Translations under genes and position numbers: made by a program
Shown here: positions 1 through 64,000 of the stretch, piece by piece
Position numbering within the stretch: position 1 is the stretch's first letter
How the letters are laid out: each line of letters starts with the position of its first letter
Notes under the pieces: generated by a model
The model's database searches: none
The model's input: the letters and a program-made list of their open reading frames with translations, nothing else
What the model was told of the DNA's origin: nothing
NCBI GenBank assembly: GCA_045587385.1
Contig: JAZNCE010000048.1
Coordinates: forward strand, 9,797 to 73,796
Length of the DNA stretch: 64,000 nucleotides
DNA from: Eubacteriales bacterium
GTDB lineage: Bacteria > Bacillota > Clostridia > Oscillospirales > CAG-272
Direction of reading: 5' to 3'

Positions 1-173
1 GCAAAAGCACCGTTACGCACCGTGCTGGGGCCGTTTTTGTGCGTGGAGAGCACCCACGCCTCTGCCGTAATATCGTAGTCGCTTTCAATATGGAAGCGGG
101 TTTTCAGACTGTTGCCGCCCCACAGATAATCCTTGACGGCGGGCTTTAAGAGTAAGGGATAGGGATGGGACAT
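1..173 (-). CDS. manA: Class I mannose-6-phosphate isomerase, N-terminal fragment (gene continues beyond left edge)
   Basis: Reverse-strand ATG at 173-171 with GGAGG (RC of 180-184) upstream. Hand translation MSHPYPLLLKPAVKDYLWGGNSLKTRF... matches the conserved LKP...WGG N-terminus of type I PMI. Absent from the ORF track because it is truncated. Confidence 0.5.
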   Translation of the reverse strand, partial: MSHPYPLLLKPAVKDYLWGGNSLKTRFHIESDYDITAEAWVLSTHKNGPSTVRNGAF

Positions 174-275
174 ATTTATCCTCCGAAAAAATCTTTTTAT
201 TGACATACTGCCGTATTTATTATATAATAAAACGTAGGTAAAAGTCAAGTTTTTTTCAAAAAAGGAGGACAAGCC

Positions 276-863
276 ATGCAGCCAAAGGAGCTGATCGAGT
301 TTTTGGGCGTGGTGGAAAAATTAAAATGCAACACACGCCATTCCTGGACGTCCTCGGGGCGCAGGGAGTCGGTTGCCGAGCATTCCTGGCGGCTCTCGCT
401 TCTCGCCATGCTGTGCGCGGACGAGTATCCGGATCTGGATATGAATAAGGTCGTGCGCATGTGCATCATTCACGACCTTGGCGAGGCGATCACGGGGGAC
501 GTGCCTTCCTTTGAAAAGACCGAGACCAATGAAATGACCGAACGCGAGGCGTGGGACAAGCTGATTTCCATGTTACCTGCGCCGTATGCAGGTGAATTTG
601 CCGATTTGTATGCGGAAATGGAGGCAAAAAGGACGCCCGAAGCGCGGCTTTACAAGGCACTTGACAACATGGAGGCGGTCATTTCGCATAACGAGGCGTC
701 ACTTGACACCTGGATTCCCTTGGAATACGAGCTGAATTTGACCTACGGCGAGGAAAATGCCGCGTGGTCACCCTATACAAAGGCGTTGCGCGCGCATCTT
801 GCCGCGCAGACCAAAAATAAAATTCAAAATTCGGAGGTGGAGCATGCAACACAGAACGGTTAA
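276..863 (+). CDS. HD-domain phosphohydrolase (YfbR-like 5'-deoxynucleotidase family)
   Basis: AAGGAGG upstream of ATG 276. Motifs HSWR...IHDLGEAITGD (HD dyad). Confidence 0.75.
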   Translation: MQPKELIEFLGVVEKLKCNTRHSWTSSGRRESVAEHSWRLSLLAMLCADEYPDLDMNKVVRMCIIHDLGEAITGDVPSFEKTETNEMTEREAWDKLISMLPAPYAGEFADLYAEMEAKRTPEARLYKALDNMEAVISHNEASLDTWIPLEYELNLTYGEENAAWSPYTKALRAHLAAQTKNKIQNSEVEHATQNG

Positions 864-2670
864 TTTCTCACATACCCGCATCACGGGCGGATTTTGGAAG
901 CAGAAGCAGGCACTTGTGCGCCGCGTGACCACCAAAGCCGTATATGATCGCTTTTCCGATACGGGCAGAATTGACGCATTCCGCTTTGACTGGAAAGAGG
1001 GCAGCCCCAACAAGCCGCACTTTTTCTGGGATAGCGACGTGGCAAAATGGATAGAGGGTGCGGCTTACCAGCTCGCCGTCAAGCCCGATGAGAGGCTGGA
1101 GAAAAAGATTGACGCGCTGGTCGATCTGATCGCGCAACATCAAGGCGAGGACGGGTATTTTAACATCTTCTTTACCGTCGTGCAGCCCGAAAACCGCTTT
1201 ACCAACCGCGATTGGCACGAGCTTTACTGCGCGGGACACCTCATGGAGGCGGCTGTGGCGTATTTTGAGGCAACGGGCAAGGATAAATTCCTTTCCGCTA
1301 TGTGCCGTTATGCCGATTATATTGAAAAGAGATTCGTCACCGATGCAGATACCCCCTTTATGACCCCCGGTCATGAGGAGATCGAGCTGGCGCTCGTGCG
1401 CCTGTACGAATGCACGGGCGAGGTGCGCTACTTAAACCTTGCCAAGCACTTTGTGGATACGCGCGGTCATGACAAGATCAACATCCCCGATTGGATGAAT
1501 CCCTCCTATTCCCAAAGCCATGCCCCCGTGCGCGAGCAAAAAACCGCCGAGGGACACGCCGTGCGCGCTATGTACCTGTATTGCGGCATGGCAGACGTGG
1601 CGCATTATACGGGGGATCGCGAGCTGCAAGCAGCTTGCGAGGCACTCTTTGACAACGTGGCAAACCGCCGCATGTATATCACGGGCGGTATTGGCTCGAG
1701 CGGTGCGGGCGAGGCGTTTACCGTGGATTACGACCTGCCCAATCTCATTTCCTATACCGAGTCCTGCGCGGCGTTGGCGCTTGCGCTGTTTGCCAATCGC
1801 ATGCTGCGCTTTGGCGCGGATTCCAAGTATTCCGACGTGGTCGAGCGCGTGATATATAACGGATTTTTGTCCTCTCTCTCCTTGGATGGCAAGAGCTTCT
1901 TCTACCAGAACCCCTTGGAGATCATGCCGCGCATGCACAAGCGTGACGTCAGCGTGGCGCACAGAAGCGTCAATCTGCCGCCCATGCAGCGCAGCGAGGT
2001 TTTTGCGTGCTCCTGCTGCCCGCCTAATATCGTGCGTTTTATTCCCTCCATTGCCAATATGCTGTATTCGGATGACGGCGAGGTCATTTACGTGCACCAG
2101 TTCATGCAAAGCCTGACCACCATCGAGCGCGAGGGTAAGATGCTGGTCATAGAGCAGGCGACCAAGTATCCCGAGAACGGCAAGGTCAAAATCAGGCTGA
2201 CGGGCGGGGACGCAAGGATCGCTGTGCGCATTCCCGGCTGGTTTGACGGTTATAAGGGAGAAACGGAAAAGGGATATGCGTATTTTGAAGTCAAGGACGG
2301 CGAGGAGTTGTGCTTTGACTTTACCATGAAGCCTGTATTCATCGAGGCAAGACCCGAGGTGGTATTCGCTTCGGGACGCTATGGCGTTATGCGCGGTCCC
2401 GTGCTGTACTGCATGGAGGGCAAGGATAATGGGGAGTTGTTGCGCGATATCACCTTAGACAGCCGCGCAAGATTTACCTACGGCAAGCACCCGACGCTGG
2501 GCGTGCCGCAGCTGCGTGTGCGTGCGTATCGCACCGTGCGCGACGAAAATGCGCCGCTGTACAGAAGAAAAACACAAAACAAGGAGAAAACGGAGGCTGT
2601 GCTCATTCCGTATTACGCCTTTGCCAACCGTGGCGAGAGCGAAATGCAGGTGTGGCACTATGTCAAGTAA
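844..2670 (+). CDS. Glycoside hydrolase family 127-like (beta-L-arabinofuranosidase, DUF1680)
   Basis: Internal ATG 844 follows GGAGGTGGAG; the track start at 757 would overlap the upstream gene. Motifs GHEEIELALVRLY and the Cys cluster ACSCCPPN, typical of the GH127 Cys/Zn site. Confidence 0.75.
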   Translation: MQHRTVNFSHTRITGGFWKQKQALVRRVTTKAVYDRFSDTGRIDAFRFDWKEGSPNKPHFFWDSDVAKWIEGAAYQLAVKPDERLEKKIDALVDLIAQHQGEDGYFNIFFTVVQPENRFTNRDWHELYCAGHLMEAAVAYFEATGKDKFLSAMCRYADYIEKRFVTDADTPFMTPGHEEIELALVRLYECTGEVRYLNLAKHFVDTRGHDKINIPDWMNPSYSQSHAPVREQKTAEGHAVRAMYLYCGMADVAHYTGDRELQAACEALFDNVANRRMYITGGIGSSGAGEAFTVDYDLPNLISYTESCAALALALFANRMLRFGADSKYSDVVERVIYNGFLSSLSLDGKSFFYQNPLEIMPRMHKRDVSVAHRSVNLPPMQRSEVFACSCCPPNIVRFIPSIANMLYSDDGEVIYVHQFMQSLTTIEREGKMLVIEQATKYPENGKVKIRLTGGDARIAVRIPGWFDGYKGETEKGYAYFEVKDGEELCFDFTMKPVFIEARPEVVFASGRYGVMRGPVLYCMEGKDNGELLRDITLDSRARFTYGKHPTLGVPQLRVRAYRTVRDENAPLYRRKTQNKEKTEAVLIPYYAFANRGESEMQVWHYVK

Positions 2671-2676
2671 GCATAC

Positions 2677-3516
2677 ATGAAAGAATTCAGTTACCAAAAT
2701 TACGACCAAGAGAGAGCTTTTTACGGCGAAAAAGAGATTTTTGTGCATGATTGCACCTTTGCAGGCCCTGCGGACGGCGAGAGTGCGTTCAAGGAATGTG
2801 ACGACGTGCGCGTGCAGCGCTGCGAGTTTGATCTGCGCTATCCTTTCTGGCACGTGCGCACCCTGCAGATCAGCGAATGCGAACTCAAGGAAACCTGCCG
2901 CGCGGCTCTGTGGTATGCGTGCGATATTGATATCAGAAATACCAAGCTGCACGGCATCAAGGCGTTGCGCGAGTGCCGTGACGTACATATTACGGACTGC
3001 ACCGTGCGCTCTGCCGAGTTTGGCTGGATGAGCACGGGGGTGGAGATGCAGGACGTGAGTGCCGAGGGCGAATATTTTATGTTCCGCGGTGAAAATTTGC
3101 GCTTTGAGAATATGACCTTTAAGGGTAAGTATTCCTTCCAGTACGTCAAGAATGCCGTATTTGAGCATTGCGACCTGGACACCAAGGATGCGTTCTGGCA
3201 CGCCGAGAACGTATTGGTGAAGAATTGCCGCGTCAAGGGCGAGTACCTTGCGTGGTACGCCAAGCATATCACCTTTGAAAACTGCACCATCATCGGCACG
3301 CAGCCGCTTTGCTATTGCGAGAATCTGAAGCTGATCAATTGCGAGATGCAGGAATGCGATCTTGCCTTTGAGCGCAGCGAGGTGATGGCAGAGGTCACCA
3401 CGCCCGTCATCAGCATCAAAAATCCGCTTTCGGGCAAGATTGAAGTGCCCGCTGTGGGAGAGATCATTCGCGATATTCCCGAGGCGCAGGGGAAGGTCGT
3501 AGTCAAAAACGCGTGA
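2677..3516 (+). CDS. DUF3737-like beta-helix repeat protein (function unknown)
   Basis: Repetitive C/N-rich beta-helix-like segments (VHDCTF, VQRCEF, ISECEL, ITDCTV, FENCTI, LINCEM). Immediately follows GH127. Confidence 0.45.
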   Translation: MKEFSYQNYDQERAFYGEKEIFVHDCTFAGPADGESAFKECDDVRVQRCEFDLRYPFWHVRTLQISECELKETCRAALWYACDIDIRNTKLHGIKALRECRDVHITDCTVRSAEFGWMSTGVEMQDVSAEGEYFMFRGENLRFENMTFKGKYSFQYVKNAVFEHCDLDTKDAFWHAENVLVKNCRVKGEYLAWYAKHITFENCTIIGTQPLCYCENLKLINCEMQECDLAFERSEVMAEVTTPVISIKNPLSGKIEVPAVGEIIRDIPEAQGKVVVKNA

Positions 3517-3528
3517 TATTTAATAAAT

Positions 3529-3552
3529 GTAGGGGAGGATATCCTCCCCTAC
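3529..3552. terminator. Perfect 24-nt palindrome GTAGGGGAGGATATCCTCCCCTAC (bidirectional terminator; member of REP-like family 1)
   Basis: Seen directly. Flanked by AAAT / AAATATTTT and lies between convergent genes. Confidence 0.6.
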
Positions 3553-3562
3553 AAATATTTTG

Positions 3563-3778
3563 TCAGCAGCAACCGCTTTCTTCGCACGCATCCTCTGCGT
3601 TCGCGCCAGAGAGCAGCTGCAGTGCCGTGCCGAAATTGTAAACCCCGCGGCTGACCGAGCGCATATTGGCGCGCAGCTTGTTTGCCTGCTTGCGCACCGT
3701 TAAGATTGCCGCCACCGCTGCCACTGCGATCAAGGCAATACCGCCTACCGCCAGCATCATAAATCTTCTGTCAAACAT
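3563..3778 (-). CDS. Small single-pass membrane protein with C-terminal CEESGCC
   Basis: 71-aa ORF with a GGGGGAA RBS-like run upstream and one hydrophobic helix (MMLAVGGIALIAVAAVAAIL). Confidence 0.4.
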   Translation of the reverse strand: MFDRRFMMLAVGGIALIAVAAVAAILTVRKQANKLRANMRSVSRGVYNFGTALQLLSGANAEDACEESGCC

Positions 3779-3898
3779 AACCGTTCCCCCTTTTTTTCGT
3801 TATTGCTATTTTCCCCTGCTTTGGGGATTTTTATGCATAAGATCGGAATAAAAAGGGAGTTTGAGAGTTTTGAGAGACCGCAACAAGATGGGCGCGCG

Positions 3899-3938
3899 AA
3901 AAAAGCCGTCCCCTTCCCCAAAGGGGACGGCTTTTTTG
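3899..3938 (-). terminator. Rho-independent terminator downstream of the 4024..6960 gene
   Basis: AAAAAAGCCGTCCCCTT...AAGGGGACGGCTTTTTT stem-loop with flanking A/T runs. Confidence 0.6.
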
Positions 3939-4023
3939 GTTGCCCGCAACGGACGATCGAGCAAGACGAACACAAAAAAGAGCTGAATCAACCTAAGTTG
4001 ACTCAGCCCTTTTTGATATAAAG

Positions 4024-6960
4024 TTATATTCTCTTCTTTTTGCCAAGCGTGATGACGCCTGCGCCTGCGGCAGATGCTGCGAGAGCCGAGAGAACGCCAA
4101 GGGTGGACTTGCATCCGCTCTTTTGCTCCTCTTGCTCGCTCACCTGTTCGCTGCCTGTGGGCTGGGTTTCGGTGGGAGCTTGCGTTTCTGCCTCGGTGGA
4201 CTCGGGGATAAAGGGGGGGTTGTCCACCTCGTTTTTGTCCTCGCGCACGATCAGTACCGCGCAGTATGCGGGCAGGTCGATCTGTACCTTGTTGCCGCTG
4301 CCGCTTGTAACGTTGCCCGTGTAGGGGTAGTAAACGGTGTATGCACCGTCATATCCGTCGGTAAATTCCAGCGATGCGGTCGCGTCCTTGTCGCTCGCGT
4401 TTGCCACGTAGGCAATATCGTGCCCTGCGTCGATAAACTCGCCGTACAGCACGCTCTCGTTTGCCACACCGTCAAGCGCGGTCAGCTTCATGGTGCTGCT
4501 CACCATCTTGGCAATGCGTGTGCCCGCAACGGTCAGCGTAAGCTGCTCGCACTCTGCAAGCTGCGCCATGGCTGCGCTGACGCGCTCGTTGCCGCCTGTC
4601 TCAACTGCCTTGTAATCGTCATATCCCGTGCCTACGAATACGACCGTGCCGCCTGCTGCCTTAAACTGCGCAAGCTTTTGTGCGGCGTCTGCCGAGATGT
4701 ATTTGCCGTATGCCAGCACAAGCGTGCGGTAAGAGCCGTTGCCAATGACCAATCTGCCGTCTGCGGTAATGGTGGCAGCGCAAATGCTTTGGTCGTCAAT
4801 GACCGAGTAAAGCACCTGTCTTTGCAAGAGGTCAAGGCAGAGCTGGGTGTAATTGTTATTGAGCTTGACCGCATCCGTGCCGTTGCCGAATGCAGAGGAA
4901 TGCACGTCGTCTGCGTTGTGCAATGCCTGCACGGTGGCAATGGGGTAGAAGATTGCAAGATCGCCCGCCTCGGTCGTGCCGTCCAGCAGCGCATTGAGTC
5001 TGCCAACGTAGGTGTTGAGCGCGTTGATCTGCTCAAGAGAGTAGTCTCTTTGGGGGTTGATGACGTTATAAACGGTGGTACCGAACAGGCGGGTCAGCGT
5101 GACGCCGCCGATTGATGCGCCCATCTTATCGTTGTTGAAATCGTCGGTGGGAACTGCCGAGGGGTTGTATTCCACCATCACGTCGGTCTTGCCTGCGTTT
5201 CGTGCCGCGCTTGCCACAAAGCGGATGCCCAAATGGTTGCCGATATAGCATTGCGAGAGCAGCTGATTGGGGTGCACCCACAAAATATCCACACCGGGCG
5301 TGGTCATACCGCCAACAATCTGCATAAAGTCGCCGCCGTAGGTTTCCACGTGGTCGTTCATGTTCTCCTCAAAGAGCAAGTGTCCCGAGGAAATCGTGCC
5401 GTTCTGCTCACACCAGGCAGAGATCTGGTCAATATAAGAGGTCTTGAACAGCGCGGCTACCAAGGAGTAGTAGTGAATGCGCATGCGCTGCGCGTCCTCG
5501 GTTCTGCCCTCGAAAAGCAAAGGCAGCTCGAGCTCGTAGCCGTACTTTTCCTTGAACTTTTGGTCAAGTCCTTCGGTCCAGACAATGTAGTTTTCCTGAT
5601 CACGGTTGCCTTGGCCGGGCTCGTCGGTAAAGAATGCCTCCACCATGGAGAAGTCCGCGCCAAAGGAGTCCTTATAGTGCTGATGCGTCAGCTCGATAAA
5701 GCGTGCGACAGAGTCGGGGCGCAAGGTGTCTACGTGATAGAGCGTGCTGAAATCGGTTCTGTCCTCTACGTGCGTGTCGGTGTAGCGCAGCACGTACAGG
5801 TCAAGAATGCACTCACCCTTGATCTCGCTTGTCAGGTCGAATTTCAAAGCTGCACCGTCGGTATCCAAGGTCCAAGTCTTGCCGGCTGCCTTGATCGTAG
5901 CCAGCTTGAGAGCAATATCATGCTCGCGCAGAGAGTACGAGCCCTTTGCCATATCCAGCACAAGCTGAATATGCTCAATGCCCGTGGCGCGCCAATCGGC
6001 GTTGGTATCCAGCACCTGACCGAACGCCGAGCCGCTGGGCCATTGATATTCATCGTAGATCCAAAGCGTCATGCCCTTGTCATTGGCGTACTTGTAGGTG
6101 TCGAGCAGCAGCTTGAATTCCGCCTCGTCCTTTAGGTATTGCGGGTTGAAATTAACGTTGGAAACGATACCGCCGTACCCCTGCGCCAGCAGCTGATCCA
6201 CTTGCGCTGCATAGGTGCTGTTAAAGCCGTAGGAGAGCCAATTCATGCGGTATGGATTGGCGGGAGAGCCAAAGGCTTCACCCCTCCAGAATGCGGAATA
6301 ATCGATATCGGGCTTCACGGGCTCGTTTGATTCCTCGCTTTCAAAATGAATAAAGGTTTTTGCGTCCTCGTAGCTGCCGTAAAGACCGTAAGCCTTGAGA
6401 TAAAAGGCGGTATCCGCGTCGCAGCTGTTGTTGAACATATCCAGGCGCAGGTTGGAAAGCGCACCCTCGATGGTCATGCCGGGGGGATACGCACCCGCAG
6501 CGGATACGTTGGTGACGTCTATGATGATCAGCTGCCAATCCGCGGTATTCTGATACGAGTAGCGGAAGAAGGGGTACTGATTTTGCGTGGTGGCAGAGCG
6601 CAAGCGCAGCTCACCCTGCAGGTCGGTATAGTCGGTCTTGACCAGCATGGCAAGGTAGTGGTATTCGTTCAGGTTGACCGTCTCGGTCGGCAGGGCAAGG
6701 TTGATATAAGGGTCGTCGCAAACGCCCTGCGCATTTGCCGAAAACAAAATCTGCATTGCTTCTTGCTCGGCGTCGTGCACGCCTGTGACCGCGTGTGCAT
6801 CAAAGGACCCCGCAACGTTGGCTTTGTCATTGAAATCCACCAAATACGCGGGGGCAACGTAGCGGTCATCGGCTGAAATGCAGGGGACGGCTACCGCTGC
6901 AGCGGTGCATGCAAGCACGGTTGCCACGATCATCAGTAAAGAAATATGTTTTCTGCTCAT
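4024..6960 (-). CDS. Large secreted protein with C-terminal membrane anchor; putative glycosidase-like
   Basis: Start reassigned to MSRKHISLLMIVATVLACTAAAVA (signal peptide); its ATG overlaps the upstream stop as ATGA at 6957-6960. Motifs WIYDEYQWPSG and FFTDEPG resemble large bacterial glycosidases, but the family is not verifiable here. C-terminus is a Thr/Glu/Gln-rich linker, a hydrophobic helix, then KKKRI. Confidence 0.55.
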   Translation of the reverse strand: MSRKHISLLMIVATVLACTAAAVAVPCISADDRYVAPAYLVDFNDKANVAGSFDAHAVTGVHDAEQEAMQILFSANAQGVCDDPYINLALPTETVNLNEYHYLAMLVKTDYTDLQGELRLRSATTQNQYPFFRYSYQNTADWQLIIIDVTNVSAAGAYPPGMTIEGALSNLRLDMFNNSCDADTAFYLKAYGLYGSYEDAKTFIHFESEESNEPVKPDIDYSAFWRGEAFGSPANPYRMNWLSYGFNSTYAAQVDQLLAQGYGGIVSNVNFNPQYLKDEAEFKLLLDTYKYANDKGMTLWIYDEYQWPSGSAFGQVLDTNADWRATGIEHIQLVLDMAKGSYSLREHDIALKLATIKAAGKTWTLDTDGAALKFDLTSEIKGECILDLYVLRYTDTHVEDRTDFSTLYHVDTLRPDSVARFIELTHQHYKDSFGADFSMVEAFFTDEPGQGNRDQENYIVWTEGLDQKFKEKYGYELELPLLFEGRTEDAQRMRIHYYSLVAALFKTSYIDQISAWCEQNGTISSGHLLFEENMNDHVETYGGDFMQIVGGMTTPGVDILWVHPNQLLSQCYIGNHLGIRFVASAARNAGKTDVMVEYNPSAVPTDDFNNDKMGASIGGVTLTRLFGTTVYNVINPQRDYSLEQINALNTYVGRLNALLDGTTEAGDLAIFYPIATVQALHNADDVHSSAFGNGTDAVKLNNNYTQLCLDLLQRQVLYSVIDDQSICAATITADGRLVIGNGSYRTLVLAYGKYISADAAQKLAQFKAAGGTVVFVGTGYDDYKAVETGGNERVSAAMAQLAECEQLTLTVAGTRIAKMVSSTMKLTALDGVANESVLYGEFIDAGHDIAYVANASDKDATASLEFTDGYDGAYTVYYPYTGNVTSGSGNKVQIDLPAYCAVLIVREDKNEVDNPPFIPESTEAETQAPTETQPTGSEQVSEQEEQKSGCKSTLGVLSALAASAAGAGVITLGKKKRI

Positions 6961-8177
6961 TGATTCGGCCCTTTCGTGTATGCATCGAAATCTGCCCACC
7001 AAGGGGTCGCATCGCCCAGCAAGAACGCGCGAATGCGCTCGGCGTCCTCTCTTGCTGCCTGCATGGCGGCAGGATCGGGATTCTTTTTGCGAATGCCGCG
7101 CAAAAGAATATTCTTGGGCGTTTCTTCGGGGTCGATCAGCTCCAGCGCCGCCGTCTTGTAGCCGTGCGCCTCCAAAATTTTCAGGCGCAAAGCGTCGGTT
7201 GCCGCGTCGCAGAGCTTTTGGCGCAGCATGGAGTGCTCGGTAATGAATGCCAGCTCGGGTGCACACAGCATGGGTGCCATGGCGTGGTGACAACAGGGGG
7301 TGGAGAGAATGACGTCTGCCTTGAACGCCAGCGCACGGGAGAGCACAAGGTCGGTGGCAATATCGCAAGCGTGCAGGGAAATGACCAAATGTACCTTGTC
7401 GTCGGTGTGGTATTTGCCCACGTCACCGCATAAAAATTCCAAGCCGTCAAAGCCAAGCGACCTCGCGGTCGCGTTGCAGAATTCGATCACGTCCTCTTTC
7501 AGATCCACGCCCGTCATGCGCACGTCTCTGCCCTTGATGACGGCAAAATAGTGATACACGGCAAAGGAAAGGTAGCTCTTGCCGCAGCAAAGGTCGCAAA
7601 TACGCAGCGTGCCCTCTGTGGGCAACTTATCCTCAATATCGCGCACAAGCTCCAAAAAGCGGTTGATCTGTCTGAATTTTGCGCGTTTTTTATCGTGCAC
7701 GCGTCCGTTCTTGTCGCTGACCTCCAATTTGATCAGAAAAGGCTCGTTGCCGTTCAAAATATATTGCTTTTCGCGGTTGTTAAAAAGCGTCTGCACGGTG
7801 GGGGCTGCGGGAGTCGCGCCCGCCAGCTTTTTTTGTAAAGCGTCACCGCCAAGCAAGGTCACCTTGCCCGATTTTGCGGTGCGGTATTCTGCATCACCTA
7901 ACGTGGTCAGAATATTGATCTGCCCTGCGGTGGCAAGCAAGGAGAGCAGCGCGTCATCGTCGCCAATGGCAATGTTTTGGTGCTTTGCCTTGTTATCGGT
8001 GTGCATGCTTTCACCTTGCAGGCAATTCTTGCCGCCGATTCGGCGCACGGTCAGCGTGGTTTTCACGGTATCGGGGGAGGTGTGCTTGGAAAGCACGGCT
8101 TTTTTGAGCAGACCTGCGCGAGCCGCATCCGTAATCAGCTTAGCGCAAGTCAGGAGCTGCGTACTGTATGCACTCAT
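6957..8177 (-). CDS. Class I SAM-dependent methyltransferase
   Basis: Motif I-like ICDLCCGKSYLS, plus LVISLHACDIATD. ATGA overlaps with both neighbouring genes. Confidence 0.65.
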   Translation of the reverse strand: MSAYSTQLLTCAKLITDAARAGLLKKAVLSKHTSPDTVKTTLTVRRIGGKNCLQGESMHTDNKAKHQNIAIGDDDALLSLLATAGQINILTTLGDAEYRTAKSGKVTLLGGDALQKKLAGATPAAPTVQTLFNNREKQYILNGNEPFLIKLEVSDKNGRVHDKKRAKFRQINRFLELVRDIEDKLPTEGTLRICDLCCGKSYLSFAVYHYFAVIKGRDVRMTGVDLKEDVIEFCNATARSLGFDGLEFLCGDVGKYHTDDKVHLVISLHACDIATDLVLSRALAFKADVILSTPCCHHAMAPMLCAPELAFITEHSMLRQKLCDAATDALRLKILEAHGYKTAALELIDPEETPKNILLRGIRKKNPDPAAMQAAREDAERIRAFLLGDATPWWADFDAYTKGPNQ

Positions 8178-8944
8178 GCGTCCTCCTCCTCCTCTTGGTC
8201 TTGATCCTGTTTCTTTTTGAATTCAATGCGCTCTTCCTCGCGGTTGAACATGTCCTGTACGTTTTTCCAATGGGTAAACAGCATCGCTGCCACCACGCCC
8301 ACCGAAAGCAGCACCATGGTGGGGTTGGCGTTCATCAAAAATGCGGATGCGATCAAAGGGTAGAGCAGCACGGGGAACAGTCTTGCCGCCGTGCGGAAGC
8401 GCATACCCAGGAATACGATCACGAAGATGAGCAGCAGAATGCCGAAGGTCAAAGGGGAGAGGATAAGGGTGCAAAGCGCAGCGGTCTCAAAGCCGCGCGA
8501 GCCGCGCATCTTGTGCCAGATGGGCATGATCTCACCCACCACGCAGAAAAATCCTGCAATGGCAGCGCCGTCCGCACCTCTGCAGAAAAAGCCGAACGCT
8601 AAGCAAAGCAATACCTTGAGTGCTTCAAGCGCAAAGCAAGCGATCGCATGCCCCTTGCCTACGTAACGCCATACGTCCAAAATTTCGCCCTTGCCCGAGC
8701 CCAGCGCGTAAATGTCCGTGCCCTTGATTTTTTTGCAGTAAAAGCGCGGTACGGATACTGCGCCAAGCAAATAGGGCAGGACGGCAAAGCCCAAAAGCAG
8801 GCAGAACAGGTAGAGTGCCTGCGCAGCGGTGTTGACGGGTGCAAAGGTCTCGTATTCTTCAATTTTATGAATTTCGGCAAGCCCCAGCGCAATAAAAAGC
8901 TGCGGCAGCCCGGGGATAAAATAGCTCAAATAATCCAAAAACAT
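8174..8944 (-). CDS. Divergent PlsY-family (glycerol-3-phosphate acyltransferase-like) membrane protein with acidic tail
   Basis: PlsY-like blocks are degenerate (GSGKGEILDVWR, GEIMPIWHKMRGSRGFETAA). Polytopic. C-terminal KKKQDQDQEEEEDA. Confidence 0.45.
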   Translation of the reverse strand: MFLDYLSYFIPGLPQLFIALGLAEIHKIEEYETFAPVNTAAQALYLFCLLLGFAVLPYLLGAVSVPRFYCKKIKGTDIYALGSGKGEILDVWRYVGKGHAIACFALEALKVLLCLAFGFFCRGADGAAIAGFFCVVGEIMPIWHKMRGSRGFETAALCTLILSPLTFGILLLIFVIVFLGMRFRTAARLFPVLLYPLIASAFLMNANPTMVLLSVGVVAAMLFTHWKNVQDMFNREEERIEFKKKQDQDQEEEEDA

Positions 8945-9040
8945 AAAAAGCTCTCCTTGCGGGTCGTGTTGATGATATACTCAATGATATTATAGCATAA
9001 AATGATTTTACTTGCAATAGCTGCGATGTAAAGTTTTTTC

Positions 9041-9069
9041 TTGACATACGACTATAGGCGTGCTATAAT
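9041..9069 (+). promoter_or_regulatory. Consensus sigma-A type promoter (TTGACA-17-TGcTATAAT)
   Basis: TTGACA at 9041-9046, a 17-nt spacer, and TATAAT at 9064-9069 with an extended TG. Sits upstream of the paralog array. Confidence 0.65.
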
Positions 9070-9109
9070 GGACAATGGAAGAATATTACGAAGAAAGGTG
9101 GTATTTTAC

Positions 9110-9835
9110 ATGGATGGATTTACCTTTACCGGCATTGAACCCATCATCGACTGGTTGGAGCAAACAGGGCTGTTGGAAGCATTTTCACAGCTTATTGCAG
9201 AGGTTTCGGCAGAAGCATTGATCTCGCTGGTCGTGCTTGCCGTATCGGCAATAGCCTCTCTCGCCGTGGGTGGCATTATTTTGGCAGCCGTGATCATTGG
9301 CTTGATCGTGGCAGCAGTGGTTGCGCTCACTCTGTACGTGCTGCGCGCCATTGGTCTATGCAAAATTGCAAAAAAGTTGGGCGTCAAAAATCGTTTTCTT
9401 GCATGGATCCCCTATGGGCATGCATTCGTATTGGGTGCGTGCGCTGAGAAGGGCGCGCAAAGAAACGGCAAAAAGCCCTGGAAATGGAGCTGGATCTTGC
9501 TTGGTGTCACGCTTGGGCTTGGCATTGGCATGCCGATCGTGAAGTTTGCTTTTTCGATCCTGCTTTCCCTCTTCCCCTTGCTCTCGGTGCTTGTGACCAT
9601 GCTCTTGGAGTGCGCGTCTCTCGTTCTTCTTGCCATCACCGCGCATTGTCTGTGGAGCACGGGTAAGGAGTTTATGAACAACACGCTCGCCATCGTGCTT
9701 GCCATTATTGCGCCCTTGTGCGACGTTGTACCCATCTATCTCTTTATCGTGGGCTTTTTGAAGCTGCGCACGGCGCAAGAGTCTGATGCTGTTGCCGTCG
9801 TCATTCCCGCAGAGCAAGAAGTGCCTGCTGAGTAA
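9110..9835 (+). CDS. Polytopic membrane protein, paralog 1 of 4
   Basis: Start at MDGFTF after GAAAGGTGG. Shared family motif KIAKKLGV..FLAWIPYGHAFVLGACAEK....KKPWKWSWILLG. Confidence 0.7.
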   Translation: MDGFTFTGIEPIIDWLEQTGLLEAFSQLIAEVSAEALISLVVLAVSAIASLAVGGIILAAVIIGLIVAAVVALTLYVLRAIGLCKIAKKLGVKNRFLAWIPYGHAFVLGACAEKGAQRNGKKPWKWSWILLGVTLGLGIGMPIVKFAFSILLSLFPLLSVLVTMLLECASLVLLAITAHCLWSTGKEFMNNTLAIVLAIIAPLCDVVPIYLFIVGFLKLRTAQESDAVAVVIPAEQEVPAE

Positions 9836-9865
9836 ATTATTTTGATCACATAACGGAGGTTTTTT

Positions 9866-10513
9866 ATGGCTAATTTTTTGAATCCCTTTGCGCTGTTCGG
9901 TAACGCCGCAGAGAACGGCATCGTCGGCGGTGCGGACACGATTCCCGGAATCGGCGTGCTTATCGCTATTTTACTGGCGATCAGTGCCGTATCTTTGATC
10001 GTGACGCTGATCCATTATCTGCTGTATTGCTTTGGCATTTTCCGCATTGCAAAAAAGCTGGACGTTGATCTTGCTTGGCTGGCATGGATCCCCTACGCGC
10101 AGTATTATACGCTGGGTAAGGTTGCAGAGAAGTGCGACGAGCGCGCAGGCAATTTCTCCCCTCGTCCTTGGGCTAAGATCGTGCTGATTGGCTCGATCGG
10201 CACCGTGGTTGCTTACGCAATCTTGTACGTTGTCAATTTTATTTTCTCTCTCATTCCCTTTGTAGGCTTTATCATGAGTCTGCTGATTACCGCAGTCATG
10301 ATGGTGATCGCGCTGGTGCCGCTGGTGCTGGACAGCATTTGCCGCTGGAAGATCTACCGTGAATTTTACGCCGAGCCCGTCAACGTCGTGCTCTTTATCG
10401 TGGGCATCGTGCTCAACGTACAGGCAATCATCACTCTGATTGCAAGCTTCTGCAAGCTCCGGTCTGCAAAGGATGATGCAATCGAAAACGTAGAATATTC
10501 CGTTGTTGAGTAA
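9866..10513 (+). CDS. Polytopic membrane protein, paralog 2 of 4
   Basis: GGAGG RBS. Motif RIAKKLDVDLAWLAWIPYAQYYTLGKVAEK....PRPWAKIVLIG. Confidence 0.7.
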   Translation: MANFLNPFALFGNAAENGIVGGADTIPGIGVLIAILLAISAVSLIVTLIHYLLYCFGIFRIAKKLDVDLAWLAWIPYAQYYTLGKVAEKCDERAGNFSPRPWAKIVLIGSIGTVVAYAILYVVNFIFSLIPFVGFIMSLLITAVMMVIALVPLVLDSICRWKIYREFYAEPVNVVLFIVGIVLNVQAIITLIASFCKLRSAKDDAIENVEYSVVE

Positions 10514-10604
10514 TTCACTCTGCGGGGAAATATGAAAAAATCATGCGCCTCCCCGCAAGGAGGCGCATTTTGCTTATTTGATGTAAGCATGGAAAGGAGT
10601 CGTT

Positions 10605-11210
10605 ATGATCGGCTTGATTCTTTTTATGATCGTATTTTTCGTATTCATTCTGCCCTTGACCATTTTGGTTGCCGTTGTGGGCGAATATTTGATCAGATCC
10701 TTTGCCCTGTACCGCATTGCGGGGCAAACCGGCGCATGCAATCCCAAGCATGCGTGGATTCCCGTTTATCAGTATTGGGTCATGGGCAAATGTGCCGAGG
10801 AATGTGACGCACAAACGGGTAGAGGCGGCAAAAAGCCGTGGAAATGGAGCAAGATTTTGCTGATCATGCGCATTTCTTACTTAGGCGCAATGATTTTCTT
10901 AATGCCTGTTGCGTTTCTTTTGGCAATATTCGGCGGCGGGATTTTACTTGAAGGTATCTCCTGGCTGTCCATTGCTCTGACGGTATTCGTTGCCGTTTGC
11001 GCCTTCAAAATGTACCGTTATTACGTAGATGATCCCTATGACAGCATTGCTTTGGTGCTGACTGTGCTGTATCCCGGCTGGATCTCCACCGCGCTGCTGA
11101 TCGCGTCTTTTTTCCCGCCCCGCGCGCAAAAGGCGTCCGCACCCAAGGCTGACGTTGCGCAGTGCGGCGGTGCTGCCGTGATCGCGGCACAAGAGTCCGA
11201 CGAGGGCTGA
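10605..11210 (+). CDS. Polytopic membrane protein, paralog 3 of 4
   Basis: AAAGGAG RBS. Motif RIAGQTGA...HAWIPVYQYWVMGKCAEE....KKPWKWSKILLI. Confidence 0.7.
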   Translation: MIGLILFMIVFFVFILPLTILVAVVGEYLIRSFALYRIAGQTGACNPKHAWIPVYQYWVMGKCAEECDAQTGRGGKKPWKWSKILLIMRISYLGAMIFLMPVAFLLAIFGGGILLEGISWLSIALTVFVAVCAFKMYRYYVDDPYDSIALVLTVLYPGWISTALLIASFFPPRAQKASAPKADVAQCGGAAVIAAQESDEG

Positions 11211-11223
11211 TACGGGAGGACGT

Positions 11224-12003
11224 ATGCTTAGACAACTTTTAAGAGAGTATCCCGATCTCGGATCATTTTGGTACGGGCATTGGGAGGATGTGGAGCTCAC
11301 GCCCCTTGCGTTTTTGATCTTGATGGGCGTTTTGCTCGGTCTGTTGCTTGCGTTTGTGCTTGCAGTATTTGTCGGTTACGTGCTGCAGTCTGTAGCCCTT
11401 ACTAAAATTGCCAAAAAAATGGGCGCGTGGCGCAATATCCGTACCATGGCTGCCTTTCCGTTTGTAAGGTATTTTGCGATCGGCAAGCTGGCAGAGCGCG
11501 GTGACGCGATATGGGGCGAGGAGAAAAAACGCCGCCTGTGGGGCAGAATCTTGCTGATTGGCGGCTGCATTCTGGTTCCGCTTACGGTTGTTTTGCTGGC
11601 GGTTGCGCTGATCGGGCTGTTCGGCACGCAGATATTTATGCTGATCTCAGAGGATGGCGGCAGCTTTTTGTGGGAAGCGAATTCCGAGTTCCTTAACGCC
11701 CTGATGCTGATCTTGTTCGTGCTGCTGATCTTAATCTGGCTTCCGGCGCTTCTTTTTGCGCTGGTTGCAGAGGAAACGTTTTATTTGATCTTGGTCGTTT
11801 TGCCCTTTGCGGGGATCGCGTGCCTGCTTTTGGGCACGGTGGTCTTAGCCGTGATCCGCGCGCTGAGCGGCACGTGCTATTATAAGATACTGCGTACCGT
11901 TTACGCGCAAAAAACGGCTCTGCTCTTGACCATTATTGGTGCCGTAACGGGACTTACTCCCATTGTTTTGTTTGCAGCAAGCTTGAAAAAAGCACAAAAT
12001 TGA
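11224..12003 (+). CDS. Polytopic membrane protein, paralog 4 of 4 (most divergent)
   Basis: GGGAGGA RBS. Motif KIAKKMGAW...FPFVRYFAIGKLAER....RRLWGRILLIG. Confidence 0.65.
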   Translation: MLRQLLREYPDLGSFWYGHWEDVELTPLAFLILMGVLLGLLLAFVLAVFVGYVLQSVALTKIAKKMGAWRNIRTMAAFPFVRYFAIGKLAERGDAIWGEEKKRRLWGRILLIGGCILVPLTVVLLAVALIGLFGTQIFMLISEDGGSFLWEANSEFLNALMLILFVLLILIWLPALLFALVAEETFYLILVVLPFAGIACLLLGTVVLAVIRALSGTCYYKILRTVYAQKTALLLTIIGAVTGLTPIVLFAASLKKAQN

Positions 12004-12010
12004 ATATGAG

Positions 12011-12040
12011 AAAAAGCCTCGGCACTTGCCGAGGCTTTTT
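12011..12040. terminator. Bidirectional terminator hairpin
   Basis: AAAAAGCCTCGGCACTTGCCGAGGCTTTTT. Confidence 0.6.
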
Positions 12041-12251
12041 AACAACTTTTCGTAGGGACAGGCGTAGCGAAGCGGCACGAGCGCAATGAATGACATGCCA
12101 GTGGCATGTCAGAACGCGAGTGTGACCGAGCCGCAGCGAGCCCTCGACTGTCCGCTTCATCGTAGGGCGGGGGCTTGCTCCCGCAGGGCGCGTATAAAAT
12201 GAATTCCGCCAACGGTATGCCGTTGGCGGATATTTTGTATTATGAGATACA

Positions 12252-13574
12252 TCAGAAAATCGGATAGCCTGCTGCCTCGTGTGCTGCGCGGAGCTCGTCG
12301 CAAAGTGCTACGATCTCGTCGGTGGAGAGCTGGCTGCCGGTGTGGGGATCCATCATAGCTGCCTGATATACGTGCTCCATCTTGCCGGTTACGGCTGCCT
12401 CGATAGTCAGCAGCTGTACGCCTATGTTGGTCATGTTCATGGCTGCAAGCTGCAGGGGCAGGGGACCTGCGTAGGTGGGATGAATACCGGTGCGGTCCAC
12501 CATGCAGGAAACCTCCACGCAAGCCTCGTTAGGCAGGTTGGGGATCAGACCGTTGTTGAGCACGTTACCGCCGATACGGTAGGGCTGATCGGTCAGAATT
12601 GCTTCCATAATGTGAGACGCGTACTCGCGGGAACGGGTGTGCGTGATCTGACCGCCTGCCATCAGCTCTTCCTTCTGATGTGCCCAATGCGCGATCTGGT
12701 TGACGCAGCGTCTGGGGTATTCGTCCAGCGGGATGTTGAACTTTTCAATCAGCTCGGGACGGTTTTCCTTGATGTAGAAGTAGTTGTATTCTGCATTGTG
12801 CTCGCTGGATTCGGTGCAGTAGTAGCCCAGCTTGTCAATGTAGTCAAAGCGCACCATATCGTCGTGCTTTTCGTTTGCGTTCTTAGCCTTAGCTCTTTCC
12901 TTGATCTCGGGATAGAGGTCGTTGCCGTCCTTGTCCTGAATTTCAAGCAGCCAAGCCATGTGGTTAATGCCGGCAATTTTCTCTTTTCTGCCTTCCAGCT
13001 TATCCTGCATGCCAAGTCTGTGCAAAAGTCCCTCGGAGCAAACCTGTACGCTGTGGCAAAGGCCAACCGTCTTGACCTTGGTGTATCTCTGCATGTAGCC
13101 TGCCAGCATAGCCATGGGGTTGGTGTAGTTCAGGAACCATGCATTGGGGCAAACCTCTTCCATATCGGCAGCAAATTCCTTGAGTACGACAATGGTACGC
13201 AGCGCGCGGAAAATACCGCCAATGCCCAGCGTGTCGCCAATGGTCTGGCGCAGACCGTACTTCTTGGGAACCTCAAAGTCGATGATGGTGCAAGGATCGT
13301 ACAGACCTACCTGAATGGCATCGACCACGAAATCTGCACCGCGCAGCGCGTCCTTGCGGTTTTCCACGCCAAGGTACTTGCTGATCTTTGCACGGTTTTC
13401 GTTGATGTTTTCGTTGAGCTTGGTGATGAGCAGATAGGATTCGTCCAGTCTGTCCGCGTCAATGTCGTAAAGCGCAATCTCCGCATCCTGCAGGCAGGGG
13501 GTCAGCATTGCATCACCCAGCACGTTCTTTGCAAAAACGGTAGAGCCTGCGCCCATAAATGTAATTTTAGCCAT
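12252..13574 (-). CDS. GH4 family NAD-dependent alpha-glucosidase/alpha-galactosidase
   Basis: N-terminal Rossmann motif KITFMGAGSTVFAKN and family-like body (GLCHSVQ, NHMAWLL). The second ATG (MAKITF) is better spaced from AAGGAG than the track start at 13580. Confidence 0.75.
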   Translation of the reverse strand: MAKITFMGAGSTVFAKNVLGDAMLTPCLQDAEIALYDIDADRLDESYLLITKLNENINENRAKISKYLGVENRKDALRGADFVVDAIQVGLYDPCTIIDFEVPKKYGLRQTIGDTLGIGGIFRALRTIVVLKEFAADMEEVCPNAWFLNYTNPMAMLAGYMQRYTKVKTVGLCHSVQVCSEGLLHRLGMQDKLEGRKEKIAGINHMAWLLEIQDKDGNDLYPEIKERAKAKNANEKHDDMVRFDYIDKLGYYCTESSEHNAEYNYFYIKENRPELIEKFNIPLDEYPRRCVNQIAHWAHQKEELMAGGQITHTRSREYASHIMEAILTDQPYRIGGNVLNNGLIPNLPNEACVEVSCMVDRTGIHPTYAGPLPLQLAAMNMTNIGVQLLTIEAAVTGKMEHVYQAAMMDPHTGSQLSTDEIVALCDELRAAHEAAGYPIF

Positions 13575-13734
13575 AGTCATTCTCCTTTGCTAAACTTGTT
13601 GATTTCATTATACCGATTTTTGTGCGAAAAATCAATAGGATTTGGGGATATTTTTATTTTTTTCGCGCAAGGGCTTTTATTGCGGGAAAATTTATGCTAT
13701 AATGGTCGCAGTTGATTTTTCCGGAGTGTTTATC

Positions 13735-15126
13735 ATGATCAAATATTTGAAAAATATAAAGTGGGGGCTTTTGCCCACGGTGGTCGCGCTTGCGCTGCCC
13801 ACCATGCTTGAGCAGCTCATGCACACGGCGGTGCAGTACGTGGATACCGCCATGGTCGGCTCGCTTGGCACGCAGGCATCCGCTGCGGTTGGGTCTACGA
13901 GCACGGTAGGCTGGCTGGTCGGCAGCTCGCTGTCCGCGCTGGGCGTGGGATTTTTGTCCTATATTGCGCGCAGTATGGGGGCGGGAGACAAGGAAAAATG
14001 CCGCCGCGCGTCCGGGCAAGCCGTGCTTGCCGTGCTGGTGGCGGGCATTCTGTTCACGTTGCTCACGCTCACACTCTCTCCCATTGTGCCCGTGCTCATG
14101 CAGGTCGATCCCGATATCCGGGACGTTGCCGCAACGTATTTCTTTATCGTATATACCCCCATGCTGTTCCGTGCCGCATCCATCATTTTCGGCGGCGTGT
14201 TGCGCGGTGCGGGGGATACCAAAACGCCCATGCGCGTGGGTATTTTGGTCAATATCATCAACGTCGTGCTCAATTTTTTGCTCATCTACCCCACAAGAAC
14301 TCTCGCGCTGCCGTGGTTTGATTTGTTTGTACCCGGTGCGGGACTTGGCGTCATCGGTGCCGGCGTGGCAAGTGCCGTTTCCTTTGCTGTCGGTGGTATT
14401 GCCATCACGGTTGCGGTGTTCAAGCACCCCGTCATTTCTCCGCGCGGGCAAAAATTGCGCCCCGATAAGGAGATCCTGCGTCCTTGCTTAAAGGTTGCCA
14501 TGCCCAATATGGCGCAAAGATTTGCCACCTCGCTTGGTTACGTGGTGTTTGCGTCCATGATCAATTCGCTTGGTGATATTTCCACCGCCGCGCACGGCTT
14601 TGCCAACACCGTGGAATCGGCGTTTTACATCCCCGGCTTTGGCATGCAGGCGGCAGCCGCTACCTTGGCGGGCAACTGCGTGGGCGCGAAGGATAAGGGT
14701 AAATTGAAGGATCTGGGCAGGCTGATGCTGGTCTGTGAGGTGCTGCTCATGATCGTTTCGGGCGGACTTCTGTTCCTTCTGGCAGAACCCATGATGTGCA
14801 TTTTCTCGTCCGATCCCGAGGTCATCTCGCTTGGTGCCACCGTTTTGCGTATGGTGGCGCTGTCAGAGCCCTTTTACGGTGTGACTATTATCACCGAGGG
14901 CATGATGCAGGGCGTGGGAAACACCAAAACGCCGTTTTTCTTCAACGTACTGGGCATGTGGGGCATGCGCATTTTCGGTACGTTCTTGTGCCTGTGGCTT
15001 TTGCCCAATCCCACCCTGGTTGCGGCGTGGGGCTGCATGATCGCGCATAACCTTGCGCTGTTCTGCATGTTTTCCGTGTATTACAAAAAGGGCAAGTGGA
15101 GCCCGTTGCACAGGGGCGTGCAGTGA
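13735..15126 (+). CDS. MATE family efflux transporter
   Basis: Start MIKYLKNIKWGLLPTVVALALPTMLEQL.. is a typical MATE N-terminus. 12-TM pattern. An extended -10 (TGcTATAAT) lies near 13695-13703. Confidence 0.75.
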   Translation: MIKYLKNIKWGLLPTVVALALPTMLEQLMHTAVQYVDTAMVGSLGTQASAAVGSTSTVGWLVGSSLSALGVGFLSYIARSMGAGDKEKCRRASGQAVLAVLVAGILFTLLTLTLSPIVPVLMQVDPDIRDVAATYFFIVYTPMLFRAASIIFGGVLRGAGDTKTPMRVGILVNIINVVLNFLLIYPTRTLALPWFDLFVPGAGLGVIGAGVASAVSFAVGGIAITVAVFKHPVISPRGQKLRPDKEILRPCLKVAMPNMAQRFATSLGYVVFASMINSLGDISTAAHGFANTVESAFYIPGFGMQAAAATLAGNCVGAKDKGKLKDLGRLMLVCEVLLMIVSGGLLFLLAEPMMCIFSSDPEVISLGATVLRMVALSEPFYGVTIITEGMMQGVGNTKTPFFFNVLGMWGMRIFGTFLCLWLLPNPTLVAAWGCMIAHNLALFCMFSVYYKKGKWSPLHRGVQ

Positions 15127-15156
15127 AATTGCTACGCGAATATAAGCGGTTTATGA

Positions 15157-15436
15157 TAGCCGCACGGGAGTCGAACCGAGTTGCCCGATGGCGATTCATT
15201 TTCGCATCTTTCGGCGTGCTTTTACTCGCAAGATTGGTATCTTGCTTCGCAAAATCCCACCAAAATCTATCAAAAATGCATTCGCCCTCGGGTGCGAGCA
15301 GTTTTGACGCAGCAGATTTTTTTGAGCCCAAAAGCTTTTCCCGCAGGGCATACAGGCAGTATGTCCAAGGGAAACGCTGCAGGGATGGGGAAAATCTGCC
15401 CGTCAAAACCAACTTGGTTCGACTCCCGTACGGCTA
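15157..15436 (+). mobile_element. MITE-like non-coding element, copy 1 (280 bp, ~22-nt terminal inverted repeats)
   Basis: TAGCCGCACGGGAGTCGAACCGAG...CTTGGTTCGACTCCCGTACGGCTA. About 95% identical to 18228-18507. The terminal TA on each end is compatible with a TA target duplication. Confidence 0.7.
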
Positions 15437-15458
15437 AAATTACGGAGGAATATTGCAA

Positions 15459-15809
15459 ATGAAATATAGCGGTAAATTACTGGCTCTTGCCATGATTCTC
15501 GCCATCGTGAGTGCTTTTGCGGTCGGCTGTGTCGGTCCCGAGAGCGACGACAGCGGTGTCAATGAAAACACCGATACCACGAATACTACGACTACTACGC
15601 AAACCACCACCCAAGCACCCACCACGCAGGCACCTACCACCCAAGCACCTACCACTGAAGCACCCACCACCGAGAACGGTATGGGCAGCATCGCAGGGGA
15701 CGTCAGCGAGGCGGTCAGCGACGCGGTTTCGGGTGGTAATACCACCGAGTCGGCAACCACGCAGACGCCTTCCCGAAACGGCAGAATGCGCGGACGCGAG
15801 GGAAAGTGA
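15459..15809 (+). CDS. Lipoprotein with Thr-rich (TTQAP)n linker
   Basis: GGAGG lies 9 nt upstream of ATG 15459. Signal peptide plus lipobox (LAIVSAFAVGC). Repetitive TTQAPTTQAPTTQAPTTEAPTTE. Confidence 0.65.
   Translation: MKYSGKLLALAMILAIVSAFAVGCVGPESDDSGVNENTDTTNTTTTTQTTTQAPTTQAPTTQAPTTEAPTTENGMGSIAGDVSEAVSDAVSGGNTTESATTQTPSRNGRMRGREGK
15606..15674 (+). repeat. 15-bp in-frame tandem repeat (about 4.5 units) encoding TTQAP
   Basis: ACCACCCAAGCACCC / ACCACGCAGGCACCT / ACCACCCAAGCACCT / ACCACTGAAGCACCC / ACCACCGAG. Confidence 0.8.
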
Positions 15810-15927
15810 CGATGCGGACGCATCGTCAGTGAAATATTTGCTTCGCAAATGTGAAATTTGCCTTTGGCAAGTGAAATTCGCCTTCGGCGAGTGAAATATT
15901 TGCGAAGTGTTACTTCGCAAATGTGAG
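15806..15927 (+). repeat. Array of 5 mini-hairpins, each preceded by GTGA(A/C)(A/G)(T/A) (GTGAAAT-type punctuation)
   Basis: GTGACGATGCGGACGCATCGTCA | GTGAAATATTTGCTTCGCAAAT | GTGAAATTTGCCTTTGGCAA | GTGAAATTCGCCTTCGGCGA | GTGAAATATTTGCGAAGTGTTACTTCGCAAAT | GTGAG. Confidence 0.8.
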
Positions 15928-15943
15928 AAGTTAGTTTCAGCCT

Positions 15944-15972
15944 ACAAAAACCGCAGCCCCATCGGGCTGCGG
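15944..15972 (-). terminator. Rho-independent terminator of lysK
   Basis: CCGCAGCCC-CATC-GGGCTGCGG, followed on the minus strand by TTTTTG. Confidence 0.65.
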
Positions 15973-15987
15973 TATATTATTTTGAAA

Positions 15988-18060
15988 TCAATGAATCTGC
16001 GTGCCAGTGGGAACGCTGTCGTCTACAAAGATGACCTTGCAGCCGCAGGCGTTGTTGGTGGCAGCAAGCAGCATGCCCTGCGAATTGATGTTGCAAATTC
16101 TGTTCGGCTTTAAGTTCGCGATCACGATGATCTTTTTGCCGATCAGGGATTCGGGGGTGTACTCCGCCTTGATCGAGGACATGATGATTCTCTCGCCAAT
16201 GCCGTCGTCCAAGGTCAGCTTAAGGCAAGCGTTGGACTTGCGCAGCGTTTCTGCCTTGAGGATCTTGCAAACGCGCAGATCGATCTTGTCAAAGTCTTCG
16301 ATCACGCACTGCTCCTTGACGGGCTGTACGGGATCTGCCTCGCCTCTGGGTGCTTCGGGCGCAGCGGGAGCAGCGGAAGCTTGCTCTGCGGGAGCTTCGC
16401 AAACCTGGCAAGCCTGCTCAGCGGCAATTTCCGCCTCGGTCTTGGGGTAGGAGAAGTCCAAGAGGTGCACGTACTTGTCCGCGTCGATGGCGTACAGGAA
16501 CAGATACAGTCTGGGGCCCTGCTCCTTGTCGATCAGCAGCTTATATACGGTCTTGAAGAAGTTGCCCTGAATGCCCTTGATCTCCTTGGAGTCGGCAAGC
16601 TCGGGGTAAACCTGCTTGGGAATATCGTAAATGGCGGTATTGAGCTCGTCAAGCGTGTAGCCGCCCTTGGCGATATAGTCGTGCAGAAGGGCGATCTGCT
16701 GCTTTTCCTGCTCGGAGAGCGCGTCAAATACCTCAAAGTTACGGGTCCGGCGCAGGCGATTGACCTGCTCGGGAGCGCACTGCTCCAGCCAGAACTTTGC
16801 TCTCTCCAGTCTGTCTGCAAACTGCTCGTACTTGTAGGGCATACCGATCTTTTCAAATACGGTCTCCAGGAGCGGTACGTTGAAGTCCACGATGGAGCCC
16901 AGCTGGACCAAAAGACCCATGGGAACGGTCTCGACGTGTCTGCCCTCGATCAGGCACTTTTCCATAATGGAGGCAGTTGCCTCGTTTGCCTTGCCCTCGC
17001 GGTAGTCGCTCAGCATCTTGTCAAACTCAAAATACTGGCGCAGAATGCCGTCGTCAAAGCAAATGTCGAACGCCTTAACGGGATCGGTCTTGGCGTACAG
17101 CCAGAGCAGCACCTCGGGCTGATACAGCTTGAGCATGGTCTCGGGGGTGAGGTTGATGCCCGAGGAAGAGGACATCTTGCCTGCCAAGCCCTTGATGCCG
17201 ATGAATTCGTAGCCCTGATACAGGGGTGCCTGGTGGTTAAATACCTTCTTGGCGATCTGCTTGGAGTTGTTGTAGGAGCCGGTGGGCGCGGAGTGGTCCT
17301 TTCCGCCGGGCTCGAAGTCAACGCCCTCGTGACGCCATCTCATTGCCCAGTCAACCTTCCAACCCAGCTTGCAGTTGTGATTTTCAAGGAAGTTGAAGTG
17401 ACCGGAGTGACCGCAGCGGCAGGTGTAGTCTGCCTCGGTGCCGTCAGCGGAGAATGCGGTAATGGTGGTAAAGTCGGTGTGGCAAGCGTCGCAGAAAATG
17501 CTGACGGGGCTGTAAGCTGCCTTCTCGGCGTCGTGCTCAGCCTTGAGCTCCTCTTCGCTCTTGCTCTTGTCCTTGGTCTTAAAGGAGTCAAGGATCTCAA
17601 AGATCTCGCCGCGCTTCTGAATAGACTCCAGAATTGCATCAGCATATGCACCCGAGCGGTACAAATCAGCCTGATAGCGGCAGTCGAGCTTGATGCCGAA
17701 AGGCTCAATACCCTTTAAGAATTCGTCCTCAAAGTGCTTTGCGTAGTTTTCGTGGCAGCCCCAAGGGTCGGGAATATCCACGTAAGGGCAGCCGATGTAT
17801 TTGTCGTAATCGTTGCCCACGACCGCCTGCACGTTTGCGGGGATCTTGCGGCAACGGTCGTATTCATCCCAGGAAATCAAAAGTCTTGCCTTTTTGCCTG
17901 CCTTTTCCAGTGCCTTTACCACGAACAAGGGGGTTGCCAGATCGCGGAAGTTACCAATGTGCACCGAGCCGGAGGGAGAAACACCGGCAGCGCAGACGTA
18001 TTCATCCTTATCGGGATTTTGCGCGATGATCTTTTTTGCGATTTCTTCTGACCAATGCAT
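15988..18060 (-). CDS. lysK: Class I lysyl-tRNA synthetase fused to a C-terminal EMAP/Trbp111-like tRNA-binding domain
   Basis: Start MHWSEEIAKKI after AAAGGAG. Class-I LysRS signature SPSGSVHIGNFRD and a KMSKS equivalent, GKMSSSSG. The C-terminal ~110 aa (DLRVCKILKAE...IIVIANLKPNRI...SQGMLLAA) resemble the MetRS-type tRNA-binding OB domain. Confidence 0.8.
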   Translation of the reverse strand: MHWSEEIAKKIIAQNPDKDEYVCAAGVSPSGSVHIGNFRDLATPLFVVKALEKAGKKARLLISWDEYDRCRKIPANVQAVVGNDYDKYIGCPYVDIPDPWGCHENYAKHFEDEFLKGIEPFGIKLDCRYQADLYRSGAYADAILESIQKRGEIFEILDSFKTKDKSKSEEELKAEHDAEKAAYSPVSIFCDACHTDFTTITAFSADGTEADYTCRCGHSGHFNFLENHNCKLGWKVDWAMRWRHEGVDFEPGGKDHSAPTGSYNNSKQIAKKVFNHQAPLYQGYEFIGIKGLAGKMSSSSGINLTPETMLKLYQPEVLLWLYAKTDPVKAFDICFDDGILRQYFEFDKMLSDYREGKANEATASIMEKCLIEGRHVETVPMGLLVQLGSIVDFNVPLLETVFEKIGMPYKYEQFADRLERAKFWLEQCAPEQVNRLRRTRNFEVFDALSEQEKQQIALLHDYIAKGGYTLDELNTAIYDIPKQVYPELADSKEIKGIQGNFFKTVYKLLIDKEQGPRLYLFLYAIDADKYVHLLDFSYPKTEAEIAAEQACQVCEAPAEQASAAPAAPEAPRGEADPVQPVKEQCVIEDFDKIDLRVCKILKAETLRKSNACLKLTLDDGIGERIIMSSIKAEYTPESLIGKKIIVIANLKPNRICNINSQGMLLAATNNACGCKVIFVDDSVPTGTQIH

Positions 18061-18227
18061 AAAAAGTCTCCTTTTATTTATCATAATTTGAATGTGTACA
18101 TAATAATTCATCTTATAGTATAACACAATTTTTTGGCGCTGTCAATCGGTATGTTTGCTGATATTTTGCCTGCCGTGGTATATTTTTCGGGCATAAAAGA
18201 ACGAAAGCGGCGCAAACTATGATTGGG

Positions 18228-18507
18228 TAGCCGTACGGGAATCGAACCGAATTGCCCGAGGGCGATGCATTTTCGCATCTTTCGGCGTGCTTTTACTCGC
18301 AAGATTGGTATCTTGCTTCGCAAAATCTCACCAAAATCTATCAAAAATGCATTCGCCCTCGGGTGCGAGCAGTTTTGACGAAGCAGATTTTTTCTATCCC
18401 AAAAGCTTTTCCCGCAGGGCATACAGGCAGTATGTCCAAGGGGAACGCTGCAGGGATGGGGAAAATCTGCCCGTCAAAACCAACTTAGTTCGACTCCCGT
18501 ACGGCTA
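18228..18507 (+). mobile_element. MITE-like non-coding element, copy 2 (same orientation as copy 1)
   Basis: TAGCCGTACGGGAATCGAACCGAA...CTTAGTTCGACTCCCGTACGGCTA. About 12-13 substitutions relative to copy 1. Confidence 0.7.
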
Positions 18508-18538
18508 CTGAACAAGCGAGTAAAGTAAAACTTCGCGG

Positions 18539-19021
18539 CTATTTTTCTTCCACGCGCTTGCCGGAAATGTGCTCGGGCGTCAATTTCAGCAGCAGCGTGC
18601 CCTTGGCAAAGCGGTTGATCTCGTGCGCAATAAACTTTTCATCACTTGTGAATTGTCGGCTCATTGCCGTGCAGATATGCGTTACACGATCCACGTCATG
18701 CACCATTTCCACGCGCCCGAATACGATAACGCTGCGCACGTCCAGTGCCCAATCACCGGGGATGGGGGTTCCCTGCTCGGTCACGCAATAGCAGACCTTG
18801 TCCGACCTGAGCAGCGAATCGGTGCGGTGGCTTTCGGTTCGTTTACCGGTATGGAAATACAGGCAGCCGTCCTCAGGATTATAGTAGTGGTTGATCGGTG
18901 TGGCATAAGGATAGCCGTCATCCCCGTTGACGCTGAGCACACCGCGCTTTTGCTGGCGCAAGATATTGATGCATTCCTCTTTCGGCAGTTGCTTTCTTTG
19001 TCTGACCATCAAACGAAACAT
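18539..19021 (-). CDS. Pyridoxamine 5'-phosphate oxidase-like FMN-binding split-barrel protein
   Basis: 160 aa; pattern RGVLSVNGDDGYPYATPINHYY...LYFHTGK...FGRVEMV. Confidence 0.6.
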   Translation of the reverse strand: MFRLMVRQRKQLPKEECINILRQQKRGVLSVNGDDGYPYATPINHYYNPEDGCLYFHTGKRTESHRTDSLLRSDKVCYCVTEQGTPIPGDWALDVRSVIVFGRVEMVHDVDRVTHICTAMSRQFTSDEKFIAHEINRFAKGTLLLKLTPEHISGKRVEEK

Positions 19022-19089
19022 AAGTGGACTCCTTTTGTCGATTTATCGGATATAGTATAACATATAGGCGGCGGTTTCGTCAAGCAATA

Positions 19090-19118
19090 TTGACACAGTT
19101 TTTGCATTGTGGTATAAT
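19090..19118 (+). promoter_or_regulatory. Consensus promoter TTGACA-17-TGgTATAAT
   Basis: TTGACA at 19090-19095, a 17-nt spacer, TATAAT at 19113-19118. Confidence 0.6.
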
Positions 19119-19150
19119 AGTGCCAATACATGTAAAGGACGGTGTCACTT

Positions 19151-20293
19151 ATGCAATACAGAAAATTAGGTAATACGGGGCTTATGGTCAGCGAGATCGG
19201 CGTGGGCGGCGAATGGCTGGAGCGACATAACGCCGAGGAAGTCAAGGCGGTCATGGACGCTTGCTATGCGCAAGGGATCAATATTGTGGACTGCTTTATG
19301 TCCGAGCCCAACGTGCGCACCAATATCGGTAACGCCATCAAGGACAATCGTGAGAAATGGATCGTGCAGGGACACGTGGGCTCTGCATGGCGCGACGGGC
19401 AGTACGTGCGCACCAGAGATATGGACGAGGTCAAGGCGGCTTTTGCGGATCTTTTGGCAAGATTTCAGACAGATTATATTGATCTTGGCATGATCCACTT
19501 TGTAGATAAGCTTGAAGACTGGAAAACCGTGCTGGAGTGCGGATTTATGGATTACATGATCGAGCTTAAAGCAAGCGGTGCGATCAGACACATAGGACTT
19601 AGCACGCACAACACTACCATAGCAAAACTTGCAGTCGAGCATGGCGCGGTGGAGGTCATTCTGTTCTCGCTCAACCCTGCATACGACCTGCTGCCGCCTA
19701 CCGAGAACATTGACGATTTCTTTGTGGACGAATATGACGCAAAATTTGCGGGCATTGACCCCGAGCGCGCAAACCTGTACAAGCTTTGCGAGCAGAAGGG
19801 CGTGGCGATCACGGTCATGAAGGGACTTGGCGGCGGCAGACTGCTGGATGCCAAGCGTTCGCCTTTTGGTGTGGCACTCACGCCCGTGCAATGCCTGCAC
19901 TATGCCCTGACAAGACCTGCCGTGGCAAGCGTGCTGATCGGTTTTGATAACGTGGCACAGATCCCCGCATCTCTTGCTTACGAAAGCGCGACCGAGGACC
20001 AAAAGGATTATGCCACCGTGCTTGCAAACGCACCCAGACACGCGTATAGCGGTCAGTGCACCTATTGCGGACATTGCAAGCCCTGCCCTGTCAATATTGA
20101 TATTGCCATGGTCAACAAGCTCTATGACCTTGCGACCATGCAAGATGGCGTGCCTGCTTCGGTACGGGAGCATTATTGGGGTCTTGACGCACACGCAGAC
20201 GATTGCCTTGCATGCGGCGCATGCGAGACAAGATGCCCGTTTGAGGTACCTGTCATCGAGAAGATGAAAACCACAGCGGAGTTGTTCAAGTAA
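19151..20293 (+). CDS. Aldo/keto reductase fused to a C-terminal 4Fe-4S ferredoxin-type domain
   Basis: MQYRKLGNTGLMVSEIGVGG is an AKR N-terminus. Two Cys clusters, CTYCGHCKPCP and CLACGACETRCP. Confidence 0.7.
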   Translation: MQYRKLGNTGLMVSEIGVGGEWLERHNAEEVKAVMDACYAQGINIVDCFMSEPNVRTNIGNAIKDNREKWIVQGHVGSAWRDGQYVRTRDMDEVKAAFADLLARFQTDYIDLGMIHFVDKLEDWKTVLECGFMDYMIELKASGAIRHIGLSTHNTTIAKLAVEHGAVEVILFSLNPAYDLLPPTENIDDFFVDEYDAKFAGIDPERANLYKLCEQKGVAITVMKGLGGGRLLDAKRSPFGVALTPVQCLHYALTRPAVASVLIGFDNVAQIPASLAYESATEDQKDYATVLANAPRHAYSGQCTYCGHCKPCPVNIDIAMVNKLYDLATMQDGVPASVREHYWGLDAHADDCLACGACETRCPFEVPVIEKMKTTAELFK

Positions 20294-20477
20294 GATCAAG
20301 TCCATACGATGAAAAGTTTTCGCCCGCCTTTTTCAAAAGGCGGCGCAGGTCAAGGGCGCGCAGCCCTTGTCGCGCCCGCAGGCGCGAAACACCTTACACG
20401 CCGTTTTTGGTTCTTTTTGCGGCAATTTTGCCAAAAAGAACGGAATCAATTTCCTCACACAATATCCCAACATACAT

Positions 20478-20517
20478 GAAGAACCGAGGCTTGCGCCTCG
20501 GTTCTTCTCTGTTTTTA
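20478..20517 (+). terminator. Hairpin plus T-run
   Basis: GAAGAACCGAGG-CTTGCG-CCTCGGTTCTTC followed by TCTGTTTTT. Confidence 0.5.
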
Positions 20518-20522
20518 TAAAC

Positions 20523-21035
20523 TCAATTCTTATGTAACCGAGTCTTTTCCCATTTGCGCAGAACCAAAATCCACGCAATAAAGGAAAACGCCATAATCGG
20601 CAGCGAAACGGTCAGCACGGACAGGATCGAAAGAGGAAAGCTTTCGTACAGCTCAGCCCCAAGGAAAAGGCGGTTGATGGCGCCAAATGCTTTAGGAATG
20701 ATAATGGGCCAGATAGCAAAGCCTGCGCTGCACAGCCAGAAATCCACACTTTTAAGAGTATAACGTGCACTTTCCTTGAAACTCTTTTCCCTGCCCTCCA
20801 TATAGGCAAAATATCCTGCTTTGTCCGAAGAACGGGCAACAGTCTTAAATACGACAGCGGTTACCATCATAAACGCGTACATCACAAGGGTCTTCCACAG
20901 GTTTTCGCCCGTGCTTTCCGCCTTGATAAACGTGCGCATGACGATCTGCAACACACCGATACACAAAAGCGAGCTAAGGAAATAACCACCGAACTGTATC
21001 ACCGAATTAAGCAAAAATGTACCAACTTTTTTCAT
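20523..21035 (-). CDS. Polytopic membrane protein (unknown)
   Basis: The second ATG (MKKVGTF) is properly spaced from AGGAG. 4-5 hydrophobic helices. Confidence 0.55.
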   Translation of the reverse strand: MKKVGTFLLNSVIQFGGYFLSSLLCIGVLQIVMRTFIKAESTGENLWKTLVMYAFMMVTAVVFKTVARSSDKAGYFAYMEGREKSFKESARYTLKSVDFWLCSAGFAIWPIIIPKAFGAINRLFLGAELYESFPLSILSVLTVSLPIMAFSFIAWILVLRKWEKTRLHKN

Positions 21036-21096
21036 GACAATCATTCTCCTATAAGATCATGCATGCTCTTGATCAACATATATCACTATACAGTCT

Positions 21097-21621
21097 TCAA
21101 TCACATGATGATTCCCCATGCAACGCCTTGCGTTCTTTTTCTCTCTTTTTACGAGCAGACAAGCAACCCAAAAGCACCCCGAACGACGGGATCGCGGTGA
21201 CGATCAACGACGCAACCAGTACCGACCAAACGGATTGCTCAGTAATATCGCGAGCACCGGGAGAAATCAAGCGCGCAAGCGCATAGCCCTCGCTCAAGAA
21301 AATGTACACGTATTTGCTCCAGCACAGCAATACACATAATGCAAGGTGTGCTGCGGTCGGGATACAAATCATAGATAGCATTCCCTTTTTATCCAGCTTT
21401 GCAGCCTCATCGTTGCCTCTATATACAAAAAACAGAATTACAACCGATGTGGCAAGCAGTACAAGGAGCGTCACGAGGTTTTCGACAGTTTCCTTAACAG
21501 AGGAATCCACATACATACCGCGAACGATATAAAGTGGAAGCATCGACACAAGGAATCCACCCCATAATGCGCCAATTCGGAATAATGTTGCGGCAATATA
21601 TTGGGATATTTTGTGTTTCAT
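21097..21621 (-). CDS. Polytopic membrane protein (unknown)
   Basis: 174-aa ORF with 4-5 hydrophobic helices and a basic C-terminal tail. Confidence 0.55.
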   Translation of the reverse strand: MKHKISQYIAATLFRIGALWGGFLVSMLPLYIVRGMYVDSSVKETVENLVTLLVLLATSVVILFFVYRGNDEAAKLDKKGMLSMICIPTAAHLALCVLLCWSKYVYIFLSEGYALARLISPGARDITEQSVWSVLVASLIVTAIPSFGVLLGCLSARKKREKERKALHGESSCD

Positions 21622-21653
21622 TCAACGGCTCCCTTCACACGTACTGTATATGT

Positions 21654-22259
21654 TCAGTCGCCTTGGACTATAACATCATGCATGCTTTTGATCAGCGTAT
21701 GTCCGCAGGAATGGCATGCGGTCAGCTCGGCGCGGTTATCGTCGCCGCAGACCGGACATTCCACGTGGTCGCCTGCCATCTCGGGCAGCACCACGGTATG
21801 CTTGGCACCGTACAGGTGAAAGACGGTGTCACCGGGCTTATATTCTTCCATAAAGCCACCGCCCTGCGCTGCCTTATACTGCTTCTCCTTGCCGTCCGGC
21901 AGTTCGACAGTCAGATACACAAAGGTAGCAAGCGTTCTGGAATTGTATCGAGGAGAGCCTGCCAAACCCTTGATAGCTACGTATTCATTCTGAACGTGCA
22001 CCTGCTTGACCTTTCCTACGAAGGTACGGTCAAACAAACAGAACGGCACGCGGGTAATGACAAACGGCAGCAGCATGGCAAGCACGTACGCACCGACGCG
22101 CACGGCGGGCGGTACCAGCTCGAAGATGCGCTCTCCGAACAGGTACATCGCTCCACCGAACGCGATCAGCAAAAGCACACACGGTGTGATTTTTTTGATC
22201 ACCGCCCGGCGCACGTGACCGCGCAGGTCACGTGGCAAGCGGAGCTTTGGTTTTGACAT
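21654..22259 (-). CDS. Membrane protein with soluble beta-rich domain and C-terminal zinc ribbon
   Basis: Two N-terminal TM helices. CPVCGDDNRAELTACHSCGH. Lies 5 nt downstream of the flotillin gene. Confidence 0.55.
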   Translation of the reverse strand: MSKPKLRLPRDLRGHVRRAVIKKITPCVLLLIAFGGAMYLFGERIFELVPPAVRVGAYVLAMLLPFVITRVPFCLFDRTFVGKVKQVHVQNEYVAIKGLAGSPRYNSRTLATFVYLTVELPDGKEKQYKAAQGGGFMEEYKPGDTVFHLYGAKHTVVLPEMAGDHVECPVCGDDNRAELTACHSCGHTLIKSMHDVIVQGD

Positions 22260-22264
22260 GAGGA

Positions 22265-23725
22265 TTATTGATCGTTGTTAGCAGCTGCCTTACCGCCAAC
22301 AAAGCCTGCAAGCATGCTCTTCAGGTCGATACCGACAGATTCTTCAAGGCTCTCGGTGATCTGATTTGCGGACGTCATAACGTCCTTAACAAGCTTTGCG
22401 GAGTTGCCTTCGCCGTACATCACGATCTTGTCGGTCTGTGCCAAGGGAGCGGCTGCGTTCTTGACGACCTCGGGCAGAGCGGTCAGGTACATATCCAGTA
22501 CCGAAGCCTCGCCCATCTTCTTCTGTGCTTCTGCCTTCTTTTCGATGGCTTCTGCCTCTGCAAGACCAACGGCACGGATACCTTCTGCTTCCTTGAGCTT
22601 GGAGTAAGCAAGTGCGTCTGCAGTTGCCTTCTGAGCCAGAGCCTGCTGCTCCTGCTCGAACTTCTCTGCTTCTGCCATCTTCATCTTAGCCATAGCAGCC
22701 TGCTCTTCCTCAAAGCGGCGTGCCTCTGCTTCTCTCTGACGCTTGATCAGCTCAGCCTCAGCCTTCTTTTCAGCCTCGTACTTGAGCGCGTCTGCCTTCT
22801 TGCGGATCTCTGCGTCCAGTCTTCTTTCCTGCAGCGCGATCTCCTTTTCAGCAAGCTCGGCATCCTTTTCTCTTCTTGCAATGTCTGCGTCTGCAGCGGT
22901 GACCTCAATGGTCTTTCTCTGCTGCTCCTTCTGAATTGCGTATGCAGCGTCAGCCTCTGCCTGCTTGATGTCGGCATCCTTCTTCAGCTCTGCCTGACGG
23001 ATCGCCAGCGAGGTATTCTGCTCGGAGATGCGCAGGTTGGTATTGACGGCAACCTTGTTCGCCTCTTCCTTTGCATTCGCTTCTGCAATGCTGATGTCTC
23101 TTGCAGCCTCAGCCTTTGCGATCTGAGCAGCCTTACGGATCTGCTCAACGTTGTCAATACCCATGTTCTCGATCGTGCCTGCGCCATCCTTGAAGTTCTG
23201 GATGTTGAAGTTTACGATCTCGATACCCAGCTTGCACATATCGGGTACTGCGTTTTCCTTGATCTTTTCTGCAACGATCTGACGCTCCTGGACCATTTCC
23301 TTCAGTCCTACAGAGCCCACGATCTCACGCATGTTACCTTCCAGCACCTGCGTGCAAAGGAAGATGAGCTGACGCTGATCCATAGCAAGCAGCGCTTCTG
23401 CTGCCTTGTTGATCAGCTCGGGGTCGGACGAGATTTTGATGTTCGCAACGCCGTCAACGCTGACGTTGATGAACTCGTTGGTGGGTACTGCCTCGCTGGT
23501 CTTTACGTCAACCTGCATAACGTCCAGAGAAAGCTTGTCAAGTCTTTCAAAGAACGGCAGACGGAAGCCGGCTTTACCGATCAGCACTCTCTTCTTGGAG
23601 CGGAAGCCCGAGATGATGTAGGCTTTGTTCGGGGGTGCTTTGACGTACGCTGCTGCAAAGAACAACGCGATCAGTGCAACGACTGCTATTACAATAGCAA
23701 TGATAATGGTGGTGGGATCAGGCAT
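22265..23725 (-). CDS. Flotillin-like SPFH/band-7 protein
   Basis: N-terminal TM helix, SPFH-like core, and a long A/E/K-rich coiled coil (AEAARDISIAEANAKEEANK..., EAEARRFEEEQAAMAKMKMAEAEKFEQEQ). AGGAGG RBS. Confidence 0.75.
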   Translation of the reverse strand: MPDPTTIIIAIVIAVVALIALFFAAAYVKAPPNKAYIISGFRSKKRVLIGKAGFRLPFFERLDKLSLDVMQVDVKTSEAVPTNEFINVSVDGVANIKISSDPELINKAAEALLAMDQRQLIFLCTQVLEGNMREIVGSVGLKEMVQERQIVAEKIKENAVPDMCKLGIEIVNFNIQNFKDGAGTIENMGIDNVEQIRKAAQIAKAEAARDISIAEANAKEEANKVAVNTNLRISEQNTSLAIRQAELKKDADIKQAEADAAYAIQKEQQRKTIEVTAADADIARREKDAELAEKEIALQERRLDAEIRKKADALKYEAEKKAEAELIKRQREAEARRFEEEQAAMAKMKMAEAEKFEQEQQALAQKATADALAYSKLKEAEGIRAVGLAEAEAIEKKAEAQKKMGEASVLDMYLTALPEVVKNAAAPLAQTDKIVMYGEGNSAKLVKDVMTSANQITESLEESVGIDLKSMLAGFVGGKAAANNDQ

Positions 23726-23771
23726 GTTGATTTCCTCCTTTGATTAGTTGATTTTGTTCGCCTGTGAGTAT

Positions 23772-23800
23772 ATGATAGCATGCAGTCACATGATTGTCAA
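23772..23800 (-). promoter_or_regulatory. Promoter of the flotillin operon (TTGACA-17-TGcTATCAT on the minus strand)
   Basis: The reverse complement of 23772-23800 reads TTGACAatcatgtgactgcatgcTATCAT. Confidence 0.5.
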
Positions 23801-23855
23801 TACATTTCAATGATTATGAATACGGATTTACAGATTGTTCATGCTGTGGTTATAT

Positions 23856-24983
23856 TTAGCTCTCCAAGAGCATATCCCCTGCCTTGATCCAGCCCAATTT
23901 GCGCATGATTTCCGAGAAAATCAGCGAAAGCACGGCAGGCAGCACGATGCAGCAAAGCGCAAGACCGATCCACAGCATAGGTCCTTTTTCGGTAGCGTTG
24001 ATCACACCGATAGGGCCGACCATGCCGCAAGTACCCATACCGGCGGCAACGCCGGCGCATTTGAGCTTGAATACCATGGTGGAAACGGGACCGATGATGG
24101 CAGCCGCCAAGGTAGGCGGAATCCAGATCTGAGGACGCTTGCAAATATTACCCATCTGCAGCATGGAAGTGCCAAGTCCCTGCGATACGATGCCGCCCCA
24201 CTTGTTCTCACGGAAGCTGGATACTGCAAAGCCGACCATTTGTGCGCAGCAGCCAACCGCAGCCGCTCCGCCTGCCAGCAAAAGTCCTTCATCGGTGCCT
24301 GCTTGCGCGGCAGCATCGATCGCCGCTTGCGAGAAGATCATGGCGCAAATGGCAGCCGAGGAAATGGGCAGGGTCAAAATCACACCGACCACGACCGAGA
24401 TGACAATGCCCATGAGCAAGGGCTGCAGCGTGGTAGCCGTGGCAATAAACACGCCCAGATAGTACATGATATAGGAAACTAAAGGACACAGCAGCCAGGA
24501 TGCGCCAAAGCCGCAGAGGATGGTGACCACGGGCGTGACCAGCACGTCAACCTTGGTCTTCTTGGAGACCAGCATGCCGATCTCGCAAGCAATGATGACG
24601 GCAAAGAACGCGCCCGCAGGGCCTGCGGAATAGAATACGCCCTGCTCCCCTTTTGCCGTTGCCGCCCAGGAGATGATCGCACCGTCAAGCATGACAGCGC
24701 CCATGGCATTTGCCATAGCCCCCACGGCAGCAGCCGAGAACATGACAAGCGGATGCGCGCCCAGCGCGTGCGCAATGGCAACGCCGATTGCCATGCCCGT
24801 TGCGCTTTTTGCATACGATGCAACCGTTGCCAAGAACGGCAGATGCGTATAGGTCGCAACCGTGTCAAAAATGGTTCCGATCAAGAGTGACGCGAAAAGT
24901 CCGAGTGCCATAGCACCCATGGCTTTGATAAAATATCGATGCGCGTACTGCTTGATCAGGTCCGTGAATTTGCTTTGTTTCAA
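23856..24983 (-). CDS. Polytopic membrane protein, PTS EIIC_2-like (putative permease)
   Basis: 375 aa, about 10 TM helices. The N-terminus KAMGAMALGLFASLLIGTI resembles stand-alone EIIC-like permeases. Family assignment is tentative. Confidence 0.45.
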   Translation of the reverse strand: MKQSKFTDLIKQYAHRYFIKAMGAMALGLFASLLIGTIFDTVATYTHLPFLATVASYAKSATGMAIGVAIAHALGAHPLVMFSAAAVGAMANAMGAVMLDGAIISWAATAKGEQGVFYSAGPAGAFFAVIIACEIGMLVSKKTKVDVLVTPVVTILCGFGASWLLCPLVSYIMYYLGVFIATATTLQPLLMGIVISVVVGVILTLPISSAAICAMIFSQAAIDAAAQAGTDEGLLLAGGAAAVGCCAQMVGFAVSSFRENKWGGIVSQGLGTSMLQMGNICKRPQIWIPPTLAAAIIGPVSTMVFKLKCAGVAAGMGTCGMVGPIGVINATEKGPMLWIGLALCCIVLPAVLSLIFSEIMRKLGWIKAGDMLLES

Positions 24984-25077
24984 AACAATCGCCTTCTTTC
25001 GATATTATAGTGATTTCAGTATACCATATATCACAAAAGATTGCAAGAAAAATTTGCATTGGTAAAACAAAAAATAA

Positions 25078-25174
25078 GGGAGGATATTCTCCCCCGCCAA
25101 TAAACGCATGGGTTATCCGTTCGAGCGTCGATACAGCAAACCCATTACCGGCGGGAGGATGATATCCCCCCCTG
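25078..25174. repeat. Composite REP-like element (family 1): two GGGAGGAT..ATCC(T/C)CCC hairpins flanking a ~55-nt spacer
   Basis: GGGAGGATATTCTCCCCCGCC ... GGCGGGAGGATGATATCCCCCC. Same architecture as 63875-63976. Confidence 0.6.
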
Positions 25175-25184
25175 CATTTAGTAT

Positions 25185-25784
25185 TCATTTCATCTGCAAA
25201 AACTTAAAGCGGTTGCGGAAGTTGACGCGATAGGCTGTAATGCTTCTACCGATCACGAAATCATACAGCACAAACGCGCCGTTTGCCGTGATGAACACCG
25301 CAAGCGAATAGCCCGGGTGTGCACCCTGCCCGCCAAGAAACGCACCAAGGGCGGCAGGATAGCTTTGCGCGGTGGGAAACAGCAGCTGCCAGAGAATCAG
25401 CACGCCAAGCGCTATCACGCCGTTGAACAGCACGATCTTGATGACGTAACGCAATACAGCAGGCACGCGCTCCAGCAGCACGCGCAGCATGGGATACACG
25501 CCCGCAAAGAGCAGATACTCCCAAGCCGCCGTGTTAAACGGCATAAGGATCAGCGCAAGCAATGCGGTCACAAGCCAGATCAGCCAAGGATAAGAGCCGC
25601 CAAGCTCCTCCGCCGCCCACACCGTGATCAGCGAGGCGAGTGCTGCCATGGAAAGATCCAGGCTGCCGTCAAACAATCTGCCCATGCAAAGCATGACTGC
25701 GCCCAGTGCGCAAAGAAGCGCGCTGATCGTCAGCCTTTTGGTCTTTTGCACGGTGGATATCTTTTTAGGTGGAGTCTTTTTCAT
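25185..25784 (-). CDS. Polytopic membrane protein (unknown)
   Basis: 199 aa with 5 hydrophobic helices. Confidence 0.5.
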   Translation of the reverse strand: MKKTPPKKISTVQKTKRLTISALLCALGAVMLCMGRLFDGSLDLSMAALASLITVWAAEELGGSYPWLIWLVTALLALILMPFNTAAWEYLLFAGVYPMLRVLLERVPAVLRYVIKIVLFNGVIALGVLILWQLLFPTAQSYPAALGAFLGGQGAHPGYSLAVFITANGAFVLYDFVIGRSITAYRVNFRNRFKFLQMK

Positions 25785-25790
25785 GGCGCA

Positions 25791-26396
25791 TCACCCTCTT
25801 AAGCAGCTGCAGCAAAGATTGGCGCAAAGGCAGGTCGCGCACAAGGAACAGCAGCTGCAGCCGCTGCTTTGCGTGGTGTGCTGCGTGCGAAAGGTGTTTG
25901 CCTGCGCGTCAAATCGGTCTCTTGCCGCACGGTATTCGGCATTATGGGGATCCATGCCGCATGCAATATCAAATTCACGCATGGCATCCATGCGCCTGCC
26001 CATACGCACGTACACGCAGCCCGTCAGGAAATGCCATTCCCCGCCTCGCTTTTGCTCGGGCACGCCCATCAGCAACGTATAAGCGCGCTCAAACGCCCCG
26101 TTGTTGATCAGGTGGCGGATATCGGTATACAGCGCGTCCCCCGACGTACTCGTATTGGCGTGGAAGCCGCCCGACGCATAACCAAAGCCGCTTTGCTGCT
26201 TGCCGCTGCGTATCGCTTGCACTTCTTCGTAGGCAGCATTGATCTCCTTCATTTTCTGCTCCGCGCTTGCTTGCAGCTCGGGCTTCCCCGCATATCTGTC
26301 AGGGTGATATTTACGCGCCAGCGCGCGGTATGCTTTTTTTATCTCGTCCTCGTCGGCTGTCGGACTGACACCGAGGATCTTATACGGATCATTCAT
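25791..26396 (-). CDS. J-domain (DnaJ-like) protein with TPR-like middle region and extremely Cys-rich C-terminus
   Basis: [33 protein letters not shown] contains the HPD motif. The tail is [25 protein letters not shown]. Start MNDPYK overlaps the upstream stop as ATGA. Confidence 0.75.
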
Positions 26397-27283
26397 GCTC
26401 CGCGCTCTCCTTTGCATTTTTTACATTCTTTTTTAGGGTACAAAACGGTATTTGCCTGTGCAGGCATACCAAGGCACAAAATATTGTAGATGACCGCGCA
26501 CAAATCGTCACGTCCGTCAAAATCGATCAGATCCGCAGCCGCAACCGCGTCTGCAAGCTCCAAGGTCAGCGTGGTATCCAGCGACGTGCGTTGCTCGTCA
26601 GTCAAGCTCTGCGTGCCGTACAGCGCATGCAAAGCGTTGAATCTGCCCTTTTGCACGTCCTGCCCATAGTCTTCCGCGGCATCGATGAAATACACCCATC
26701 TGCCCAAAGCTTTGCCAAGCTCGTGCAGCACGGCGTGCGTCTCGCCCCCTGTATCATAAGAAAGCAGCTCTCCCATCAGCTCGCCGAAGGCGTTTGCGGG
26801 AATATCGGCAGAGCCGCCGGCCTCTTTTTCGGCTTTGGCAAAGGTCTGCATGCCGCGCGCGGCAATGGCATCGATTTCGGGCAAGCGTTTTTTGGCGCGG
26901 TGACGCAGATAGGCAAAATACGGCAAAGACACGCGTGCGCCCAGCCTTTTGAAGCCGCTTTCGTCGGCAATATCGTCCTTGCATTTATGGTATGCCAGGG
27001 CTGCCATGATGCAGGATACGGTTTTGGTTTCCTCGCAAGAATCCAACACGGGCGCTTTGGTCAAGGGATGGAGCAGGCAGCGTTTCTCGGTAAAAGTCGG
27101 CTGCGTGCCACGCGCCGCCATGCGCAGGCATACCATAGCTGCCGCGTCATAGCGCAAGGTCAGGCGGGAGCATTGCCCCGTGCATTTGCCCATCTGGCGG
27201 CAAAGACCGCAGTAAATGCCGCGATAACACTCGTATTCCCTGATCTTGAGCTCGGGCTGCAATATGCGAATATATCCGAACAA
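26393..27283 (-). CDS. DUF5685-like Cys-motif protein
   Basis: N-terminus [41 protein letters not shown]. Translationally coupled to the J-domain gene. Confidence 0.5.
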
Positions 27284-27396
27284 GGCACACTCCCCCTTTT
27301 ACATAGTTTACAATATCATACTCCAATTTTGTTCCAAAAAAAAGACAAAATTGTAAATATTGTCATAACATCGCTGCGGGAGCAAACAAAGTCCTG

Positions 27397-27975
27397 TCAA
27401 AGAAACAGCTTGCGCATCTGCCTGCCCGCAAGGGCTTGCTCCAGCGCGGTGGGTACTTGCACGAAATCCGCCACCAAGGAATGCGGCTTGCTGGTGGGAT
27501 CATCCTGCCGCACGGGCACGAAAAATACGTTTTTGCGGTTGAGCAGCGTGGCAATATTCTGCAAATTCGCAGACATGGCGTCATTGGATGCAAGCGCGAT
27601 CAAAAGCGGGCGGTCGCTGCGCAGATGCGCCTTTGCTGCCATGCAGACTGCGGAATCGGTCACGCCCGCGGCAAGCTTGGCAAGCGTATTGCCCGTGCAG
27701 GGGCAGATGACCAGTGCAGACAAGGGACGTGCAGGCCCTAACGGCTCGGCATCCCGAATAGTGTGTACGACCTCGTTGCCGCATTTGGCATACAGGCTTT
27801 GGCGCAAAGCCTGCGCCAAGCCGAAGCGCGTATCCGTTTCCCATACCCGCTCGCTGACGATGGGCACAACGTCGTATCCCCGCGCAAGCAAAGCATCCAA
27901 CTGCGCTAATGCTTGCGCGTGGGTGCAGTACGATCCGCATAATGCAAATCCGATGGTTTGTTTGATCTGGCTCAT
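27397..27975 (-). CDS. dpaB: Dipicolinate synthase subunit B
   Basis: Flavoprotein-like motifs GFALCGSYCT...ICPCTGNTLAKLAAGVTDS...FVPVRQDDP. Confidence 0.75.
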   Translation of the reverse strand: MSQIKQTIGFALCGSYCTHAQALAQLDALLARGYDVVPIVSERVWETDTRFGLAQALRQSLYAKCGNEVVHTIRDAEPLGPARPLSALVICPCTGNTLAKLAAGVTDSAVCMAAKAHLRSDRPLLIALASNDAMSANLQNIATLLNRKNVFFVPVRQDDPTSKPHSLVADFVQVPTALEQALAGRQMRKLFL

Positions 27976-28667
27976 GCTCTCTCCCCCTTTAGCGTATCAA
28001 TCACGTAGTCCGCGATCAGCTCCCCTGCCGCGCGCGGTGCGTATTTGCCCGGCAAGCCTTGCCCGTTGACGTAATGCAATCCGAATTCTGTTACCGCGTC
28101 CAAATCAAAGCCCCCGGGCACGCTGGCAAGCTCCATAAGCACGGTATCACTCCGCGCACCCAAAAGCAATTCCCTGTCATACAGCACGTGCGGCACGGTA
28201 TTGCATACAGCGTCGTGCTGCGCGGCACGCGCAGGCAACGCGCCCGAAAAGCGCACGGTCTTTGCCCCCATGGCGCGTGCGCGCGCCAGCACCTCGGGTC
28301 TTCTTGCGTATACGGTCACTTGCGCACCGAGCGCGCACAGTGGCGGGCAAAGACACTCTGCAATCCTGCCCATACCGATCACGGCAACGTCCATGCCGCA
28401 TACCGTGCCGCGCGTGCTCACCCCCAGTAGCATGACCGCTCCCTCTGCCGTAATGCGGGCGTTATCGTATAAAAACGCCTCGTCTTTCAGATAGTCCAAA
28501 CCGCCAAGCGTATCGGGCAACCCACCGCCGACAATGATGCTGCCGCGCGCGGCGTGCTCTTGTGCTTCGGACAGCGTCGTGCGCGTGGCGGCATATCTCG
28601 CTTCCCGCAATGCCTGCACGGCATAATCAGCGCGGGCATCCGTTCCCACAATGCAAATCTCTCTCAT
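27972..28667 (-). CDS. dpaA: Dipicolinate synthase subunit A (short form, 231 aa)
   Basis: Rossmann-like VAVIGMGRI and NARITAEGAVML. Overlaps dpaB as ATGA. Confidence 0.65.
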   Translation of the reverse strand: MREICIVGTDARADYAVQALREARYAATRTTLSEAQEHAARGSIIVGGGLPDTLGGLDYLKDEAFLYDNARITAEGAVMLLGVSTRGTVCGMDVAVIGMGRIAECLCPPLCALGAQVTVYARRPEVLARARAMGAKTVRFSGALPARAAQHDAVCNTVPHVLYDRELLLGARSDTVLMELASVPGGFDLDAVTEFGLHYVNGQGLPGKYAPRAAGELIADYVIDTLKGERA

Positions 28668-28678
28668 GCTCCCCTCCT

Positions 28679-29437
28679 TTACTGTGTGTCACATTCATAA
28701 TATGCGCAGATCCCCTTGTAGAGTGCATGGGCAAGACGGTCGCGGTATGCGGGATCGGCAAGCGCGTTACATTCCGCAGGATTGGACAAAAAACCGCATT
28801 CGACCAGCACCGTGGGAATTTGCAGCTTATGTAAAAGGAAAATATTACTCCCTGCCTGCTTGCTTTGCCTGTGATTATCGGGCTGCAGCGTGCTCACGAC
28901 CTCCGCACGTATGGACTCCGCCAACAAGACGCTCTTTTCGCTGTTGGGACTGTACCATACCTGCAAGCCGTGATAGATCTGTTCGGGAAAGGTATTGGCG
29001 TGCAGGCTGACAAAGATCGCGTCGGGGTTGGCGTCTCCAATCGCTTGGCGCGCGGCAAGATCCAGCACTTTTTTGCGCCCTTGATAATCCGCGCCTCGGT
29101 CGTAAAGTAAAACGTCCTCGGTTCGGGTCATGATCACACGCACGCCGTCCGCCTCCAAAAGCGCACAAAGCCGCCCGGCAAGATCCAGATTAAGGTCCTT
29201 TTCCACAAGCCCCGTCACACCGACCGCACCGCCGTCCTCACCGCCGTGCCCTGCGTCGATGATCACCGTGCGGGGCGGCATCTTGGGGGGCTCGGGTGTC
29301 GTTTCCTGCTCTATTGGCGAAGCGGGATCTTGCTCAAAGCTCCCACCCGCAAGCAAGAACAACCCAAGCGTAAGAGCGCAAACCAACACCGTGCCGAACA
29401 AAAATACAAGCGGCAATATAATCACTCTTTTTTTCAT
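28679..29437 (-). CDS. cwlD: N-acetylmuramoyl-L-alanine amidase, CwlD-like (germination-specific)
   Basis: VIIDAGHGGEDGGAVG, FVSLHAN, LVECGFLSNPAE. Start taken at MKKRVIILPL (signal/anchor) after GGAGG; coordinate derived from the ORF-track frame. Confidence 0.75.
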   Translation of the reverse strand: MKKRVIILPLVFLFGTVLVCALTLGLFLLAGGSFEQDPASPIEQETTPEPPKMPPRTVIIDAGHGGEDGGAVGVTGLVEKDLNLDLAGRLCALLEADGVRVIMTRTEDVLLYDRGADYQGRKKVLDLAARQAIGDANPDAIFVSLHANTFPEQIYHGLQVWYSPNSEKSVLLAESIRAEVVSTLQPDNHRQSKQAGSNIFLLHKLQIPTVLVECGFLSNPAECNALADPAYRDRLAHALYKGICAYYECDTQ

Positions 29438-29592
29438 ACATACCTCCGTGGACAAACGTCTTGTTATTATGTATGCTTGGCGAAAAGATTTCATGCAAAA
29501 CGGGAGGGCGATTCATAAGTCGCCCCTCCACTACAACGACAAAAGCCCGCTGTCGGGCATACCGACAGCGGGCTTTTATATGAGTTTGGTGA

Positions 29593-29814
29593 TCAGATGT
29601 TCTCCAGGTAGTTGACAACGTCGCCAACGGTGACAAACTTGTGAATGTCCTCGTCGTCGATCTCAATGTCAAACTTCTCCTCGCACAGCATTACCAGATC
29701 GGCAAGCTCGATGGAGTTGATGCCCAGGTCCTTGATCAGCTCAGCGTCCATGGTAATGTCTGCTTCATCGATCTGCAGCTCTTCCACGAACAGATTCTTC
29801 AATTTCTCGAACAT
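29593..29814 (-). CDS. Acyl carrier protein (stand-alone)
   Basis: MFEKLKNLF start after GGAGGAAT. Phosphopantetheine-site context DLGINSIELADLV. Confidence 0.7.
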   Translation of the reverse strand: MFEKLKNLFVEELQIDEADITMDAELIKDLGINSIELADLVMLCEEKFDIEIDDEDIHKFVTVGDVVNYLENI

Positions 29815-29918
29815 AGTTATATTCCTCCGAATATTTTGCTTTATATGCATAGCACATGGGTATTATAAATGATTTTCCCTATTTTGTCAAGTTGATTTTC
29901 AAAATTCATGGATTTGCA

Positions 29919-29947
29919 TTGACTTTATTTACAATTTAGAGTAAAAT
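29919..29947 (+). promoter_or_regulatory. Promoter TTGACT-17-TAAAAT upstream of comEC
   Basis: TTGACT at 29919-29924, a 17-nt spacer, TAAAAT at 29942-29947. Confidence 0.5.
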
Positions 29948-29982
29948 TAAGGTAAAAGTTCACAGAAAGGGAGAGAAAACTT

Positions 29983-32328
29983 ATGAATATCTTAAAAAAC
30001 AGACCGTTGTTCTCTGCCTGCTTGCTCTATATTATATGCGCCTTTTGTGCGTATTTTACCATTCCCGAGATAAAAATTGTACTGTTTTGCATTTCGGGTG
30101 CCGCTTTGCTTGGGTGCTCTGTTTGCTTGCTGATCAAAAAGCTGCCGCGTAAGATCATACTGCAATGCGCTGCCCTGTCGCTTTGCGTGCTGCTTGCGTT
30201 TGCGGGGTCGTACGTGGCTTTCGATGCATCCATGCAGCAATACGAACGCATTGCAAAACAAGAAAGCTGCCAAGTCCGCGCAACCGTGACCGAGCGCACG
30301 CCGTCCGAGTTTATGACGGTCTACCGCGTACTCGTTTACGACGTGGACGGCAAAGCGCAGTATTTTGACGCTTCTCTCGTTTGTGAATTTGCGTCGTATT
30401 TGCAGGTGGGTGACAGCTTTGAAGCCTCAGTCAAGCCCCAAACGCTCAAGGAATCCGCCTCCCCCTATTTCAGTGAAAGCTATGCCCTGTCGGACGGCTT
30501 GCGCATGCAGTTTAACTGTGAGGGCGAAGATAAGATCATGCAGGTCAACGACCCTCCCCATACCGCTCCCGGCATTGCCCTGCCCCGTGTTTCTCTGCAC
30601 CGACTCAACAACGCGCTCTGCCGTGCCCTGATCGACGCATGCGGTAAGGATTGCGGCGGACTTGTGTGCGCTTTGCTGCTTGGCAACCGCTCGTATCTTG
30701 ACGGCACGCTCGCACGCGATTTTTCCCGCGCGGGTGCTTCCCATATGCTTGCACTGTCGGGCATGCACGTATCCATCCTGATGGGTGCCGTGGGGCTTGC
30801 GCTTGCCAAGCTGCGCGTACACCGCAAGGCGCGTGCCGTGCTGCTGACAGGTACCGCGATCGGGTATCTGGTGCTGACGGGCATGTCTATATCCGCAACG
30901 CGTGCGGTGGCGATGGTATGCATACTGCAGCTTTCCTACCTGCTGGCTGCCGATAACGACACGCTGAGCACGCTGGGACTTGTAGGAGCGGGTATTTTAC
31001 TGCTTGACCCTTATTCGGTTTGCGATGCGGGCTTTATTCTCTCCTTTGTTGCAACCTTTGGCATTGTGGTCCTCGTGCCTCCCATGCACGAATATCTGAA
31101 GGCGCGCACCGAGTCACTTGCCAAGCCGCCGCATCATAAGGCAAAGAAACGCATTTACGGCATGGCAAGTGCCGTTTTGGAAACGCTGCTGATCGGCATC
31201 GTTGCCTGCTTTGCCGTGTTCGTGCCCTCTTGCTTTATCGTTGGCAATATGTCGCTCTTTTCGCCGATCACCACGCTTTTGCTCTCTCCCATCGTTGCCG
31301 CACTTTTGGTGCTTGGCGCAATCACGCTACCTCTCTGCCCCATCCCCCCGCTTGCCAATTTCTTTGCCACGCTCATCCGCCTTTTGTATGCCCTTTGCAC
31401 ACCGTATCCGGAAGCACTCTCCAACATAGACGGTGCACTGCTTTCGCTGACGCACACCACCGTGCAGGTGCTCGGCATCCTCTTTTGCGGTGCTGCATTC
31501 ATATTGCTGCTATTACCCTTGAAGCGCAAATGGCTGCTTTCGCTGCCGCCCGCGCTGTTGGTCATTTCTCTTTGCATTTTCTTTCCAGTCAACGCATCGC
31601 TCTCACCGCGCACGCTGCATGCTGCCTATACGCACCCATCCTCGATCTCGGAGGGCTTGGTATGCGCAGACGGCTACCGCGCATACCTCTGCGACCTCTC
31701 CTCGGGCACGGGTACTGCCATGCAAGCCGCCATGCACGCAGCGCAAAATCTGCACGCGACCGAGGTGGGCGCAATCCTTCTGACGGATTGCCGCACGCAG
31801 CACGCATCCATGCTCTCGAATCTGTTTACAGATTATAAGACCGACTGCGTCTATCTGCCGCGCACAAATGACGCAGAAATGCTTGACGCACAGGCACGCA
31901 TCCTTGAAGTTGCCCGCTTGCACGGCGTGGAGGTCGTGTTCTACGAATACGGAGATGCGGTGGCATGGTGCGAAGGCACAAGCGTTACGGTGCACCGTGA
32001 GGATCTTGCCCGCTCCACGCAGCCCGTGCTGGTAATCACGCTGCAAAAGGGCGATGCACAGATCTGCATGCTGGGCGCTGCCGCAGAGCACACGACGCTT
32101 GCAGCGCAAGCAGCGCACGCGCTGGCGACTTCGGACGCCGTTGTCTGCATGGAGCGCGGCCCCAAGCCAAGGCTGACCTTCTCGCTGGAAGAGGTACACA
32201 ACGGTGAAGTCGTCTTTGCCACGCGCACTCTCGCGTCCTATTGTGATCCCGACAGCCTTCCGGGCGTGCACAAAATGACGGTCGATCCCGAAATTGCGTA
32301 TTTCTCTATTGCAACAAAGCAAGATTAG
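29983..32328 (+). CDS. comEC: ComEC/Rec2 DNA-internalization competence protein
   Basis: Many TM helices. Signature FSRAGASHMLALSGMHVSILMG. C-terminal beta-lactamase-like region. Confidence 0.75.
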   Translation: MNILKNRPLFSACLLYIICAFCAYFTIPEIKIVLFCISGAALLGCSVCLLIKKLPRKIILQCAALSLCVLLAFAGSYVAFDASMQQYERIAKQESCQVRATVTERTPSEFMTVYRVLVYDVDGKAQYFDASLVCEFASYLQVGDSFEASVKPQTLKESASPYFSESYALSDGLRMQFNCEGEDKIMQVNDPPHTAPGIALPRVSLHRLNNALCRALIDACGKDCGGLVCALLLGNRSYLDGTLARDFSRAGASHMLALSGMHVSILMGAVGLALAKLRVHRKARAVLLTGTAIGYLVLTGMSISATRAVAMVCILQLSYLLAADNDTLSTLGLVGAGILLLDPYSVCDAGFILSFVATFGIVVLVPPMHEYLKARTESLAKPPHHKAKKRIYGMASAVLETLLIGIVACFAVFVPSCFIVGNMSLFSPITTLLLSPIVAALLVLGAITLPLCPIPPLANFFATLIRLLYALCTPYPEALSNIDGALLSLTHTTVQVLGILFCGAAFILLLLPLKRKWLLSLPPALLVISLCIFFPVNASLSPRTLHAAYTHPSSISEGLVCADGYRAYLCDLSSGTGTAMQAAMHAAQNLHATEVGAILLTDCRTQHASMLSNLFTDYKTDCVYLPRTNDAEMLDAQARILEVARLHGVEVVFYEYGDAVAWCEGTSVTVHREDLARSTQPVLVITLQKGDAQICMLGAAAEHTTLAAQAAHALATSDAVVCMERGPKPRLTFSLEEVHNGEVVFATRTLASYCDPDSLPGVHKMTVDPEIAYFSIATKQD

Positions 32329-32337
32329 TGGTATAAT
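32309..32337 (+). promoter_or_regulatory. Promoter TTGCAA-17-TGgTATAAT inside the comEC 3' end, upstream of radA
   Basis: TTGCAA at 32309-32314, a 17-nt spacer, TATAAT at 32332-32337. Confidence 0.5.
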
Positions 32338-32366
32338 GGTATTATTACACGAAAGGTTTATTGTTT

Positions 32367-33776
32367 ATGAAAGGCTTAAAAACCGTTTACATATGCGAGG
32401 AATGCTCCTACCGCTCCCCCAAATGGATGGGCAAGTGCCCTTCCTGCGGTGCGTGGAACACCTTTATTGAGGACGTGATTGACACCTCCTCGGGCGCGGA
32501 TGACGCTGCGCAAAAGCGCAATGCCGCGCTCTCCATGGGCGGCGACCACCACGCGCTGCGCTTTGATCAGCTTTCCTTACCCAATCACATTCGCTACAAT
32601 ACGGGACTTTGCGAGCTTGACCGCGTGCTTGGCGGCGGCTTGGTGCTTGGCGAGGTGGTGCTGCTTTCGGGTGAGCCCGGCATCGGTAAATCCACGCTGC
32701 TTTTGCAGATTTCCGAAGCACTTGGGCAAAACCGCAAGGTGCTGTACGTGTCGGGCGAGGAATCGGGCGGTCAGCTCAAGCTGCGCGCCGACAGACTCGG
32801 CGTCAAGAGCGAAAACCTCTACGTACTGACCGAAACCAACATTGACAGCATTCTGCGCGAATGCGACAAGCTCTCCCCCGATATTCTGATCGTGGACTCG
32901 ATCCAGACCGTATGGTCGGATAAGATCAGCTCTGCACCCGGCAGCATTGCGCAGGTGCGCGAGAATGCCATGGCGTTTATCGGCAAGGCAAAGGGTCAGG
33001 GCGTGTCGGTGTTCCTGGTCGGTCACGTCAACAAGGAAGGCAGCATTGCAGGTCCTAAGATACTCGAGCACATGGTGGATGCCGTGCTTTGCTTTGAGGG
33101 CGAAAAGCAGCAATCCTACCGCATCATCCGCGCCACCAAGAACAGATACGGCTCGACCAACGAGATAGGCGTATTTGAAATGACCGACAAGGGGCTTGAC
33201 GAGGTCACCAATCCCTCGGAAATGCTGCTTTCGGGCAGACCCAAGGGCGTTTCGGGCAGCGCGGCAGTTTGCACCGTGCAGGGCACGCGCCCGCTGATTG
33301 CAGAGGTGCAGGCACTTGTTTCGCAGACCTATTTCCCCTCCCCGCGCCGCGTGGCAAACGGTATTGATTACAATAGACTTTGCCTGATCATCGACGTGCT
33401 GGAAAAGCGCATGGGACTCAAATTCTATCAAAACGACGTATATACCAACGTAGTCGGCGGCTTGCGCCTTGACGAAACCGCAGCGGATCTTTCTGTCGCG
33501 CTGGCACTCATTTCTTCGCTGACAGACCGCGTTGTCCCCGAGGGACTGATTGCCGTGGGCGAGATCGGGCTTTCGGGCGAGGTGCGTGCGGTATCGCATG
33601 CCGAAAACCGCGTCAAGGAGGCGGCAAGATTAGGCTTTACCACCGCCGTCATTCCCTACCGTAACGTCGAAAAGCGTCCCTTTGAATGCCCCGGCATCAA
33701 GGTGCACGCCATCCGCTCGATCTTTGAGCTGCCGAGCCTTTTGGTCACGGCAAACGAAAACGAGCAGCAGTTCTAA
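32367..33776 (+). CDS. radA: DNA repair protein RadA/Sms
   Basis: Zinc finger CEECSYRSPKWMGKCPSCGAWNTF, Walker A GEPGIGKST, KNRYG motif, Lon-like C-terminus. Confidence 0.9.
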   Translation: MKGLKTVYICEECSYRSPKWMGKCPSCGAWNTFIEDVIDTSSGADDAAQKRNAALSMGGDHHALRFDQLSLPNHIRYNTGLCELDRVLGGGLVLGEVVLLSGEPGIGKSTLLLQISEALGQNRKVLYVSGEESGGQLKLRADRLGVKSENLYVLTETNIDSILRECDKLSPDILIVDSIQTVWSDKISSAPGSIAQVRENAMAFIGKAKGQGVSVFLVGHVNKEGSIAGPKILEHMVDAVLCFEGEKQQSYRIIRATKNRYGSTNEIGVFEMTDKGLDEVTNPSEMLLSGRPKGVSGSAAVCTVQGTRPLIAEVQALVSQTYFPSPRRVANGIDYNRLCLIIDVLEKRMGLKFYQNDVYTNVVGGLRLDETAADLSVALALISSLTDRVVPEGLIAVGEIGLSGEVRAVSHAENRVKEAARLGFTTAVIPYRNVEKRPFECPGIKVHAIRSIFELPSLLVTANENEQQF

Positions 33777-33783
33777 AAAACAC

Positions 33784-33826
33784 CCGCCAACGGCAAAAAT
33801 GCCGTTGGCGGATTTCATTTTCATTT
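33784..33826 (+). terminator. radA terminator (hairpin shared with REP-like family 2)
   Basis: CCGCCAACGGC-AAAAAT-GCCGTTGGCGG followed by ATTTCATTTTCATTT. Confidence 0.6.
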
Positions 33827-33968
33827 AATATGGCACGTCAGGAGCGAGCCCCTGCCCTACACCACGTTGCAACAATCTCCCTTGTGGCCTTGGAAACGCG
33901 AATGGATTTTGCCGTAGGGCGGGGGCTTGCTCCCGCAGGATTGTGCCAAAGAAATTAAGATTTGAGGC

Positions 33969-35267
33969 TTAACTTCCTTTGATCAGCGATATGGTCTTTG
34001 CCAGCCACATGGCAACGTCGGCGCGGGTGATAGCGGCACTTGCCTGCACGCTGCCGTCGGGCGTTTGCAAAATGCCAAGCGAATACAGCGAAACCACGGC
34101 GTCCTCGGCAAAGGCGGGCACGGTATCAGTAAAGCTGACGGGCAGCTTTTGGTTGGCGTAGCCGATCAGATTAGAGAGAATCACCGCTGCTTCGCCGCGC
34201 GTGATGATCTCGTTGGGCTTAAAGTACAGCTCGCCCTTGCTGCCGACGGCGCTCACGTAGCCCTTTTCGTAGGCGGTCTTGACGTAGCCCTTCATGGCAT
34301 CGGGGATCTCACCGTCATCCGCAAAGCCCGTATTGGATACGGGTGCACAGGTCATGCCAACCGCATTCATGGCGGTGACGAGAAAATCCACGCGCGACAT
34401 TTCCCTGTCGGGCTCAAAGCAGTAAAGGCTGCCCTTCTGCGTACCGCTCATCAGCCCCAGCTCGCTCATGCGCAAAGCGTCGGTCAGGCAGGCTTTGCCG
34501 TCAAGGTCGTCAAAATTGCGTCCCAGCGTGCACGCCTGCACCGTGATGCTGACCTTGCCCGCTGCGCTGTAGTTGCCGTATTGGTCGCGGATCACGTAGG
34601 TAAACGCATCCGTGCCCACATAGTCCTTGCCGGGGCTATAGGTATACGCGCCCGTGGCGGTATCGGTCAGGGTCACGATGCCCTTTTCGGGATAGCTGAC
34701 GACTTCAAAGGTCAAGGCGTCCCCCTCGGGGTCGTAGCCGCCCAGCACACCGCAGGCGGGCGTATTGGCATACACCCGCAGGCTGCCTGATTGCGCGGGC
34801 ACGGCAGCGGTGGTGGGCGAGGCGTTGACGCTTGTCAGCGTGCACACAATGCAAGTCATTTCGTACGCGCTGCCGTCCACGGTAAAGCAAAAGCTGCTCT
34901 GCCCCACGGTCTTGGTAGCAGGCTCAAAGGTCAAAAGCGAAAGATCCGCTGCGCGCAAGGTCTGCCCCGTGACCACGCCGTCAGATCCCACGTACAAAGC
35001 CCCCTCGACGGGATCGGGCAGCTTGGTAATGGTGACGTAATCGATATAAGACAGATTCATGGCGCGGGCAAAATCCTGCTTACTGAAGGTGTACTCGTTG
35101 CCCACCAGGGTTGCCACGCGCATGTCGGTCTTTGCAGCAAGCACGTGCAAGGCGGGGCTGAGCGGCGTGGGTTTTTCATCGGCAGCCGATGCACCAAAGG
35201 TGCAAAGTGCGCAAAGACAGCCCAACGTCAAGGCGCACACGATCAGAATTTTCCATACAGGTTTCAT
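33969..35267 (-). CDS. Secreted cell-wall protein: cadherin/Ig-like domain plus C-terminal SLH repeats
   Basis: Signal peptide MKPVWKILIVCALTLGCLCALCTFGASA. DPEGDALTFEVV...TDAFTYVIRDQYGN (cadherin-like). SLH-like FDDLDG..., FADDGEIPDAMKGYV, ITRGEAAVIL. Confidence 0.7.
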   Translation of the reverse strand: MKPVWKILIVCALTLGCLCALCTFGASAADEKPTPLSPALHVLAAKTDMRVATLVGNEYTFSKQDFARAMNLSYIDYVTITKLPDPVEGALYVGSDGVVTGQTLRAADLSLLTFEPATKTVGQSSFCFTVDGSAYEMTCIVCTLTSVNASPTTAAVPAQSGSLRVYANTPACGVLGGYDPEGDALTFEVVSYPEKGIVTLTDTATGAYTYSPGKDYVGTDAFTYVIRDQYGNYSAAGKVSITVQACTLGRNFDDLDGKACLTDALRMSELGLMSGTQKGSLYCFEPDREMSRVDFLVTAMNAVGMTCAPVSNTGFADDGEIPDAMKGYVKTAYEKGYVSAVGSKGELYFKPNEIITRGEAAVILSNLIGYANQKLPVSFTDTVPAFAEDAVVSLYSLGILQTPDGSVQASAAITRADVAMWLAKTISLIKGS

Positions 35268-35406
35268 ATTTCACGCTCCTATTTCAAGATTTTCGATACA
35301 ATGTATGCAAAAATCGCGCGCAGTATGTTTTATTCACACTTTTCACATTGTAATTTTCACAAATCCATGGTATAATAATTGTTATCACGCAGCAAAGGAG
35401 ATTCGT

Positions 35407-36327
35407 ATGGAATTTATCATTGATAAAGAGCACCACGGCAGAACCGTGCTTTCTTACGTGCGCTATACCCTGCGCATCTCCTCGCGCATGCTGACCGTGC
35501 TCAAGCAGACCGAGGACGGTATCACCGTAAACGGTGCGCACGTGACCGTGCGCTGCGTACTCAATGAGGGCGATCGCCTCTGCCTTGCCATTGACGACAC
35601 GGCGGAACGCGCCTCACATAACGTGCCGCCTGCGGACATTCCCATTGAGGTGCTTTACGAGGACGCGCACGTCATTGCCATGAATAAGCCGCCTCACATG
35701 CCTACGCACCCCTCGCACAATCACCATGACGATACCCTTGCCAATGCACTGGCTTACCGATACGCCAAACAGGGTGTTCCCTTTGTGTTTCGCCCCATGG
35801 GTCGCCTTGACCGCAATACCTCGGGCGTGGTGCTTGCCGCCAAGGACAAGGTTGCCTCGGGCATGCTGACCGCTGCCATCAAAGCGGGTGAGGTGCAAAA
35901 GACCTACCTTGCCATAATCACGGGAGAGCTGCCCGTGGATGGAAAGATCCATACCATTGCATGTGGCATCCGCCGCATGGCAGACAGCGTGATCATGCGC
36001 ACCACCTGTCCCGATTCCACCGATCCCAGCGAGGCGTCAATCACCGATTACGAGGTGCTGGACGCGCGCGACGGGATTTCGCTGGTGCGTGTCAAGCCGC
36101 GCACGGGGCGCACGCATCAGATCCGCGTACACTTCGCGTATATCGGTCACCCCTTGCTTGGTGACGACCTTTACGGCACGCCCGACGCGCGCATCGACCG
36201 CCATGCCCTGCATGCGCTCAGCTTGGAGTTTCCCTTGCCCTTTGCAGAGGGACGCATATGCGTAAGTGCCCCCGTTGCTGCGGATATGCTTGCGCTGATA
36301 CATCAATATTTTCCGAGGTACTCATGA
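35407..36327 (+). CDS. RluA/RluD-family pseudouridine synthase
   Basis: Start MEFIIDKEH after AGGAG. S4-like N-terminus. Catalytic GRLDRNTSGVVL and GRTHQIRVH. Confidence 0.8.
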   Translation: MEFIIDKEHHGRTVLSYVRYTLRISSRMLTVLKQTEDGITVNGAHVTVRCVLNEGDRLCLAIDDTAERASHNVPPADIPIEVLYEDAHVIAMNKPPHMPTHPSHNHHDDTLANALAYRYAKQGVPFVFRPMGRLDRNTSGVVLAAKDKVASGMLTAAIKAGEVQKTYLAIITGELPVDGKIHTIACGIRRMADSVIMRTTCPDSTDPSEASITDYEVLDARDGISLVRVKPRTGRTHQIRVHFAYIGHPLLGDDLYGTPDARIDRHALHALSLEFPLPFAEGRICVSAPVAADMLALIHQYFPRYS

Positions 36328-37520
36328 AAAAACGAAACGAACCAATTTTGCCGTCTGTGATCACGGCAAAGGAATACGCAGCCCTTTCGCCGGATGAGCG
36401 CGAGGAATGGCGTGCCGTGCATCCAAGGCACGAGCGACTGCCCAAATGGTGTCTTGTCTGCTACGGCATTGCAGCCCTTGCGCTGCTCATTTATCTGGCG
36501 GCACGCATCTTTCCCGCTTTTGCGGATCTGTTCAATCAGAACGTCAGCGAGATCTTTCGCCGCACGCTTGCCGCGCTGACCGGCTGGATCCCCTTCTCGC
36601 TTGGCGAGGCTTTGATTTTGCTCTTACCCGTCATCTTCGGTCTTGCGGTGTGGTATGCCGCCAAGTACCGCTGTGACACCTGGCGCAGCACCTGGAGCTT
36701 TGTGGGCATTCTGGTAGCGGTCATTTGCCTGTTGCTTTCCATGTTCGTGTTTACCTTTGCAACCGGCTATCACGGCAGGACGCTTGACCAAAAGCTCGGG
36801 CTTGCGCAAAAGGAGGTCAGCGCAGAAGAGCTGTACCAGACCGCATTGATCCTTGCGGAAAAGGTCAACGAGGAGCACGAGAACATGACCTATGCCGCAA
36901 ACGGATTTTCGGTCATGCCCTACTCACTTCCCGAAATGAACGATAAGCTGCTGGACGCGTACGATACCTTTTGCGCGGAGCACAAATTCATTGACCACTA
37001 CGATACAAGACTCAAGCCCGTCATGCTCAGCGAGCTGATGAACTACACGCACATTACGGGCGTTTACTCCTACTTTACGGGTGAAGCGAACATTGATATT
37101 GCCTTCCCCGACTACACCATTCCTTTCACCGCAGCGCACGAGCTGGCACACCAGAGAGGCATTGCAAGAGAGGATGAAGCCAACATGATAGCGTTTCTTG
37201 TATGCATGAAATCGGGCGATCCCTATATCCGCTACAGCGCATATCTGAATATGTACGAGTACGTTGCCAACGCGCTGTATCAGGCAAATCCCGAGCTTTA
37301 CACCAAGGCAAGAAGCACGATCCATGCTGACGTCAAGAGCGAAATGATCGCTTACTCCAACTTCTTTGCCAAGTATCAAAACAGCACCGCAGGCTCGGTT
37401 TCGGGCGCGGTCAACGACACTTTTCTGAAGTTCCAAGGCACCGAAGGCACTGCCAGCTACGGCATGGTGGTGGATCTGACCGTGGCGTATTACAAGCATT
37501 TAGGCTTGGTAACAGAATAA
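36324..37520 (+). CDS. DUF3810-like membrane-associated putative zinc metallopeptidase
   Basis: ATGA overlap with the upstream stop. TM helices. HExxH in TAAHELAHQRGIAREDEAN. Confidence 0.6.
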   Translation: MKKRNEPILPSVITAKEYAALSPDEREEWRAVHPRHERLPKWCLVCYGIAALALLIYLAARIFPAFADLFNQNVSEIFRRTLAALTGWIPFSLGEALILLLPVIFGLAVWYAAKYRCDTWRSTWSFVGILVAVICLLLSMFVFTFATGYHGRTLDQKLGLAQKEVSAEELYQTALILAEKVNEEHENMTYAANGFSVMPYSLPEMNDKLLDAYDTFCAEHKFIDHYDTRLKPVMLSELMNYTHITGVYSYFTGEANIDIAFPDYTIPFTAAHELAHQRGIAREDEANMIAFLVCMKSGDPYIRYSAYLNMYEYVANALYQANPELYTKARSTIHADVKSEMIAYSNFFAKYQNSTAGSVSGAVNDTFLKFQGTEGTASYGMVVDLTVAYYKHLGLVTE

Positions 37521-37529
37521 CGTAACAAA

Positions 37530-37571
37530 CACTCTCAAGGCTGCATACAGTGGCTTTGAGGGTGTTTTTTT
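37530..37571 (+). terminator. Rho-independent terminator
   Basis: CACTCTCAAGGC...GCTTTGAGGGTG (with G-U pairs) followed by TTTTTTT. A second hairpin plus T-run (GCCCC..GGGGCTTTTTTT) lies at about 37606-37629. Confidence 0.6.
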
Positions 37572-38027
37572 GCTGTGCCGACAGCATGCGTCGGCAGGCG
37601 CAATTGCCCCCTTTTCCGGGGCTTTTTTTGCGCTTGTTTGCACGTGTGTTATGTCGTGGTGCGTCGTAATTTGTCGTAGTACGACATTTATTATGAACAT
37701 GTAATTTACCATTTATCTTTAATTTCGACATATTGTTATGATTTTCGTTATGTTTTTCTTGTGTTACGATATGTATCAAGTGCATTTAGAACAGTTGTTC
37801 TTGTGCCTTGGTGCGACATGGTGTGACAAATACGGATTTCGTACTGGAATTATTTTGTAAAGATTTTGTTAACAATGAGCAGAAACTATTTACTTAATAA
37901 TTATAATATGTTATAATAAATGCACGCTGACACAGGTGACAGAAAGCGACATAAACAACGCTTTTTCGAGCGTGCGACATTGGCAAGGCACACCCAAATT
38001 TATCAAGGCAATTTTGGAGATTTTACT

Positions 38028-39287
38028 ATGGAAAAGATCATTATCAACGGCGGACTTCCCCTGAATGGCGACGTGTATATTGACGGCATGAAAAATGCTG
38101 CCCTGCCTATCATTGCCGCTACCTTGCTTTGCCGGGACACCTGTATCATCGAGAACGTGCCTGCCGTCAGCGACATCGCTATGCTGCTTGACATCATCAA
38201 GGGCATGGGTGCCCGGGTGGAGTATCTTGACAAAACCGTCGTCAGCATCAACGCTGCAAACGTGCAGCCCGGCAGCTCCCCTTACGATCTCGTTTGCAAG
38301 ATCAGAGGCTCGGCATACATCATCGGTGCAGAGATCGGCAGATTCGGCACGGCACACGTCGGCTATCCCGGCGGCTGCGATTTCGGTGTTCGTCCGCTTG
38401 ATTTGCACCTGATGGGCTTTGAGGCACTGGGTGCAAAAATCTCCGTTGAGCAGGGTTATATCAACGCCGTCTCCCCCATGGGGCTGCACGGCAACTCCAT
38501 TTATTTCCGCCTCCCTTCCGTTGGCGCAACCGTCAACTGCATTCTTGCCTCCGTTTTTGCCGAGGGCGTGACCACCATCGAGGGTGCCGCTCAAGAGCCC
38601 CACATCGTTGACATGGTCAACTTCCTGAACAACTGCGGCGCAGACATTACCGGCGCAGGCACCTCCAGCATAAAGGTGCGTGGCGTGAAGCAACTCAAGG
38701 GTTGCCGCCACACCATCGTCCCCGACATGATCGAGGCAGGCACTTACATGGCTGCCGCTGCTATGACAGGCGGCTGCGTATGCGTGCATAACGTCATCCC
38801 CAAGCATATGGAATCGGTCTGCTCCGTTCTCGCAAGAATGGGCGTTAAGCTGGATATCGGCACCGACACCATCACAGTACACAGCGACGGTAAGCTGATT
38901 GCGACCGACGTTGTAACCCAGCCCTACCCCGGCTTCCCTACCGATATGCATCCCCAGATCAGCGCGCTGATGTGCGTTGCAGACGGCGTTTCCCGCATGA
39001 GCGAAATGGTATGGGATAACCGCTTCAGATACATCAACGAGTTCCAGAAGATGGGCCCGATGATCTCCGTTGCAGACAGAACCGCATCCTTTACCGGCAA
39101 CCAAAAGCTTTCCGGCGCGCCCGTGGTCTCCACCGACCTGCGCGCAGGTGCGGCACTCATTATTCTTGCCCTTCGTGCACAAGGCACCTCGCAGATCTCC
39201 AAGATCTCGCTGATCGAGCGCGGCTACGACAACATCGTCGGCAAGCTGGCAGCCTTGGGAGCGGACATCAAGAGAGTGGACGAATAA
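38028..39287 (+). CDS. murA: UDP-N-acetylglucosamine 1-carboxyvinyltransferase
   Basis: Start MEKIIINGGLPLNGDVYIDGMKNAALPI after GGAG. Full-length MurA-like sequence, with ...GGCDFGVRPLDLH at the catalytic-Cys loop region. Confidence 0.85.
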   Translation: MEKIIINGGLPLNGDVYIDGMKNAALPIIAATLLCRDTCIIENVPAVSDIAMLLDIIKGMGARVEYLDKTVVSINAANVQPGSSPYDLVCKIRGSAYIIGAEIGRFGTAHVGYPGGCDFGVRPLDLHLMGFEALGAKISVEQGYINAVSPMGLHGNSIYFRLPSVGATVNCILASVFAEGVTTIEGAAQEPHIVDMVNFLNNCGADITGAGTSSIKVRGVKQLKGCRHTIVPDMIEAGTYMAAAAMTGGCVCVHNVIPKHMESVCSVLARMGVKLDIGTDTITVHSDGKLIATDVVTQPYPGFPTDMHPQISALMCVADGVSRMSEMVWDNRFRYINEFQKMGPMISVADRTASFTGNQKLSGAPVVSTDLRAGAALIILALRAQGTSQISKISLIERGYDNIVGKLAALGADIKRVDE

Positions 39288-39314
39288 TTCACACAAACAA
39301 AACACGCCTCCCCT

Positions 39315-39344
39315 TGGCGCACCTGCTCTATCGCAGGTGCGCCA
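39315..39344 (+). terminator. murA terminator hairpin
   Basis: TGGCGCACCTGC-TCTATC-GCAGGTGCGCCA; the T-run is weak. Confidence 0.45.
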
Positions 39345-39519
39345 GTTATATTCGCCTCCGGCGAGTGATATGCACAAGTGCGTGATATTGCCTATGGCAG
39401 TGATATACGCTTCGCGCGTTGGGTTTTCGGGCGAATATAATATCACTGCGACCATCGGGAGCAATATCACTACGAGTGAAACGAGTAATATCACGCCGAG
39501 CAAATGCGAAGCATATCAC
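39345..39519. repeat. Second 7-mer-punctuated array: three GTGATAT units with mini-hairpins, then four inverted ATATCAC units
   Basis: TTCGCCTCCGGCGA | GTGATATGCACAAGTGC | GTGATATTGCCTATGGCA | GTGATATACGCTTCGCG... then ...AATATAATATCAC, GCAATATCAC, GTAATATCAC, GCATATCAC. Confidence 0.75.
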
Positions 39520-39558
39520 TTTTGTTCGTATTTGTGTCCACAAATGCAGTGCTTGCCA

Positions 39559-39607
39559 AGAAAAAAAGGATAGGGAACGCAAAGCGTGATGTTCTTATCG
39601 GAGAAAT
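39559..39607. repeat. Putative attL: host half-site AAGAAAAAAAGGATAGGGAA plus element half-site GTTCTTATCGGAGAAAT
   Basis: The host arm (39559-39577) is the inverted repeat of 57782-57800. The element arm (39591-39607) is a 16/17 inverted repeat of 57752-57768. Confidence 0.65.
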
Positions 39608-39626
39608 CACAAAAAACCGAATAGGA

Positions 39627-39672
39627 CAAGAAAACTCCATCATGGACAAAAGTCTGTGATGGAGTTTTCTTG
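39627..39672 (-). terminator. Terminator of the minus-strand cargo operon
   Basis: Perfect 16-bp stem CAAGAAAACTCCATCA / TGATGGAGTTTTCTTG with a 14-nt loop. T-rich tract downstream on the minus strand. Confidence 0.6.
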
Positions 39673-39754
39673 TTGCTTACCCTCCAAAACTTGCGTCGGA
39701 GGAAGCAAAGAATATACTTGGTGAAAAAAGCATAGTGAGATTAGCGACTTTTTG

Positions 39755-40444
39755 TCATTTGATTACAAGTTCTATGGATATAAGAGTCAACTTACCATCA
39801 TCAGTAAAGTTGAAAACACTTATACAATCAGCAAAATGATTTGCGTGCCAACCCATACTGGCGTATTGTTCTAATAATATTTCCTCCACTCCGTCATTAT
39901 TGATGTCAACTACCTCCACGGTTTTGAAACTATCAATCATGAAATTAGGAGATCCTTTGGGCGAACCATCTGCATTAAACAGATACGAAAACAGATAAGT
40001 ATCCTCCTGCACGACATACTCTTTCTCATATCCGGTTTCTTGGTGCCTGAATATGATCGCGCCGTCTCTAACCGTTACTTCAATATCCATGTTCTTATGG
40101 GCGGATAAGTATTCTGCAGAATCGAATACTACTTTGTCGTATTTATTATCTGCATCGGATTTCCCATAGATGACGGTGTGATATTGTCCCTGCCCTCCGA
40201 AAATGTCCAGTAAAGATTGTTGGCATAAGTAATCCGGTGTTCCATCCCCATCGCTATCTAATAAAGAAAATTCTTTATAAAGCGGAGATTGGGTGTGAAA
40301 TAATTGATTATTGTCTTCCGTTTTGGATGGAACGTTACTTTCCATTTCTACATTTTCCTCATGCTCGCCTGAACACGCACTAAAAGAATATACACAGACA
40401 AATACCGCGAGTAGTATGGTCAGGACTCTTTTTACCCTTTTCAT
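39755..40444 (-). CDS. Lipoprotein with DxDxDG (FG-GAP/VCBS-like, Ca-binding-type) motifs
   Basis: MKRVKRVLTILLAVFVCVYSFSAC lipobox. DSDGDGTPDY and DINNDGVEE. Confidence 0.6.
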   Translation of the reverse strand: MKRVKRVLTILLAVFVCVYSFSACSGEHEENVEMESNVPSKTEDNNQLFHTQSPLYKEFSLLDSDGDGTPDYLCQQSLLDIFGGQGQYHTVIYGKSDADNKYDKVVFDSAEYLSAHKNMDIEVTVRDGAIIFRHQETGYEKEYVVQEDTYLFSYLFNADGSPKGSPNFMIDSFKTVEVVDINNDGVEEILLEQYASMGWHANHFADCISVFNFTDDGKLTLISIELVIK

Positions 40445-40469
40445 TGAAAAAATATTGATAGACATATTA

Positions 40470-40691
40470 TCATCGCTCGTATTCATACCACCAACAGCCT
40501 ACCCGTTCACTCGGATAGACCCAAGCATTGATGTGGGAATTACCACACGCAATTTGTCCATATTTATTCTTGTTTTGGTGTTCTGCGTACCGGCAATCAC
40601 TACAATTATTGCTACTGCAAAAGCTTCCGCAAGGAATCTTTATCTTATTCTGAGAAGTCTTGTTGTTCTGGTTAATCTGATTGTTTTTCAT
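40470..40691 (-). CDS. 73-aa Cys-rich protein with N/Q/K-rich N-terminus (unknown)
   Basis: Strong RBS (AAGGAG, 8-nt spacing). Six Cys, including CGSFCSSNNCSDC. No signal peptide. Confidence 0.55.
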   Translation of the reverse strand: MKNNQINQNNKTSQNKIKIPCGSFCSSNNCSDCRYAEHQNKNKYGQIACGNSHINAWVYPSERVGCWWYEYER

Positions 40692-40729
40692 AATAAAAAT
40701 CTCCTTTAAATAAATTTTTTGGTTGTCAG

Positions 40730-41152
40730 TTAAATAATGTTTATCGGTTCATCAAAAATGATCACTCTATTCAGCATTCTCTCAGCTTTGTACCCGTATA
40801 GCTTGTTTTCGGAAATAACGTATACGGGAAAATAGAGGTGGTCGATGTCAGGTGGCATAGCCATCATAATATACTCAATGTATGCCTTATCCGCGGAAGA
40901 TAATGTACATTGATTGTTCAAATGGCTGTGTACTATACCTGCAAAACGCCATCGTTGCCAGCGCTCAATAACTTCATTTAAATACTCCACGTTTGGGGTA
41001 TACATATACCGATTGATGTCTTCGATTCGATCAAAAACCACTTCGCAGATGTCGTCCGCGCGGTCTGCTCCGAGCACGGCTCCGATTTCGTGATCACAAG
41101 CCCCTTGGGATGTGTCAGCAATAAGATCGTAAATTTCCTTGTATATCGTCAT
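40730..41152 (-). CDS. Stand-alone JAB/MPN+ (JAMM) metallopeptidase
   Basis: Exact HxHx7Sx2D motif in GIVHSHLNNQCTLSSAD, with an upstream Glu (DHEIGAVLG). AAGGAG RBS. Confidence 0.75.
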   Translation of the reverse strand: MTIYKEIYDLIADTSQGACDHEIGAVLGADRADDICEVVFDRIEDINRYMYTPNVEYLNEVIERWQRWRFAGIVHSHLNNQCTLSSADKAYIEYIMMAMPPDIDHLYFPVYVISENKLYGYKAERMLNRVIIFDEPINII

Positions 41153-41162
41153 GGGTTTCTCC

Positions 41163-42182
41163 TTAAGATTTTTTGTGCTGAGCTTTGAAGAAAGCTTCTT
41201 TGCGTTTGTTCGATTTACAATATGGGCAGGAGTAGAGACCTTTCTTATATTTGTGTAGTGGATTTTTCTTGCACGTATTTGTTATCTCTTTTTCATAGGC
41301 AGATAGTGCATTGAAATACCATTCAATCGGAACATTTTCGCCATTGAAAGTCTTTTGAAATAAATTTTGCAGTCGATAGGTCAGGCATTTATATGGCAAA
41401 CTGTAAATCGGGGGTTGATATCCTGCCGGACATTGTCCCTGTACATAAGGAAACTGGTAATTGCACATCAGCTCTGTGGGCTGTGGAACATTTTCGGTTG
41501 TGTTTCCTTTAGCAACTCCGACAGCGAAAGGATGGGCATCTATGATCAGTTGGAAGAGCATTAACGCTAAGGCAAAAATATCACTCTCCATTGAGAAAGT
41601 CGGCAAGGGCGCAGTTTTAAGCGTTTCTCCCTTGGGAATCGAGTTAGCAACGATTGAATACTCAGGAATACATACGTCACAACGGAAAACCTTGCCGCTC
41701 TTTTGATCTGATATATGCCATGAATCAACATCAATGAGTCGAACAAAGCCTGTGACGGGATCGATTAAAACGTTGAATGGATTAAGGTCACCAATCACAA
41801 TACCAGCCTCTTTGTGAATCGAGTACAGCAGTGCAGTCATGTTCTTTGCGATTGTACAGCGTTTTTCCATGTCAAGTGATTCGTCATCCCAGATCTCATT
41901 CAGCGGAACACCATTGACTCTTCGCATTACGAATCCCACGCACTTCCCGTTTCGATACAATATGTCTTTCGGATAAGCAATCTGGTCTTCGAGATTTGCC
42001 GGAACGCCCAATCTCAACATCGTTCTCAACTTTTCTTCTCGATATGAATTACAAAGCTCAGGCTTGTAAAGCTTAGCTATAGCACCGCTGTAATTTACCA
42101 CTTCAAAGATAGTAGCTTCACCGCCTCGTCCGCATTGTTTGCCAAGGATATAGCGACTTCCGAGCAAAGATTGATATTCCAT
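41163..42182 (-). CDS. Ser/Thr protein kinase-like protein (TerY-P-type) with C-terminal zinc-ribbon-like CxxC
   Basis: Start MEYQSLLG after AAGGAGG. G-loop GRGGEATIF, AIAKLYK (Lys), catalytic loop IGDLNPFNVLI, IDVDS in place of DFG. C-terminal CPYCKS. Confidence 0.75.
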   Translation of the reverse strand: MEYQSLLGSRYILGKQCGRGGEATIFEVVNYSGAIAKLYKPELCNSYREEKLRTMLRLGVPANLEDQIAYPKDILYRNGKCVGFVMRRVNGVPLNEIWDDESLDMEKRCTIAKNMTALLYSIHKEAGIVIGDLNPFNVLIDPVTGFVRLIDVDSWHISDQKSGKVFRCDVCIPEYSIVANSIPKGETLKTAPLPTFSMESDIFALALMLFQLIIDAHPFAVGVAKGNTTENVPQPTELMCNYQFPYVQGQCPAGYQPPIYSLPYKCLTYRLQNLFQKTFNGENVPIEWYFNALSAYEKEITNTCKKNPLHKYKKGLYSCPYCKSNKRKEAFFKAQHKKS

Positions 42183-42196
42183 ACAATCCTCCTTTC

Positions 42197-42904
42197 TTAG
42201 ATTTGGGGCAAAGGAAACACGTTCCACGCTTCATATTTTTCCTTGGGATAAGGAAGCATACAAAATCCATCATAAGAAACCTTATTTTCTGCACATATAG
42301 CTACGGTCGGATCTAACGGATACCACTTGTCCGAAAGGCGTATTAATGCCCAAGCGTGAGGCACACCGTCATGCGTTCCTTGAACGCAAACAAGCGGAAT
42401 ATCTAATAAATCAGCGCAGATCTTGTAAGCTAATGTTGCAGCTTTGCAAATTCCTTTGGCATACAACAGAGGGCCTGCCGGGGTATGTGCAAACTTATGC
42501 TTTTCGTATTCAAAATCATAGACCACGTGCTTGGAGAAATACTCGTACACCGCTTTAGCTTGCTCAACTTTGCTATTGCTCACAGATTTAGCGTACGCGG
42601 CTATTTTTTGTGCTTGATTTTCCATTTCCAATCGTACAACCTTATCTTTTTCAGAATCCAAAAAATAATGGAATTCTACGCAGAAGACCAATTCATTATA
42701 TGTCTTGAACGTGTATTGTTGAAAAAATGAGATGTTGGGATGCTCGAGAATGATACAATCAATAATTTTTTCAAGATCCTCCGGTCTGAGGAAAGGCACG
42801 AAGGTCCTCTCCTCGTGATTTTTCAATGCTTCCAATAATTTCATGTAAGTTTGCTGTAGATGTTTCGGTAGAAACTGATAATAATAAACATAAGTATTAT
42901 TCAT
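42197..42904 (-). CDS. Transglutaminase-like cysteine-peptidase-fold protein
   Basis: Cys-His-Asp arrangement GICKAATLAY...VPHAWALIRL..KWYPLDPT. Its start overlaps the PP2C stop by 8 nt. Confidence 0.65.
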   Translation of the reverse strand: MNNTYVYYYQFLPKHLQQTYMKLLEALKNHEERTFVPFLRPEDLEKIIDCIILEHPNISFFQQYTFKTYNELVFCVEFHYFLDSEKDKVVRLEMENQAQKIAAYAKSVSNSKVEQAKAVYEYFSKHVVYDFEYEKHKFAHTPAGPLLYAKGICKAATLAYKICADLLDIPLVCVQGTHDGVPHAWALIRLSDKWYPLDPTVAICAENKVSYDGFCMLPYPKEKYEAWNVFPLPQI

Positions 42905-43970
42905 TTCTTTTCCTCAACAGTTTATCAAAAGCAAGCTTAATCCTTTTGAGAAGTGATTCGCGGATAGCATCTTGGGACTTGTCTGTTACGACCGCATCCC
43001 CTATTTCCGTTTGATCGGTCTCTGCGTCGAGAGTTGCATACAAAAGTTTACGCCTTTTTTTGAAGAGCTGCTGCCAATCCGGGGGCATATAGTATTTCGG
43101 GGGTCTTGCAGAAGGGATCACATTTGTAGAACATATCAGCGCCGTCTTGTCATCAGTTATAGAGTCCAACAATAGAAACAATCCAGCTGATTTTTTTATA
43201 CTGCCCATAACGTTCTGTGCAACGGATTTATTCAATCCGTATTTGCGTAAAGATCTAAACATGGCCGTATAGACCAAATTACGAGAAATTGCTTTTGGAT
43301 TATCCACAAGATCCGATAACGTTACCCCTTTGTGTTTTAAATACCTGATCGTGTTGGAATCGGAAAGCAACATCAAAAGCGGAACGTATAGTCCATCGGT
43401 GTCTTCAATTGCCGGTTGCCTGATTTTGTCCATAATTCCATCGGTGGCGCATATAATCGAAACTATTTCTTGATCTATTCGATCTATGTGCCAGTATTTT
43501 GCGCCCGAACGCAGTGTAAGGACACATTGATCGACTCTTTGGCAAGGTGTCAAGTTCACATATTTACCGTTGGTTTGCTGAGCTATGATGCCGCCATCTC
43601 CGCAATGCCCGTAATAAAAAGTTGAGGTGACGTAATCATAAACAATGACCATTAAAGTAGTGTCGTACTCCGCAAGGTCCTCTTTGGCTTGATCCGCTTG
43701 ACGTTTTATATTTGAAAGGGCTTTTTGATAGGCCGTACGAATAAGAGATTTGACAACAAGCTCGTTTCTGTCTACCAATGGATAGTTTTCAACAATAAAT
43801 GTTGCAACAGTCTCCACTGCAAGACTGGATCCCTCGCCGCCGCATTTAGCAGATCCTACGCCATCCGCGATTGCAGCAACAAACAAATCTTCCTCGTGGA
43901 GGACGCAATATGCGTCCTCCGAAGTTTTGTGATGCTTTCCCGGAACGTAAGCAACATTACATTTTAGCAT
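42897..43970 (-). CDS. PP2C-family Ser/Thr phosphatase
   Basis: SEDAY, AIADGVGSAKCGG, HCGDGG, CATDGIMD metal-binding Asp blocks. GGAGG RBS. Confidence 0.75.
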   Translation of the reverse strand: MLKCNVAYVPGKHHKTSEDAYCVLHEEDLFVAAIADGVGSAKCGGEGSSLAVETVATFIVENYPLVDRNELVVKSLIRTAYQKALSNIKRQADQAKEDLAEYDTTLMVIVYDYVTSTFYYGHCGDGGIIAQQTNGKYVNLTPCQRVDQCVLTLRSGAKYWHIDRIDQEIVSIICATDGIMDKIRQPAIEDTDGLYVPLLMLLSDSNTIRYLKHKGVTLSDLVDNPKAISRNLVYTAMFRSLRKYGLNKSVAQNVMGSIKKSAGLFLLLDSITDDKTALICSTNVIPSARPPKYYMPPDWQQLFKKRRKLLYATLDAETDQTEIGDAVVTDKSQDAIRESLLKRIKLAFDKLLRKRNE

Positions 43971-44002
43971 AGCATAATGACCTCCAGGACAAAATGGAAT
44001 AA

Positions 44003-44725
44003 TTACCAGTCAGATGGCACTACGGCGAATCCCTGAGGCAAGGGTCCTAGCTGACAATTGTTGCCATCGCTAATAGCGCGGCTATAGGAGATAGTCGATA
44101 TGCTCTCAGAAAGCCAGTCAAACAATCCCGAGAGAGCCCCTTCATCGGTGCATTGAATCGTCCTTTTACTGAGGCTGGCAAGAGTTTGCATATCTGTGTT
44201 CTCAAGTCCAACCCCACAGCAGAACAGTCTGATTTTTTTCTGATCTTCACGTTCTCGCAATCTTTTTTTGGCTTCTTCCAAACTATCCGAGGGAAGGCCG
44301 TCTGTAACAACCATGACAAAAGGAGTAAATGCTGGAGTGCCGATAGATGAATAGACTCTGTTTCTTTCTCTGGTTAATTCAATAGATTTGATGATTGCCT
44401 CACCAAGAGGCGTGGTACCTTCCGCAACTATTTCAAGTGGGGGCTGTTTTACAAACTCGGCCATAGGTATCCAATCTTGAATCACCTTTACACCACGCCC
44501 ACCAAATGTTAATACGCACACATCCACTCTCTTCAACGTAATCGGGTCGGATGAATTAGATTTCTTAAAATTTTCGATTCCGTCAATAACGGCTTGGAGC
44601 TTTGATCCGTTGTTCATTGACCCTGATTCGTCAATCGCAATAACTGCCGCCAAATGCCCCTCCGAACAGGCTAAAATTTCGTTATAAGGTGCCTGCTTAA
44701 TTTCAATAGAGTTGTTAGTTGACAT
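44003..44725 (-). CDS. TerY-like von Willebrand factor A (vWA) protein
   Basis: MIDAS DESGSM, TPLGEAI and VVTDGLPSD. 240 aa, no signal peptide. Confidence 0.75.
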   Translation of the reverse strand: MSTNNSIEIKQAPYNEILACSEGHLAAVIAIDESGSMNNGSKLQAVIDGIENFKKSNSSDPITLKRVDVCVLTFGGRGVKVIQDWIPMAEFVKQPPLEIVAEGTTPLGEAIIKSIELTRERNRVYSSIGTPAFTPFVMVVTDGLPSDSLEEAKKRLREREDQKKIRLFCCGVGLENTDMQTLASLSKRTIQCTDEGALSGLFDWLSESISTISYSRAISDGNNCQLGPLPQGFAVVPSDW

Positions 44726-44784
44726 ATTTATTTCCCTTTCTCATTATCAATTATTATTTTAAAATCGTTGATTTGTATAACGTC

Positions 44785-45324
44785 TTATTTAACCTTTATG
44801 TTTGTAATAGTGCAGTTCTTCGCTTGGTATGTCCATGTTCCGTTCATATAGGGATCTCTCGCTCTTCCGTAAGGATATTTATACATCAAATCGTGTACAG
44901 AAACTCTGCAATTGTCATTCCGAGAGCAAATGTTCTGCTTAGCTACCAAGTATTCAATCGTAATTTTGTATGTCACACCTTTCTTAAGCCCTTTAAGAGT
45001 TGAAGATACGGAAGAAGGTGTAAGATCAAAGCTATCTTTAATATAGAACACTTTCGTACCGTTAATGGCAGGGGTAATTGTCAATTTCAACTCCGGAGCA
45101 TCACATCTATGACCGTAAGCCTTTGCCCCAGTAGATGTGAACTTAATTGAAGCGTTATTACCTGTCGCACGAACCGTAAAGGTTACTTTTGAATCAGCAT
45201 TAAAGGTGCGTGGTGTAGTGGATGCAGCTGACGCGCTAACGCTGAAAACACTTATGCTCGAAAGCAACACTGTGCAGAGGCAGAGGATGGAGATGAGTTT
45301 GGTGAATGTTTTTTTGATTTTCAT
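44785..45324 (-). CDS. Secreted beta-rich protein (unknown)
   Basis: Signal peptide MKIKKTFTKLISILCLCTVLLSSISVFSVSASA. AAAGGAAG RBS. Confidence 0.6.
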   Translation of the reverse strand: MKIKKTFTKLISILCLCTVLLSSISVFSVSASAASTTPRTFNADSKVTFTVRATGNNASIKFTSTGAKAYGHRCDAPELKLTITPAINGTKVFYIKDSFDLTPSSVSSTLKGLKKGVTYKITIEYLVAKQNICSRNDNCRVSVHDLMYKYPYGRARDPYMNGTWTYQAKNCTITNIKVK

Positions 45325-45457
45325 GTTAAAAATCTTCCTTTCTTTGATAAAATATGGTTTGATTGTGGTGGACCTCTCCTTAATTTAAGAAACCTCCTCT
45401 CTTTTTTGGAGAGATCCGTTAGGTGGATTTATATAATAAATTGTTTGAACTCTGAAA

Positions 45458-46369
45458 TTAGAGGCAGGCCGCGAAGATTGTAAAAAATCCTTTGTGATCT
45501 TTTTTGGGATGTTCATACAGAAAATCATCGTTCGATTCGTATGTGGCACGGTCATAGGTGAAGTACAAATGGATCTTTTTGCCAAGTCTGCTTGTCAAAT
45601 CAGCAAGTTCTGCGGCGTGGGTTTTATCCTCTGCCACTATGATTACGGATAACTCATCGCCAATTTTGATATTTGTATTGGATTTTCTGTGTTTATATAG
45701 TTTGATAACTCTCTCAAGCTTATCCATGAGATCATCGTTAGCAGTAGGTGTTCTTCTGGCAACCTCAACAAAGCTACGTACAACCTCGTCATTATCATCG
45801 AGAATCATTGCCGTGGGTCTCACGATTATGGAGGCCTTCTGATTTTCATTTTTTGCCTCTACAAAGGCAACATTAGCCACTTTGATATTATCATATTTGC
45901 CAGCGATCAAAAGCTGGTTTGCTGCGAGGATACGTTTGTATCCGAATACGTCTAATTCCGATAAGTAACCACCAAGTCTGTATCGAATTCCCTCAGATGC
46001 TAACAGGGACACTCCGCGACCGGCGATAATATACCCTTTTCCGGAGAAGTATCCTGTCGCGGATTCAAACGACAATTTTTGGACGAATCCTGAAGCCGAC
46101 AATTTCTTTAAGTGCCACTGGATTTCGTGCTTTGTGTAGCTATAGCCCTTATTTGTAAAAAGACGAAACAACAATTCCGACGTAACTACAAGGTGAACGG
46201 AAAGAGCTCGACAAATCTCTCGATCAAGATCAACGATTAAAATCGAGGTGGGCCTGTCAACAGTGTGTCTGCGAACGTATTCGCTATCATAGTCAAACAC
46301 GCTGAACGGACTCTTCTTTTCGTCAATTATGGTTGTATTTTCTTTCATATTTAAATTCTGAATTTTCAT
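45458..46369 (-). CDS. wHTH protein, replication-relaxation-family-like (possible D..ExK nuclease-type motif)
   Basis: wHTH-like segment DREICRALSVHLVVTSELLFRLF...HLKKLSASGFVQKL. YDNIKVANVAFVEAK. GGAGG RBS. Family call is tentative. Confidence 0.4.
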   Translation of the reverse strand: MKIQNLNMKENTTIIDEKKSPFSVFDYDSEYVRRHTVDRPTSILIVDLDREICRALSVHLVVTSELLFRLFTNKGYSYTKHEIQWHLKKLSASGFVQKLSFESATGYFSGKGYIIAGRGVSLLASEGIRYRLGGYLSELDVFGYKRILAANQLLIAGKYDNIKVANVAFVEAKNENQKASIIVRPTAMILDDNDEVVRSFVEVARRTPTANDDLMDKLERVIKLYKHRKSNTNIKIGDELSVIIVAEDKTHAAELADLTSRLGKKIHLYFTYDRATYESNDDFLYEHPKKDHKGFFTIFAACL

Positions 46370-46505
46370 TATTATGTATCCTCCAAAAAATTATTGTCAT
46401 CGGATTGATTGGTAACAATGACCATCATCTCAAATTATCGTGAAATATATGTGAGAGTGCCTTATCAAGGCGGTCGAATTAGTATCTTCATTATATAATC
46501 ACCTC

Positions 46506-46781
46506 TTAAGCGACATCTTCAGCAAACTGAAGAACGCTTTCAATCACTCCTCTTGGGAAGCGATCTTCAAAGAGTTTTGTGATATATACGAGGACTTGGC
46601 TGCCTACGCTCCATCCTCCGAACACATAGCTCATAGCAGACTTGCCATTCTCAAGCTGAAGCTCTACGATACATCCGGATGGTGTCCTTCTGCGTACGAT
46701 TCCTTGATAGGACGAATAAAGTTCCACATCTTGGTTGTTGATACTTGAATTTACTGGTGAATTATGATATAATATTTCCAT
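46506..46781 (-). CDS. Small OB/S1-like protein (unknown)
   Basis: GGAGG RBS. YQGIVRRRTPSGCIVELQLENGKSAMSYV...GSQVLVYITK resembles the S1/OB pattern. Confidence 0.4.
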   Translation of the reverse strand: MEILYHNSPVNSSINNQDVELYSSYQGIVRRRTPSGCIVELQLENGKSAMSYVFGGWSVGSQVLVYITKLFEDRFPRGVIESVLQFAEDVA

Positions 46782-46887
46782 AAGTGATACCTCCGTTTTC
46801 TTTGTGACTATATGATATCACATAGCGAAGACAGCGGAAAGGTATCGAAAGTGTACTAAAAGTGTAATCAACAAAAGGGAGGCATTT

Positions 46888-49800
46888 ATGACAGCGTTTA
46901 GGCTTGTTTACCAATATCTTAAACATCGAAAAGGCATGAGTATAGAATCATTAGCCGAAAATTTGTATATGAGTCCTGAAACCGTGAAAAAATGGTTAAA
47001 GAATGGTTTTAGGGCAAACAATATTACTCCTGAAAAGATTGCAAATCAACTTTTTGATTCAGATGCTCTTATGGAAGATTTCATAAACTACTTGGACAAC
47101 ATAGGCTTTTCTTTTTCTCAAAAAGCAAACGGAGAAATAAATACAGATACATTCATTAATGCCCTATCCTCTCTTTTGCAAAATGATTCGCCCAACAAAT
47201 TCCCTGATGATTTTGGAAAAAACAAAAATTTGACAGCAGAAAATGTACAAACTACTGTCAATATTGTTTTTTCAATTATAGATACTATATCTAATATCTC
47301 TCTCCCCGACTATTCCACATTGACAAACACAAACAGCAAGTACTGTACTGTTAGCCGAGCTACACTTATATCGCTTGCTAAGCATTGTTTGAATATAGAT
47401 ATAGACAATGAGCTTAGTGAAGGATGTACAGTTGATGCGTTGAATCAGCATATTCAAGATAATCCCTGCGATTTTCTTAAAGAATTTGCTAAGCAAGGGT
47501 ATAAATTTGAAGAGAAAAACGAGTTGGTTGTTGTTAAAGCTTTGAATCATACCAATACCGAAGTTAATGACGACACATTGTTTGAAACCTTAAAAACACT
47601 GTTTGAGGCATACAAACTTTTCGATCATTCAGATGTATCGTGCCTTAAAAAGAAAGAAATTAATATAACATTAAGCACGTTTTCCAACGCACTGGCCTTT
47701 CGCGGACTATTCATTACTCCCGAGCGCAAAAAATATTTCTGTGAATTTGTTCGTTATAACATACTGACAAGTAACCACGATTGCAACTATATATATCCTA
47801 TACTCTATAGTGTAAAGGAACAGTATGCCGGGAAAATAGAAAAAAGCCCGCCTCTTGTGCAAGTCGGGCTTGAAAAAACAATTGAATTGGTGGGCGAATA
47901 TTGCAATAATATTTTCCTAACAGATAACAATACCCTTCCTTTCATTCCAAATTTTCTTGCAACATTGGATTTTTATGATGTTGATAATTCTCAAAGGGTT
48001 AGAATACTTGAAGATCTTATCTTTAATAAGAAAGCCTATGATATAAGACTAATAAAAGCTCTTGCGAGTATTAATTCGAGTCGTTTGATTATCTGTCAAA
48101 AATACATTGAATCAACAATTTTTTCTCTATCAGATAAAGTCATCACCGAAGATATACGACGTGAACTTGTTGCATTCGTTTGCATGTTTGGCCGAGGCAC
48201 ATTTGAGCCTCTCGTCTATTTTGAAGCAAAAACCAATAAAAACTTTTTAAACTCCTTTTCAAGATTCACAAACTTTGTTTCGAGGAATTTTGACATCATT
48301 GTTTCCCATAATCATATACGTCGAAATGATATGGCACAAGGTTTATCGTATATTTTACTCACTATGAGTAGATATGATAAAAATTTAGCTAAAGCAACTC
48401 TACGCAACGTTAGATTGGAAAAGTTTGAAGACCATAAATTATTGACGGAAACATGTAAATTTATTATTGATGGGGAAGTTAGCTTTCGCTGTGCTACAAG
48501 TTTTACTAAAAGCTTTTCAAAAAGGAAAGATTTCTTTGATTATGTAGAAACTCATCTGATATGTTCAAAAAATCCGTTTTTGGAAAACGATAACGCAATG
48601 ATGTTAGAGGTCCTAAGCCAAATTCGTTCAGCTGCCAGAAAGAAGAATAATGAAGAAGACGATGATATAGAATTATCACAAAATTTAAAGGATTTCGCAG
48701 ACAACCTTTTGTTTTGGATTACTGAGGCTGCAATGGAAGATGTTAGACAAAATAGGCCAGTCCGTCATTTGTTTTGGCTTGCCAAGCAGTACCCTAATTG
48801 TATTAACTACGAATTAAACAACGATTATAACGAAAAAAGATCGGATGTTTTTGTTCAATTAATAAAGAATAGTAATTTTGAAATAATATTACCAAGCCAT
48901 TTTCAAAACATATGGGATGTATTTAGTTTGAAAACAAAACAAGATCTCACATTTGCGGGAGAACTCGATAAATGCATTTCTTATCTGTTTGAAAAGAATA
49001 AGCAATTTGAAGCACTCGACTTCATTATTTCAAACTATCGATTTGCTAGCACAATCAACCGGGCAAGAATTTTATGTTGTATTAAATCATTAGCAAACAG
49101 CCCGGAATTGTCAAATTTATCCTCGCCTATACTTTCAAAAGTTATCGGTTTTGCAAAAAGAAACTACGCTGATGAGGAATTGGGAGAAATCAAAGAACGG
49201 TTAATCCTCTCGTTGTCGCAACTTAAAAAGAGTAATAGGATATCTATCTATGATAGGTTTAATGCGTATTACAAATTATTAGACAAGCCTCTTGCAGAGA
49301 AAATAGCTCTTTCTATTACCATCGACGAAGCTGATAAGTATTTAACTTTTGTAGATGATGTGCTTGATTCAAAATATAATTCATGGCAAAGAGCTTGCCT
49401 CAAGGGCTTACTTTCAAATCTGTTACATCCCTCAATTTTTTGGACATTGAACTTAGATCGTCAGATCAAGTTGATTCATTACGTAAAAAATAAAGGAGAG
49501 TATTATGCAGACTTAAAAAATCTAATGCAAGATATAGTTGACAGAAACAACTTCTCTATCTTAGACTCAAGGCTCCGAACTGCGTTAACCATTCACTGCC
49601 ATAACTATATTGATCTCAAATATCCTCAAAACGCGTGTTTCCTTGAATTTCTTGAAAACACTTTAAACAAATTGACACAGAACGCTTATACACACTCAGA
49701 AATCAGAAACACTTACGGGTTAAAAACCGATACTCTTATTTACCATATTGTAGATGCATTTAAAAATCAACCCCAAAAAACTGCAATAATATGTGTTAGC

Positions 49801-50739
49801 TCAATTTGCAAAATATATAAGCAATTATCAATTCTTTCTACAGAACAAGAGTGGAACCCCTACAAAGCGTCTTTGTTAGCAGACAGAATCAAATTGTTCC
49901 CTGCAATTGTAGCAAATCCCTGCATAAATAATATTGCAAAACATTATGCTCGCAAGATGTACGGAATGATTAACAAAGCAAAAATGGATCTCCTTGATTC
50001 GGATTTGAAAGAGTTATTAAATGAACTTAGGAAAATTTGTCAGGATCAGTGGCCAAATTGGTTCGATATACATCCAATTGACATAACATTACTGCAAGAA
50101 GATAAAATCAAAGTTGGAATTGATGTTCCAATAGATAGTTTCTTAATTGATATTAGCGATACTTCTCGTTTTTCTTATGACAAGGCACAGAATGACCTTA
50201 GAAAATGGCGCGAAAATATTGATGCTCGGCCTCGGCCACTGGAACCTTCAGAAAAGAATGAGGTTGTAGCAGTATCCTGTAGAAATGGTTATGTACCGAT
50301 TTCGGGCTGGGGACTCGTATATGAGTGTGTTAAAGAGAAGAGAGATGGCTATTATAGTCCATCTGAAATAAAATCAACTATCATTTCAATAGCTGAAATT
50401 GCTCAAATACAAACAAAAAACAATTCCACACAATCGTTAAATTGCGAGGAAATTATTTATCAGTTCGAAAGAACATTTAATGCTCTGATGACGAGGATAC
50501 CCCAAAAAGCCCAGAAGCATGGACGGTATAATCGGATTTATATACGCGACGATGCATATGACATTATTGATTATAAGATTCTTCCGGATGTCGTTGCTTT
50601 TGTCAATTTCTATCATGATTATATCAAAGGGACATCGGCGCTCGAACCCAAAATAAAGACCTCGGTATTGGAAGCATTTTATGATTATCATAAAATGGTT
50701 CTGCGATTGTTAGATAAAATAATTCTCAAAGAATGCTAA
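46888..50739 (+). CDS. 1283-aa protein: XRE-type HTH N-terminus plus ~1200 aa with no recognisable domain
   Basis: AGGGAGG RBS. HTH segment RKGMSIESLAENLYMSPETVKKWLKNG. The remainder is Leu/Ile/Asn/Lys/Phe-rich. No Walker A, HxH or nuclease motif found by eye. Confidence 0.7.
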   Translation: MTAFRLVYQYLKHRKGMSIESLAENLYMSPETVKKWLKNGFRANNITPEKIANQLFDSDALMEDFINYLDNIGFSFSQKANGEINTDTFINALSSLLQNDSPNKFPDDFGKNKNLTAENVQTTVNIVFSIIDTISNISLPDYSTLTNTNSKYCTVSRATLISLAKHCLNIDIDNELSEGCTVDALNQHIQDNPCDFLKEFAKQGYKFEEKNELVVVKALNHTNTEVNDDTLFETLKTLFEAYKLFDHSDVSCLKKKEINITLSTFSNALAFRGLFITPERKKYFCEFVRYNILTSNHDCNYIYPILYSVKEQYAGKIEKSPPLVQVGLEKTIELVGEYCNNIFLTDNNTLPFIPNFLATLDFYDVDNSQRVRILEDLIFNKKAYDIRLIKALASINSSRLIICQKYIESTIFSLSDKVITEDIRRELVAFVCMFGRGTFEPLVYFEAKTNKNFLNSFSRFTNFVSRNFDIIVSHNHIRRNDMAQGLSYILLTMSRYDKNLAKATLRNVRLEKFEDHKLLTETCKFIIDGEVSFRCATSFTKSFSKRKDFFDYVETHLICSKNPFLENDNAMMLEVLSQIRSAARKKNNEEDDDIELSQNLKDFADNLLFWITEAAMEDVRQNRPVRHLFWLAKQYPNCINYELNNDYNEKRSDVFVQLIKNSNFEIILPSHFQNIWDVFSLKTKQDLTFAGELDKCISYLFEKNKQFEALDFIISNYRFASTINRARILCCIKSLANSPELSNLSSPILSKVIGFAKRNYADEELGEIKERLILSLSQLKKSNRISIYDRFNAYYKLLDKPLAEKIALSITIDEADKYLTFVDDVLDSKYNSWQRACLKGLLSNLLHPSIFWTLNLDRQIKLIHYVKNKGEYYADLKNLMQDIVDRNNFSILDSRLRTALTIHCHNYIDLKYPQNACFLEFLENTLNKLTQNAYTHSEIRNTYGLKTDTLIYHIVDAFKNQPQKTAIICVSSICKIYKQLSILSTEQEWNPYKASLLADRIKLFPAIVANPCINNIAKHYARKMYGMINKAKMDLLDSDLKELLNELRKICQDQWPNWFDIHPIDITLLQEDKIKVGIDVPIDSFLIDISDTSRFSYDKAQNDLRKWRENIDARPRPLEPSEKNEVVAVSCRNGYVPISGWGLVYECVKEKRDGYYSPSEIKSTIISIAEIAQIQTKNNSTQSLNCEEIIYQFERTFNALMTRIPQKAQKHGRYNRIYIRDDAYDIIDYKILPDVVAFVNFYHDYIKGTSALEPKIKTSVLEAFYDYHKMVLRLLDKIILKEC

Positions 50740-50753
50740 AGGGAGGAATCAAT

Positions 50754-51311
50754 TTGATTAAAAACGATAACAACATTCAATTAAATGCGATGGAAGAAAG
50801 CACCGTCAAAGCATTTCATACTGTTATATCCAGTATCCTTGAAGAAAAGGCATTTTCAATCTCAATTGGAATTACAAAAAGCGCTTTTGCTGAAAAATAT
50901 TTGGAGTTAGACCTTCCGTTGAAACCCGAAGACGGCGATAAAATTGATCCTCTTTGCGTTACAATGAAAAATGGAGTGTTTTATCTTGAATATTTTTATA
51001 GAGCAGAGTGCATATCGAATGAGCTCGGCTGCATCGCTACCAACGAAATCAATAGTAACCTGAATAATCTTCCAACAAAATGCGTCTATAGCCAACACGA
51101 AGAAGGTTTTTATATTTCGGCTGTATTTTATAATTCCGAAGATATCATCGAAGTAACAAACGCGGTGCTTCTTGTTCTTGAATATCTCATAATATTAGAG
51201 AATTTTTTAAAAGGAAAGGCAACAGATATGGAAACCGAGCAGGCATTTGATGCCATAGCAGCTGGCGGTGGTTATGTTTCGTCTAAGATTGAGGATTTTA
51301 ATATTTGTTAA
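50754..51311 (+). CDS. Hypothetical protein, partner B of the giant HTH protein
   Basis: GGGAGG at 50742-50747, then TTG at 50754. Alternative starts are ATG 50733 (overlapping the upstream stop) and ATG 50790. Confidence 0.55.
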   Translation: MIKNDNNIQLNAMEESTVKAFHTVISSILEEKAFSISIGITKSAFAEKYLELDLPLKPEDGDKIDPLCVTMKNGVFYLEYFYRAECISNELGCIATNEINSNLNNLPTKCVYSQHEEGFYISAVFYNSEDIIEVTNAVLLVLEYLIILENFLKGKATDMETEQAFDAIAAGGGYVSSKIEDFNIC

Positions 51312-51325
51312 AAATGGAGACTAAT

Positions 51326-52321
51326 ATGGATATTGTGAGCAAATTGAAAGAAAAGTTTGACGAGTATGGGTTAATGGATATCGCTGAAAGCTTTTGTGAG
51401 AGTTATAAATTAGCTATTAAGGATATGTATCCGGAAATCAGATTTGATAATGACGCGCTCCCATCCGACGATTGCTTTAAAACGCTCGTTGCTGTAAAGC
51501 AATCCATAATAGCAGACAAGGATCTATCATCAAAACGCGATTTAACGGACTTGGAAATTAAACGAATACTCGAAATTCCTTATACTCAAGTTCAGCAAGT
51601 TAAAGAGTTGATATGTGACTCGTATGATTACCAGCATGACGTAATAGAAAGTTATTATGGGAAAAATCTTTCCATGTATTTTATTACACCGGTAACGGTG
51701 AAAAAAGTATTTGAATATTTATCTGAAAAATTCGAGAATGAAATATGCAAACATGTATTTCTTGATTCTCTTATTCTTGGATACGAAGAAACAACAAACA
51801 GAATAGATACTTTGATAGCTTGTACAGGAATAGCTGCCACCGAGATTCTGTATGAAACGTATTGCAGAAACGGAAAGCTGGGCTATCTGCTATACCCCTA
51901 TTATACAAATCCGAAAAAGGCTATTAAATATTTATCCGAAAGACTTGATAAAAGCACGGTCGCCCACATACTCAAAACAGATTTTTGGTATCTATATGCC
52001 TACAAGGATGACGGATATCAAGGCGTCGCGACACACGGACATGATCAAGAGTATGTTGACCGAGTTGTTAGCGTCTATAAAGCGCAAGAAAATATTGCCA
52101 TTGCTTTCCATAATACAATGAATCAAGTCACAAAAGAAAATGCTCAAAATCTATGGGAAGAAACATTTTTGCCAAGATACAGCAAAATAAAAGACCATTT
52201 TTTGCAATATCCCCCGTGCCCACTTTTGACCAAATCTTTGTATGGCGTGATTACGATGTTTGACAGATACGAAATTGAGCTTAGCAATGAGTTTGCGTTT
52301 TATTCTTTAGATAGGACATGA
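51326..52321 (+). CDS. Hypothetical protein, partner C
   Basis: GGAG lies 5-6 nt upstream of ATG 51326 (alternative ATG 51314). Begins within 15 nt of the upstream stop (TAA 51309-51311). Confidence 0.55.
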   Translation: MDIVSKLKEKFDEYGLMDIAESFCESYKLAIKDMYPEIRFDNDALPSDDCFKTLVAVKQSIIADKDLSSKRDLTDLEIKRILEIPYTQVQQVKELICDSYDYQHDVIESYYGKNLSMYFITPVTVKKVFEYLSEKFENEICKHVFLDSLILGYEETTNRIDTLIACTGIAATEILYETYCRNGKLGYLLYPYYTNPKKAIKYLSERLDKSTVAHILKTDFWYLYAYKDDGYQGVATHGHDQEYVDRVVSVYKAQENIAIAFHNTMNQVTKENAQNLWEETFLPRYSKIKDHFLQYPPCPLLTKSLYGVITMFDRYEIELSNEFAFYSLDRT

Positions 52322-52504
52322 TACGGCAAATGGTAGGACGCTATATTGCGGACAGTCCTATCTGACAAAAACAAGGTAGTTCGGTTGAAAATTGACAGAA
52401 CACTCGATTGATTAAAGTTTTCTGTTTGTTAACACAATTAAGTCTGGACTTCCGCTCTCTTCTGTGGTATATTGTGTGTTACCAAAAACAAGGAGGTAAC
52501 ATAC

Positions 52505-52759
52505 ATGGCAAAGATTACGATTGAAGAGCTGTACCGCGGAGAAAAATACGACATCATGAGCGCAGTGACGGCAAAGGCATTGCATCTCGGCATTGACGAG
52601 CGAGCCGAGGAAGGTCGGACGTGGATTGAGATGGAACTCGTCCGTCAGACCGTGATAGCAATTGAACAAATGAAAAAGAACGGTGACTGTATTGCCGAGG
52701 AAGATCTCGGAGATATGGTCACCGTTTCTGTATGCGGAGGTTCTGATGAAAACAATTGA
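52505..52759 (+). CDS. Small conserved-looking IME backbone protein (unknown)
   Basis: AAGGAGG RBS before MAKITIEELYRGEKYD. Confidence 0.5.
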   Translation: MAKITIEELYRGEKYDIMSAVTAKALHLGIDERAEEGRTWIEMELVRQTVIAIEQMKKNGDCIAEEDLGDMVTVSVCGGSDENN

Positions 52760-53033
52760 CGAGCTGTGGTACGGCAACATCTCACCATTTGAGCAATGCA
52801 CGCACGGTGACAAGCGGTTGAAGGAACTGCTGAAACTGGTTGCCCGGAACCGCGAGGATTTGGACGGATCCCTTACGGAAAAGCAGAAGGAAACACTCGA
52901 AAAGTTTGAGGACTGTATGAATGAGATGCATAGCATCACCGAGCGCGATGCATTCTCCTACGGATTCCGACTCGGAGTGAAGCTGATGGCTGAAGCCTTC
53001 CTTCTGCCTTTGGGTGAGAATGAGAATTTATAG
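52746..53033 (+). CDS. Small IME backbone protein (unknown)
   Basis: Start MKTIDELWYGNISPFEQ overlaps the upstream gene by 14 nt. Confidence 0.5.
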   Translation: MKTIDELWYGNISPFEQCTHGDKRLKELLKLVARNREDLDGSLTEKQKETLEKFEDCMNEMHSITERDAFSYGFRLGVKLMAEAFLLPLGENENL

Positions 53034-53099
53034 GGTGGTCCCCAATGCCCATCCTAAAAGTCTGGTCTGGGTGAAAAGCACCCAGACCTATTTTTTTGT

Positions 53100-53700
53100 G
53101 CCGAAAGGCGCATTTTTTGTTTGCAAGGGCGATTTTTGTAAATAAAAAGTAAACAATGCGAAGTGAGGGGTGAATTTTGCCCATTTTTTGTCCTTTTAGG
53201 TGAGGGATGATTTTTCAAGGCAAGAGGCAAGACCTCATTTTGAGGTCTTGATGGTGTCCATGTCGTAATTTCCGCTCACAAGGTCAATTTCTGTAAACAA
53301 ATTGTAAACATATTGCCGAAAGCCCTCAAAAGGGGGTGTAAAAACCCCGATTTTTTTCATATAGGTGAGGAATGTTTTTCAAAAGGGGTTTATTTTCGGC
53401 TTTTCTGTGGCTATTAGGTGAGAGGATCATCTGCAAGACAGGATTTCTGTAAACAAACGGTAAACATTGCTCTCAAGAGGGGGTACAAACCGCTATTTTT
53501 ATGGGTATAGGTAGAGGATGTTTTTTCGATGGCGATGATTTTGTAAATATGCTGTGAATTTTTCTCAAAAACACCCTCCCCAAACCCTGTTTTTATGGGT
53601 ATAGGTGAGGGGACAAATTCTGACACGTAGGAATCAAAGAAAAAGTTTTTCGGGATGGTTATCAAAACACCAAAATTTTTGGCTATGTAATTGAGGGAAC
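53100..53700 (+). repeat. Degenerate direct repeats (4-6 units) in a ~650-bp non-coding tract
   Basis: Recurrent modules TTT(C)TGTAAA(C/T)A..(G)GTAAACA... then ...T-run...(A/T)TAGGT(G)AG(A/G)GGA(T). TAGGTGAGG-type cores lie near 53197, 53362, 53415, 53508, 53602 and 53688. Confidence 0.65.
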
Positions 53701-53802
53701 TTTTTCTGCCCTACATAAAAAATTTAGAAAGGCAGGTAATCAATGAAAACGTTAATACAAAAAGCAGCCTCATGGAGCTGTGGACGAGGGGAGGTGAAAA
53801 TA

Positions 53803-54092
53803 TGTCAGATTACAAATTGACACTCGCAGAAAAGGAAACCATCATTCTCTGGAGCGAAGTTGACGATACCGTTCAGATCGATACGTTCAGCCAAAAGCTG
53901 ATCAACCGTCTTCGCAAAGCAAAGGAAAGATGCCCGGAGCTTTATCGTGTGGACGATCCTGATCGCTATGGCGGTGTCTATGCGGAAGTGCCGAAAAAGC
54001 TCGTGCAGATATCCTTCCGTGAGCCGATCAGCGAGGAACGCCGCGAGCAGTACGCAAGGCTCGCCAAGGAACGCTTCTACAGCGAAGATTAA
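53803..54092 (+). CDS. Small IME backbone protein (unknown)
   Basis: GGGGAGGTG RBS before MSDYKLTLAEKE. Confidence 0.5.
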
Positions 54093-54428
54093 GTAGGACT
54101 GTGGAAGCACGAACGATGCGGTGGGGCAACTGGCCACCCCACCCTTATTCAACCGAAGATACCCCACGTCACTCAAGGGTGCGAGAGCATCAGAAGCCAC
54201 GATACACGCCCACGGTATCAGTGCCTCAAGTGCCTCAAAAAACGCAGCTCTCGGAACTATCGTTCCTTCCGTCCCTTGCGTTCCTGCGCTGTCGGGAACG
54301 CAGAAGATGTACAGCTTCGGTTTTATCGCCAGTTTCGCCTTTGTTTTACGACCACCGATTTCGGTAGCCGCAAAGGCATCGGGCTAAGCCCATACCCCTA
54401 TTATATTTTACAAGAAAGGAGTCCTTGA
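54093..54428 (+). other. Candidate oriT region
   Basis: Non-coding, G+C-richer tract directly upstream of mobC/relaxase. Inverted repeats GGTGGGG..CCCCACC and GCGTTCC-TGCGCTGTCG-GGAACGC. Confidence 0.35.
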
Positions 54429-54749
54429 ATGGACAACCAAGACACTAAAAGTTCAATCATTGCATTCAGAGTCACGCCCGAGGAAAGAACGTGGATCGAG
54501 AAACATTCCTACGGTAATTATCGCGTCATTAGCGATTTTGTTCGGGATTGTGTACTCAAAAAAGACATCGTCATCGTCAAAGGTCTCGATGAATTCTCAA
54601 ACGAATTACGGCGCATCGGTAACAATTTGAATCAGCTTACGAGAGCTGTCAATGCAGGATATGTCCGCGCCGTTGACCTCACAGAAACGAAGGAGGAGAT
54701 GGAAAAGCTATGGCAATCGTTAAATTCGTTACTGCGCGATGTCCCATGA
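54429..54749 (+). CDS. mobC: MobC-family relaxosome accessory protein
   Basis: AAAGGAG RBS. Hallmark RRIGNNLNQLTRAVN. Confidence 0.75.
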   Translation: MDNQDTKSSIIAFRVTPEERTWIEKHSYGNYRVISDFVRDCVLKKDIVIVKGLDEFSNELRRIGNNLNQLTRAVNAGYVRAVDLTETKEEMEKLWQSLNSLLRDVP

Positions 54750-55696
54750 ATAATATCTTTCCGTACGTGATGAATTCCAAGAAAACAGATGGCGGCGTCC
54801 TCGTTTCAGGCATCCACTGTATGCCCGAAACCGCGCTGAATGAATTCCGTTTCGTCAAAAACAAATTCGGCAAGACCGATGGCAGACAGTACTATCATAT
54901 CGTGCAATCCTTCAGTCCCGACGATAATCTTGACGCTGAAACCGCCCATGAGATTGGGCTGAAGTTTGCCGAATTCTATCCCGGATATCAGATCGTAGTT
55001 GCCACCCATTGTAATCGCTCACACCTCCACAGCCACATCATAATGAACTCCGTGAACATGGAAAACGGCAAAAAGTTTCACCAAACAGCAAGCGAGCTGG
55101 CTCGGGTAAAAGAATATTCCAACAAGTTTTGTCAGGAGTATGGACTCTCGGTTACCGAGGTGAAATCCTCCGCTCAGCTGTACCACAAGTGGAAGGATTT
55201 GCTTATCAGAAAGGCATTTTCTATCGCCAACCGCACACGTTCCAAGGAAGAATTCATCTGGGAAATGGAGATGCACGGCTACAAGGTTGCCTGGAAGGAC
55301 AACCATAAGTATATCACTTTCACCACTCCCGACGGTCATAAATGCCGTGACAATAAGCTCTTTGCAGAGCAACTCCTGCGAAAGAATTTGGAGATATACT
55401 TCGCTCTCGGCGGTTGTGAATCAGGACTTGCGGATCAATACAAGCGGTATGTAAACCACTCTCAACCCGAACACACCTACACCGTTGGCAACGGACTCTT
55501 CAATCTGTTCAAAAGCTTGTTGGAAAGCATTCCGTATGAAGAAAGATTCACACCGCCTGTTGAAGATCACCAACTCGACAAAATGACCGTGATGATACTT
55601 GAATCAATGGGCATCAAGGTCGAGCCTAAAGCGCTCTTCTACTATTCTGCAAATAATCAGCAGGAAGAAGAACAGGGCTATGGGCTCTGGATGTAA
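54710..55696 (+). CDS. Relaxase/mobilization nuclease (MobA/VirD2-type)
   Basis: YYHIVQSFSPDD and the His cluster THCNRSHLHSHIIMNSV. Overlaps the mobC 3' end. Confidence 0.75.
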   Translation: MAIVKFVTARCPMNNIFPYVMNSKKTDGGVLVSGIHCMPETALNEFRFVKNKFGKTDGRQYYHIVQSFSPDDNLDAETAHEIGLKFAEFYPGYQIVVATHCNRSHLHSHIIMNSVNMENGKKFHQTASELARVKEYSNKFCQEYGLSVTEVKSSAQLYHKWKDLLIRKAFSIANRTRSKEEFIWEMEMHGYKVAWKDNHKYITFTTPDGHKCRDNKLFAEQLLRKNLEIYFALGGCESGLADQYKRYVNHSQPEHTYTVGNGLFNLFKSLLESIPYEERFTPPVEDHQLDKMTVMILESMGIKVEPKALFYYSANNQQEEEQGYGLWM

Positions 55697-55741
55697 TCAA
55701 AATTTGCACCGCAAAACAAAGAAAAAGCAGAAAGGAAATTA

Positions 55742-55990
55742 ATGACCAATAATTTAAACGAAAATATTTTTACAACATTCTCGGATGAAGCTGTAAGCAA
55801 TCGCCGCCGCAGTATCTATCTTTCAAGTGAAAAGACTATAGGCAAAATGCATTATACCGTTGTTTCCGCTTTCCCAATGCCCTATGATGATGTTGATGCT
55901 GAATCAGCATCGGATAAAATTGCCTATCTGATCAAAGGCGAGAAAGTTAACAAAAAGTTATCTGGACTTATGGAAGGAGATGCGGTATGA
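55742..55990 (+). CDS. Small hypothetical protein
   Basis: AAAGGAAA RBS; 82 aa. Confidence 0.4.
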   Translation: MTNNLNENIFTTFSDEAVSNRRRSIYLSSEKTIGKMHYTVVSAFPMPYDDVDAESASDKIAYLIKGEKVNKKLSGLMEGDAV

Positions 55991-56056
55991 TGTGTTTGTA
56001 TCCTATTCGGTTTGATTTTACAGAATCCATGGGATTCGGAAAGGAATGAAACTATT

Positions 56057-57700
56057 ATGAAATCAAGCCACAATTTAATAACCGCCCTCTATTGCCGTCT
56101 CTCGCAAGAGGATATGATGCAAGGCGAGTCAAACAGCATCAGAAATCAACGCATGATCCTGCAGAAATACGCCGAAGACCACGGCTTCCGTAATATCGAA
56201 TATTATATCGATGACGGATACAGTGGAGCAAATTTCAACCGTCCCGATTTCAAGCGTATGATGTCAGATATCGAATCCGGCAAGGTTGCCACGGTTATCG
56301 TCAAGGACCAATCACGTCTCGGTAGAGATTATCTGCAAACGGGTATGCTGATGGAGATCACTTTTCCTCAGTATGACGTTCGGTTCATTGCCATCAACGA
56401 TGGCGTGGACAGTGCCAACGGTATCAGCGATTTTTCGGGCATTAAGAACTACTTCAACGACTTCTACGCCCGTGACACCAGCAAGAAGATACGAGCCGTA
56501 CAGCGAGCCAAGGGCGAGCGTGGAGAGCGTGTCGGCACAGCCATCCCATACGGATATATGAAGGATCCAGATGATCCAAAATGCCTTGTACCAGACAAGC
56601 CTGCCGCGGAGGTAGTGAAGCGGATATTTGAGATGTATACCAAAGGGATTGGTATACGAAGAATATGTGCCATACTCGAAGCAGAGAAAATCGAAAGCCC
56701 AAGCGTATATCTGTTCAAAAAGTGCGGAAACCGTTCGGGAAGACCAAATTTCCAAAAGCCGTATAACTGGGTAAAGACTACTGTGCGAAAGATGCTTTCC
56801 AACAGAATATATTGCGGAGATACGGTCAACTTTCAGACCTATTCAAAATCCAACAAACTCAAAAAGCGTATCAAGAACGCAGAGGAAGATATGTTGATCT
56901 TTGAGAACACCCATGAAGCAATCGTTGATCGCAAAACCTTCGACATGGTTCAAAAGCACTTTGAGGGCAGAAAGCGCCCCGATATACAGGGCGAGATGGA
57001 CAAATATGCTGGATACATCTTCTGCGGTGAATGCGGTTCGAGATTGTATCTGCACAGAGCCTTCAGCATTGATCCCGAAAAGAACTTTTTCCAATGTGGC
57101 GGATATCAGACCAAGGGGAAAAGCCACTGCACTGCCCATTATATCAACGAGAACGTGGTAGATACCATCGTGCTTGCTGATCTCAAGCGCGTAACCGAAT
57201 ACGCTCGAAGTCGCACGGAAGAATTCTATGCTATGGCTACAGAAAACGGTGAGGCAGAGGCAAGGAAGTTCTATGCAAATGCAGAAAAAGAAAAGAGACG
57301 GATCGATAGCCGAATCAAAGAACTCGACAATATCATCCGTTGCTTATACGAGGATCGGGTAACAGGCAGAATCACGCCCGAACGCTATGATACGATGGCA
57401 GGTGGCTACGAACAGGAGCAAGCCTCGCTCCGAGAGGAATTGAAAGCACTTAACGAACAGATGAACGAACTGGATATGCGTGAGCATTACGTCAATGAGT
57501 TTATCGCCAAGGCAAAAGAGTATATCGAAATGCCAAAGCTCACGCCCGAACTGCTCCGAGTGTTCATCCGTAAAATTGAGGTGATGGAGAAAACCGAAAA
57601 ATATTCCCGTACCTGCGGGAATACCATCATCATTCACTACACATTCGAATACCCGAGGCAGTGTACCACCAATCCCGTCAATAACGAGAAAACCGCCTAA
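56057..57700 (+). CDS. Large serine recombinase (integrase of the IME)
   Basis: ALYCRLSQED (catalytic Ser context), YIDDGYSGANFNRPDF, VIVKDQSRLGRD. Recombinase and zinc-ribbon region (CGECGSRLY...C) and a coiled-coil C-terminus. Confidence 0.85.
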   Translation: MKSSHNLITALYCRLSQEDMMQGESNSIRNQRMILQKYAEDHGFRNIEYYIDDGYSGANFNRPDFKRMMSDIESGKVATVIVKDQSRLGRDYLQTGMLMEITFPQYDVRFIAINDGVDSANGISDFSGIKNYFNDFYARDTSKKIRAVQRAKGERGERVGTAIPYGYMKDPDDPKCLVPDKPAAEVVKRIFEMYTKGIGIRRICAILEAEKIESPSVYLFKKCGNRSGRPNFQKPYNWVKTTVRKMLSNRIYCGDTVNFQTYSKSNKLKKRIKNAEEDMLIFENTHEAIVDRKTFDMVQKHFEGRKRPDIQGEMDKYAGYIFCGECGSRLYLHRAFSIDPEKNFFQCGGYQTKGKSHCTAHYINENVVDTIVLADLKRVTEYARSRTEEFYAMATENGEAEARKFYANAEKEKRRIDSRIKELDNIIRCLYEDRVTGRITPERYDTMAGGYEQEQASLREELKALNEQMNELDMREHYVNEFIAKAKEYIEMPKLTPELLRVFIRKIEVMEKTEKYSRTCGNTIIIHYTFEYPRQCTTNPVNNEKTA

Positions 57701-57751
57701 AAAGCAGGCAACCCGGAAGACTAAATGCCTTCCGGGTATGCCTACCGCCTT

Positions 57752-57800
57752 ATTTCTCCGTTAAGAACAACAGAGGAAAAATTCCCTATCCTTTTTCTTT
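57752..57800. repeat. Putative attR: element half-site ATTTCTCCGTTAAGAAC plus host half-site TTCCCTATCCTTTTTCTTT
   Basis: Mirror image of attL (see 39559-39607). The junction lies within the A-run at 57777-57781. Confidence 0.65.
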
Positions 57801-57814
57801 TCGTTTTGCAAAAA

Positions 57815-57850
57815 GGACGCGGCGGCATGCCTTGGCATGCCGCCGCGTCC
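57815..57850 (-). terminator. Strong GC hairpin terminator of the zinc-ribbon gene
   Basis: GGACGCGGCGGCATGCC/GGCATGCCGCCGCGTCC, followed on the minus strand by TTTTTGC. Confidence 0.65.
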
Positions 57851-57936
57851 TTCGACCGTTGGCTGTAATATCAGATATAAAACGAAGATCTTTTATGTTC
57901 CCTGTTTAATAAATGATGATACGCGCGATCAGTGCA

Positions 57937-58242
57937 TTACTTTGCTCTTCTTGCCTCAAAGCATGCGCTGCAGTAAACAGGTCTGTCGTTGGAGGGCTGG
58001 AAGTTCAGCTTTGCTTCGCCACCGCATTCTGCGCAGGTTGCGATGAAATACTGACGCTCGGGCTTGCCTGCGTTCTTCTTAGCATCGCGGCATGCCTTGC
58101 AGCTCTTGGGCTTGTTCAGGAATCCCTTTTCCTTGTAGAAAGCCTGTTCGCCTGCGGTGAATACGAACTCATTGCCGCATTCCTTGCAAACCAGAGTTTC
58201 ATCAGCAAACTCTTCAACAACTTTTACTTCATCTTCGTACAT
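57937..58242 (-). CDS. Zinc-ribbon domain protein (two CxxC pairs per half)
   Basis: CKECGNEF...CKACRD and CAECGGEA...CSACFE. Confidence 0.6.
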   Translation of the reverse strand: MYEDEVKVVEEFADETLVCKECGNEFVFTAGEQAFYKEKGFLNKPKSCKACRDAKKNAGKPERQYFIATCAECGGEAKLNFQPSNDRPVYCSACFEARRAK

Positions 58243-58290
58243 GTGTTTTTACCTCGCTTGTGATTGGTATTGATTATTTATGGTAAACCC

Positions 58291-58911
58291 TTACGGGTTG
58301 TCCCCTTGTCCGAGCACCTGCCGCAGCTTGCGGCGGATGCGATAGATCGCATTGGAAATCGACTTTTCGTCCTTTCCAAGCGACTTTGCGATCTTGCACG
58401 TGCTTGCTCCCGAAACGTACATCCACCATACGCGGCTTTCATAAGGAGAAAGCGCGCGCTGAATGGTTCGCTGCAGAGCCTCCATGCGCTCCTTATCGAT
58501 CAAGGTCTCCGAAACCGAAGCCTCGCTGCCAAGCAGCCCGGGATTTTGTTCGATCAAGCCCTCTCCCTCCAAGGAAAGCAGCCCCTCGCGGCGTTGCCTG
58601 CGAAACGTACGCAGAGCGGACGCCAATCCGTGACCAACGCAGATCTTGGCGTACAAACCAAACTCCACACCCTCGCGAGTCGTGTCATAGGTCTGTACCG
58701 CACTGCAAAACACCACGCTTGCCTCTTGTCGCAGATCCTCTAAATCCGCGTTCCCCATACCGGGAGCGGCATACTTGCTTACCATGGCTTGCAGCATAGG
58801 CGCATAGCGGTCAAGCAGCAGCGCGTACGCTTGCTGATTCCCTGCGCGGGCAGCGTCAAGCAGATCGCAAAGATCTGCATCCTGCTGAATTTTCGGGTTG
58901 GAACTACTCAT
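58291..58911 (-). CDS. Sigma-70 family RNA polymerase sigma factor
   Basis: Region 2-like LLLDRYAPMLQAMVSKY...DLEDLRQEASVVF. Region 4 HTH STCKIAKSLGKDEKSISNAIYRIRRKL. Confidence 0.7.
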   Translation of the reverse strand: MSSSNPKIQQDADLCDLLDAARAGNQQAYALLLDRYAPMLQAMVSKYAAPGMGNADLEDLRQEASVVFCSAVQTYDTTREGVEFGLYAKICVGHGLASALRTFRRQRREGLLSLEGEGLIEQNPGLLGSEASVSETLIDKERMEALQRTIQRALSPYESRVWWMYVSGASTCKIAKSLGKDEKSISNAIYRIRRKLRQVLGQGDNP

Positions 58912-59167
58912 GCTTTCACCGCCATAGATAAAGTGGTACTTATACTATTATAACACATAAAACACCATTGTCAAGAGTAAATTTTGTCGAATTATCACAT
59001 CGTCGAAAAAATTTCGCGAGATTTTTGTGCACATTTAACAATAACAAAAGCTCCCGTTTGAGCATAGTGCAACGCTGGCGGGAGCTTTTTTGTGACTTTT
59101 GTCATTTTTCGGTCAAAACTTTGTAACAATTCACAAGGAATTGCACTTGGCTAAAGCGTGAAATCCC

Positions 59168-59719
59168 TTACGGGAAAAGGTAATTCACGTTCCCTGCCAC
59201 CAATGCGTGCACACCTTTATAGATGTTTTCGGGGTTGTCACGGAAATTATCCGCCATACGCTCAGCGCGCAATCTGCTGTCCACCTTGAGCGTGGTTGCC
59301 ATGATGACCTCTTCCTTCTCATACATCTTGCATTCCAGGTCGTAGGTCTTATCGGGATTCTGCACAATGTTGGTCGAAATGCGCACACCGCGTCTGCGGA
59401 AATCCAGATAGCGCAAAGCGCAACGCAGGCTTTGGTCGAGAATGCTGGGCAAAAGATCACTCTTGAGCTCCTCTGCTACGCATCTGCCCTTATAGGTCAC
59501 AGCGTACAGATCATCTCCCGTATCGTTTTTGCCAACGCTCTGCACCAAGCCCTGATCCAGCATTTCATAAAATGCTTCGGCAAAGTCCAGATACATCACG
59601 TAATCGTTTTGCAGCGTGACGTCGTTAATGGTTGAAAAATTCATGGGATATCCGATATTTTCCATCAGATACAGCACAAATATTTTTACGTTTTTCTTAT
59701 CTCCTATTGGTGAAGCCAT
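59168..59719 (-). CDS. DUF4364-like putative wHTH regulator
   Basis: VKIFVLYLMENIGYPMNFSTINDV... pattern. Assignment is tentative. Confidence 0.45.
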   Translation of the reverse strand: MASPIGDKKNVKIFVLYLMENIGYPMNFSTINDVTLQNDYVMYLDFAEAFYEMLDQGLVQSVGKNDTGDDLYAVTYKGRCVAEELKSDLLPSILDQSLRCALRYLDFRRRGVRISTNIVQNPDKTYDLECKMYEKEEVIMATTLKVDSRLRAERMADNFRDNPENIYKGVHALVAGNVNYLFP

Positions 59720-59791
59720 CTACAGCCTCCTTATGTCTTTTAACTATATCAAGATTATACCAAAAAAATTGTAAATTATCAACCCCCTTTC

Positions 59792-59820
59792 TTGCAATTT
59801 CGGAAAAATTGTGGTATGAT
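59792..59820 (+). promoter_or_regulatory. Promoter TTGCAA-17-TGgTATGAT upstream of hom
   Basis: TTGCAA at 59792-59797, a 17-nt spacer, TATGAT at 59815-59820. Confidence 0.5.
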
Positions 59821-59865
59821 ATAGAATGATATATTATCAGCATTCAAGCTTTGGAGGATTTTCTC

Positions 59866-61074
59866 ATGATCAAGGTAGCATTACTGGGCTTTGGCGTGGT
59901 CGGCAGCGGCTGCGCTGAGGTTCTGACACAAAACAAGGATCTGATCCGTGCAAAAGTCGGCGACGAGGTGGAGATCAAGTACGTTCTCGATCTGCGCGAC
60001 TTTCCCGACAGCCCCTTTGCAAACCGCATCGTACATGATTTCGGTATCATCGTAAACGACCCCGAGATCGCCATCGTTGCCGAAATGATGGGCGGCTCGC
60101 ACCCTGCTTATGACTTTACCAAGGCATGCTTGGAGGCGGGCAAGAGCGTGGTGACCTCCAATAAGGAAGTGGTGGCAAATTTCGGTACCGAGCTGCTGGC
60201 ACTTGCCAAGCAAAACGGCGTGTCGTACCTGTTTGAAGCAAGCGTTGGCGGTGGCATTCCCGTGCTGCGTTCCATTTACGTGGATCTTGCTTCTAACCGC
60301 ATCTGCGAGGTCAACGGCATTCTCAACGGCACCACGAACTATATTCTGACAAGCATGAAGCAATCCGGCGCAAGCTTTGGCGACGCGCTGAAAAAGGCGC
60401 AGGAGCTGGGATATGCCGAGGCGAATCCCGCTGCGGACGTAGAGGGCTTGGACGCCGCACGCAAGACCGCCATTCTGTGCGGACTTTGCTTTGGCAAGCT
60501 GGTATCCCCTGCCGATATTCACACCGAGGGCATTACCGCCATTTCGGGCGAGGACGTTGCCGCTGCTGCAGAGCTTGGATATACCATCAAGCTGATCGGT
60601 CATGCGGACATCACGGACGGTAAGATCCAGGCACTTGTCAGCCCCAGGCTGGTTCCCCTTTGCAATCCCCTTTCGGGTATTTCCGACGTATACAACGGCG
60701 TGCTGCTCAAGGGCGATATGGTAGGCGATGTCATGTTCTACGGTCCCGGTGCGGGCAAGCTGCCCACCGCAAGTGCCGTTGTGGGCGATATCATTGACGT
60801 AGCGCACGGCGTTGTCGGCGGCAGCGTCAAGCGTCCGTATTTTGAAAATGCAACCGCCGAGGATACGGCAGACTTTGGTGACTATACCTGCGCACGTTAT
60901 TTCAGATTTGCCAATACGGCAAACGAGGTAACCGAAGCGCTGGGTGAGCGCGTGCAACAGATGGTCGCCCAGGACGGATACGTTGCCGTGATCACCAAGA
61001 CCATGAGTGAAAGACAGGCTGTCGCAGCCGTTGCGGACAAGCTGTGCGTTTGCTCCGCTATGCGCGTATTATGA
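59866..61074 (+). CDS. hom: Homoserine dehydrogenase with C-terminal ACT-like domain
   Basis: GGAGG lies 8 nt upstream. MIKVALLGFGVVGSG Rossmann motif. GILNGTTNYILT. GYAEANPAADVEGLDAARK. Confidence 0.85.
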   Translation: MIKVALLGFGVVGSGCAEVLTQNKDLIRAKVGDEVEIKYVLDLRDFPDSPFANRIVHDFGIIVNDPEIAIVAEMMGGSHPAYDFTKACLEAGKSVVTSNKEVVANFGTELLALAKQNGVSYLFEASVGGGIPVLRSIYVDLASNRICEVNGILNGTTNYILTSMKQSGASFGDALKKAQELGYAEANPAADVEGLDAARKTAILCGLCFGKLVSPADIHTEGITAISGEDVAAAAELGYTIKLIGHADITDGKIQALVSPRLVPLCNPLSGISDVYNGVLLKGDMVGDVMFYGPGAGKLPTASAVVGDIIDVAHGVVGGSVKRPYFENATAEDTADFGDYTCARYFRFANTANEVTEALGERVQQMVAQDGYVAVITKTMSERQAVAAVADKLCVCSAMRVL

Positions 61075-61778
61075 TGAAGAAAAAGAATACAGTCAAAAGC
61101 ATGGGCTTGGGCTATATCGTGGTGGGAACGCTGGCAGTCATTGCAGCGCTGTTCTGCATCCTGGTGCTGACGGGCAGCCTTGCTCCCTTGGTGCTGCGCA
61201 TGCATGCAGGTGACGCGCCCGCTATGATGACCATGCCGCTGTTCGTTTACTGCGTATTTGCGGATTTCATTTTGCTGGAAGTCATATTTCTGCTGTTCCA
61301 GCCCGGCATCAAAAAATTTGACGAGGATGAACAGCACATCCCCGGGCAGAAGAAAAAGCTGCCCGCGCGCTATATTGCAGGCATTGTGTGCTGCGTGCTG
61401 CTGCTTTGCAGCATTGTTATCGCCCCCAACGTCTGCAACGTCATGACCGAGCAGGGTCTGGACACCTACGCATTCTTCAAGACCGGCTCTTACTCTTGGG
61501 AGGACGTTCCCCTGTACGAGCTGACCTTCTCGCAAGAAAATGGGTTGGAGCTGTATCTGCATCTTGCCAAGGACCATAAGATCCCCATGTTCGGAGCGGT
61601 CAACTCGGTCAATCAAGCGTTGACCGAAAAATACGGCAGCATCTACGGCTTTGCTTGCTATCTCAAGGAAATTGCGGTCGAAAACGATCTGAATTTCAAG
61701 GTTGTAAACCGCGAAAGCATCGAGTATTATTTCAAAGATTCCGCATATTGGGAGTATATTGAAAAGCTGATTCAATAA
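61071..61778 (+). CDS. Membrane protein (unknown)
   Basis: Start MMKKKNTVKS overlaps the hom stop (ATGATGA). 3-4 TM helices. Confidence 0.5.
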   Translation: MMKKKNTVKSMGLGYIVVGTLAVIAALFCILVLTGSLAPLVLRMHAGDAPAMMTMPLFVYCVFADFILLEVIFLLFQPGIKKFDEDEQHIPGQKKKLPARYIAGIVCCVLLLCSIVIAPNVCNVMTEQGLDTYAFFKTGSYSWEDVPLYELTFSQENGLELYLHLAKDHKIPMFGAVNSVNQALTEKYGSIYGFACYLKEIAVENDLNFKVVNRESIEYYFKDSAYWEYIEKLIQ

Positions 61779-61789
61779 TGGAGGTTATC

Positions 61790-63757
61790 ATGCAATACCT
61801 TCCCCTTGTCAATACCAAAATGGGCACAGCGTCCCACCCGCGCCGCTCGTACGGAAATACTCTGCCGCTTACGCAGCTGCCGTTCGGTATGGTGTCGTTT
61901 TGCCCGCAAACAGAGGTCACGCGCGCGTGGTTTTATCACCCCGAGCACGAGTTTGCCGAGGGCGTGCGTCTGACGCACCAGTTCAGCCCTTGGATCGGTG
62001 ACTTCGGCGCATTTTTGCTGACACCGCAAAACGATTGCGTAGCAAATACGGGAGCGGGAGCATGGTCGGGCGTGCGCACGCAGGACTCTTTGCTTACACC
62101 GCACTATCTGCGTATGCACTTTATGCGACCCAATTGCACCTTGGAGCTGACACCCACCGAGCGTTGCGCCGCGCTGCGCCTGCACTTTGGGGATAACAGA
62201 GCGTCCTATCTGTCGTTCTTGCCCGTCAGCGGCAATTACGCTTATCGCTACGACGTGGAAAAAGCAACGCTGTACGGCAGCACCGACGGCATCAGCCAAG
62301 GGGACGCCAAAAACTTCAAGGCGTATATTGCCGTGCGTTTTTTGGGCGATTGCGTGGATGCGACACGCACCTATGCACAAGGCGAGGGCGGATCTGCCTG
62401 CATACACGTAGCACTTTCGGGCGGCATTTGCGAGGCGCGCATCGGCTTTTCTTATATCAGTGAGCAAATGGCGGACGCTGCGATCGACCGCGAGTGCGGA
62501 CAGCGTACGTTTGACGAGCTGATGACAGCAGCGCAGGAAAGTTGGGAAGAAAAGCTCTCACGCATTGAGATTGAAGCGCAAAACGATGCGCAGCTGCGCA
62601 CCTTCTATTCCTGCTTGTACCGCGTTTTTCTTTTCCCGCAAAAGGCTTACGAGCTTGACGAGAATGAGAGTCCCGTGCATTACGTGCCGTGCGACGGCAG
62701 CGTCAAGCCTGGCGTGAGATATACGAATAATTGCTTTTGGGACACCTACCGCACAGAGTTTCCCCTGCTCTCCCTGATTGCAAAGGAGGAGTACGCAGAG
62801 ATTCTTGCAGGCTTGGTGACCGATTATACAGACGGCAGCTGGCTGCCGCGCTGTACCGCCATGGGCGAGGTAGGATGCATGCCCAGCACCCTGATCGACG
62901 CAGTCATTGCCGAGGCAGTCGTCGAGGGCATTGGCGCGCGCAAGGTTTGGGAGTCCGCTTTGGACGGCATGCTCTACCATGCCAACCACGAGGCAGCACA
63001 GCCCAGATACGGGCGCAACGGTGCGCTTGCTTACCTGCAATACGGCTACGTGCCGCGCGAGCAGCACCGCGAATCGGTCAATCTGACGCAGGATTTTGCT
63101 TACGGTGACTGGTGCATTGCCCGCGTTGCCGAAGTGCTTGGAAAACCCGAAATTACCGAGGAATACGACAAGCGCGCAACGTATTATCAACATTTGTTTG
63201 ACCCCGTAAGCGGCTTTATGCGCGGCAAGGACGTGCACGGCAACATGGCGGCAGAGTTTGATCCCTGCACCTGGGGCGGTGAGTACACAGAAGGCAGCGC
63301 ATGGCAAAACTCCTTTGCCGTGCCGCATGACGTACAAGGGCTTGCCGCGCTCTACGGTGGCAAGGATGCCTTGATCCGAAAGCTGGACGAGCTGTTTGCC
63401 ACGCCTCCACGCTACCGCGTCATGGGATATGGCTTTGAGATCCACGAAATGACCGAAATGGCGTTGGTGGATTTTGGACAGATGGCGATCTCCAATCAGC
63501 CCTCCTTCCATCTTCCCTTCCTTTACGCAGCACTGGGAGAAGTTGAAAAGACCGAGTATTGGGTCAAAAAACTGACCGAGGAAGCCTTCCATCCCACCGA
63601 AAAGGGATTTCCCGGTGACGAAGATACCGGTACGACGGCGGCATGGTACATTTTATGCCTGCTTGGACGCTACCGCCTTTGCCCCGGCAGCGGTGAGTGG
63701 ACCACGTTCAAACCGCTGGTCAAGAGCGCAAAGATTCTTGGGGAAAAGTTATTTTAA
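61790..63757 (+). CDS. GH92-like alpha-mannosidase (no signal peptide)
   Basis: GGAGG lies 5 nt upstream of ATG 61790. GNTLPLTQLPFGM, FAYGDWCIARVA, EGSAWQNSFAVPHDVQGL, NQPSFHLPFLY, PGDEDTGTTAAWYIL. Confidence 0.7.
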   Translation: MQYLPLVNTKMGTASHPRRSYGNTLPLTQLPFGMVSFCPQTEVTRAWFYHPEHEFAEGVRLTHQFSPWIGDFGAFLLTPQNDCVANTGAGAWSGVRTQDSLLTPHYLRMHFMRPNCTLELTPTERCAALRLHFGDNRASYLSFLPVSGNYAYRYDVEKATLYGSTDGISQGDAKNFKAYIAVRFLGDCVDATRTYAQGEGGSACIHVALSGGICEARIGFSYISEQMADAAIDRECGQRTFDELMTAAQESWEEKLSRIEIEAQNDAQLRTFYSCLYRVFLFPQKAYELDENESPVHYVPCDGSVKPGVRYTNNCFWDTYRTEFPLLSLIAKEEYAEILAGLVTDYTDGSWLPRCTAMGEVGCMPSTLIDAVIAEAVVEGIGARKVWESALDGMLYHANHEAAQPRYGRNGALAYLQYGYVPREQHRESVNLTQDFAYGDWCIARVAEVLGKPEITEEYDKRATYYQHLFDPVSGFMRGKDVHGNMAAEFDPCTWGGEYTEGSAWQNSFAVPHDVQGLAALYGGKDALIRKLDELFATPPRYRVMGYGFEIHEMTEMALVDFGQMAISNQPSFHLPFLYAALGEVEKTEYWVKKLTEEAFHPTEKGFPGDEDTGTTAAWYILCLLGRYRLCPGSGEWTTFKPLVKSAKILGEKLF

Positions 63758-63874
63758 TATAATAAAAAAGCCGATGGAGCGATAAACCTAAAAAGCAGCA
63801 GGAATTTGTTCGTATGCGAACAGATTCGGATTTTGATCCATTAGCTAAAAATCGGTAAACGAAATAATACAAAT

Positions 63875-63976
63875 GTAGGGGAGGATATCATCCTCCCGCA
63901 CGCGAGAAGGAAAGAACGTGTTTGGATATCACGATCACAAATCCTTTTCGGGCGGGAGGATAATATCCTCCCCTAC
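63875..63976. repeat. Composite REP-like element (family 1)
   Basis: GTAGGGGAGGATATCATCCTCCCGCA ... ~50 nt ... GGGCGGGAGGATAATATCCTCCCCTAC. Confidence 0.6.
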
Positions 63977-64000
63977 AATCAAATCAACCAAAAAACCGAC

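Follow-up and report, generated by a model that had tools for sequence, protein, structure and literature searches.

In the 64,000-nt stretch of DNA analysed here (the window), positions 39583-57778 very probably constitute an integrative mobilizable element of 18.2 kb that carries its own relaxase and MobC. The sequence also gives us high confidence that the element sits in the loop of a terminator-like hairpin on the murA side, where its own large serine recombinase (LSR) would have placed it. The GC content fell from ~0.55 outside the element to 0.33-0.47 inside. An earlier note had placed a serine-recombinase element, with two readable junctions and two pairs of inverted repeats, between murA and a convergently oriented zinc-ribbon gene. 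The location was supported by the murA match to TIGR01072 (497 bits) and by Pfam domains, and all four repeat strings were found in the sequence.

Gene content of the element and the host locus

The genes, motifs and hairpins of the element and its flanks were as follows.

37920-39287, + strand: murA (UDP-N-acetylglucosamine 1-carboxyvinyltransferase), the left host gene (Pfam EPSP_synthase; NCBIfam TIGR01072, cut-off 392.7)
39313-39580, + strand: left portion of a host repeat of ~300 nt that occurs in multiple copies and has GTGATAT / ATATCAC modules; it continues at 57779-57809 (10-copy alignment)
39616-39627, + strand: 12-nt motif ACCGAATAGGAC, directly inside P', complement of the 56000-56011 motif (repeat I7)
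39626-39673, no strand assigned: element-internal hairpin with arms of 22 nt, A-tract and T-tract (repeat I9, 91% complementary, 4-nt loop)
39755-46781, - strand: cargo encoding a kinase, a transglutaminase-like protein, a PP2C phosphatase and a vWA protein (Pfam, NCBIfam)
41163-42227, - strand: the kinase (Pfam; weak PD-T4-6 matches)
44003-44725, - strand: the vWA protein (Pfam)
46888-52321, + strand: cargo operon of three genes without family assignment, the first a 1283-aa ORF
54429-55696, + strand: mobilization module, a MobC/NikA-like protein plus a MobA/VirD2-type relaxase
54429-54749, + strand: the MobC/NikA-like protein (mobilization-module Pfam PF21983, PF05713, PF03432)
54710-55696, + strand: the MobA/VirD2-type relaxase (Pfam PF03432)
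56000-56011, + strand: conserved 12-nt motif ATCCTATTCGGT, abutting the LSR ORF start
56012-57700, + strand: large serine recombinase, 562 aa (Pfam Resolvase, Recombinase, Zn_ribbon_recom and DUF4368 domains)
57811-57852, - strand: GC-rich hairpin followed by a T-run, read from the sequence and conserved in G005, where the spacer lacks the repeat
57937-58242, - strand: right host gene, convergent, a CxxC-x17-CxxC / treble-clef zinc-finger protein (Pfam zf_Tbcl, zf_Tbcl_2; TIGR04272)

The three-gene cargo operon returned nothing with PADLOC and NCBIfam and only a sub-threshold HTH_40 match with Pfam. The NCBIfam relaxase models scored under their cut-offs on the mobilization module. A Pfam scan of the 21 element ORFs, 12 of which lacked any Pfam match, found no T4SS or T4CP family.

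The LSR comprised a resolvase catalytic domain (PF00239, residues 25-172), a recombinase domain (PF07508, 198-320), a zinc ribbon (PF13408, 333-392) and DUF4368 (PF14287, 487-545; 44.8 bits, cut-off 25). The best solved-structure match of the catalytic domain was TnpX (2mhc, E 5e-39), and the alignment indicated that the serine motif YxRLS was retained (ALYxRLS). This LSR subtype was present as a single copy in its own genome. The enzyme is a new member of the already known clade of DUF4368 multi-targeting LSRs. The motif at 56000-56011 was observed immediately 5' of the LSR with at most 2 mismatches in most of 79 relatives, and some match to it was present at 71 of the 79 LSR loci. Its complement ACCGAATAGGAC also adjoined P' in L191, L152 and G041.

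On the host side, the murA family model began at ORF residue 37. Partial copies of the multi-copy repeat were numerous in the genus, and the genome carrying the element gave 17 matches. Gut-1 RNA (RF01706) was considered as an identity for this repeat and rejected: the window scored 45.0 and 24.1 bits with the Rfam model, short of the gathering threshold of 50, and 8 repeat copies yielded no match at that threshold. The earlier note had regarded the hairpin at the insertion site as the native terminator between murA and the zinc-ribbon gene. This view was not sustained, since the hairpin is part of the multi-copy repeat, which is absent from the corresponding spacer of three other genomes of the genus (G005, G012 and G004), and the zinc-ribbon gene has a hairpin of its own. 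The match to G005 resumed at 57810, and the hairpin at 57811-57852 is likely the terminator of the zinc-ribbon gene; it is missing from the list of the terminator scan, whose limit its loop may exceed. The hairpin at 39626-39673 may substitute for the putative terminator split by the insertion, and comparable hairpins were found directly inside P' in many other elements.

Junctions, empty site and attachment sites

An uninterrupted site was found in a relative of the same genus with 94% flank identity (G009:C103), where it read GGATAGGGAA-CGCAAAAA-TTCCCTATCC within GGATAGGGAACGCAAAAATTCCCTATCC. It was the only empty site found and lies near the end of a 2.3-kb contig. The attL junction matched this site through CGCAAA and the attR junction matched it from AAAAATT onwards, indicating that the exchange took place within the first three A of the run. 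Because the empty site holds CGCAAAAA, CGCAAA (39578-39583) is host DNA. The comparison gave the following attachment sites.

39561-39580, + strand: B half of attB in attL (A-tract 39561-39567, stem GGATAGGGAA 39568-39577, loop CGC)
39581-39582, + strand: core AA in attL (attL/attR/empty-site comparison; 39582-83 also fits the sequence)
39583-39607, + strand: P' half-site of attP (8-nt spacer AGCGTGAT plus 17-nt arm GTTCTTATCGGAGAAAT)
57752-57776, + strand: P half-site of attP (17-nt arm ATTTCTCCGTTAAGAAC plus 8-nt spacer AACAGAGG)
57777-57778, + strand: core AA in attR (same comparison)
57779-57809, + strand: B' half of attB in attR (loop AAA, stem TTCCCTATCC 57782-57791, T-tract 57792-57796, repeat tail)

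The B half was contiguous with B' in the empty site and fitted the B-half profile of 80 sites. The host-side repeats were AAGAAAAAAAGGATAGGGAA, a 20-mer at 39558-39577, and TTCCCTATCCTTTTTCTTT at 57782-57800; their complementarity is real as previously described, with the start corrected by one base from 39559. The exact complement spans 15 nt (39563-39577 with 57782-57796), beyond which an A-run of 7 faces a T-run of 5. In G009, the attB hairpin folded at -25.2 kcal/mol (z -5.2), and the terminator scan scored the site as terminator-like on the window + strand only. The proposal that the outer repeat is a split attB with a terminator-like hairpin thus agreed with the empty site, the fold and the scan. 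With its GC-containing hairpin, preceding A-run and following T-run, the site may act in transcription termination.

The element-side strings GTTCTTATCGGAGAAAT (39591-39607) and ATTTCTCCGTTAAGAAC (57752-57768) formed an inverted repeat complementary at 16 of 17 positions, which extended to 21 nt at 90% in the repeat search (pair I17). There were 393 inverted pairs of at least 14 nt within the 18.4-kb region, and among the 25 longest pairs listed only I17 and the local hairpin I9 reached at least 90% complementarity. The arm repeat by itself is not decisive. Chance is excluded by the position of the arms, both exactly 8 nt from the common AA (39581-82 and 57777-78), together with their conservation. 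The predicted attP, in which we have strong confidence, is a symmetric 52-bp site made up of 57752-57778 followed by 39583-39607, that is, two 25-bp half-sites around AA. The assignment of the inner repeat to the attP arms, made earlier at the same positions, was accordingly retained.

attL, attR and the uninterrupted site of G009 all contain the AA. Both attP and attB are symmetric about it, and it marks the midpoint of the attB loop; the crossover most probably lies at 39581-82 / 57777-78, a choice for which symmetry alone speaks over 39582-83. Exchange at the second and third A (39582-83 / 57778-79) fits attL, attR and the empty site equally well, and in the attR sites of relatives, position 3 after ATCACGG was nearly always A. 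We regard this shifted position as unlikely: AA at 39581-82 gives 8-nt spacers on both sides and an attB loop of 3+2+3, and across 80 attL sites the base at 39583 was variable (A 62, T 13, G 4, C 1) while the two preceding bases were AA in 79.

The earlier note had joined the flanks into an attB of the form GGATAGGGAA(A0-3)TTCCCTATCC, with the crossover at 39576-77 and CGCAAA assigned to the element. That model offers a tidy, near-perfect palindrome and an A at both junctions. We consider it highly improbable, because the empty site has the 8-nt loop CGCAAAAA between the stems, the arms would lie asymmetrically at 13 and 8-11 nt from the core, and 80 other attL sites were host-variable right up to the AA before N-GCGTGAT. 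The crossover does lie in the A-run as proposed, ~5 bases away at 39581-82(83). Each arm is separated from the core by 8 nt, in place of the 11-13 nt from the junction given earlier, and the attP predicted earlier wrongly included the host CGCAAA. The empty site, for its part, exists as anticipated and differs from the expected sequence by the CGCAAA-containing loop.

Other genomes contained the P'-side 24-mer (39584-39607) without mismatch in 87 stretches, of which 80 were read; the outer host flank differed in every one of these 80. The attR core in relatives (n=50) was AA in 38, TT in 7, AT in 2, GA in 2 and TA in 1. The core was identical at both ends in 18 of 18 element pairs, which were picked by eye from same-contig matches in 36 genomes, some of them related and so non-independent. 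Of 80 LSR relatives (61-93% identity), 48 had the P arm ~100 nt 3' of the gene. On the P side, 2 other genomes contained the 25-mer without mismatch, each with its own outer flank and B', and a 22-mer was present in 16 metagenome contigs. In metagenome contigs, the transition from the element ends to other DNA fell precisely at 39581 (X3 record 17) and, on the opposite side, after 57776 (X2 record 16). An attP or circular junction was found in none of the 80 P'-side genome matches read, the 2 P-side genome matches or the 16 metagenome matches; likewise, no circle joint appeared in the contigs of 4 metagenome runs, where rare forms are not visible.

What was observed directly is the anatomy of the junctions, the uninterrupted site in G009 and the fact that arms and core are conserved. 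In the mechanism that we propose on this basis, the LSR would bind the 52-bp attP, pair it with an attB of ~40 bp and exchange strands at AA. The attB would here be the loop of a hairpin in the host repeat, consisting of an A-tract, a 10-bp stem, the loop CGCAAAAA, the second stem and a T-tract. A TnpX-like LSR of this kind could both integrate and excise the element, and may still be active.

Target sites and mini elements in relatives

Across ~130 natural sites, the target motif consisted of an A-tract, ~12 nt, AA, ~12 nt and a T-tract, with A at 70% or more at -18 to -13 and T at 72% or more at +13 to +18. The attL sites lay within 120 nt past an ORF stop in 66 of 77 cases, compared with 1379 of 5000 random positions (ORFs of at least 70 codons; the baseline is one genome with a crude ORF rule). 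The LSR of L044, the only relative above 90% identity among those compared (93%), resided at a different target and B'. In all probability, the LSR is not specific to the murA-side site, and its family uses a degenerate motif which bidirectional intrinsic terminators at gene ends would satisfy. An apparent preference of the family for terminator loops emerges from these sites; the data fit preference for terminators and their availability alike.

The flanks of the same element formed a strong hairpin (cognate duplex at or below -17 kcal/mol) in 11 of the 18 pairs, while non-cognate flank pairs averaged -8.1 (sd 3.2, n=306). The flank hairpin was absent in 7 of 18 pairs, which indicates that it is not obligatory. 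These 7 pairs, with A/T tracts and no complementary flanks, bear on a plausible but somewhat doubtful alternative, namely that the LSR reads only DNA sequence (the outer A/T tracts and AA) and that hairpin, cruciform or RNA structure is irrelevant. Known LSRs bind duplex DNA, and the stems differed wholly from site to site. In the relevant passage of PMC10083194, a multi-targeting example is described only by T/A-enriched ends. On the other side stand the strong cognate complementarity in 11 of 18 pairs, far above the non-cognate level, and the composition of the halves: B is C-rich and B' is G-rich, a strand bias that a tract-only motif does not need.

Many bounded elements of only 0.3-2.4 kb shared the same half-sites. 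These mini elements cannot encode the LSR, since its 1.7-kb gene is too large for them. They occurred singly, scattered over many terminator-like sites, and bore 1-2 intact-looking genes (DUF559, GNAT, P-loop kinase). Their mobilization would presumably occur in trans.

The terminal inverted repeats, the short A repeat at both ends and the existence of small, MITE-like non-autonomous derivatives also recall a DDE-type transposon, in which the 17-nt arms would be TIRs, AA(A) a target duplication and the LSR mere cargo. The Pfam scan found no DDE transposase family among the 21 element ORFs, and of 22 mini-element ORFs, 15 had a Pfam match, none to a transposase family. Moreover, the flanking repeat is fixed (AA in 79/80) unlike a duplicated variable target, and among relatives with 61-93% identity the P arm goes together with the LSR gene. 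A DDE origin is thus very hard to credit.

A broader hypothesis, which we advance tentatively and consider nearly evenly balanced, is that this LSR lineage evolved a generic use of bidirectional intrinsic terminators, together with a large population of recombinase-less cassettes of one or two genes that would have spread horizontally, moved in trans and bounded by the same half-sites.

Comparison with known systems and significance

A close likeness exists to the Tn4451/Tn4453 family of integrative mobilizable elements from Clostridium perfringens and C. difficile: the LSR catalytic domain is nearest to their TnpX (2mhc), and the element here similarly brings its own relaxase, with no mating-pore family among the 21 ORFs scanned. 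The core of Tn4451 is GA, whereas that of the present element is AA. The present element also differs in its size of 18 kb, its other cargo, its terminator-loop-like targets and its LSR gene, which lies at the right end and reads outward. The relaxase of Tn4451 is given as MobV in the section of PMC5704250 concerned, in contrast to the MobA/VirD2-type PF03432 here. According to the same section, TnpX exchanges strands at a 2-bp identity with low target specificity and needs no directionality factor.

Durrant et al. 2022 (PMC10083194) described, in the portion considered here, a multi-targeting LSR clade rich in DUF4368 (e.g., Cp36, Pc01, Enc9), with a TT core and T/A-enriched ends in one example. 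The shared features are DUF4368 and the occurrence of close LSR relatives at different targets, and the TT core corresponds to a reverse-strand view of AA with the A-tract and T-tract found here. That portion presents the targets neither as terminator hairpins nor as gene ends, and non-autonomous mini elements are not mentioned there. Group IIC introns, as summarized in part of PMC1702495, also use intrinsic terminator motifs at gene ends as insertion sites, with little harm to the host. They are retroelements that reverse splice downstream of the hairpin, whereas the present element uses a DNA recombinase and inserts into the loop. The mini elements fit the definition of CIMEs as worded in an extract of PMC5704250 (att sites kept, integration genes lost) and resemble MITEs, but, unlike these, they are no decayed relics arranged in tandem with a parent.

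The analysis provides exact attP and attB sites; relative to the earlier prediction, the empty site and the circle junction move by 5-6 bases. Genome engineering already employs multi-targeting DUF4368 recombinases as tools, and studies of specificity can draw directly on the attB motif derived from the natural sites. For at least one lineage, the results suggest a simple natural target rule (terminator loop, A/T tracts, AA core), which would account for its spread in many gut Clostridia without gene disruption. If the broader hypothesis is true, the lineage recognizes the loop AA together with A- and T-tracts centred about +/-13-18 bp away, with any stem sequence. Every gene end in any host would then be a harmless integration site, with a replacement hairpin supplied inside the P' end, and the mini elements would represent a dispersed mobile gene cassette system parked at terminators in gut Clostridia.

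Junctions and the corrected crossover

The earlier note had described an element bounded by two pairs of inverted repeats, and the four strings that it quoted were all present in the window sequence. The host-side pair was located at 39558-39577 and 57782-57800; the 20-mer of its left side was thus confirmed, but it starts one base before the reported 39559. The exact complement in this pair was 15 nt (39563-39577 with 57782-57796), beyond which the register was lost, with an A-run of 7 facing a T-run of 5. The element-side pair (39591-39607 and 57752-57768) was complementary at 16 of 17 positions, and a repeat search extended it to 21 nt at 90%. The repeat search also returned 393 inverted pairs of at least 14 nt in the 18.4-kb region; therefore the element-side repeat by itself proves little, and the weight rests on where it is placed and on how it is conserved elsewhere.

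For the empty site, the left and right flanks were queried separately in 40 relatives. It was observed that a genome of the same genus (G009) carried both flanks on a single contig (C103), 8 nt apart, and this empty site reads ...GCCAAGAAAAAAAAGGATAGGGAACGCAAAAATTCCCTATCCTTTTTCTTTTCG... The attL of the window followed the G009 site as far as CGCAAA (39583), and attR followed it from the AAAAA run (57777) on. This agreement indicated that CGCAAA is host DNA, that the attB loop is CGCAAAAA, and that the exchange of strands is confined to the run's first three A. The earlier note had proposed a loop of zero to three A, a crossover at 39576-39577 and an attP that included CGCAAA, and each of these was 5-6 bases off. 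Its finding was real and its general reading right, but its base-level predictions needed correction.

When the core was placed on the AA at 39581-39582 and 57777-57778, both element arms lay exactly 8 nt from it, the AA stood in the middle of the 8-nt loop of attB, and the resulting attP was symmetric and 52 bp long (57752-57778 followed by 39583-39607). A core one base to the right, with AA at 39582-39583 and 57778-57779, would fit attL, attR and the G009 empty site equally well and is disfavoured by symmetry only. With the core at 39581-39582 and 57777-57778, the junctions consist of a host half-site, a fixed 2-bp core that the two ends share, and an element half-site, namely P' (39583-39607) at the left and P (57752-57776) at the right.

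Gene content and host context of the element

The GC content was about 0.55 outside the junctions vs 0.33-0.47 within. The annotated features were as follows.

Features of the element and its host flanks (window coordinates)
37920-39287: murA, left host gene (Pfam; TIGR01072 of NCBIfam, 497 bits)
41163-44725, - strand: cargo cluster of vWA, PP2C phosphatase, transglutaminase-like and Ser/Thr kinase genes
46888-52321: three-gene operon with ORFs of 1283 (leading), 192 and 338 aa
54429-54749: MobC/NikA-like gene (Pfam)
54710-55696: MobA/VirD2-type relaxase gene (Pfam)
56012-57700: large serine recombinase (LSR), 562 aa, with Resolvase, Recombinase, Zn_ribbon_recom and DUF4368 domains (Pfam)
57937-58242: CxxC/treble-clef zinc-finger (zinc-ribbon) gene, right host gene, convergent, with a sigma-70 gene next (Pfam)

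The element at 39583-57778 has the gene set of an integrative mobilizable element (IME). The Pfam scan of its 21 ORFs, 12 of which had no family, detected no phage structural or packaging, DDE transposase or mating-pore families. A prophage reading was dropped on the presence of the mobilization genes and the absence of phage families from that scan of 21 ORFs, 12 without a match. Among solved structures, the TnpX domain (2mhc, E 5e-39) gave the best alignment to the catalytic domain of the LSR, in which the YxRLS serine motif is kept; the ORF of the LSR is intact, as are both half-sites. The cargo kinase gave only weak PADLOC matches to PD-T4-6 (best E 1.5e-11), and therefore no defence system was assigned to the cargo from the PADLOC and NCBIfam scans. 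The operon at 46888-52321 had no match in Pfam (HTH_40 sub-threshold only), PADLOC or NCBIfam. Contig depth, which is not quantitative, was summed over four metagenome runs from animal guts; at 52451-53081 and 53713-54974, a region just upstream of the mobilization genes and MobC, it was far above the depth over the cargo. This suggests that the mobilization region is a module common to many elements.

Host sequence on both sides of the element, at 39313-39577 on the left and over the first ~28 nt on the right (57782-57809), was found to belong to a multi-copy repeat, with many partial matches over the genus and order and 17 in the own genome. In nine fetched loci (L244-L252) and the window, the repeat is ~300-350 nt long and carries three GTGATAT and four ATATCAC modules ~20 nt apart, together with an opening hairpin and an internal one that has A- and T-tracts. 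When 10 copies were aligned, the A-tract, hairpin and T-tract of attB proved to be a conserved part of the repeat. Three genomes (G005, G012 and G004) have a murA/zinc-ribbon spacer that lacks the repeat and contains the hairpin GCCTCCCC...GGGGAGGC intact; only the left half of this hairpin remains in the window. Other repeat copies had inverted-repeat-like ends in the alignment, with complementary half-stems and A/T tracts on either side. From the halved spacer hairpin and these half-stems, the repeat itself appears to have been inserted in the loop of a terminator. The element thus lies in the hairpin loop of a repeat for which a terminator loop was apparently the site in turn. A GC-rich hairpin of its own was kept by the zinc-ribbon gene at 57811-57852. 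The suggestion of a bidirectional terminator shared by murA and the zinc-ribbon gene therefore held only in part: the hairpin is terminator-like, but it is not native to this spacer, since the repeat is absent from the three genomes and the zinc-ribbon gene has a hairpin of its own. Rfam Gut-1 gave sub-threshold matches in the host repeat (45 and 24 bits vs a gathering score of 50), and no Rfam match was found at the gathering threshold in 8 repeat copies.

Conserved half-sites and variable targets

The 24-mer at 39584-39607 on the P' side occurred exactly 87 times in genome contigs. Among the 80 sites fetched, the outer flank was different at all 80, the core position was AA at 79, and the single base that separates this core from the 24-mer was A at 62, T at 13, G at 4 and C at 1; the interiors of the elements belonged to several unrelated classes. 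The P-side 25-mer had 2 exact matches, each followed by a different flank that ends in a T-run. We also fetched 80 loci of LSR relatives (61-93% identity), and 48 of them carried the P arm, with at most 3 mismatches, ~100 nt past the LSR stop codon, followed by an 8-nt spacer, the core and a variable flank. Several of the other 32 loci stop at a contig edge. The relative with 93% identity (L044) occupied a different target site, and the flanks were again all different in 16 metagenome contigs with the P-side 22-mer. The core in 50 pooled attR sites was AA in 38, TT in 7, AT in 2, GA in 2 and TA in 1. The symmetric, conserved half-sites thus travel with the LSR gene.

A 12-nt motif, ATCCTATTCGGT, abuts the LSR ORF start at 56000-56011, and most of 79 relatives (61-93% identity) retained it directly before the LSR gene, where some had two copies ~26 nt apart. 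Its complement was seen at 39616-39627, just inside the P' arm, and likewise in L191, L152 and G041. The motif may be a regulatory or accessory site.

No circle or attP junction was found among these matches: both sites of the P-side 25-mer, all 80 sites read for the 24-mer and all 16 metagenome contigs were integrated. Four metagenome runs on 39200-58100 likewise gave no excision or circle joint, but they consist of short contigs only, which miss most of the cargo and in which rare forms would go unseen. The joints listed in these runs had short sides (20-75 nt) and look like relatives from other organisms. Two contig ends alone were informative. One contig (record 17 of run X3) was identical to the element from exactly 39581 on, after 42 unrelated letters, and another (record 16 of run X2) matched as far as 57776, followed by 30 unrelated letters; these ends fit the corrected element ends.

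The many unrelated targets share one degenerate motif. The target profile showed 70-92% A from -18 to -13 and 72-88% T from +13 to +18, with a C/G-rich stretch of 12 nt, AA, and a G-rich stretch of 11-12 nt between the tracts. Pairing of the flanks was evaluated in 18 two-ended elements, comprising the window, an 11-kb element in G041, and 16 same-contig pairs chosen by eye from pattern matches in 36 genomes holding the 24-mer. All 18 had an identical core at both ends (AA, or TT where the element is reversed). The cognate flank duplex was -17 kcal/mol or stronger in 11 of the 18, compared with a mean of -8.1 (sd 3.2) for non-cognate combinations (n=306); the remaining 7 pairs were no better than non-cognate, yet the A- and T-tracts were kept. 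The natural G009 site folded at -25.2 kcal/mol (z -5.2), with 0 of 200 shuffles as good, and a terminator scan found it terminator-like on the + strand of the window. The position relative to genes was assessed by a crude rule (ORFs of at least 70 codons). An attL lay within 120 nt, mostly 17-28 nt, past the stop of an ORF reading toward the site in 66 of 77 cases, compared with 1379 of 5000 random positions in the own genome, the baseline being a single genome and the related genomes not independent. Convergent ORFs ended within 120 nt of attR in 32 of 45. Taken together, these results indicated that the family usually targets a terminator-like hairpin at the end of a gene and that the cut falls in its loop.

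Mini elements, proposed mechanism and known relatives

Of the 16 same-contig pairs (L228-L243, on contigs of G049-G078), one encloses 7.6 kb. The other 15 enclose just 0.3-2.4 kb, spans too small to hold the LSR gene of 1.7 kb. DUF559 (endonuclease-like) recurred in 7 ORFs across the 16 elements; other ORFs encoded GNAT acetyltransferases, P-loop kinases, a HAD hydrolase and an alpha/beta hydrolase. No recombinase or transposase family was detected by Pfam among the 22 mini-element ORFs, 7 of which had no family at all. The P' half-site is far more widely spread than the present element because the mini elements carry the same half-sites. The own genome has a single LSR of this subtype, the next best being 37% identical, and more P'-like arms were located at C116:33460, C7:61453, C19:1320, C132:40866 and C134:9283, the P' arm on C116 being exact. 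We infer that the mini elements are mobilized in trans. The cores at the own-genome arms were TT or AT, not AA, and three of the arms have a common interior that was found in other genomes too. The own genome also gave 13 other, more distant serine-recombinase matches.

From what is known of serine integrases, LSR dimers bound to attP and attB would form a synapse, cleave at the central dinucleotide and swap strands through subunit rotation, and the non-palindromic AA would set the orientation. The outer A/T tracts may be the main contact in attB. A zinc-ribbon shift like that of the Listeria integrase, considered for these tracts, was set aside as speculation because the registers showed no obvious fit. 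Directly inside the P' end we also observed a hairpin (39626-39673) with 22-nt arms that are 91% complementary, a 4-nt loop, and A- and T-runs on its sides; many unrelated elements have a comparable hairpin in this position. This internal hairpin may provide the upstream host gene with a terminator again.

Among characterized elements, the Tn4451/Tn4453 IMEs are the closest relatives; their TnpX is described as exchanging strands over 2 bp, with low specificity and without a directionality factor (PMC5704250). In the multi-targeting LSR clade reported by Durrant et al. 2022 (PMC10083194), 63% carry DUF4368, and one member had 21 sites with a common TT core and T/A-enriched ends, which is the present motif as read on the opposite strand. 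For group IIC introns, terminators are already known to be harmless targets (PMC1702495). Searches of an open-access library returned no description of terminator-loop targeting by a serine recombinase, and none of LSR-bounded mini cassettes or non-autonomous LSR elements, which is no proof of novelty; the supplementary figures of PMC10083194 may show the motif. The element belongs to an already known kind of mobile element, and what deserves following up is its terminator-loop target rule, together with the mini cassettes.

Follow-up and report, generated by a model that had tools for sequence, protein, structure and literature searches.

We suggest that the operon at positions 39755-45324 of the window (the whole 64,000-nucleotide stretch of DNA analysed here) is a mobile-element conflict or defence cassette with accessory modules, and we give this reading, which rests on sequence comparison, a probability of about 55%. 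It would be a composite operon, with a transglutaminase (TGase)-containing TerY-P variant as its core. Such vWA/PP2C/TGase/kinase cassettes apparently form a recurrent, undescribed variant of TerY-P. The genes for the secreted protein sec179, a JAMM peptidase, a mini-protein and a lipoprotein are accessory, and have been added, lost or swapped by recombination within the lineage. The features are as follows.

39558..57801, no strand assigned: integrated mobilizable element, ~18.2 kb, with 20-nt inverted repeats at 39558-39577 and 57782-57801
39626-39673, minus strand: intrinsic-terminator-like hairpin at the operon end, 17-bp stem and U-rich tail
39755..40486, minus strand: lipoprotein, 243 aa, accessory; lipobox FSAC, DSDGDG and DINNDG loops
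40470..40691, minus strand: four-Cys mini-protein (cys), 73 aa, accessory; C30, C33, C49 and C66 invariant
40730..41152, minus strand: minimal JAMM/MPN+ (JAB) metallopeptidase, 140 aa, accessory; assigned by invariant motif and model
41163..42182, minus strand: YegI/COG4248-type Ser/Thr kinase, 339 aa; Pfam Pkinase 31.2 bits, just below the 31.7 cutoff
42197..42904, minus strand: transglutaminase-fold thiol enzyme, 235 aa, cytosolic; Pfam Transglut_core 28.4 bits (cutoff 23)
42897..43970, minus strand: PP2C-family Ser/Thr phosphatase, 357 aa; Pfam PP2C_2 77.7 bits (cutoff 24), 1.2e-21
44003..44725, minus strand: vWA protein, TerY/YegL-type, 240 aa, cytosolic; Pfam VWA 33.5 bits (cutoff 23.8)
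44785..45324, minus strand: sec179, secreted, 179 aa; Sec signal peptide read from the sequence, conserved Cys
45458..46369, minus strand: p303, co-directional upstream gene, in 9/9 lineage loci
46506..46781, minus strand: p91, small co-directional upstream gene, co-conserved with p303
54429-54749, no strand assigned: MobC (Pfam MobC/NikA)
54710-55696, no strand assigned: relaxase (Pfam Relaxase)
56012-57700, no strand assigned: large serine recombinase (Pfam Resolvase+Recombinase+Zn_ribbon_recom+DUF4368)

The preliminary description had listed eight packed minus-strand genes, each with a good ribosome-binding site (RBS), and a hairpin behind the last. We found all eight ORFs at the same coordinates, and the 3' end of the PP2C gene overlaps the 5' end of the TGase gene by 8 nt, as described; the remaining intergenic gaps are 10-59 nt. 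A good Shine-Dalgarno sequence lies upstream of seven of the eight genes, but the lipoprotein could start at either Met1 or Met15. The kinase ORF reaches a GTG at 42227 (41163-42227, 354 aa). Its start is most likely Met16 (ATG at 42182), because the RBS AAGGAGGA lies upstream and a 339-aa product resembles the homologues (339-343 aa). The hairpin is also real: the 161 nt around it have a folding energy of -56.9 kcal/mol (z = -7.6), and none of 200 shuffles was equally stable. The two upstream genes, p303 and p91, which the preliminary description had left out, are co-conserved with the cluster. p303 is probably an element backbone protein of a replication-relaxation-like, winged-helix type, with a weak Replic_Relax (PF13814) match in 3 of 7 members (best E 1.1e-3).

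The domain assignments of the core, read at first from motifs, were borne out. The vWA and PP2C proteins score above the Pfam cutoffs, and their motifs are conserved across the families. The vWA MIDAS is intact (D32-x-S34-x-S36, T105 and D142), the D-x-S-x-S/T/D pattern is invariant among 69 homologues, and none of 72 homologues has a transmembrane (TM) segment. The protein is 35% identical to Escherichia coli YegL (E 6e-31). In the PP2C, D36, D125 and D177 are invariant (67 homologues); it matches PphC at E 6e-7, and its C-terminal half is uncharacterised. The TGase likewise scores above its cutoff, and PDB 9crn_A, a transglutaminase-like domain protein, matches it at E 2.9e-5. Its predicted catalytic residues are C153, H183 and D198, and this C-H-D triad is present in all full-length TGase ORFs beside triads, with one exception that is interrupted by masked bases. 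The kinase assignment stands on conserved catalytic residues, with the Pkinase score just under the cutoff; K52, D147, N152, D166, C319, H325, C334 and C337 are invariant in 22 sequences. Its C terminus carries a Cys-His-Cys-Cys zinc-ribbon-like motif, and the alignment of the protein with YegI takes in both the kinase domain and the H..CPxC zinc motif (E 2e-27). The vWA and the kinase also match the prophage families phrog_28389 and phrog_37888. TM segments follow the kinase/zinc-ribbon module in 74 of 87 relatives, some with extracellular NPCBM, bacterial SH3 or Big_2 domains, and in none of the window lineage, in which the kinase is, by its sequence, short and soluble. The membrane-anchored relatives fit envelope signalling as well as they fit defence.

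YegL, PphC and YegI are homologues of the vWA, PP2C and kinase, and genuine TerY is a more distant one. Therefore, the core is a TerY-P-type triad, as the preliminary description had proposed. The TerY-P (TerY-phosphorylation) triad reportedly goes back to Anantharaman et al. in 2012. The window resembles it in having a TerY-type MIDAS vWA, a PP2C and a Ser/Thr kinase in one operon, a Cys/His zinc-ribbon-like kinase C terminus, and a location in mobile or variable DNA. In contrast to TerY-P, it has a TGase-fold gene inserted between PP2C and kinase, and it is without McrBC/CoCoNuT, helicase or nuclease partners. Its host belongs to the Gram-positive gut Clostridia, and plasmid TerY genes beside TerX/TerD (ter operons) match its vWA over the full length at only ~26% identity. 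The TerY-P definition covers kinases fused to a zinc ribbon, a form embedded in type II/III-A CoCoNuT systems (PMC11090510). The tested stand-alone systems come from Proteobacteria; a C-terminal OB fold is reported for their kinase (PMC11090510) and is absent from the window kinase. Anti-phage activity of TerY-P, which the preliminary description had mentioned, is indeed on record, in E. coli (Gao et al. 2020, by way of the summary in PMC7699616) and through phage tests in Pseudomonas aeruginosa (10.1101/2022.08.12.503731). PADLOC matched PD-T4-6 to the kinase (1.5e-11) and gave no TerY-type match on the window proteins; this negative is uninformative, because PADLOC also misses the E. coli and Clostridial triads.

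The closest experimentally touched homologue set is YegL/PphC (YegK)/YegI of E. coli K-12, for which YegI kinase and PphC phosphatase activity have been reported (bioRxiv 10.1101/819920, 10.1101/303594). Unlike the window, E. coli has no TGase gene in this set, and the gene order differs, with yegJ separating yegI. Loci L005-L082, from gut Clostridia, Treponema and other MAGs, share the protein families, the vWA-PP2C-(TGase)-kinase arrangement and the catalytic residues. The complete vWA-PP2C-TGase-kinase order occurs in L011, L012, L015, L019, L022, L023, L025, L030, L041 and L049. However, the kinases of L005-L082 have 1-8 TM segments and often extracellular domains, whereas that of the window is soluble, and their TGase proteins are ~340 aa long rather than 235 aa. 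Frequent partners there are VTT/DedA, DUF2085, or Tox-GHH with a TrwB/FtsK-like ATPase.

The operon sits at the left end of the mobilizable element, which has a GC content of 0.33-0.46 versus 0.51-0.57 in the flanks; L004 is a near-identical element in a different MAG. The gene order recurs at nine distinct loci with 40-55% amino-acid identity and saturated synonymous sites. Therefore, the order of the cluster is beyond chance. The TGase gene between PP2C and kinase is conserved and truly syntenic with the triad: the four-gene core is present in 9/9 distinct loci of the element lineage, and a TGase gene adjoins the triad in ~20/79 related genome loci, which are concentrated in the window's own kinase clade. 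Thus, of the two peptidase-fold genes said to be inserted into the triad, the TGase belongs there and JAB is optional. The synteny survey of their homologues confirmed the TGase arrangement but not the full eight-gene set. The secreted protein is present in 8/9 lineage loci; among the 8 that could be assessed for the other extras, JAB and the lipoprotein are each present in 5 and the mini-protein in 3. JAB and the lipoprotein are missing from L086, L087 and L092, where the four-gene core is intact, and L088/L090 lack the mini-protein and keep JAB. The 78 triad loci at a greater distance (L005-L082) have none of the four extras.

The operon genes have separate evolutionary histories. Between the window and L004, dS is 0.12-0.49 for p91, p303, PP2C, TGase, kinase and JAB, whereas sec179, vWA, cys and lipoprotein have saturated pS (0.75-0.86), and the edges of the blocks are sharp. 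Therefore, recombination has exchanged sec179+vWA and cys+lipoprotein. The two vWA proteins are only 61% identical, versus 86-95% for flanking genes, and the sec179 proteins only 47%. Between the window and L002, everything is saturated except JAB (dS 0.32). JAB identity is 91-95% among elements that share 29-62% in their other genes.

The accessory proteins were identified with varying precision. JAB reaches only 18.6 bits against Pfam Prok-JAB (cutoff 25), but its assignment is upheld by a complete E..HxHx7Sx2D motif (E22, H75, H77, S85 and D88 invariant among homologues) and by an AlphaFold2 model (pLDDT 84) with PfJAMM1, Rpn11 and AF2198 as best Foldseek matches and a TM score of 0.72-0.77 to 5ld9. 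The fold and metal site are thus like those of prokaryotic JAMM/MPN+ isopeptidases (Pyrococcus JAMM1, AF2198) and the Rpn11 catalytic domain. Unlike these, it neighbours a four-Cys mini-protein and its Prok-JAB similarity is sub-threshold. No ubiquitin-like beta-grasp protein, E1 or E2 partner was found at the locus. The mini-protein, announced as a six-Cys protein, exists as a gene, but only four of its cysteines are family-invariant. Its family has just 17 representatives among 1.84 billion proteins, all of 61-90 aa, and its model (pLDDT 67) has no fold match. It is always near JAB: adjacent in the window, L001-L004 and L085, and separated from it by a radical-SAM gene alone in L083. In L003, L083 and L085 the pair is present where there is no triad, and in L001 it lies next to sec179 and an unrelated Hanks kinase/PP2C pair. 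JAB and the mini-protein are therefore a two-gene unit of their own, found outside triad contexts too. The signal peptide of sec179 and the DxDxDG motifs of the lipoprotein are present as described. sec179 has no Pfam or PDB match and cannot be assigned to a known family; the lipoprotein has a sub-threshold FG-GAP_3 match (E 1.5e-4) and 47-55% identical homologues in L002, L004, L088 and L090.

In the defence or conflict reading, a partner, in the simplest case the vWA protein or the TGase-like enzyme, would be phosphorylated by the kinase and dephosphorylated by PP2C. The vWA MIDAS protein, which is rapidly replaced, may be the specificity or adaptor component, and the TGase-fold enzyme may act as the output by cleaving or cross-linking a target protein. 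We infer each of these steps from homology and catalytic-residue conservation. The pay-off would most likely be protection against phages or competing elements, by analogy with TerY-P and given the mobile-element location. Against this count the proteobacterial origin and the OB-fold kinase of the tested TerY-P systems, and the lack of a nuclease or other classic effector gene in the window operon. In addition, co-occurrence within the lineage is not independent evidence, because a single element backbone is common to all nine loci.

The preliminary description can be read as treating all eight genes as a single machine, in which a phospho-switch gates TGase-like and JAB effectors and the mini-protein and exported proteins are obligatory. 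The tight packing before one terminator, the sec-vWA-PP2C-TGase-kinase-JAB-cys-lipoprotein order, which the window shares with L004 and the L002 type although identity is 29-62% and dS is saturated, and the 10-12 nt between kinase and JAB wherever JAB is present all speak for it. So does L001, where the sec179-JAB-cys trio once more has a PP2C and a kinase as neighbours, although these belong to another family. The ten-gene order, JAB-cys-lipoprotein included, outlived synonymous saturation between the window and L002, which speaks for the extras being functionally coupled to some degree. A single obligatory machine is rather unlikely, given the losses of extras from intact cores, their absence from the distant triads, the JAB-cys pair in elements without a triad, and the separate recombination histories; in that form the claim is not supported. 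A RiPP-like peptide maturation pathway, with the mini-protein as precursor, JAB as leader peptidase and possibly the kinase and TGase as modifying enzymes, is very improbable. It would fit the variable, low-complexity N-terminal stretch of the mini-protein, and in L083 the homologue immediately precedes the gene for a RiPP-maturase-type radical SAM/SPASM enzyme, after which comes a JAB. The kinase weakly resembles LanL/LanKC kinase domains (E 3.6e-8, far under the cutoff), but this similarity is generic. Genes for a radical SAM enzyme, cyclase, lyase or exporter are absent from the window element, and the radical SAM near the pair in L001 is of an unrelated type on the opposite strand. JAB is also found without the mini-protein, the core of which is conserved throughout (four Cys and aromatics invariant, dN/dS 0.03), like a folded zinc-binding domain.

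The cassette could instead serve envelope or cell-surface signalling or secretion control, for the element or its host, with the exported proteins as signals, sensors or cargo. The Pseudomonas H1 type VI secretion system, gated by a kinase/PP2C/vWA/lipoprotein threonine-phosphorylation pathway, is a comparable case. Most related kinases carry TM segments, some with the extracellular domains given above, and YegI itself is membrane-bound (10.1101/819920). Genes linked to related triads encode a TrwB/FtsK-like ATPase with Tox-GHH toxin and membrane proteins of the VTT/DedA and DUF2085 types, the literature ties TerY-P triads to WXG/FtsK secretion modules, and the window lineage encodes a secreted protein and a lipoprotein. 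However, a trans-membrane signal path is not obvious here, because the lineage kinase is soluble and the operon encodes no membrane protein. The exported proteins are also dispensable in some lineage members. We consider this alternative unlikely; phage resistance is the sole experimental phenotype reported for TerY-P triads.

The operon consists of eight co-directional ORFs on the minus strand, spaced by -8 to 59 nt, and the gene layout of the preliminary description held exactly. In order, the ORFs encode an exported protein (sec179), a vWA protein, a PP2C phosphatase, a transglutaminase (TGase)-like protein, a Ser/Thr kinase, a JAB peptidase, a Cys-rich mini-protein, and a lipoprotein. Seven of the eight genes have a clear Shine-Dalgarno sequence. 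For the kinase, Met16 is the most likely start: this ATG is preceded by AAGGAGGA and gives a protein of 339 aa, as in homologues; the start codon of the lipoprotein is ambiguous. The hairpin that had been described as closing the operon is present 3' of the last gene, with a 17-bp stem and a U-rich tail, and the 161-nt region around it folds with a z score of -7.6 relative to shuffled sequences. A scan for promoter and terminator consensus sequences did not exceed the shuffled expectation, and an Rfam search of 38.5 to 59 kb found no family. The features of the region are as follows.

37920-39287, plus strand: MurA-type (UDP-N-acetylglucosamine 1-carboxyvinyltransferase) host gene, by the look of its translation; about 270 nt outside the left inverted repeat
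39558-39577: left 20-nt inverted repeat
39755-45324, minus strand: eight-gene operon
40730-41152, minus strand: JAB gene
42182, minus strand: ATG of kinase Met16
45458-46369, minus strand: p303, upstream of the operon and co-conserved with it
46506-46781, minus strand: p91, also upstream and co-conserved
46888-52321, plus strand: three-gene operon (1283, 192, and 338 aa), divergent from p91
53132-53611: non-coding repeats upstream of MobC
57782-57801: right 20-nt inverted repeat
57813-57852: perfect 19-bp palindrome, just beyond the right end of the element

The domain assignments of the five enzymes and adaptors proved sound. The vWA (Pfam VWA, 33.5 bits), PP2C (PP2C_2, 77.7 bits, 1.2e-21), and TGase-like (Transglut_core, 28.4 bits, cutoff 23) proteins scored above their cutoffs. 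The MIDAS is invariant across 69 vWA homologues, and the metal-binding Asp residues of PP2C are invariant across 67. C153, H183, and D198 of the TGase-like protein are conserved in the TGase ORFs that adjoin related triads, and this protein matched PDB 9crn_A (E 2.9e-5). The kinase fell just short of the Pkinase cutoff (31.2 versus 31.7 bits), but K52, D147, N152, and D166 (counting from the GTG start) are all invariant, as is a C-terminal C319/H325/C334/C337 motif that suggests a zinc-ribbon fold. The kinase ends about 17 residues past the last Cys of this motif, and no further domain was found. JAB also scored below its cutoff (Prok-JAB, 18.6 versus 25 bits). Nevertheless, we consider the assignment secure, because E22, H75, H77, S85, and D88 (the E...HxHx7Sx2D metal site) are invariant in homologues and the AlphaFold2 model (pLDDT 84) has the MPN fold of JAMM enzymes. 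It gave 153 PDB matches with E ≤ 0.001; Pyrococcus JAMM1 and Rpn11 were the best, and AF2198 also matched. The catalytic sites of the four core proteins and of JAB are thus intact. Sequence and profile searches of the PDB gave nothing significant for sec179, p303, or the lipoprotein.

By homology, the operon core is a TerY-P-type triad. TerY-P is defined as combining a TerY-like vWA protein with a PP2C and with a Ser/Thr kinase that carries a fused zinc ribbon (PMC11090510). The vWA protein shares 35% identity with E. coli YegL (E 6e-31), PP2C matched PphC (E 6e-7), and the kinase, which is of the YegI/COG4248 type, aligned with YegI through its kinase domain as well as the H..CPxC motif (E 2e-27). 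The vWA protein also gave full-length tblastn matches to plasmid TerY genes (IncHI2-type, Klebsiella; about 26% identity, E 1e-3 to 2e-7) that adjoin TerX/TerD. These homologies, together with the literature definition, bear out the earlier identification of the triad. The anti-phage status that had been ascribed to it is also right. Stand-alone forms are reported to be anti-phage (PMC11090510; PMC7699616), and one TerY-P from P. aeruginosa is protective against Autographiviridae, most infected cells surviving (10.1101/2022.08.12.503731). The Cys/His motif of the window kinase fits the C-terminal zinc ribbon of the CoCoNuT-type description. However, the kinase of the stand-alone systems (Gao et al. 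2020) is described as carrying a C-terminal OB fold (PMC11090510), which the window kinase does not have. PADLOC v2 gave no TerY-type match for the window proteins. This negative is uninformative, because E. coli YegL/PphC/YegI and two Clostridial triads, included as controls, were also unmatched.

The TGase-like gene separates PP2C from the kinase in the window, so that the triad genes are co-operonic and not directly adjacent. To place this arrangement, we scanned genomes with the kinase alignment and surveyed the neighbourhoods of the resulting 79 loci with phmmer; about 95 loci were examined overall. Most of the 79 contain the vWA-PP2C-kinase triad, and in about 20 (cluster C2) a TGase-like gene adjoins it. 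Ten of the more distant loci (L011, L012, L015, L019, L022, L023, L025, L030, L041, and L049) have the exact order vWA-PP2C-TGase-kinase. In the kinase tree, the TGase loci are patchily distributed and concentrate in the large clade to which the window lineage belongs. The synteny of the TGase-like gene with the triad is thereby upheld, and it extends to all nine loci of the window lineage, where this gene again lies between PP2C and the kinase. From this survey, the TGase insertion is a recurrent, conserved TerY-P variant. Such triads recur in gut Clostridia, and we found no earlier description of them in the searchable full-text literature, a body that does not include the 2012 founding paper (Anantharaman et al.; PMC4104200).

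The lineage is set apart by its kinase. Among 87 related kinases, 74 have one to eight predicted TM segments directly after the kinase and zinc-ribbon module, and several carry extracellular-type domains (NPCBM, bacterial SH3, Big_2). Most kinases of the family therefore look like receptor kinases, and YegI is itself reported to be a membrane protein. The window-lineage kinase is predicted to be soluble, an exception in the family. The vWA and TGase proteins are predicted to be cytosolic, with TM segments in 0 of 72 and 1 of 17, respectively. Elsewhere in the family, the triad has other recurrent partners: a Tox-GHH nuclease toxin paired with a TrwB/FtsK-like ATPase, a VTT/DedA protein, and a membrane protein of the DUF2085 type. 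None of these is encoded in the window. In L006, L011, L022, L023, and L041, a conserved trio precedes the vWA gene: Tox-GHH (HNH/EndoVII), a TrwB/FtsK/HerA-like ATPase, and a 422-aa protein. The trio, from gut Clostridia, recalls the FtsK/WXG associations described for TerY-P, which the literature links to large restriction or secretion modules.

A low-GC island (0.33 to 0.46, versus 0.51 to 0.57 in the flanks) has the operon at its left end and carries, in addition, genes for MobC, a MobA/VirD2 relaxase, and a large serine recombinase. The 20-nt inverted repeats are 90% complementary, lie exactly on the edges of the island, and are likely the element ends. The GC content, these genes, and the bracketing repeats identify the island as an integrated mobilizable element about 18.2 kb long. 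The element L004, from an unrelated Eubacteriales MAG, is nearly identical to it. p303 had a weak match to PF13814 (replication-relaxation) in three of seven members (best E 1.1e-3) and is probably part of the element backbone; p91 may be as well.

Gene content within the lineage bears on the proposal that all eight genes work as one machine. The nine loci are the window, L004, the L002 type (also L095 to L098), L086, L087, L088/L089, L090/L091, L092/L093, and L094. The vWA-PP2C-TGase-kinase block and p303 are present in all nine, and the sec179 family in eight (missing in L094). Among the eight assessable loci, JAB and the lipoprotein are each found in five and the mini-protein in three. L088 and L090 pass from JAB directly to the lipoprotein with no mini-protein gene, and the operons of L086, L087, and L092 stop after the kinase. 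JAB, mini-protein, sec179, and lipoprotein genes are all absent from the 78 more distant loci. The word-index JAB search undercounts the family, since the 40%-identical JABs of L088 and L090 surfaced only via kinase contexts.

JAB and the mini-protein also occur together away from the triad. L003 has the pair with no triad, and L085, a 4-kb gut "phage" scaffold from a phage collection (unverified), has the pair with genes for a small TM protein and two lipoproteins downstream of it. The chromosomal locus L001 (2003-10691) encodes a PP2C, a 1360-aa Hanks-type receptor kinase with Flg_new repeats that is unrelated to the window kinase, a 427-aa protein, and a RicinB-CHAP protein, followed by sec179, JAB, and the mini-protein. 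It is a second, independent link of this trio with Ser/Thr phospho-signalling. JAB relatives were found neither in annotated plasmids nor, with two different alignments, in IMG/VR viral contigs. The mini-protein family has 17 representatives in 1.84 billion proteins, all of 61 to 90 aa; for its model (pLDDT 67), Foldseek returned nothing with E below 3. The 73-aa window member had been called a six-Cys protein. It does have six Cys residues, but only four are invariant in the family. JAB, the mini-protein, and the lipoprotein are accessory and separately mobile, and the JAMM peptidase and four-Cys mini-protein form a rare, previously unnamed pair that moves between mobile elements.

Between the window and L004, the p91, p303, PP2C, TGase, kinase, and JAB genes are 86 to 95% identical (dS 0.12 to 0.49, dN/dS 0.14 to 0.30). 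In contrast, identities are 47% for sec179, 61% for vWA, 61% for the mini-protein, and 49% for the lipoprotein, with saturated synonymous sites (pS 0.75 to 0.86). The edges between the two kinds of block are sharp. Therefore, the sec179-vWA and mini-protein-lipoprotein segments have been exchanged for divergent alleles by recombination. Against L002, all genes are saturated except JAB (dS 0.32, 91% identity). Across the window, L002 (10001-10423), and L004 (11077-11499), JAB is 91 to 95% identical (dS 0.17 to 0.32). Its near identity beside saturated neighbours indicates that this one gene has recently spread horizontally or undergone gene conversion. The window and L002 mini-proteins share 90% identity despite a pS of 0.72 (dN/dS 0.03), and this protein is thus under strong purifying selection. 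This comparison shows that the eight genes do not have one common history; such modular shuffling is typical of mobile-element conflict loci.

We suggest that the locus is a TerY-P-type triad with a conserved TGase-fold fourth gene, here as a soluble version that a mobilizable element carries together with optional modules, and that it serves in defence. We put the probability of this combined reading at about 0.55. The architecture is very likely correct, and the defence function is tentative. The kinase/PP2C pair would switch a partner between phosphorylated and unphosphorylated states, specificity would come from the fast-changing vWA MIDAS protein, and the TGase-fold enzyme would be the output. 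The element or its host would gain an advantage when in conflict with phages or other elements. The locus is not a categorically new system, and the JAMM-mini-protein pair is counted among its optional modules. One integrated eight-gene machine would fit the compact co-directional layout, but the extra genes are not fixed members of the arrangement, as the preliminary description had supposed, and we consider it unlikely. Signalling for the envelope or secretion, instead of defence, would suit the membrane-anchored relatives and the exported proteins of the operon; the core proteins of this lineage are predicted to be soluble, and this alternative seems improbable.

Two further readings involve the mini-protein. 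In one, a soluble, self-contained conflict system would use two opposed writer/eraser pairs, the kinase against PP2C for phosphorylation and the TGase-fold enzyme against a JAMM isopeptidase for making or cleaving isopeptide cross-links, with the mini-protein as modified adaptor or substrate and the rapidly replaced vWA and exported proteins setting specificity. If true, a mobilizable element would carry a bacterial counterpart of cross-link-based immune signalling that does without ubiquitin. We regard this reading as very unlikely. Domain searches of every operon and island gene found no beta-grasp Ubl or E1/E2-like enzyme of the kind that accompanies JAB in prokaryotic ubiquitin-like conjugation or deconjugation systems. 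RiPP-like peptide maturation receives almost no weight. The only hint of enzymatic modification of the mini-protein is the gene order of L083, another mobile element (7575-10360), which encodes a CFI-box-CTERM protein, a 62-aa mini-protein homologue, a RiPP-type radical SAM/SPASM enzyme, and JAB. Domain searches of the window element found no radical SAM enzyme, cyclase, or transporter. A general radical-SAM link was rejected: the rSAM/SPASM gene beside the pair in L001 is on the opposite strand and of an unrelated type (157 aa aligned with the L083 enzyme at 25% identity), and only L083 supports it. The four-Cys pattern is repeated in the N terminus of the L083 CFI-box-CTERM protein.

TerY-P is an experimentally validated anti-phage system for which the literature searched describes no mechanism. 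The preferred reading, a triad with a TGase-fold fourth gene, makes this locus a compact, testable entry point to that mechanism. The lineage is an all-soluble version whose four enzymes or adaptors take up about 4 kb of a small mobilizable element, and the TGase-fold enzyme is an obvious candidate output of the phospho-switch. Because the cassette is compact and soluble and has an extra conserved catalytic component, the target of the switch is directly testable with catalytic mutants.

The three-gene operon divergent from p91 is conserved in L004 and had no significant Pfam, NCBIfam, or PADLOC match. In sister elements its place is taken by unrelated large genes for proteins of 736 and 567 aa (L002/L086/L088), 1082 aa (L087), or 456 to 466 aa (L090/L094). 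This position resembles a slot for variable cargo and may hold a second conflict system. The non-coding repeats upstream of MobC are iteron-like direct repeats, with three copies of about 25 to 27 nt at spacings of about 155 to 240 nt, in two interleaved families. They may represent the element's oriT or its origin of replication.

Follow-up and report, generated by a model that had tools for sequence, protein, structure and literature searches.

We have analysed a locus within a window of 64,000 nucleotides (the whole stretch of DNA under study), where three closely spaced plus-strand genes, A, B and C, lie next to a divergent gene, U, and a TerY-P-like module on the minus strand. The genes and features are as follows.

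40730-46369, minus strand: operon of the TerY-P-like module (Pfam matches), with X303, X179, VWA, PP2C, transglutaminase-like, Ser/Thr kinase and JAB-like genes
44785-45324, minus strand: X179, secreted, between U and the VWA-PP2C-kinase genes
45458-46369, minus strand: X303, between U and the VWA-PP2C-kinase genes
46506-46781, minus strand: gene U, 91 aa, a small beta-rich protein divergent from A
46745-46868, plus strand: A regulatory region, with a promoter-like motif, a palindrome and phased repeats
46888-50739, plus strand: gene A, an open reading frame with ATG start, 1283 aa, helix-turn-helix (HTH) head and conserved solenoid-family body
46888-47298, plus strand: A head, residues 1-137, the variable part, with a small predicted HTH (about residues 9-45) and a helical linker
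47356-47538, plus strand: A winged-helix-like domain, residues ~157-217, three helices and a beta hairpin
47569-50043, plus strand: A solenoid, residues ~228-1052, HEAT/ARM-like, ~800 residues, presumed sensor or binding surface
50056-50736, plus strand: A C-terminal alpha/beta domain, residues ~1057-1283, ~230 residues
50754-51311, plus strand: gene B, 185 aa, TTG start 15 nt past the A stop and preceded by a GGGAGG ribosome-binding site (RBS)
51326-52321, plus strand: gene C, 331 aa, with an alternative ATG at 51314

The tight arrangement of three plus-strand genes described in the first-pass annotation was recovered. The TAA stop of A (50737-50739) is followed by GGGAGG (50741-50746) and by the TTG start of B at 50754, and the TAA stop of B (51309-51311) is followed by ATG codons at 51314 and 51326. 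The plus-strand open reading frames offer starts at 50733 or 50754 for B (ending at 51311) and at 51305, 51314 or 51326 for C (ending at 52321), with database gene calls and homologue alignments favouring the 185-aa form of B from 50754 and the 331-aa form of C from 51326. No terminator-like site was found between A, B and C. Homologues of the locus genes showed 43-64% identity and the dN/dS values of B and U were 0.14 and 0.16, respectively; this identity and purifying selection indicated that the genes are real.

Pfam, NCBIfam, PADLOC and PHROG contained no family above threshold for A, B or C, and PADLOC-DB v2 (2023) returned zero families at E ≤ 1 for the three proteins. A, with its predicted DNA-binding head on a giant helical scaffold, still corresponds to no named system. 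Nor did any family pass threshold when U, X303 and X179 were put through the same four scans. No relatives of A turned up in plasmid and phage records, nor any of A, B or C in IMG/VR viral contigs, and the gene is therefore not typical of phages or plasmids. The location in the lowest-GC part of a mobilizable element was also borne out, with a GC minimum of 0.33-0.37 at 46-52 kb, against 0.41-0.46 in the rest of the island and 0.51-0.57 in the flanks, and with MobC, a relaxase and a large serine recombinase encoded at 54429-57700.

Protein A is rich in L/I/K/N, as had been remarked, and no P-loop, HExxH or CxxC motif was found in it, in line with the reported lack of P-loop, nuclease and peptidase signatures. 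A regular-expression search for GxxxxGK[ST] or its relaxed variant was negative, and so were Pfam and NCBIfam for AAA, NACHT and NB-ARC domains. The "clear XRE-type" HTH announced for the head did not hold at that strength: Pfam HTH_3 matched residues 9-40 below threshold (E 0.033, 14.7 bits vs. a cut-off of 23), and the best match of the head profile in the PDB, to the HTHs of RppC and small terminases, was weak (E 2.6e-4). We regard the head as HTH-like, with XRE as one possible subfamily. It is also variable, with a mean pairwise identity of 25-41% among six close homologues. A further match, of HTH_40 to residues 925-987 (E 3.7e-4, below cut-off), was treated as spurious since it falls inside the solenoid and was found in one member only.

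The AlphaFold model of the A body (pLDDT 88.3) comprised a winged-helix-like domain, the solenoid and an alpha/beta C-terminal domain. The first of these, with predicted helices at 20-31, 45-54 and 58-65 and strands at 69-73 and 76-80 (body numbering), shows the highest conservation within the family (73% mean pairwise identity, motif K.CTVSRATLISL). The variability of the solenoid was greatest around residues 651-800. Foldseek searches of the body against the PDB retrieved only generic solenoids (transportin-3, importins, CRM1, mTOR and CAND1, TM about 0.2-0.3), and PDB sequence and profile searches with A1 gave nothing usable. The model and the solenoid matches agreed with the all-helical repeat scaffold foreseen for A; such a solenoid is a generic scaffold, the presence of which is in itself no proof of sensing. 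The C-terminal domain was modelled with strands and helices, and its motifs QWPNWF and PISGWxLVYEC were invariant in A1.

Only five close homologues of A (43-52% identity) were found among 5.8 billion proteins. The profile of the A body collected 27 cluster representatives of 1000-1470 aa among 1.84 billion proteins, its matches taking in much of the body (residues ~6-360 and ~510-1130), and a metagenome scan with a nine-sequence alignment yielded two loci. A belongs to a family of giant helical-repeat proteins that is rare, lacks annotation and comes from genomes and metagenomes of Clostridia/Eubacteriales. Its great rarity limits enrichment tests, and most contigs are so short that neighbourhood statistics are thin.

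Among the 27 family members, Pfam detected TIR_2 in five (best E 2e-10), Pkinase in four and Trans_reg_C in one. The TIR heads (P0022, P0026, P0027, P0029 and P0033) conserve the catalytic glutamate within W-x-E-[IL] or [WT]E[IL], the Ser/Thr kinase heads have intact HxD...N and DFG motifs, and in P0002 and P0003 the head position is taken by an OmpR-type winged helix. The head is therefore a TIR domain, a Ser/Thr kinase, an OmpR-type winged helix, a small HTH as predicted in the window, or missing. Pfam found no TIR domain in the window's A, and SIR2 was absent from A and from all 27 scanned members. When seven relatives were run through PADLOC, only heads were matched and the bodies remained without a match; the TIR heads hit the TIR domains of the SAVED-TIR and "Effector" models weakly (E 1e-5 to 8e-3) and the kinase heads hit the PD-T4-6/mad6/MkoA kinases. 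The body-profile matches contained the winged-helix-like domain nearly whole in TIR-headed members and partially in kinase-headed ones (start position 34-99), and included the C-terminal domain in part of both groups. The family body thus consists of three conserved parts, to which an interchangeable N-terminal head is joined. As to gene context, in three contigs the TIR-headed P0027 sits by itself, flanked by a glycoside hydrolase and an Fe-ADH, and a headless member (L018) adjoins a STAND-like AAA+TPR protein, MazF and a serine recombinase.

In comparison with related loci (numbered L001 onwards), A has the character of an allele that is exchanged and has diverged deeply: its identity is 50%, against 85-99% in the flanks on either side. 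The DNA identity between the window and L001 was 85-92% in the flanks and 66-70% across A-B; the per-gene identities were 95% for X303, 93% for U, 50% for A and 60% for B. L013 was 99% identical to the window in U and only 50% in A, the homology breaking at 46805/46806. Between L001 and L013, A showed 99.3% nucleotide identity, yet dS was 0.23 for B and 0.31 for U; with only 27 differences, dN/dS along A was uninformative for this pair. In L008 and L009, A is replaced by proteins of 567 aa and 736/741 aa. We considered whether these might be a split, diverged A, but hhalign gave probabilities below 1% for the two proteins, and they are not homologous to A.

The most constant neighbour of A is U, which goes with all close homologues of A and had been overlooked in the first-pass annotation. 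By tblastn, U was detected upstream of A in L001 (93%), L013 (99%), L006 (73%) and L004/L005 (49%), and also in L008/L009, where A is replaced (62%). In L002 the relative is distant (34%), and in L003 it is marginal (27% to the L008 copy, E 0.009). Searches with U, including a U alignment, returned no family or PDB match. An S1/OB-like barrel, suspected from the sequence pattern of U and reminiscent of the OB-fused kinases of defence-type TerY-P, was supported by no search.

In the regulatory region of A, a promoter-like TTGAAT-17-TATAAT with a TG extension (46745-46773) is followed by the palindrome CTATATGATATCACATAG (46808-46825) and, just upstream of the A RBS, by three phased repeats, AAGGTATC, AAGTGTAC and AAGTGTAA (46839-46868, 11-bp spacing). 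Equivalent repeats, GGTGTC-AAAAA-GTGTC, are kept in L001, L013, L004 and L006 and are missing where A is replaced; L002, with an OmpR-type head, has three copies of ACTTCTC, also at 11-bp spacing. The operator-like repeats thus appear to travel with the A allele and to differ with head type, as judged from two or three classes only.

B homologues were 50-65% identical. B follows A in the four distinct loci with the same head type and sufficiently long contigs (L001, L013 and L004/L005 among them), is absent from the A loci L002, L003 and L006, and is frameshifted in loci where A is replaced. One copy occurs without A (L007), adjoining a VWA-tubulin-like pair. The AlphaFold model of B (pLDDT 70.7) had an alpha-beta-alpha layout of a helix, a curved beta-sheet and long helices, with low confidence at its centre (pLDDT below 50 at residues 89-106). 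The best Foldseek match was BacA PA14_16140 (8q8o; E 3.5e-3, prob 1.0, TM 0.42/0.54), followed by the weaker SicP, Spa15 and SpcU, and no match to Pfam YbjN was obtained. The YbjN/T3SS-chaperone fold has been associated with partner-protein binding and regulatory roles (PMC10948618). B resembles these proteins in the order of its elements and in its best Foldseek matches, but it has an extra C-terminal helix and tail and the match scores are weak; we therefore tentatively describe its predicted fold as YbjN/T3SS-chaperone-like.

C had only four homologues. Outside the window it follows B only in L009, as 33 aa at 94% identity at a contig end, and its relatives at 37-39% identity (L011 and L012) lie beside an acetyltransferase in unrelated contexts. 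It is absent from the A loci L001, L013 and L002-L006, and an unrelated gene of ~111 aa sits after B instead. A C alignment found no matches in the PDB, and a viral-contig scan likewise. C is accordingly a facultative cargo gene and not a conserved partner of A, while B is the regular small partner. The co-occurrence analysis of the homologues thus left B as a follower of A in same-head loci and C without the role of regular companion, and the conserved three-gene operon A-B-C that had been proposed has to be replaced, for annotation, by U-A-B.

A had further been placed directly adjacent to a TerY-P-type module, but U, X303 and X179, all on the minus strand, intervene. The module itself is present on that strand, with Pfam matches to VWA (E 6.4e-8), PP2C_2 (E 1.2e-21) and Pkinase (E 1.9e-7; 31.2 bits vs. 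a cut-off of 31.7). The kinase gave the only PADLOC match of the module (PD-T4-6, E 1.5e-11), the VWA and PP2C proteins having none at E ≤ 0.01. Its C terminus, C-x5-H ... CPYC, looks Zn-ribbon-like by eye and matched no model. X303 gave nothing usable against the PDB; a homologue of it was seen near a kinase-headed family member in L016. The module flanks U and A, or the replacement of A, in L001, L008 and L009. It is deleted in L013, where U-A-B is intact, and X303 was not found upstream in L004. The link of A to this module is thus facultative.

The kinase of TerY-P carries a C-terminal zinc ribbon, with an OB fold instead in the defence version. The TerY-P triad consists of VWA, PP2C and Ser/Thr kinase proteins (Anantharaman 2012, Gao 2020, summarised in PMC11090510). 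The module in the window is alike in its adjacent VWA, PP2C and kinase genes, and perhaps in the motif at the kinase C terminus that looks Zn-ribbon-like by eye, and unlike in the additional transglutaminase-like and JAB-like genes, the secreted X179 and X303. None of A, B and C belongs to the triad.

The best explanation for these data, to which we would give an even chance with its observed and inferred parts taken together, is that A represents a head-swapping family of invader-responsive solenoid sensors. The solenoid and the C-terminal domain would recognise a protein or other cue of an invading phage or rival element, and recognition would switch the head, leading to NAD+ depletion or phosphorylation in TIR- or kinase-headed relatives and to changed transcription in the window's allele, where we infer that A is a sensor with a transcription output. 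The A head may bind the phased direct repeats, candidate sites between the A promoter and the RBS, which would amount to autoregulation, and A could also control the divergent U-X303-X179-VWA-PP2C-kinase operon. B would be a chaperone- or adaptor-like, subfamily-specific partner, translated right after A, that holds or tunes it; U would be an obligate-looking divergent companion and C unrelated cargo. The role in defence or conflict suggested in the first-pass annotation became more plausible, because distant homologues with the same body have TIR or defence-type Ser/Thr kinase heads; the three-component architecture attached to it was not supported. Further points in favour of the main reading are the predicted fold, the stand-alone P0027, the conflict-type surroundings of the headless member and of the window's copy, the allele behaviour of A, the operator-like repeats, the partner B and the domain order recalling DSR2.

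A bolder version of this reading is possible, although we lean against it. The family would then be a novel class of immune receptors in Clostridia, each a single polypeptide lacking an NTPase, with one solenoid body and TIR NADase, Ser/Thr kinase or transcription-factor outputs. In HTH-headed alleles such as that of the window, recognition of an invader would feed directly into transcription of a neighbouring effector operon, U with the TerY-P-like module, and frequency-dependent selection would keep divergent, recombining alleles on mobile elements.

Alternatively, A could be an element-housekeeping transcription factor, that is, a large ligand-binding regulator like MalT/LAL or SARP without the ATPase, which would control island genes (the U-X303-X179-TerY-P-like operon, or transfer and excision) on a cellular signal and have no immunity role. 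The predicted HTH head together with the conserved winged-helix-like domain, the divergent promoters of A and U in every close homologue, the phased repeats between A and U, and the constant location of A on or near serine-recombinase elements are all compatible with such a regulator. Nevertheless, TIR and kinase effector heads occur on this body too, and it can sit by itself amid housekeeping genes, which points to a sensor-effector logic and against a dedicated element regulator. Moreover, the TerY-P-like genes are deleted in L013 with U-A-B intact, and 50%-divergent alleles in near-identical flanks would be unusual for a gene of this kind. We consider this alternative unlikely, if worth keeping in view.

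Far less probable is the original proposal of a three-component defence or exclusion system to which A, B and C are all obligatory. The tight spacing with RBSs, the lack of terminator-like sites between the genes and the recurrence of the B-C adjacency in L009 speak for it, but that adjacency is the only one elsewhere, C is replaced by the ~111-aa gene in the other A loci and its distant relatives lie in unrelated contexts, B is missing from three A loci, and TIR-headed members have no partners. Finally, an addiction, toxin-antitoxin-like or entry-exclusion module made of A and B (with or without U), stabilising the mobile element with B as a chaperone-type antidote, would fit the mobile-element location, the chaperone-like small partner, the decay of B where A is replaced, and the MazF and other TA genes of related islands, but seems the most improbable of all given that the window's A has no recognisable toxic domain, that A occurs without B in three loci, and that headless and TIR-headed forms are found in chromosomal, non-element contexts.

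Defence catalogues derive mostly from Proteobacteria and Bacilli, and gut and rumen Clostridia are poorly covered. If the sensor reading is true, an unannotated sensor-effector family would be added to the immune repertoire of these Clostridia. It would also provide a natural experiment in which one sensor body has three outputs (NAD+ depletion, phosphorylation and transcription), so that the output could be read by simple assays with the sensor held constant. Members with a transcription-factor head would be among the rare immune-type sensors that switch genes directly and have no NTPase. The shuffling of alleles between near-identical elements offers a concrete locus for studying the exchange of specificity cassettes. 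Even if the sensor reading fails, a defined new domain family and the corrected operon model U-A-B remain.

The predicted organisation of the A family recalls that of the defence-associated sirtuin 2 (DSR2) of Bacillus subtilis, a single-protein anti-phage sensor that is activated when a phage structural protein binds in its repeat/C-terminal cavity. DSR2 has the domain order SIR2, HTH, helix bundle, HEAT and C-terminal domain (PMC11263360). The A family is likewise built of one large polypeptide, can occur as stand-alone genes (TIR-headed P0027), and has a predicted NAD+-consuming effector at the N terminus of its TIR-headed relatives. Judged by the model of the A body, the family shares the layout in which the effector is followed by an HTH-type domain with beta hairpin, HEAT-type repeats and a C-terminal domain. 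In contrast, the heads are TIR, kinase, HTH or winged helix instead of SIR2, the A solenoid is roughly twice as long, and the head of the window's A is a predicted DNA-binding domain and not an enzyme. In sequence, A had no PADLOC match at E ≤ 1 and the PDB profile search was empty, and DSR2 chains were not among the top 50 Foldseek matches of the A body; the parallel is therefore one of architecture and not of homology.

STAND proteins (Avs/bNACHT; MalT, AfsR/SARP) combine one conserved sensor core either with death effectors (TIR, nucleases) or, as transcription factors, with DNA-binding heads, and sense through arms of TPR/HEAT-type repeats. They differ from A in that A has no NTPase between head and repeats, so that any switch in A must work without nucleotide hydrolysis. 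What the A family has in common with them is the design, with swappable effector or DNA-binding heads, as predicted here, on a conserved core with repeat arms.

Features of the locus and its minus-strand neighbourhood, which includes a TerY-P-like module, are the following.

40730-44725, minus strand: JAB-like, kinase, transglutaminase-like, PP2C and VWA genes (the module)
44785-45324, minus strand: X179, secreted (clear signal peptide; mature part beta-rich)
45458-46369, minus strand: X303
46506-46781, minus strand: U, 91 aa
46888-50739, plus strand: A, ORF of 1283 aa
50754 (TTG, the likelier start) or 50733 (ATG) to 51311, plus strand: B, ORF
51314 or 51326 to 52321, plus strand: C, ORF

The ORFs of A, B and C were present where the first-pass annotation had placed them, with the tight junctions it described. 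The TAA of A (50737-50739) is followed by GGGAGG (50741-50746) and the TTG of B at 50754, and the TAA of B (51309-51311) by ATG codons at 51314 and 51326. Database gene calls and homologue alignments favored 185 aa for B and 331 aa for C, the latter counted from 51326. The genes are real, as shown by homologues (43-64% identity) and by purifying selection on B and U. A had been described as directly adjacent to TerY-P-type genes; U, X303 and X179, all on the minus strand, lie in between. The GC content is 0.33-0.37 across 46-52 kb, against 0.41-0.46 in the remaining island and 0.51-0.57 in the flanks, in agreement with the proposed location in the lowest-GC part of a mobilizable element. That the element is integrative and mobilizable is confirmed by the genes at 54429-57700, which encode a MobC/NikA-like protein, a MobA/VirD2-type relaxase and a DUF4368-containing large serine recombinase of 562 aa. 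The C-terminus of the module kinase (41163-42227, minus strand) carries a C-x5-H ... CPYC motif that looks like a candidate zinc ribbon, as described for TerY-P kinases.

A, B and C all stayed below threshold in Pfam, NCBIfam, PADLOC and PHROGs, and P-loop, HExxH and CxxC motifs are missing from A. The orphan status was right, as was the reported absence of a P-loop in A.

Among 5.8 billion proteins, five resembled full-length A (43-52% identity), and in GTDB two species representatives carry it, both Eubacteriales MAGs. The six close homologues are alike from SLPDYST (residue 138) onward and differ over the first ~137 residues, this head being a small HTH in four of them and an OmpR/CadC-type winged helix in two (Pfam found Trans_reg_C in one family member). 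The head of A had been called a clear XRE-type HTH. It is HTH-like but not clearly of XRE type: it matched Pfam HTH_3 with an E-value of 0.033 only, and the best PDB match of a profile of the six heads was to RppC- and small-terminase-type HTHs (E 2.6e-4).

A profile built on the body alone recovered 27 proteins among 1.84 billion representatives, nearly all of 1000-1470 aa. Pfam assigned TIR_2 to five of them and Pkinase to four, N-terminal every time, the remaining members having no head or heads without assignment. The TIR heads retain the [WT]E[IL] glutamate. Of the four kinase heads, P0041 has DTD at the DFG position, and the other three carry HxD...N and DFG intact. PADLOC matches on these relatives were confined to the heads (TIR effector models; PD-T4-6/mad6/MkoA kinases) and were never obtained for the body. 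AlphaFold modeling of the A body, using a 31-sequence alignment, gave a pLDDT of 88.3 and three predicted parts.

Residues ~157-217: winged-helix-like domain, three helices plus a beta hairpin
Residues ~228-1052: long alpha-solenoid
Residues ~1057-1283: alpha/beta C-terminal domain

The first of these is the most conserved segment of A (mean identity 73%). Foldseek searches of the body against the PDB returned generic HEAT/ARM solenoids only (transportin-3, importins, CRM1, mTOR, CAND1; TM 0.2-0.3), and nothing significant in a viral library. The previous suggestion from composition, an all-helical repeat scaffold, was right for the modeled fold.

We then compared the neighborhoods of the nine loci recovered (L-numbers denote loci carrying homologues of A, B, C or their neighbors). 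A U homologue lies divergently upstream of each close A homologue in these nine loci, with identities to the window copy of 99% (L013), 93% (L001), 73% (L006) and 49% (L004/L005). The U relatives are weakest in L002 (a distant relative, 34%) and L003 (marginal, 27% to the L008 copy, E 0.009), where A has another head type. U is the most constant neighbor of A. It is also better conserved than A itself, judging from the L013 and L001 copies, and is found upstream of the non-homologous genes that replace A in L008/L009. An S1/OB-like barrel, suspected for U from its sequence pattern, was supported by none of the searches.

In L001, L013 and L004/L005, A is followed by B; L002, L003 and L006 have A but no B. 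C follows B in L009 alone, as 33 residues at 94% identity at a contig end, and its relatives at 37-39% identity occur next to an acetyltransferase, in unrelated contexts. At the other loci with B, an unrelated ~111-aa gene comes after it. The conserved unit is hence U divergent from A, usually with B. The first-pass annotation was largely right, but its three-gene membership was wrong: U, which it had overlooked, belongs in and C out.

The ~111-aa gene (L001 14457-14804; equivalents in L004, L007, L008 and L013) reached 22.3 bits for Pfam sigma-70 region 1.2, just above the cut-off of 22, and weakly resembles part of a sigma-factor-like gene of the window (58291-58911). Just after C, positions 52314-52355 resemble that ~111-aa gene at its 3' end (13 aa at 54-62%, DNA ~70%, statistically weak) and may be what persisted of it after displacement by C.

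The AlphaFold model of B (pLDDT 70.7) starts with a helix, continues with a sheet of several strands and ends in long helices. Its best PDB match was BacA PA14_16140 (E 3.5e-3, probability 1.0, TM 0.42/0.54), described as a T3SS-chaperone/YbjN-like regulator (PMC10948618), with the T3SS chaperones SicP, Spa15 and SpcU among the further best matches. We tentatively predict a T3SS-chaperone/YbjN-like fold for B.

In L008 (5559-9547) and L009 (3652-7655), the slot between U and B holds genes non-homologous to A, with the TerY-P-like module, X303 and U being the same. The replacement genes encode a 567-aa protein and a Ser/Thr kinase of 736/741 aa, which has one transmembrane helix and, outside the membrane, repeated domains. 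Its kinase part resembles the kinase heads found on the A body elsewhere (GxGGTGxxYxC...KE[LV]YP). Where A is replaced, B is frameshifted and split near residues 137-149 (L008 10001-10557, L009 8076-8632, L010 656-1176), which suggests that B decays when A is absent. In L007 (1051-9032), which also lacks A, B and the ~111-aa gene adjoin a small HTH protein, an 873-aa VWA protein and a 1167-aa Tubulin_2 protein.

The TIR-headed P0027 (MBR6633077.1), whose NCBI name, "toll/interleukin-1 receptor domain-containing protein," reflects the head only, is encoded alone between glycoside hydrolase and Fe-ADH genes in three contigs, so that head and body appear self-sufficient. In L018 a headless member adjoins a STAND-like AAA+TPR protein, a MazF toxin and a serine recombinase. 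In L016 (1136-8991), the gene before the kinase-headed P0032 encodes a 450-aa protein with 31% identity to the L008/L009 567-aa protein, and a 31% homologue of X303 is found three genes downstream of P0032. These three genes lie close together and TerY-P genes are not nearby; X303 may thus be functionally tied to the A family instead of the VWA-PP2C-kinase triad. The components of A-type loci recombine as is typical of conflict loci.

DNA identity between the window and L001 is 85% at 40617-44744 and 92% at 45280-46805, becomes undetectable at 46806-47275, is 66-70% through A and B, and is lost past 51311. The corresponding protein identities are 91% (JAB), 86% (kinase), 86% (transglutaminase), 93% (PP2C), 61% (VWA), 47% (X179), 95% (X303), 93% (U), 50% (A) and 60% (B). 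X179 is among the fast-diverging module genes, its neighbors being at 93-95%, and VWA is divergent too. Against L013, U is 99% identical and the A protein just 50%. Conversely, the A genes of L001 and L013 are 99.3% identical at the nucleotide level, with a dS between these loci of 0.23 for B and 0.31 for U. From conserved flanks around divergent A, and shared A beside differing B and U, we conclude that A and its own 82-bp upstream region are swapped between otherwise related elements as deeply divergent alleles.

In L013 (8223-9134), the transglutaminase, PP2C, VWA and X179 genes are deleted entirely and the kinase gene and X303 for the most part; a JAB-like gene is joined to an X303 fragment, and U-A-B and the genes after them are intact. 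The L001 element has a TnpV-DUF6809 gene pair at both sides (2164-2669, 19285-19904) and adjoins chromosomal whiA and dnaE; a 175-aa window ORF (52412-52939) has a similarly DUF6809-like N-terminus.

Among promoter-like sites, the best one for A is TTGAAT-17-TATAAT (46745-46773), which has a TG extension and overlaps the start of U. Downstream of it are a palindrome (46808-46825) and three phased repeats (46839-46868: AAGGTATC, AAGTGTAC, AAGTGTAA). GGTGTC-AAAAA-GTGTC occurs at the equivalent place in L001, L013, L004 and L006, which have similar heads, and is missing from loci with A replaced; L002, with an OmpR-type head, has three ACTTCTC repeats at 11-bp spacing. This pattern, seen across very few classes, fits a head predicted to bind its own leader.

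The A family has a conserved body and interchangeable heads, predicted to be competent effectors in relatives; it occurs stand-alone, in mobile or conflict-type surroundings, and with exchange of alleles. A defense-type reading of the locus is better supported than before, through the TIR and kinase heads and the allele shuffling. The solenoid and C-terminal domain would sense a macromolecular cue and then switch the head. As the head of the window allele is predicted to bind DNA, its output would be transcriptional, directed at its own leader and perhaps also at the divergent U-to-kinase operon; B would serve as a chaperone-like adaptor for this subfamily.

We rate A as a putative solenoid sensor of the swappable-head type. 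The STAND class of NTPase sensors is a precedent for one sensor core driving either death effectors or an HTH, but A has no NTPase. The closest described layout is that of the Bacillus subtilis defense-associated sirtuin DSR2, in which SIR2 is followed by an HTH domain carrying a beta hairpin, then a helix bundle, HEAT repeats and a C-terminal domain, and whose C-terminal cavity binds a phage tail tube protein (PMC11263360). Membership of A in DSR2, STAND or any PADLOC system was tested and rejected, in line with the earlier statement that the locus matches no nameable system. The resemblance of the A family to DSR2 and STAND is one of logic, not of descent.
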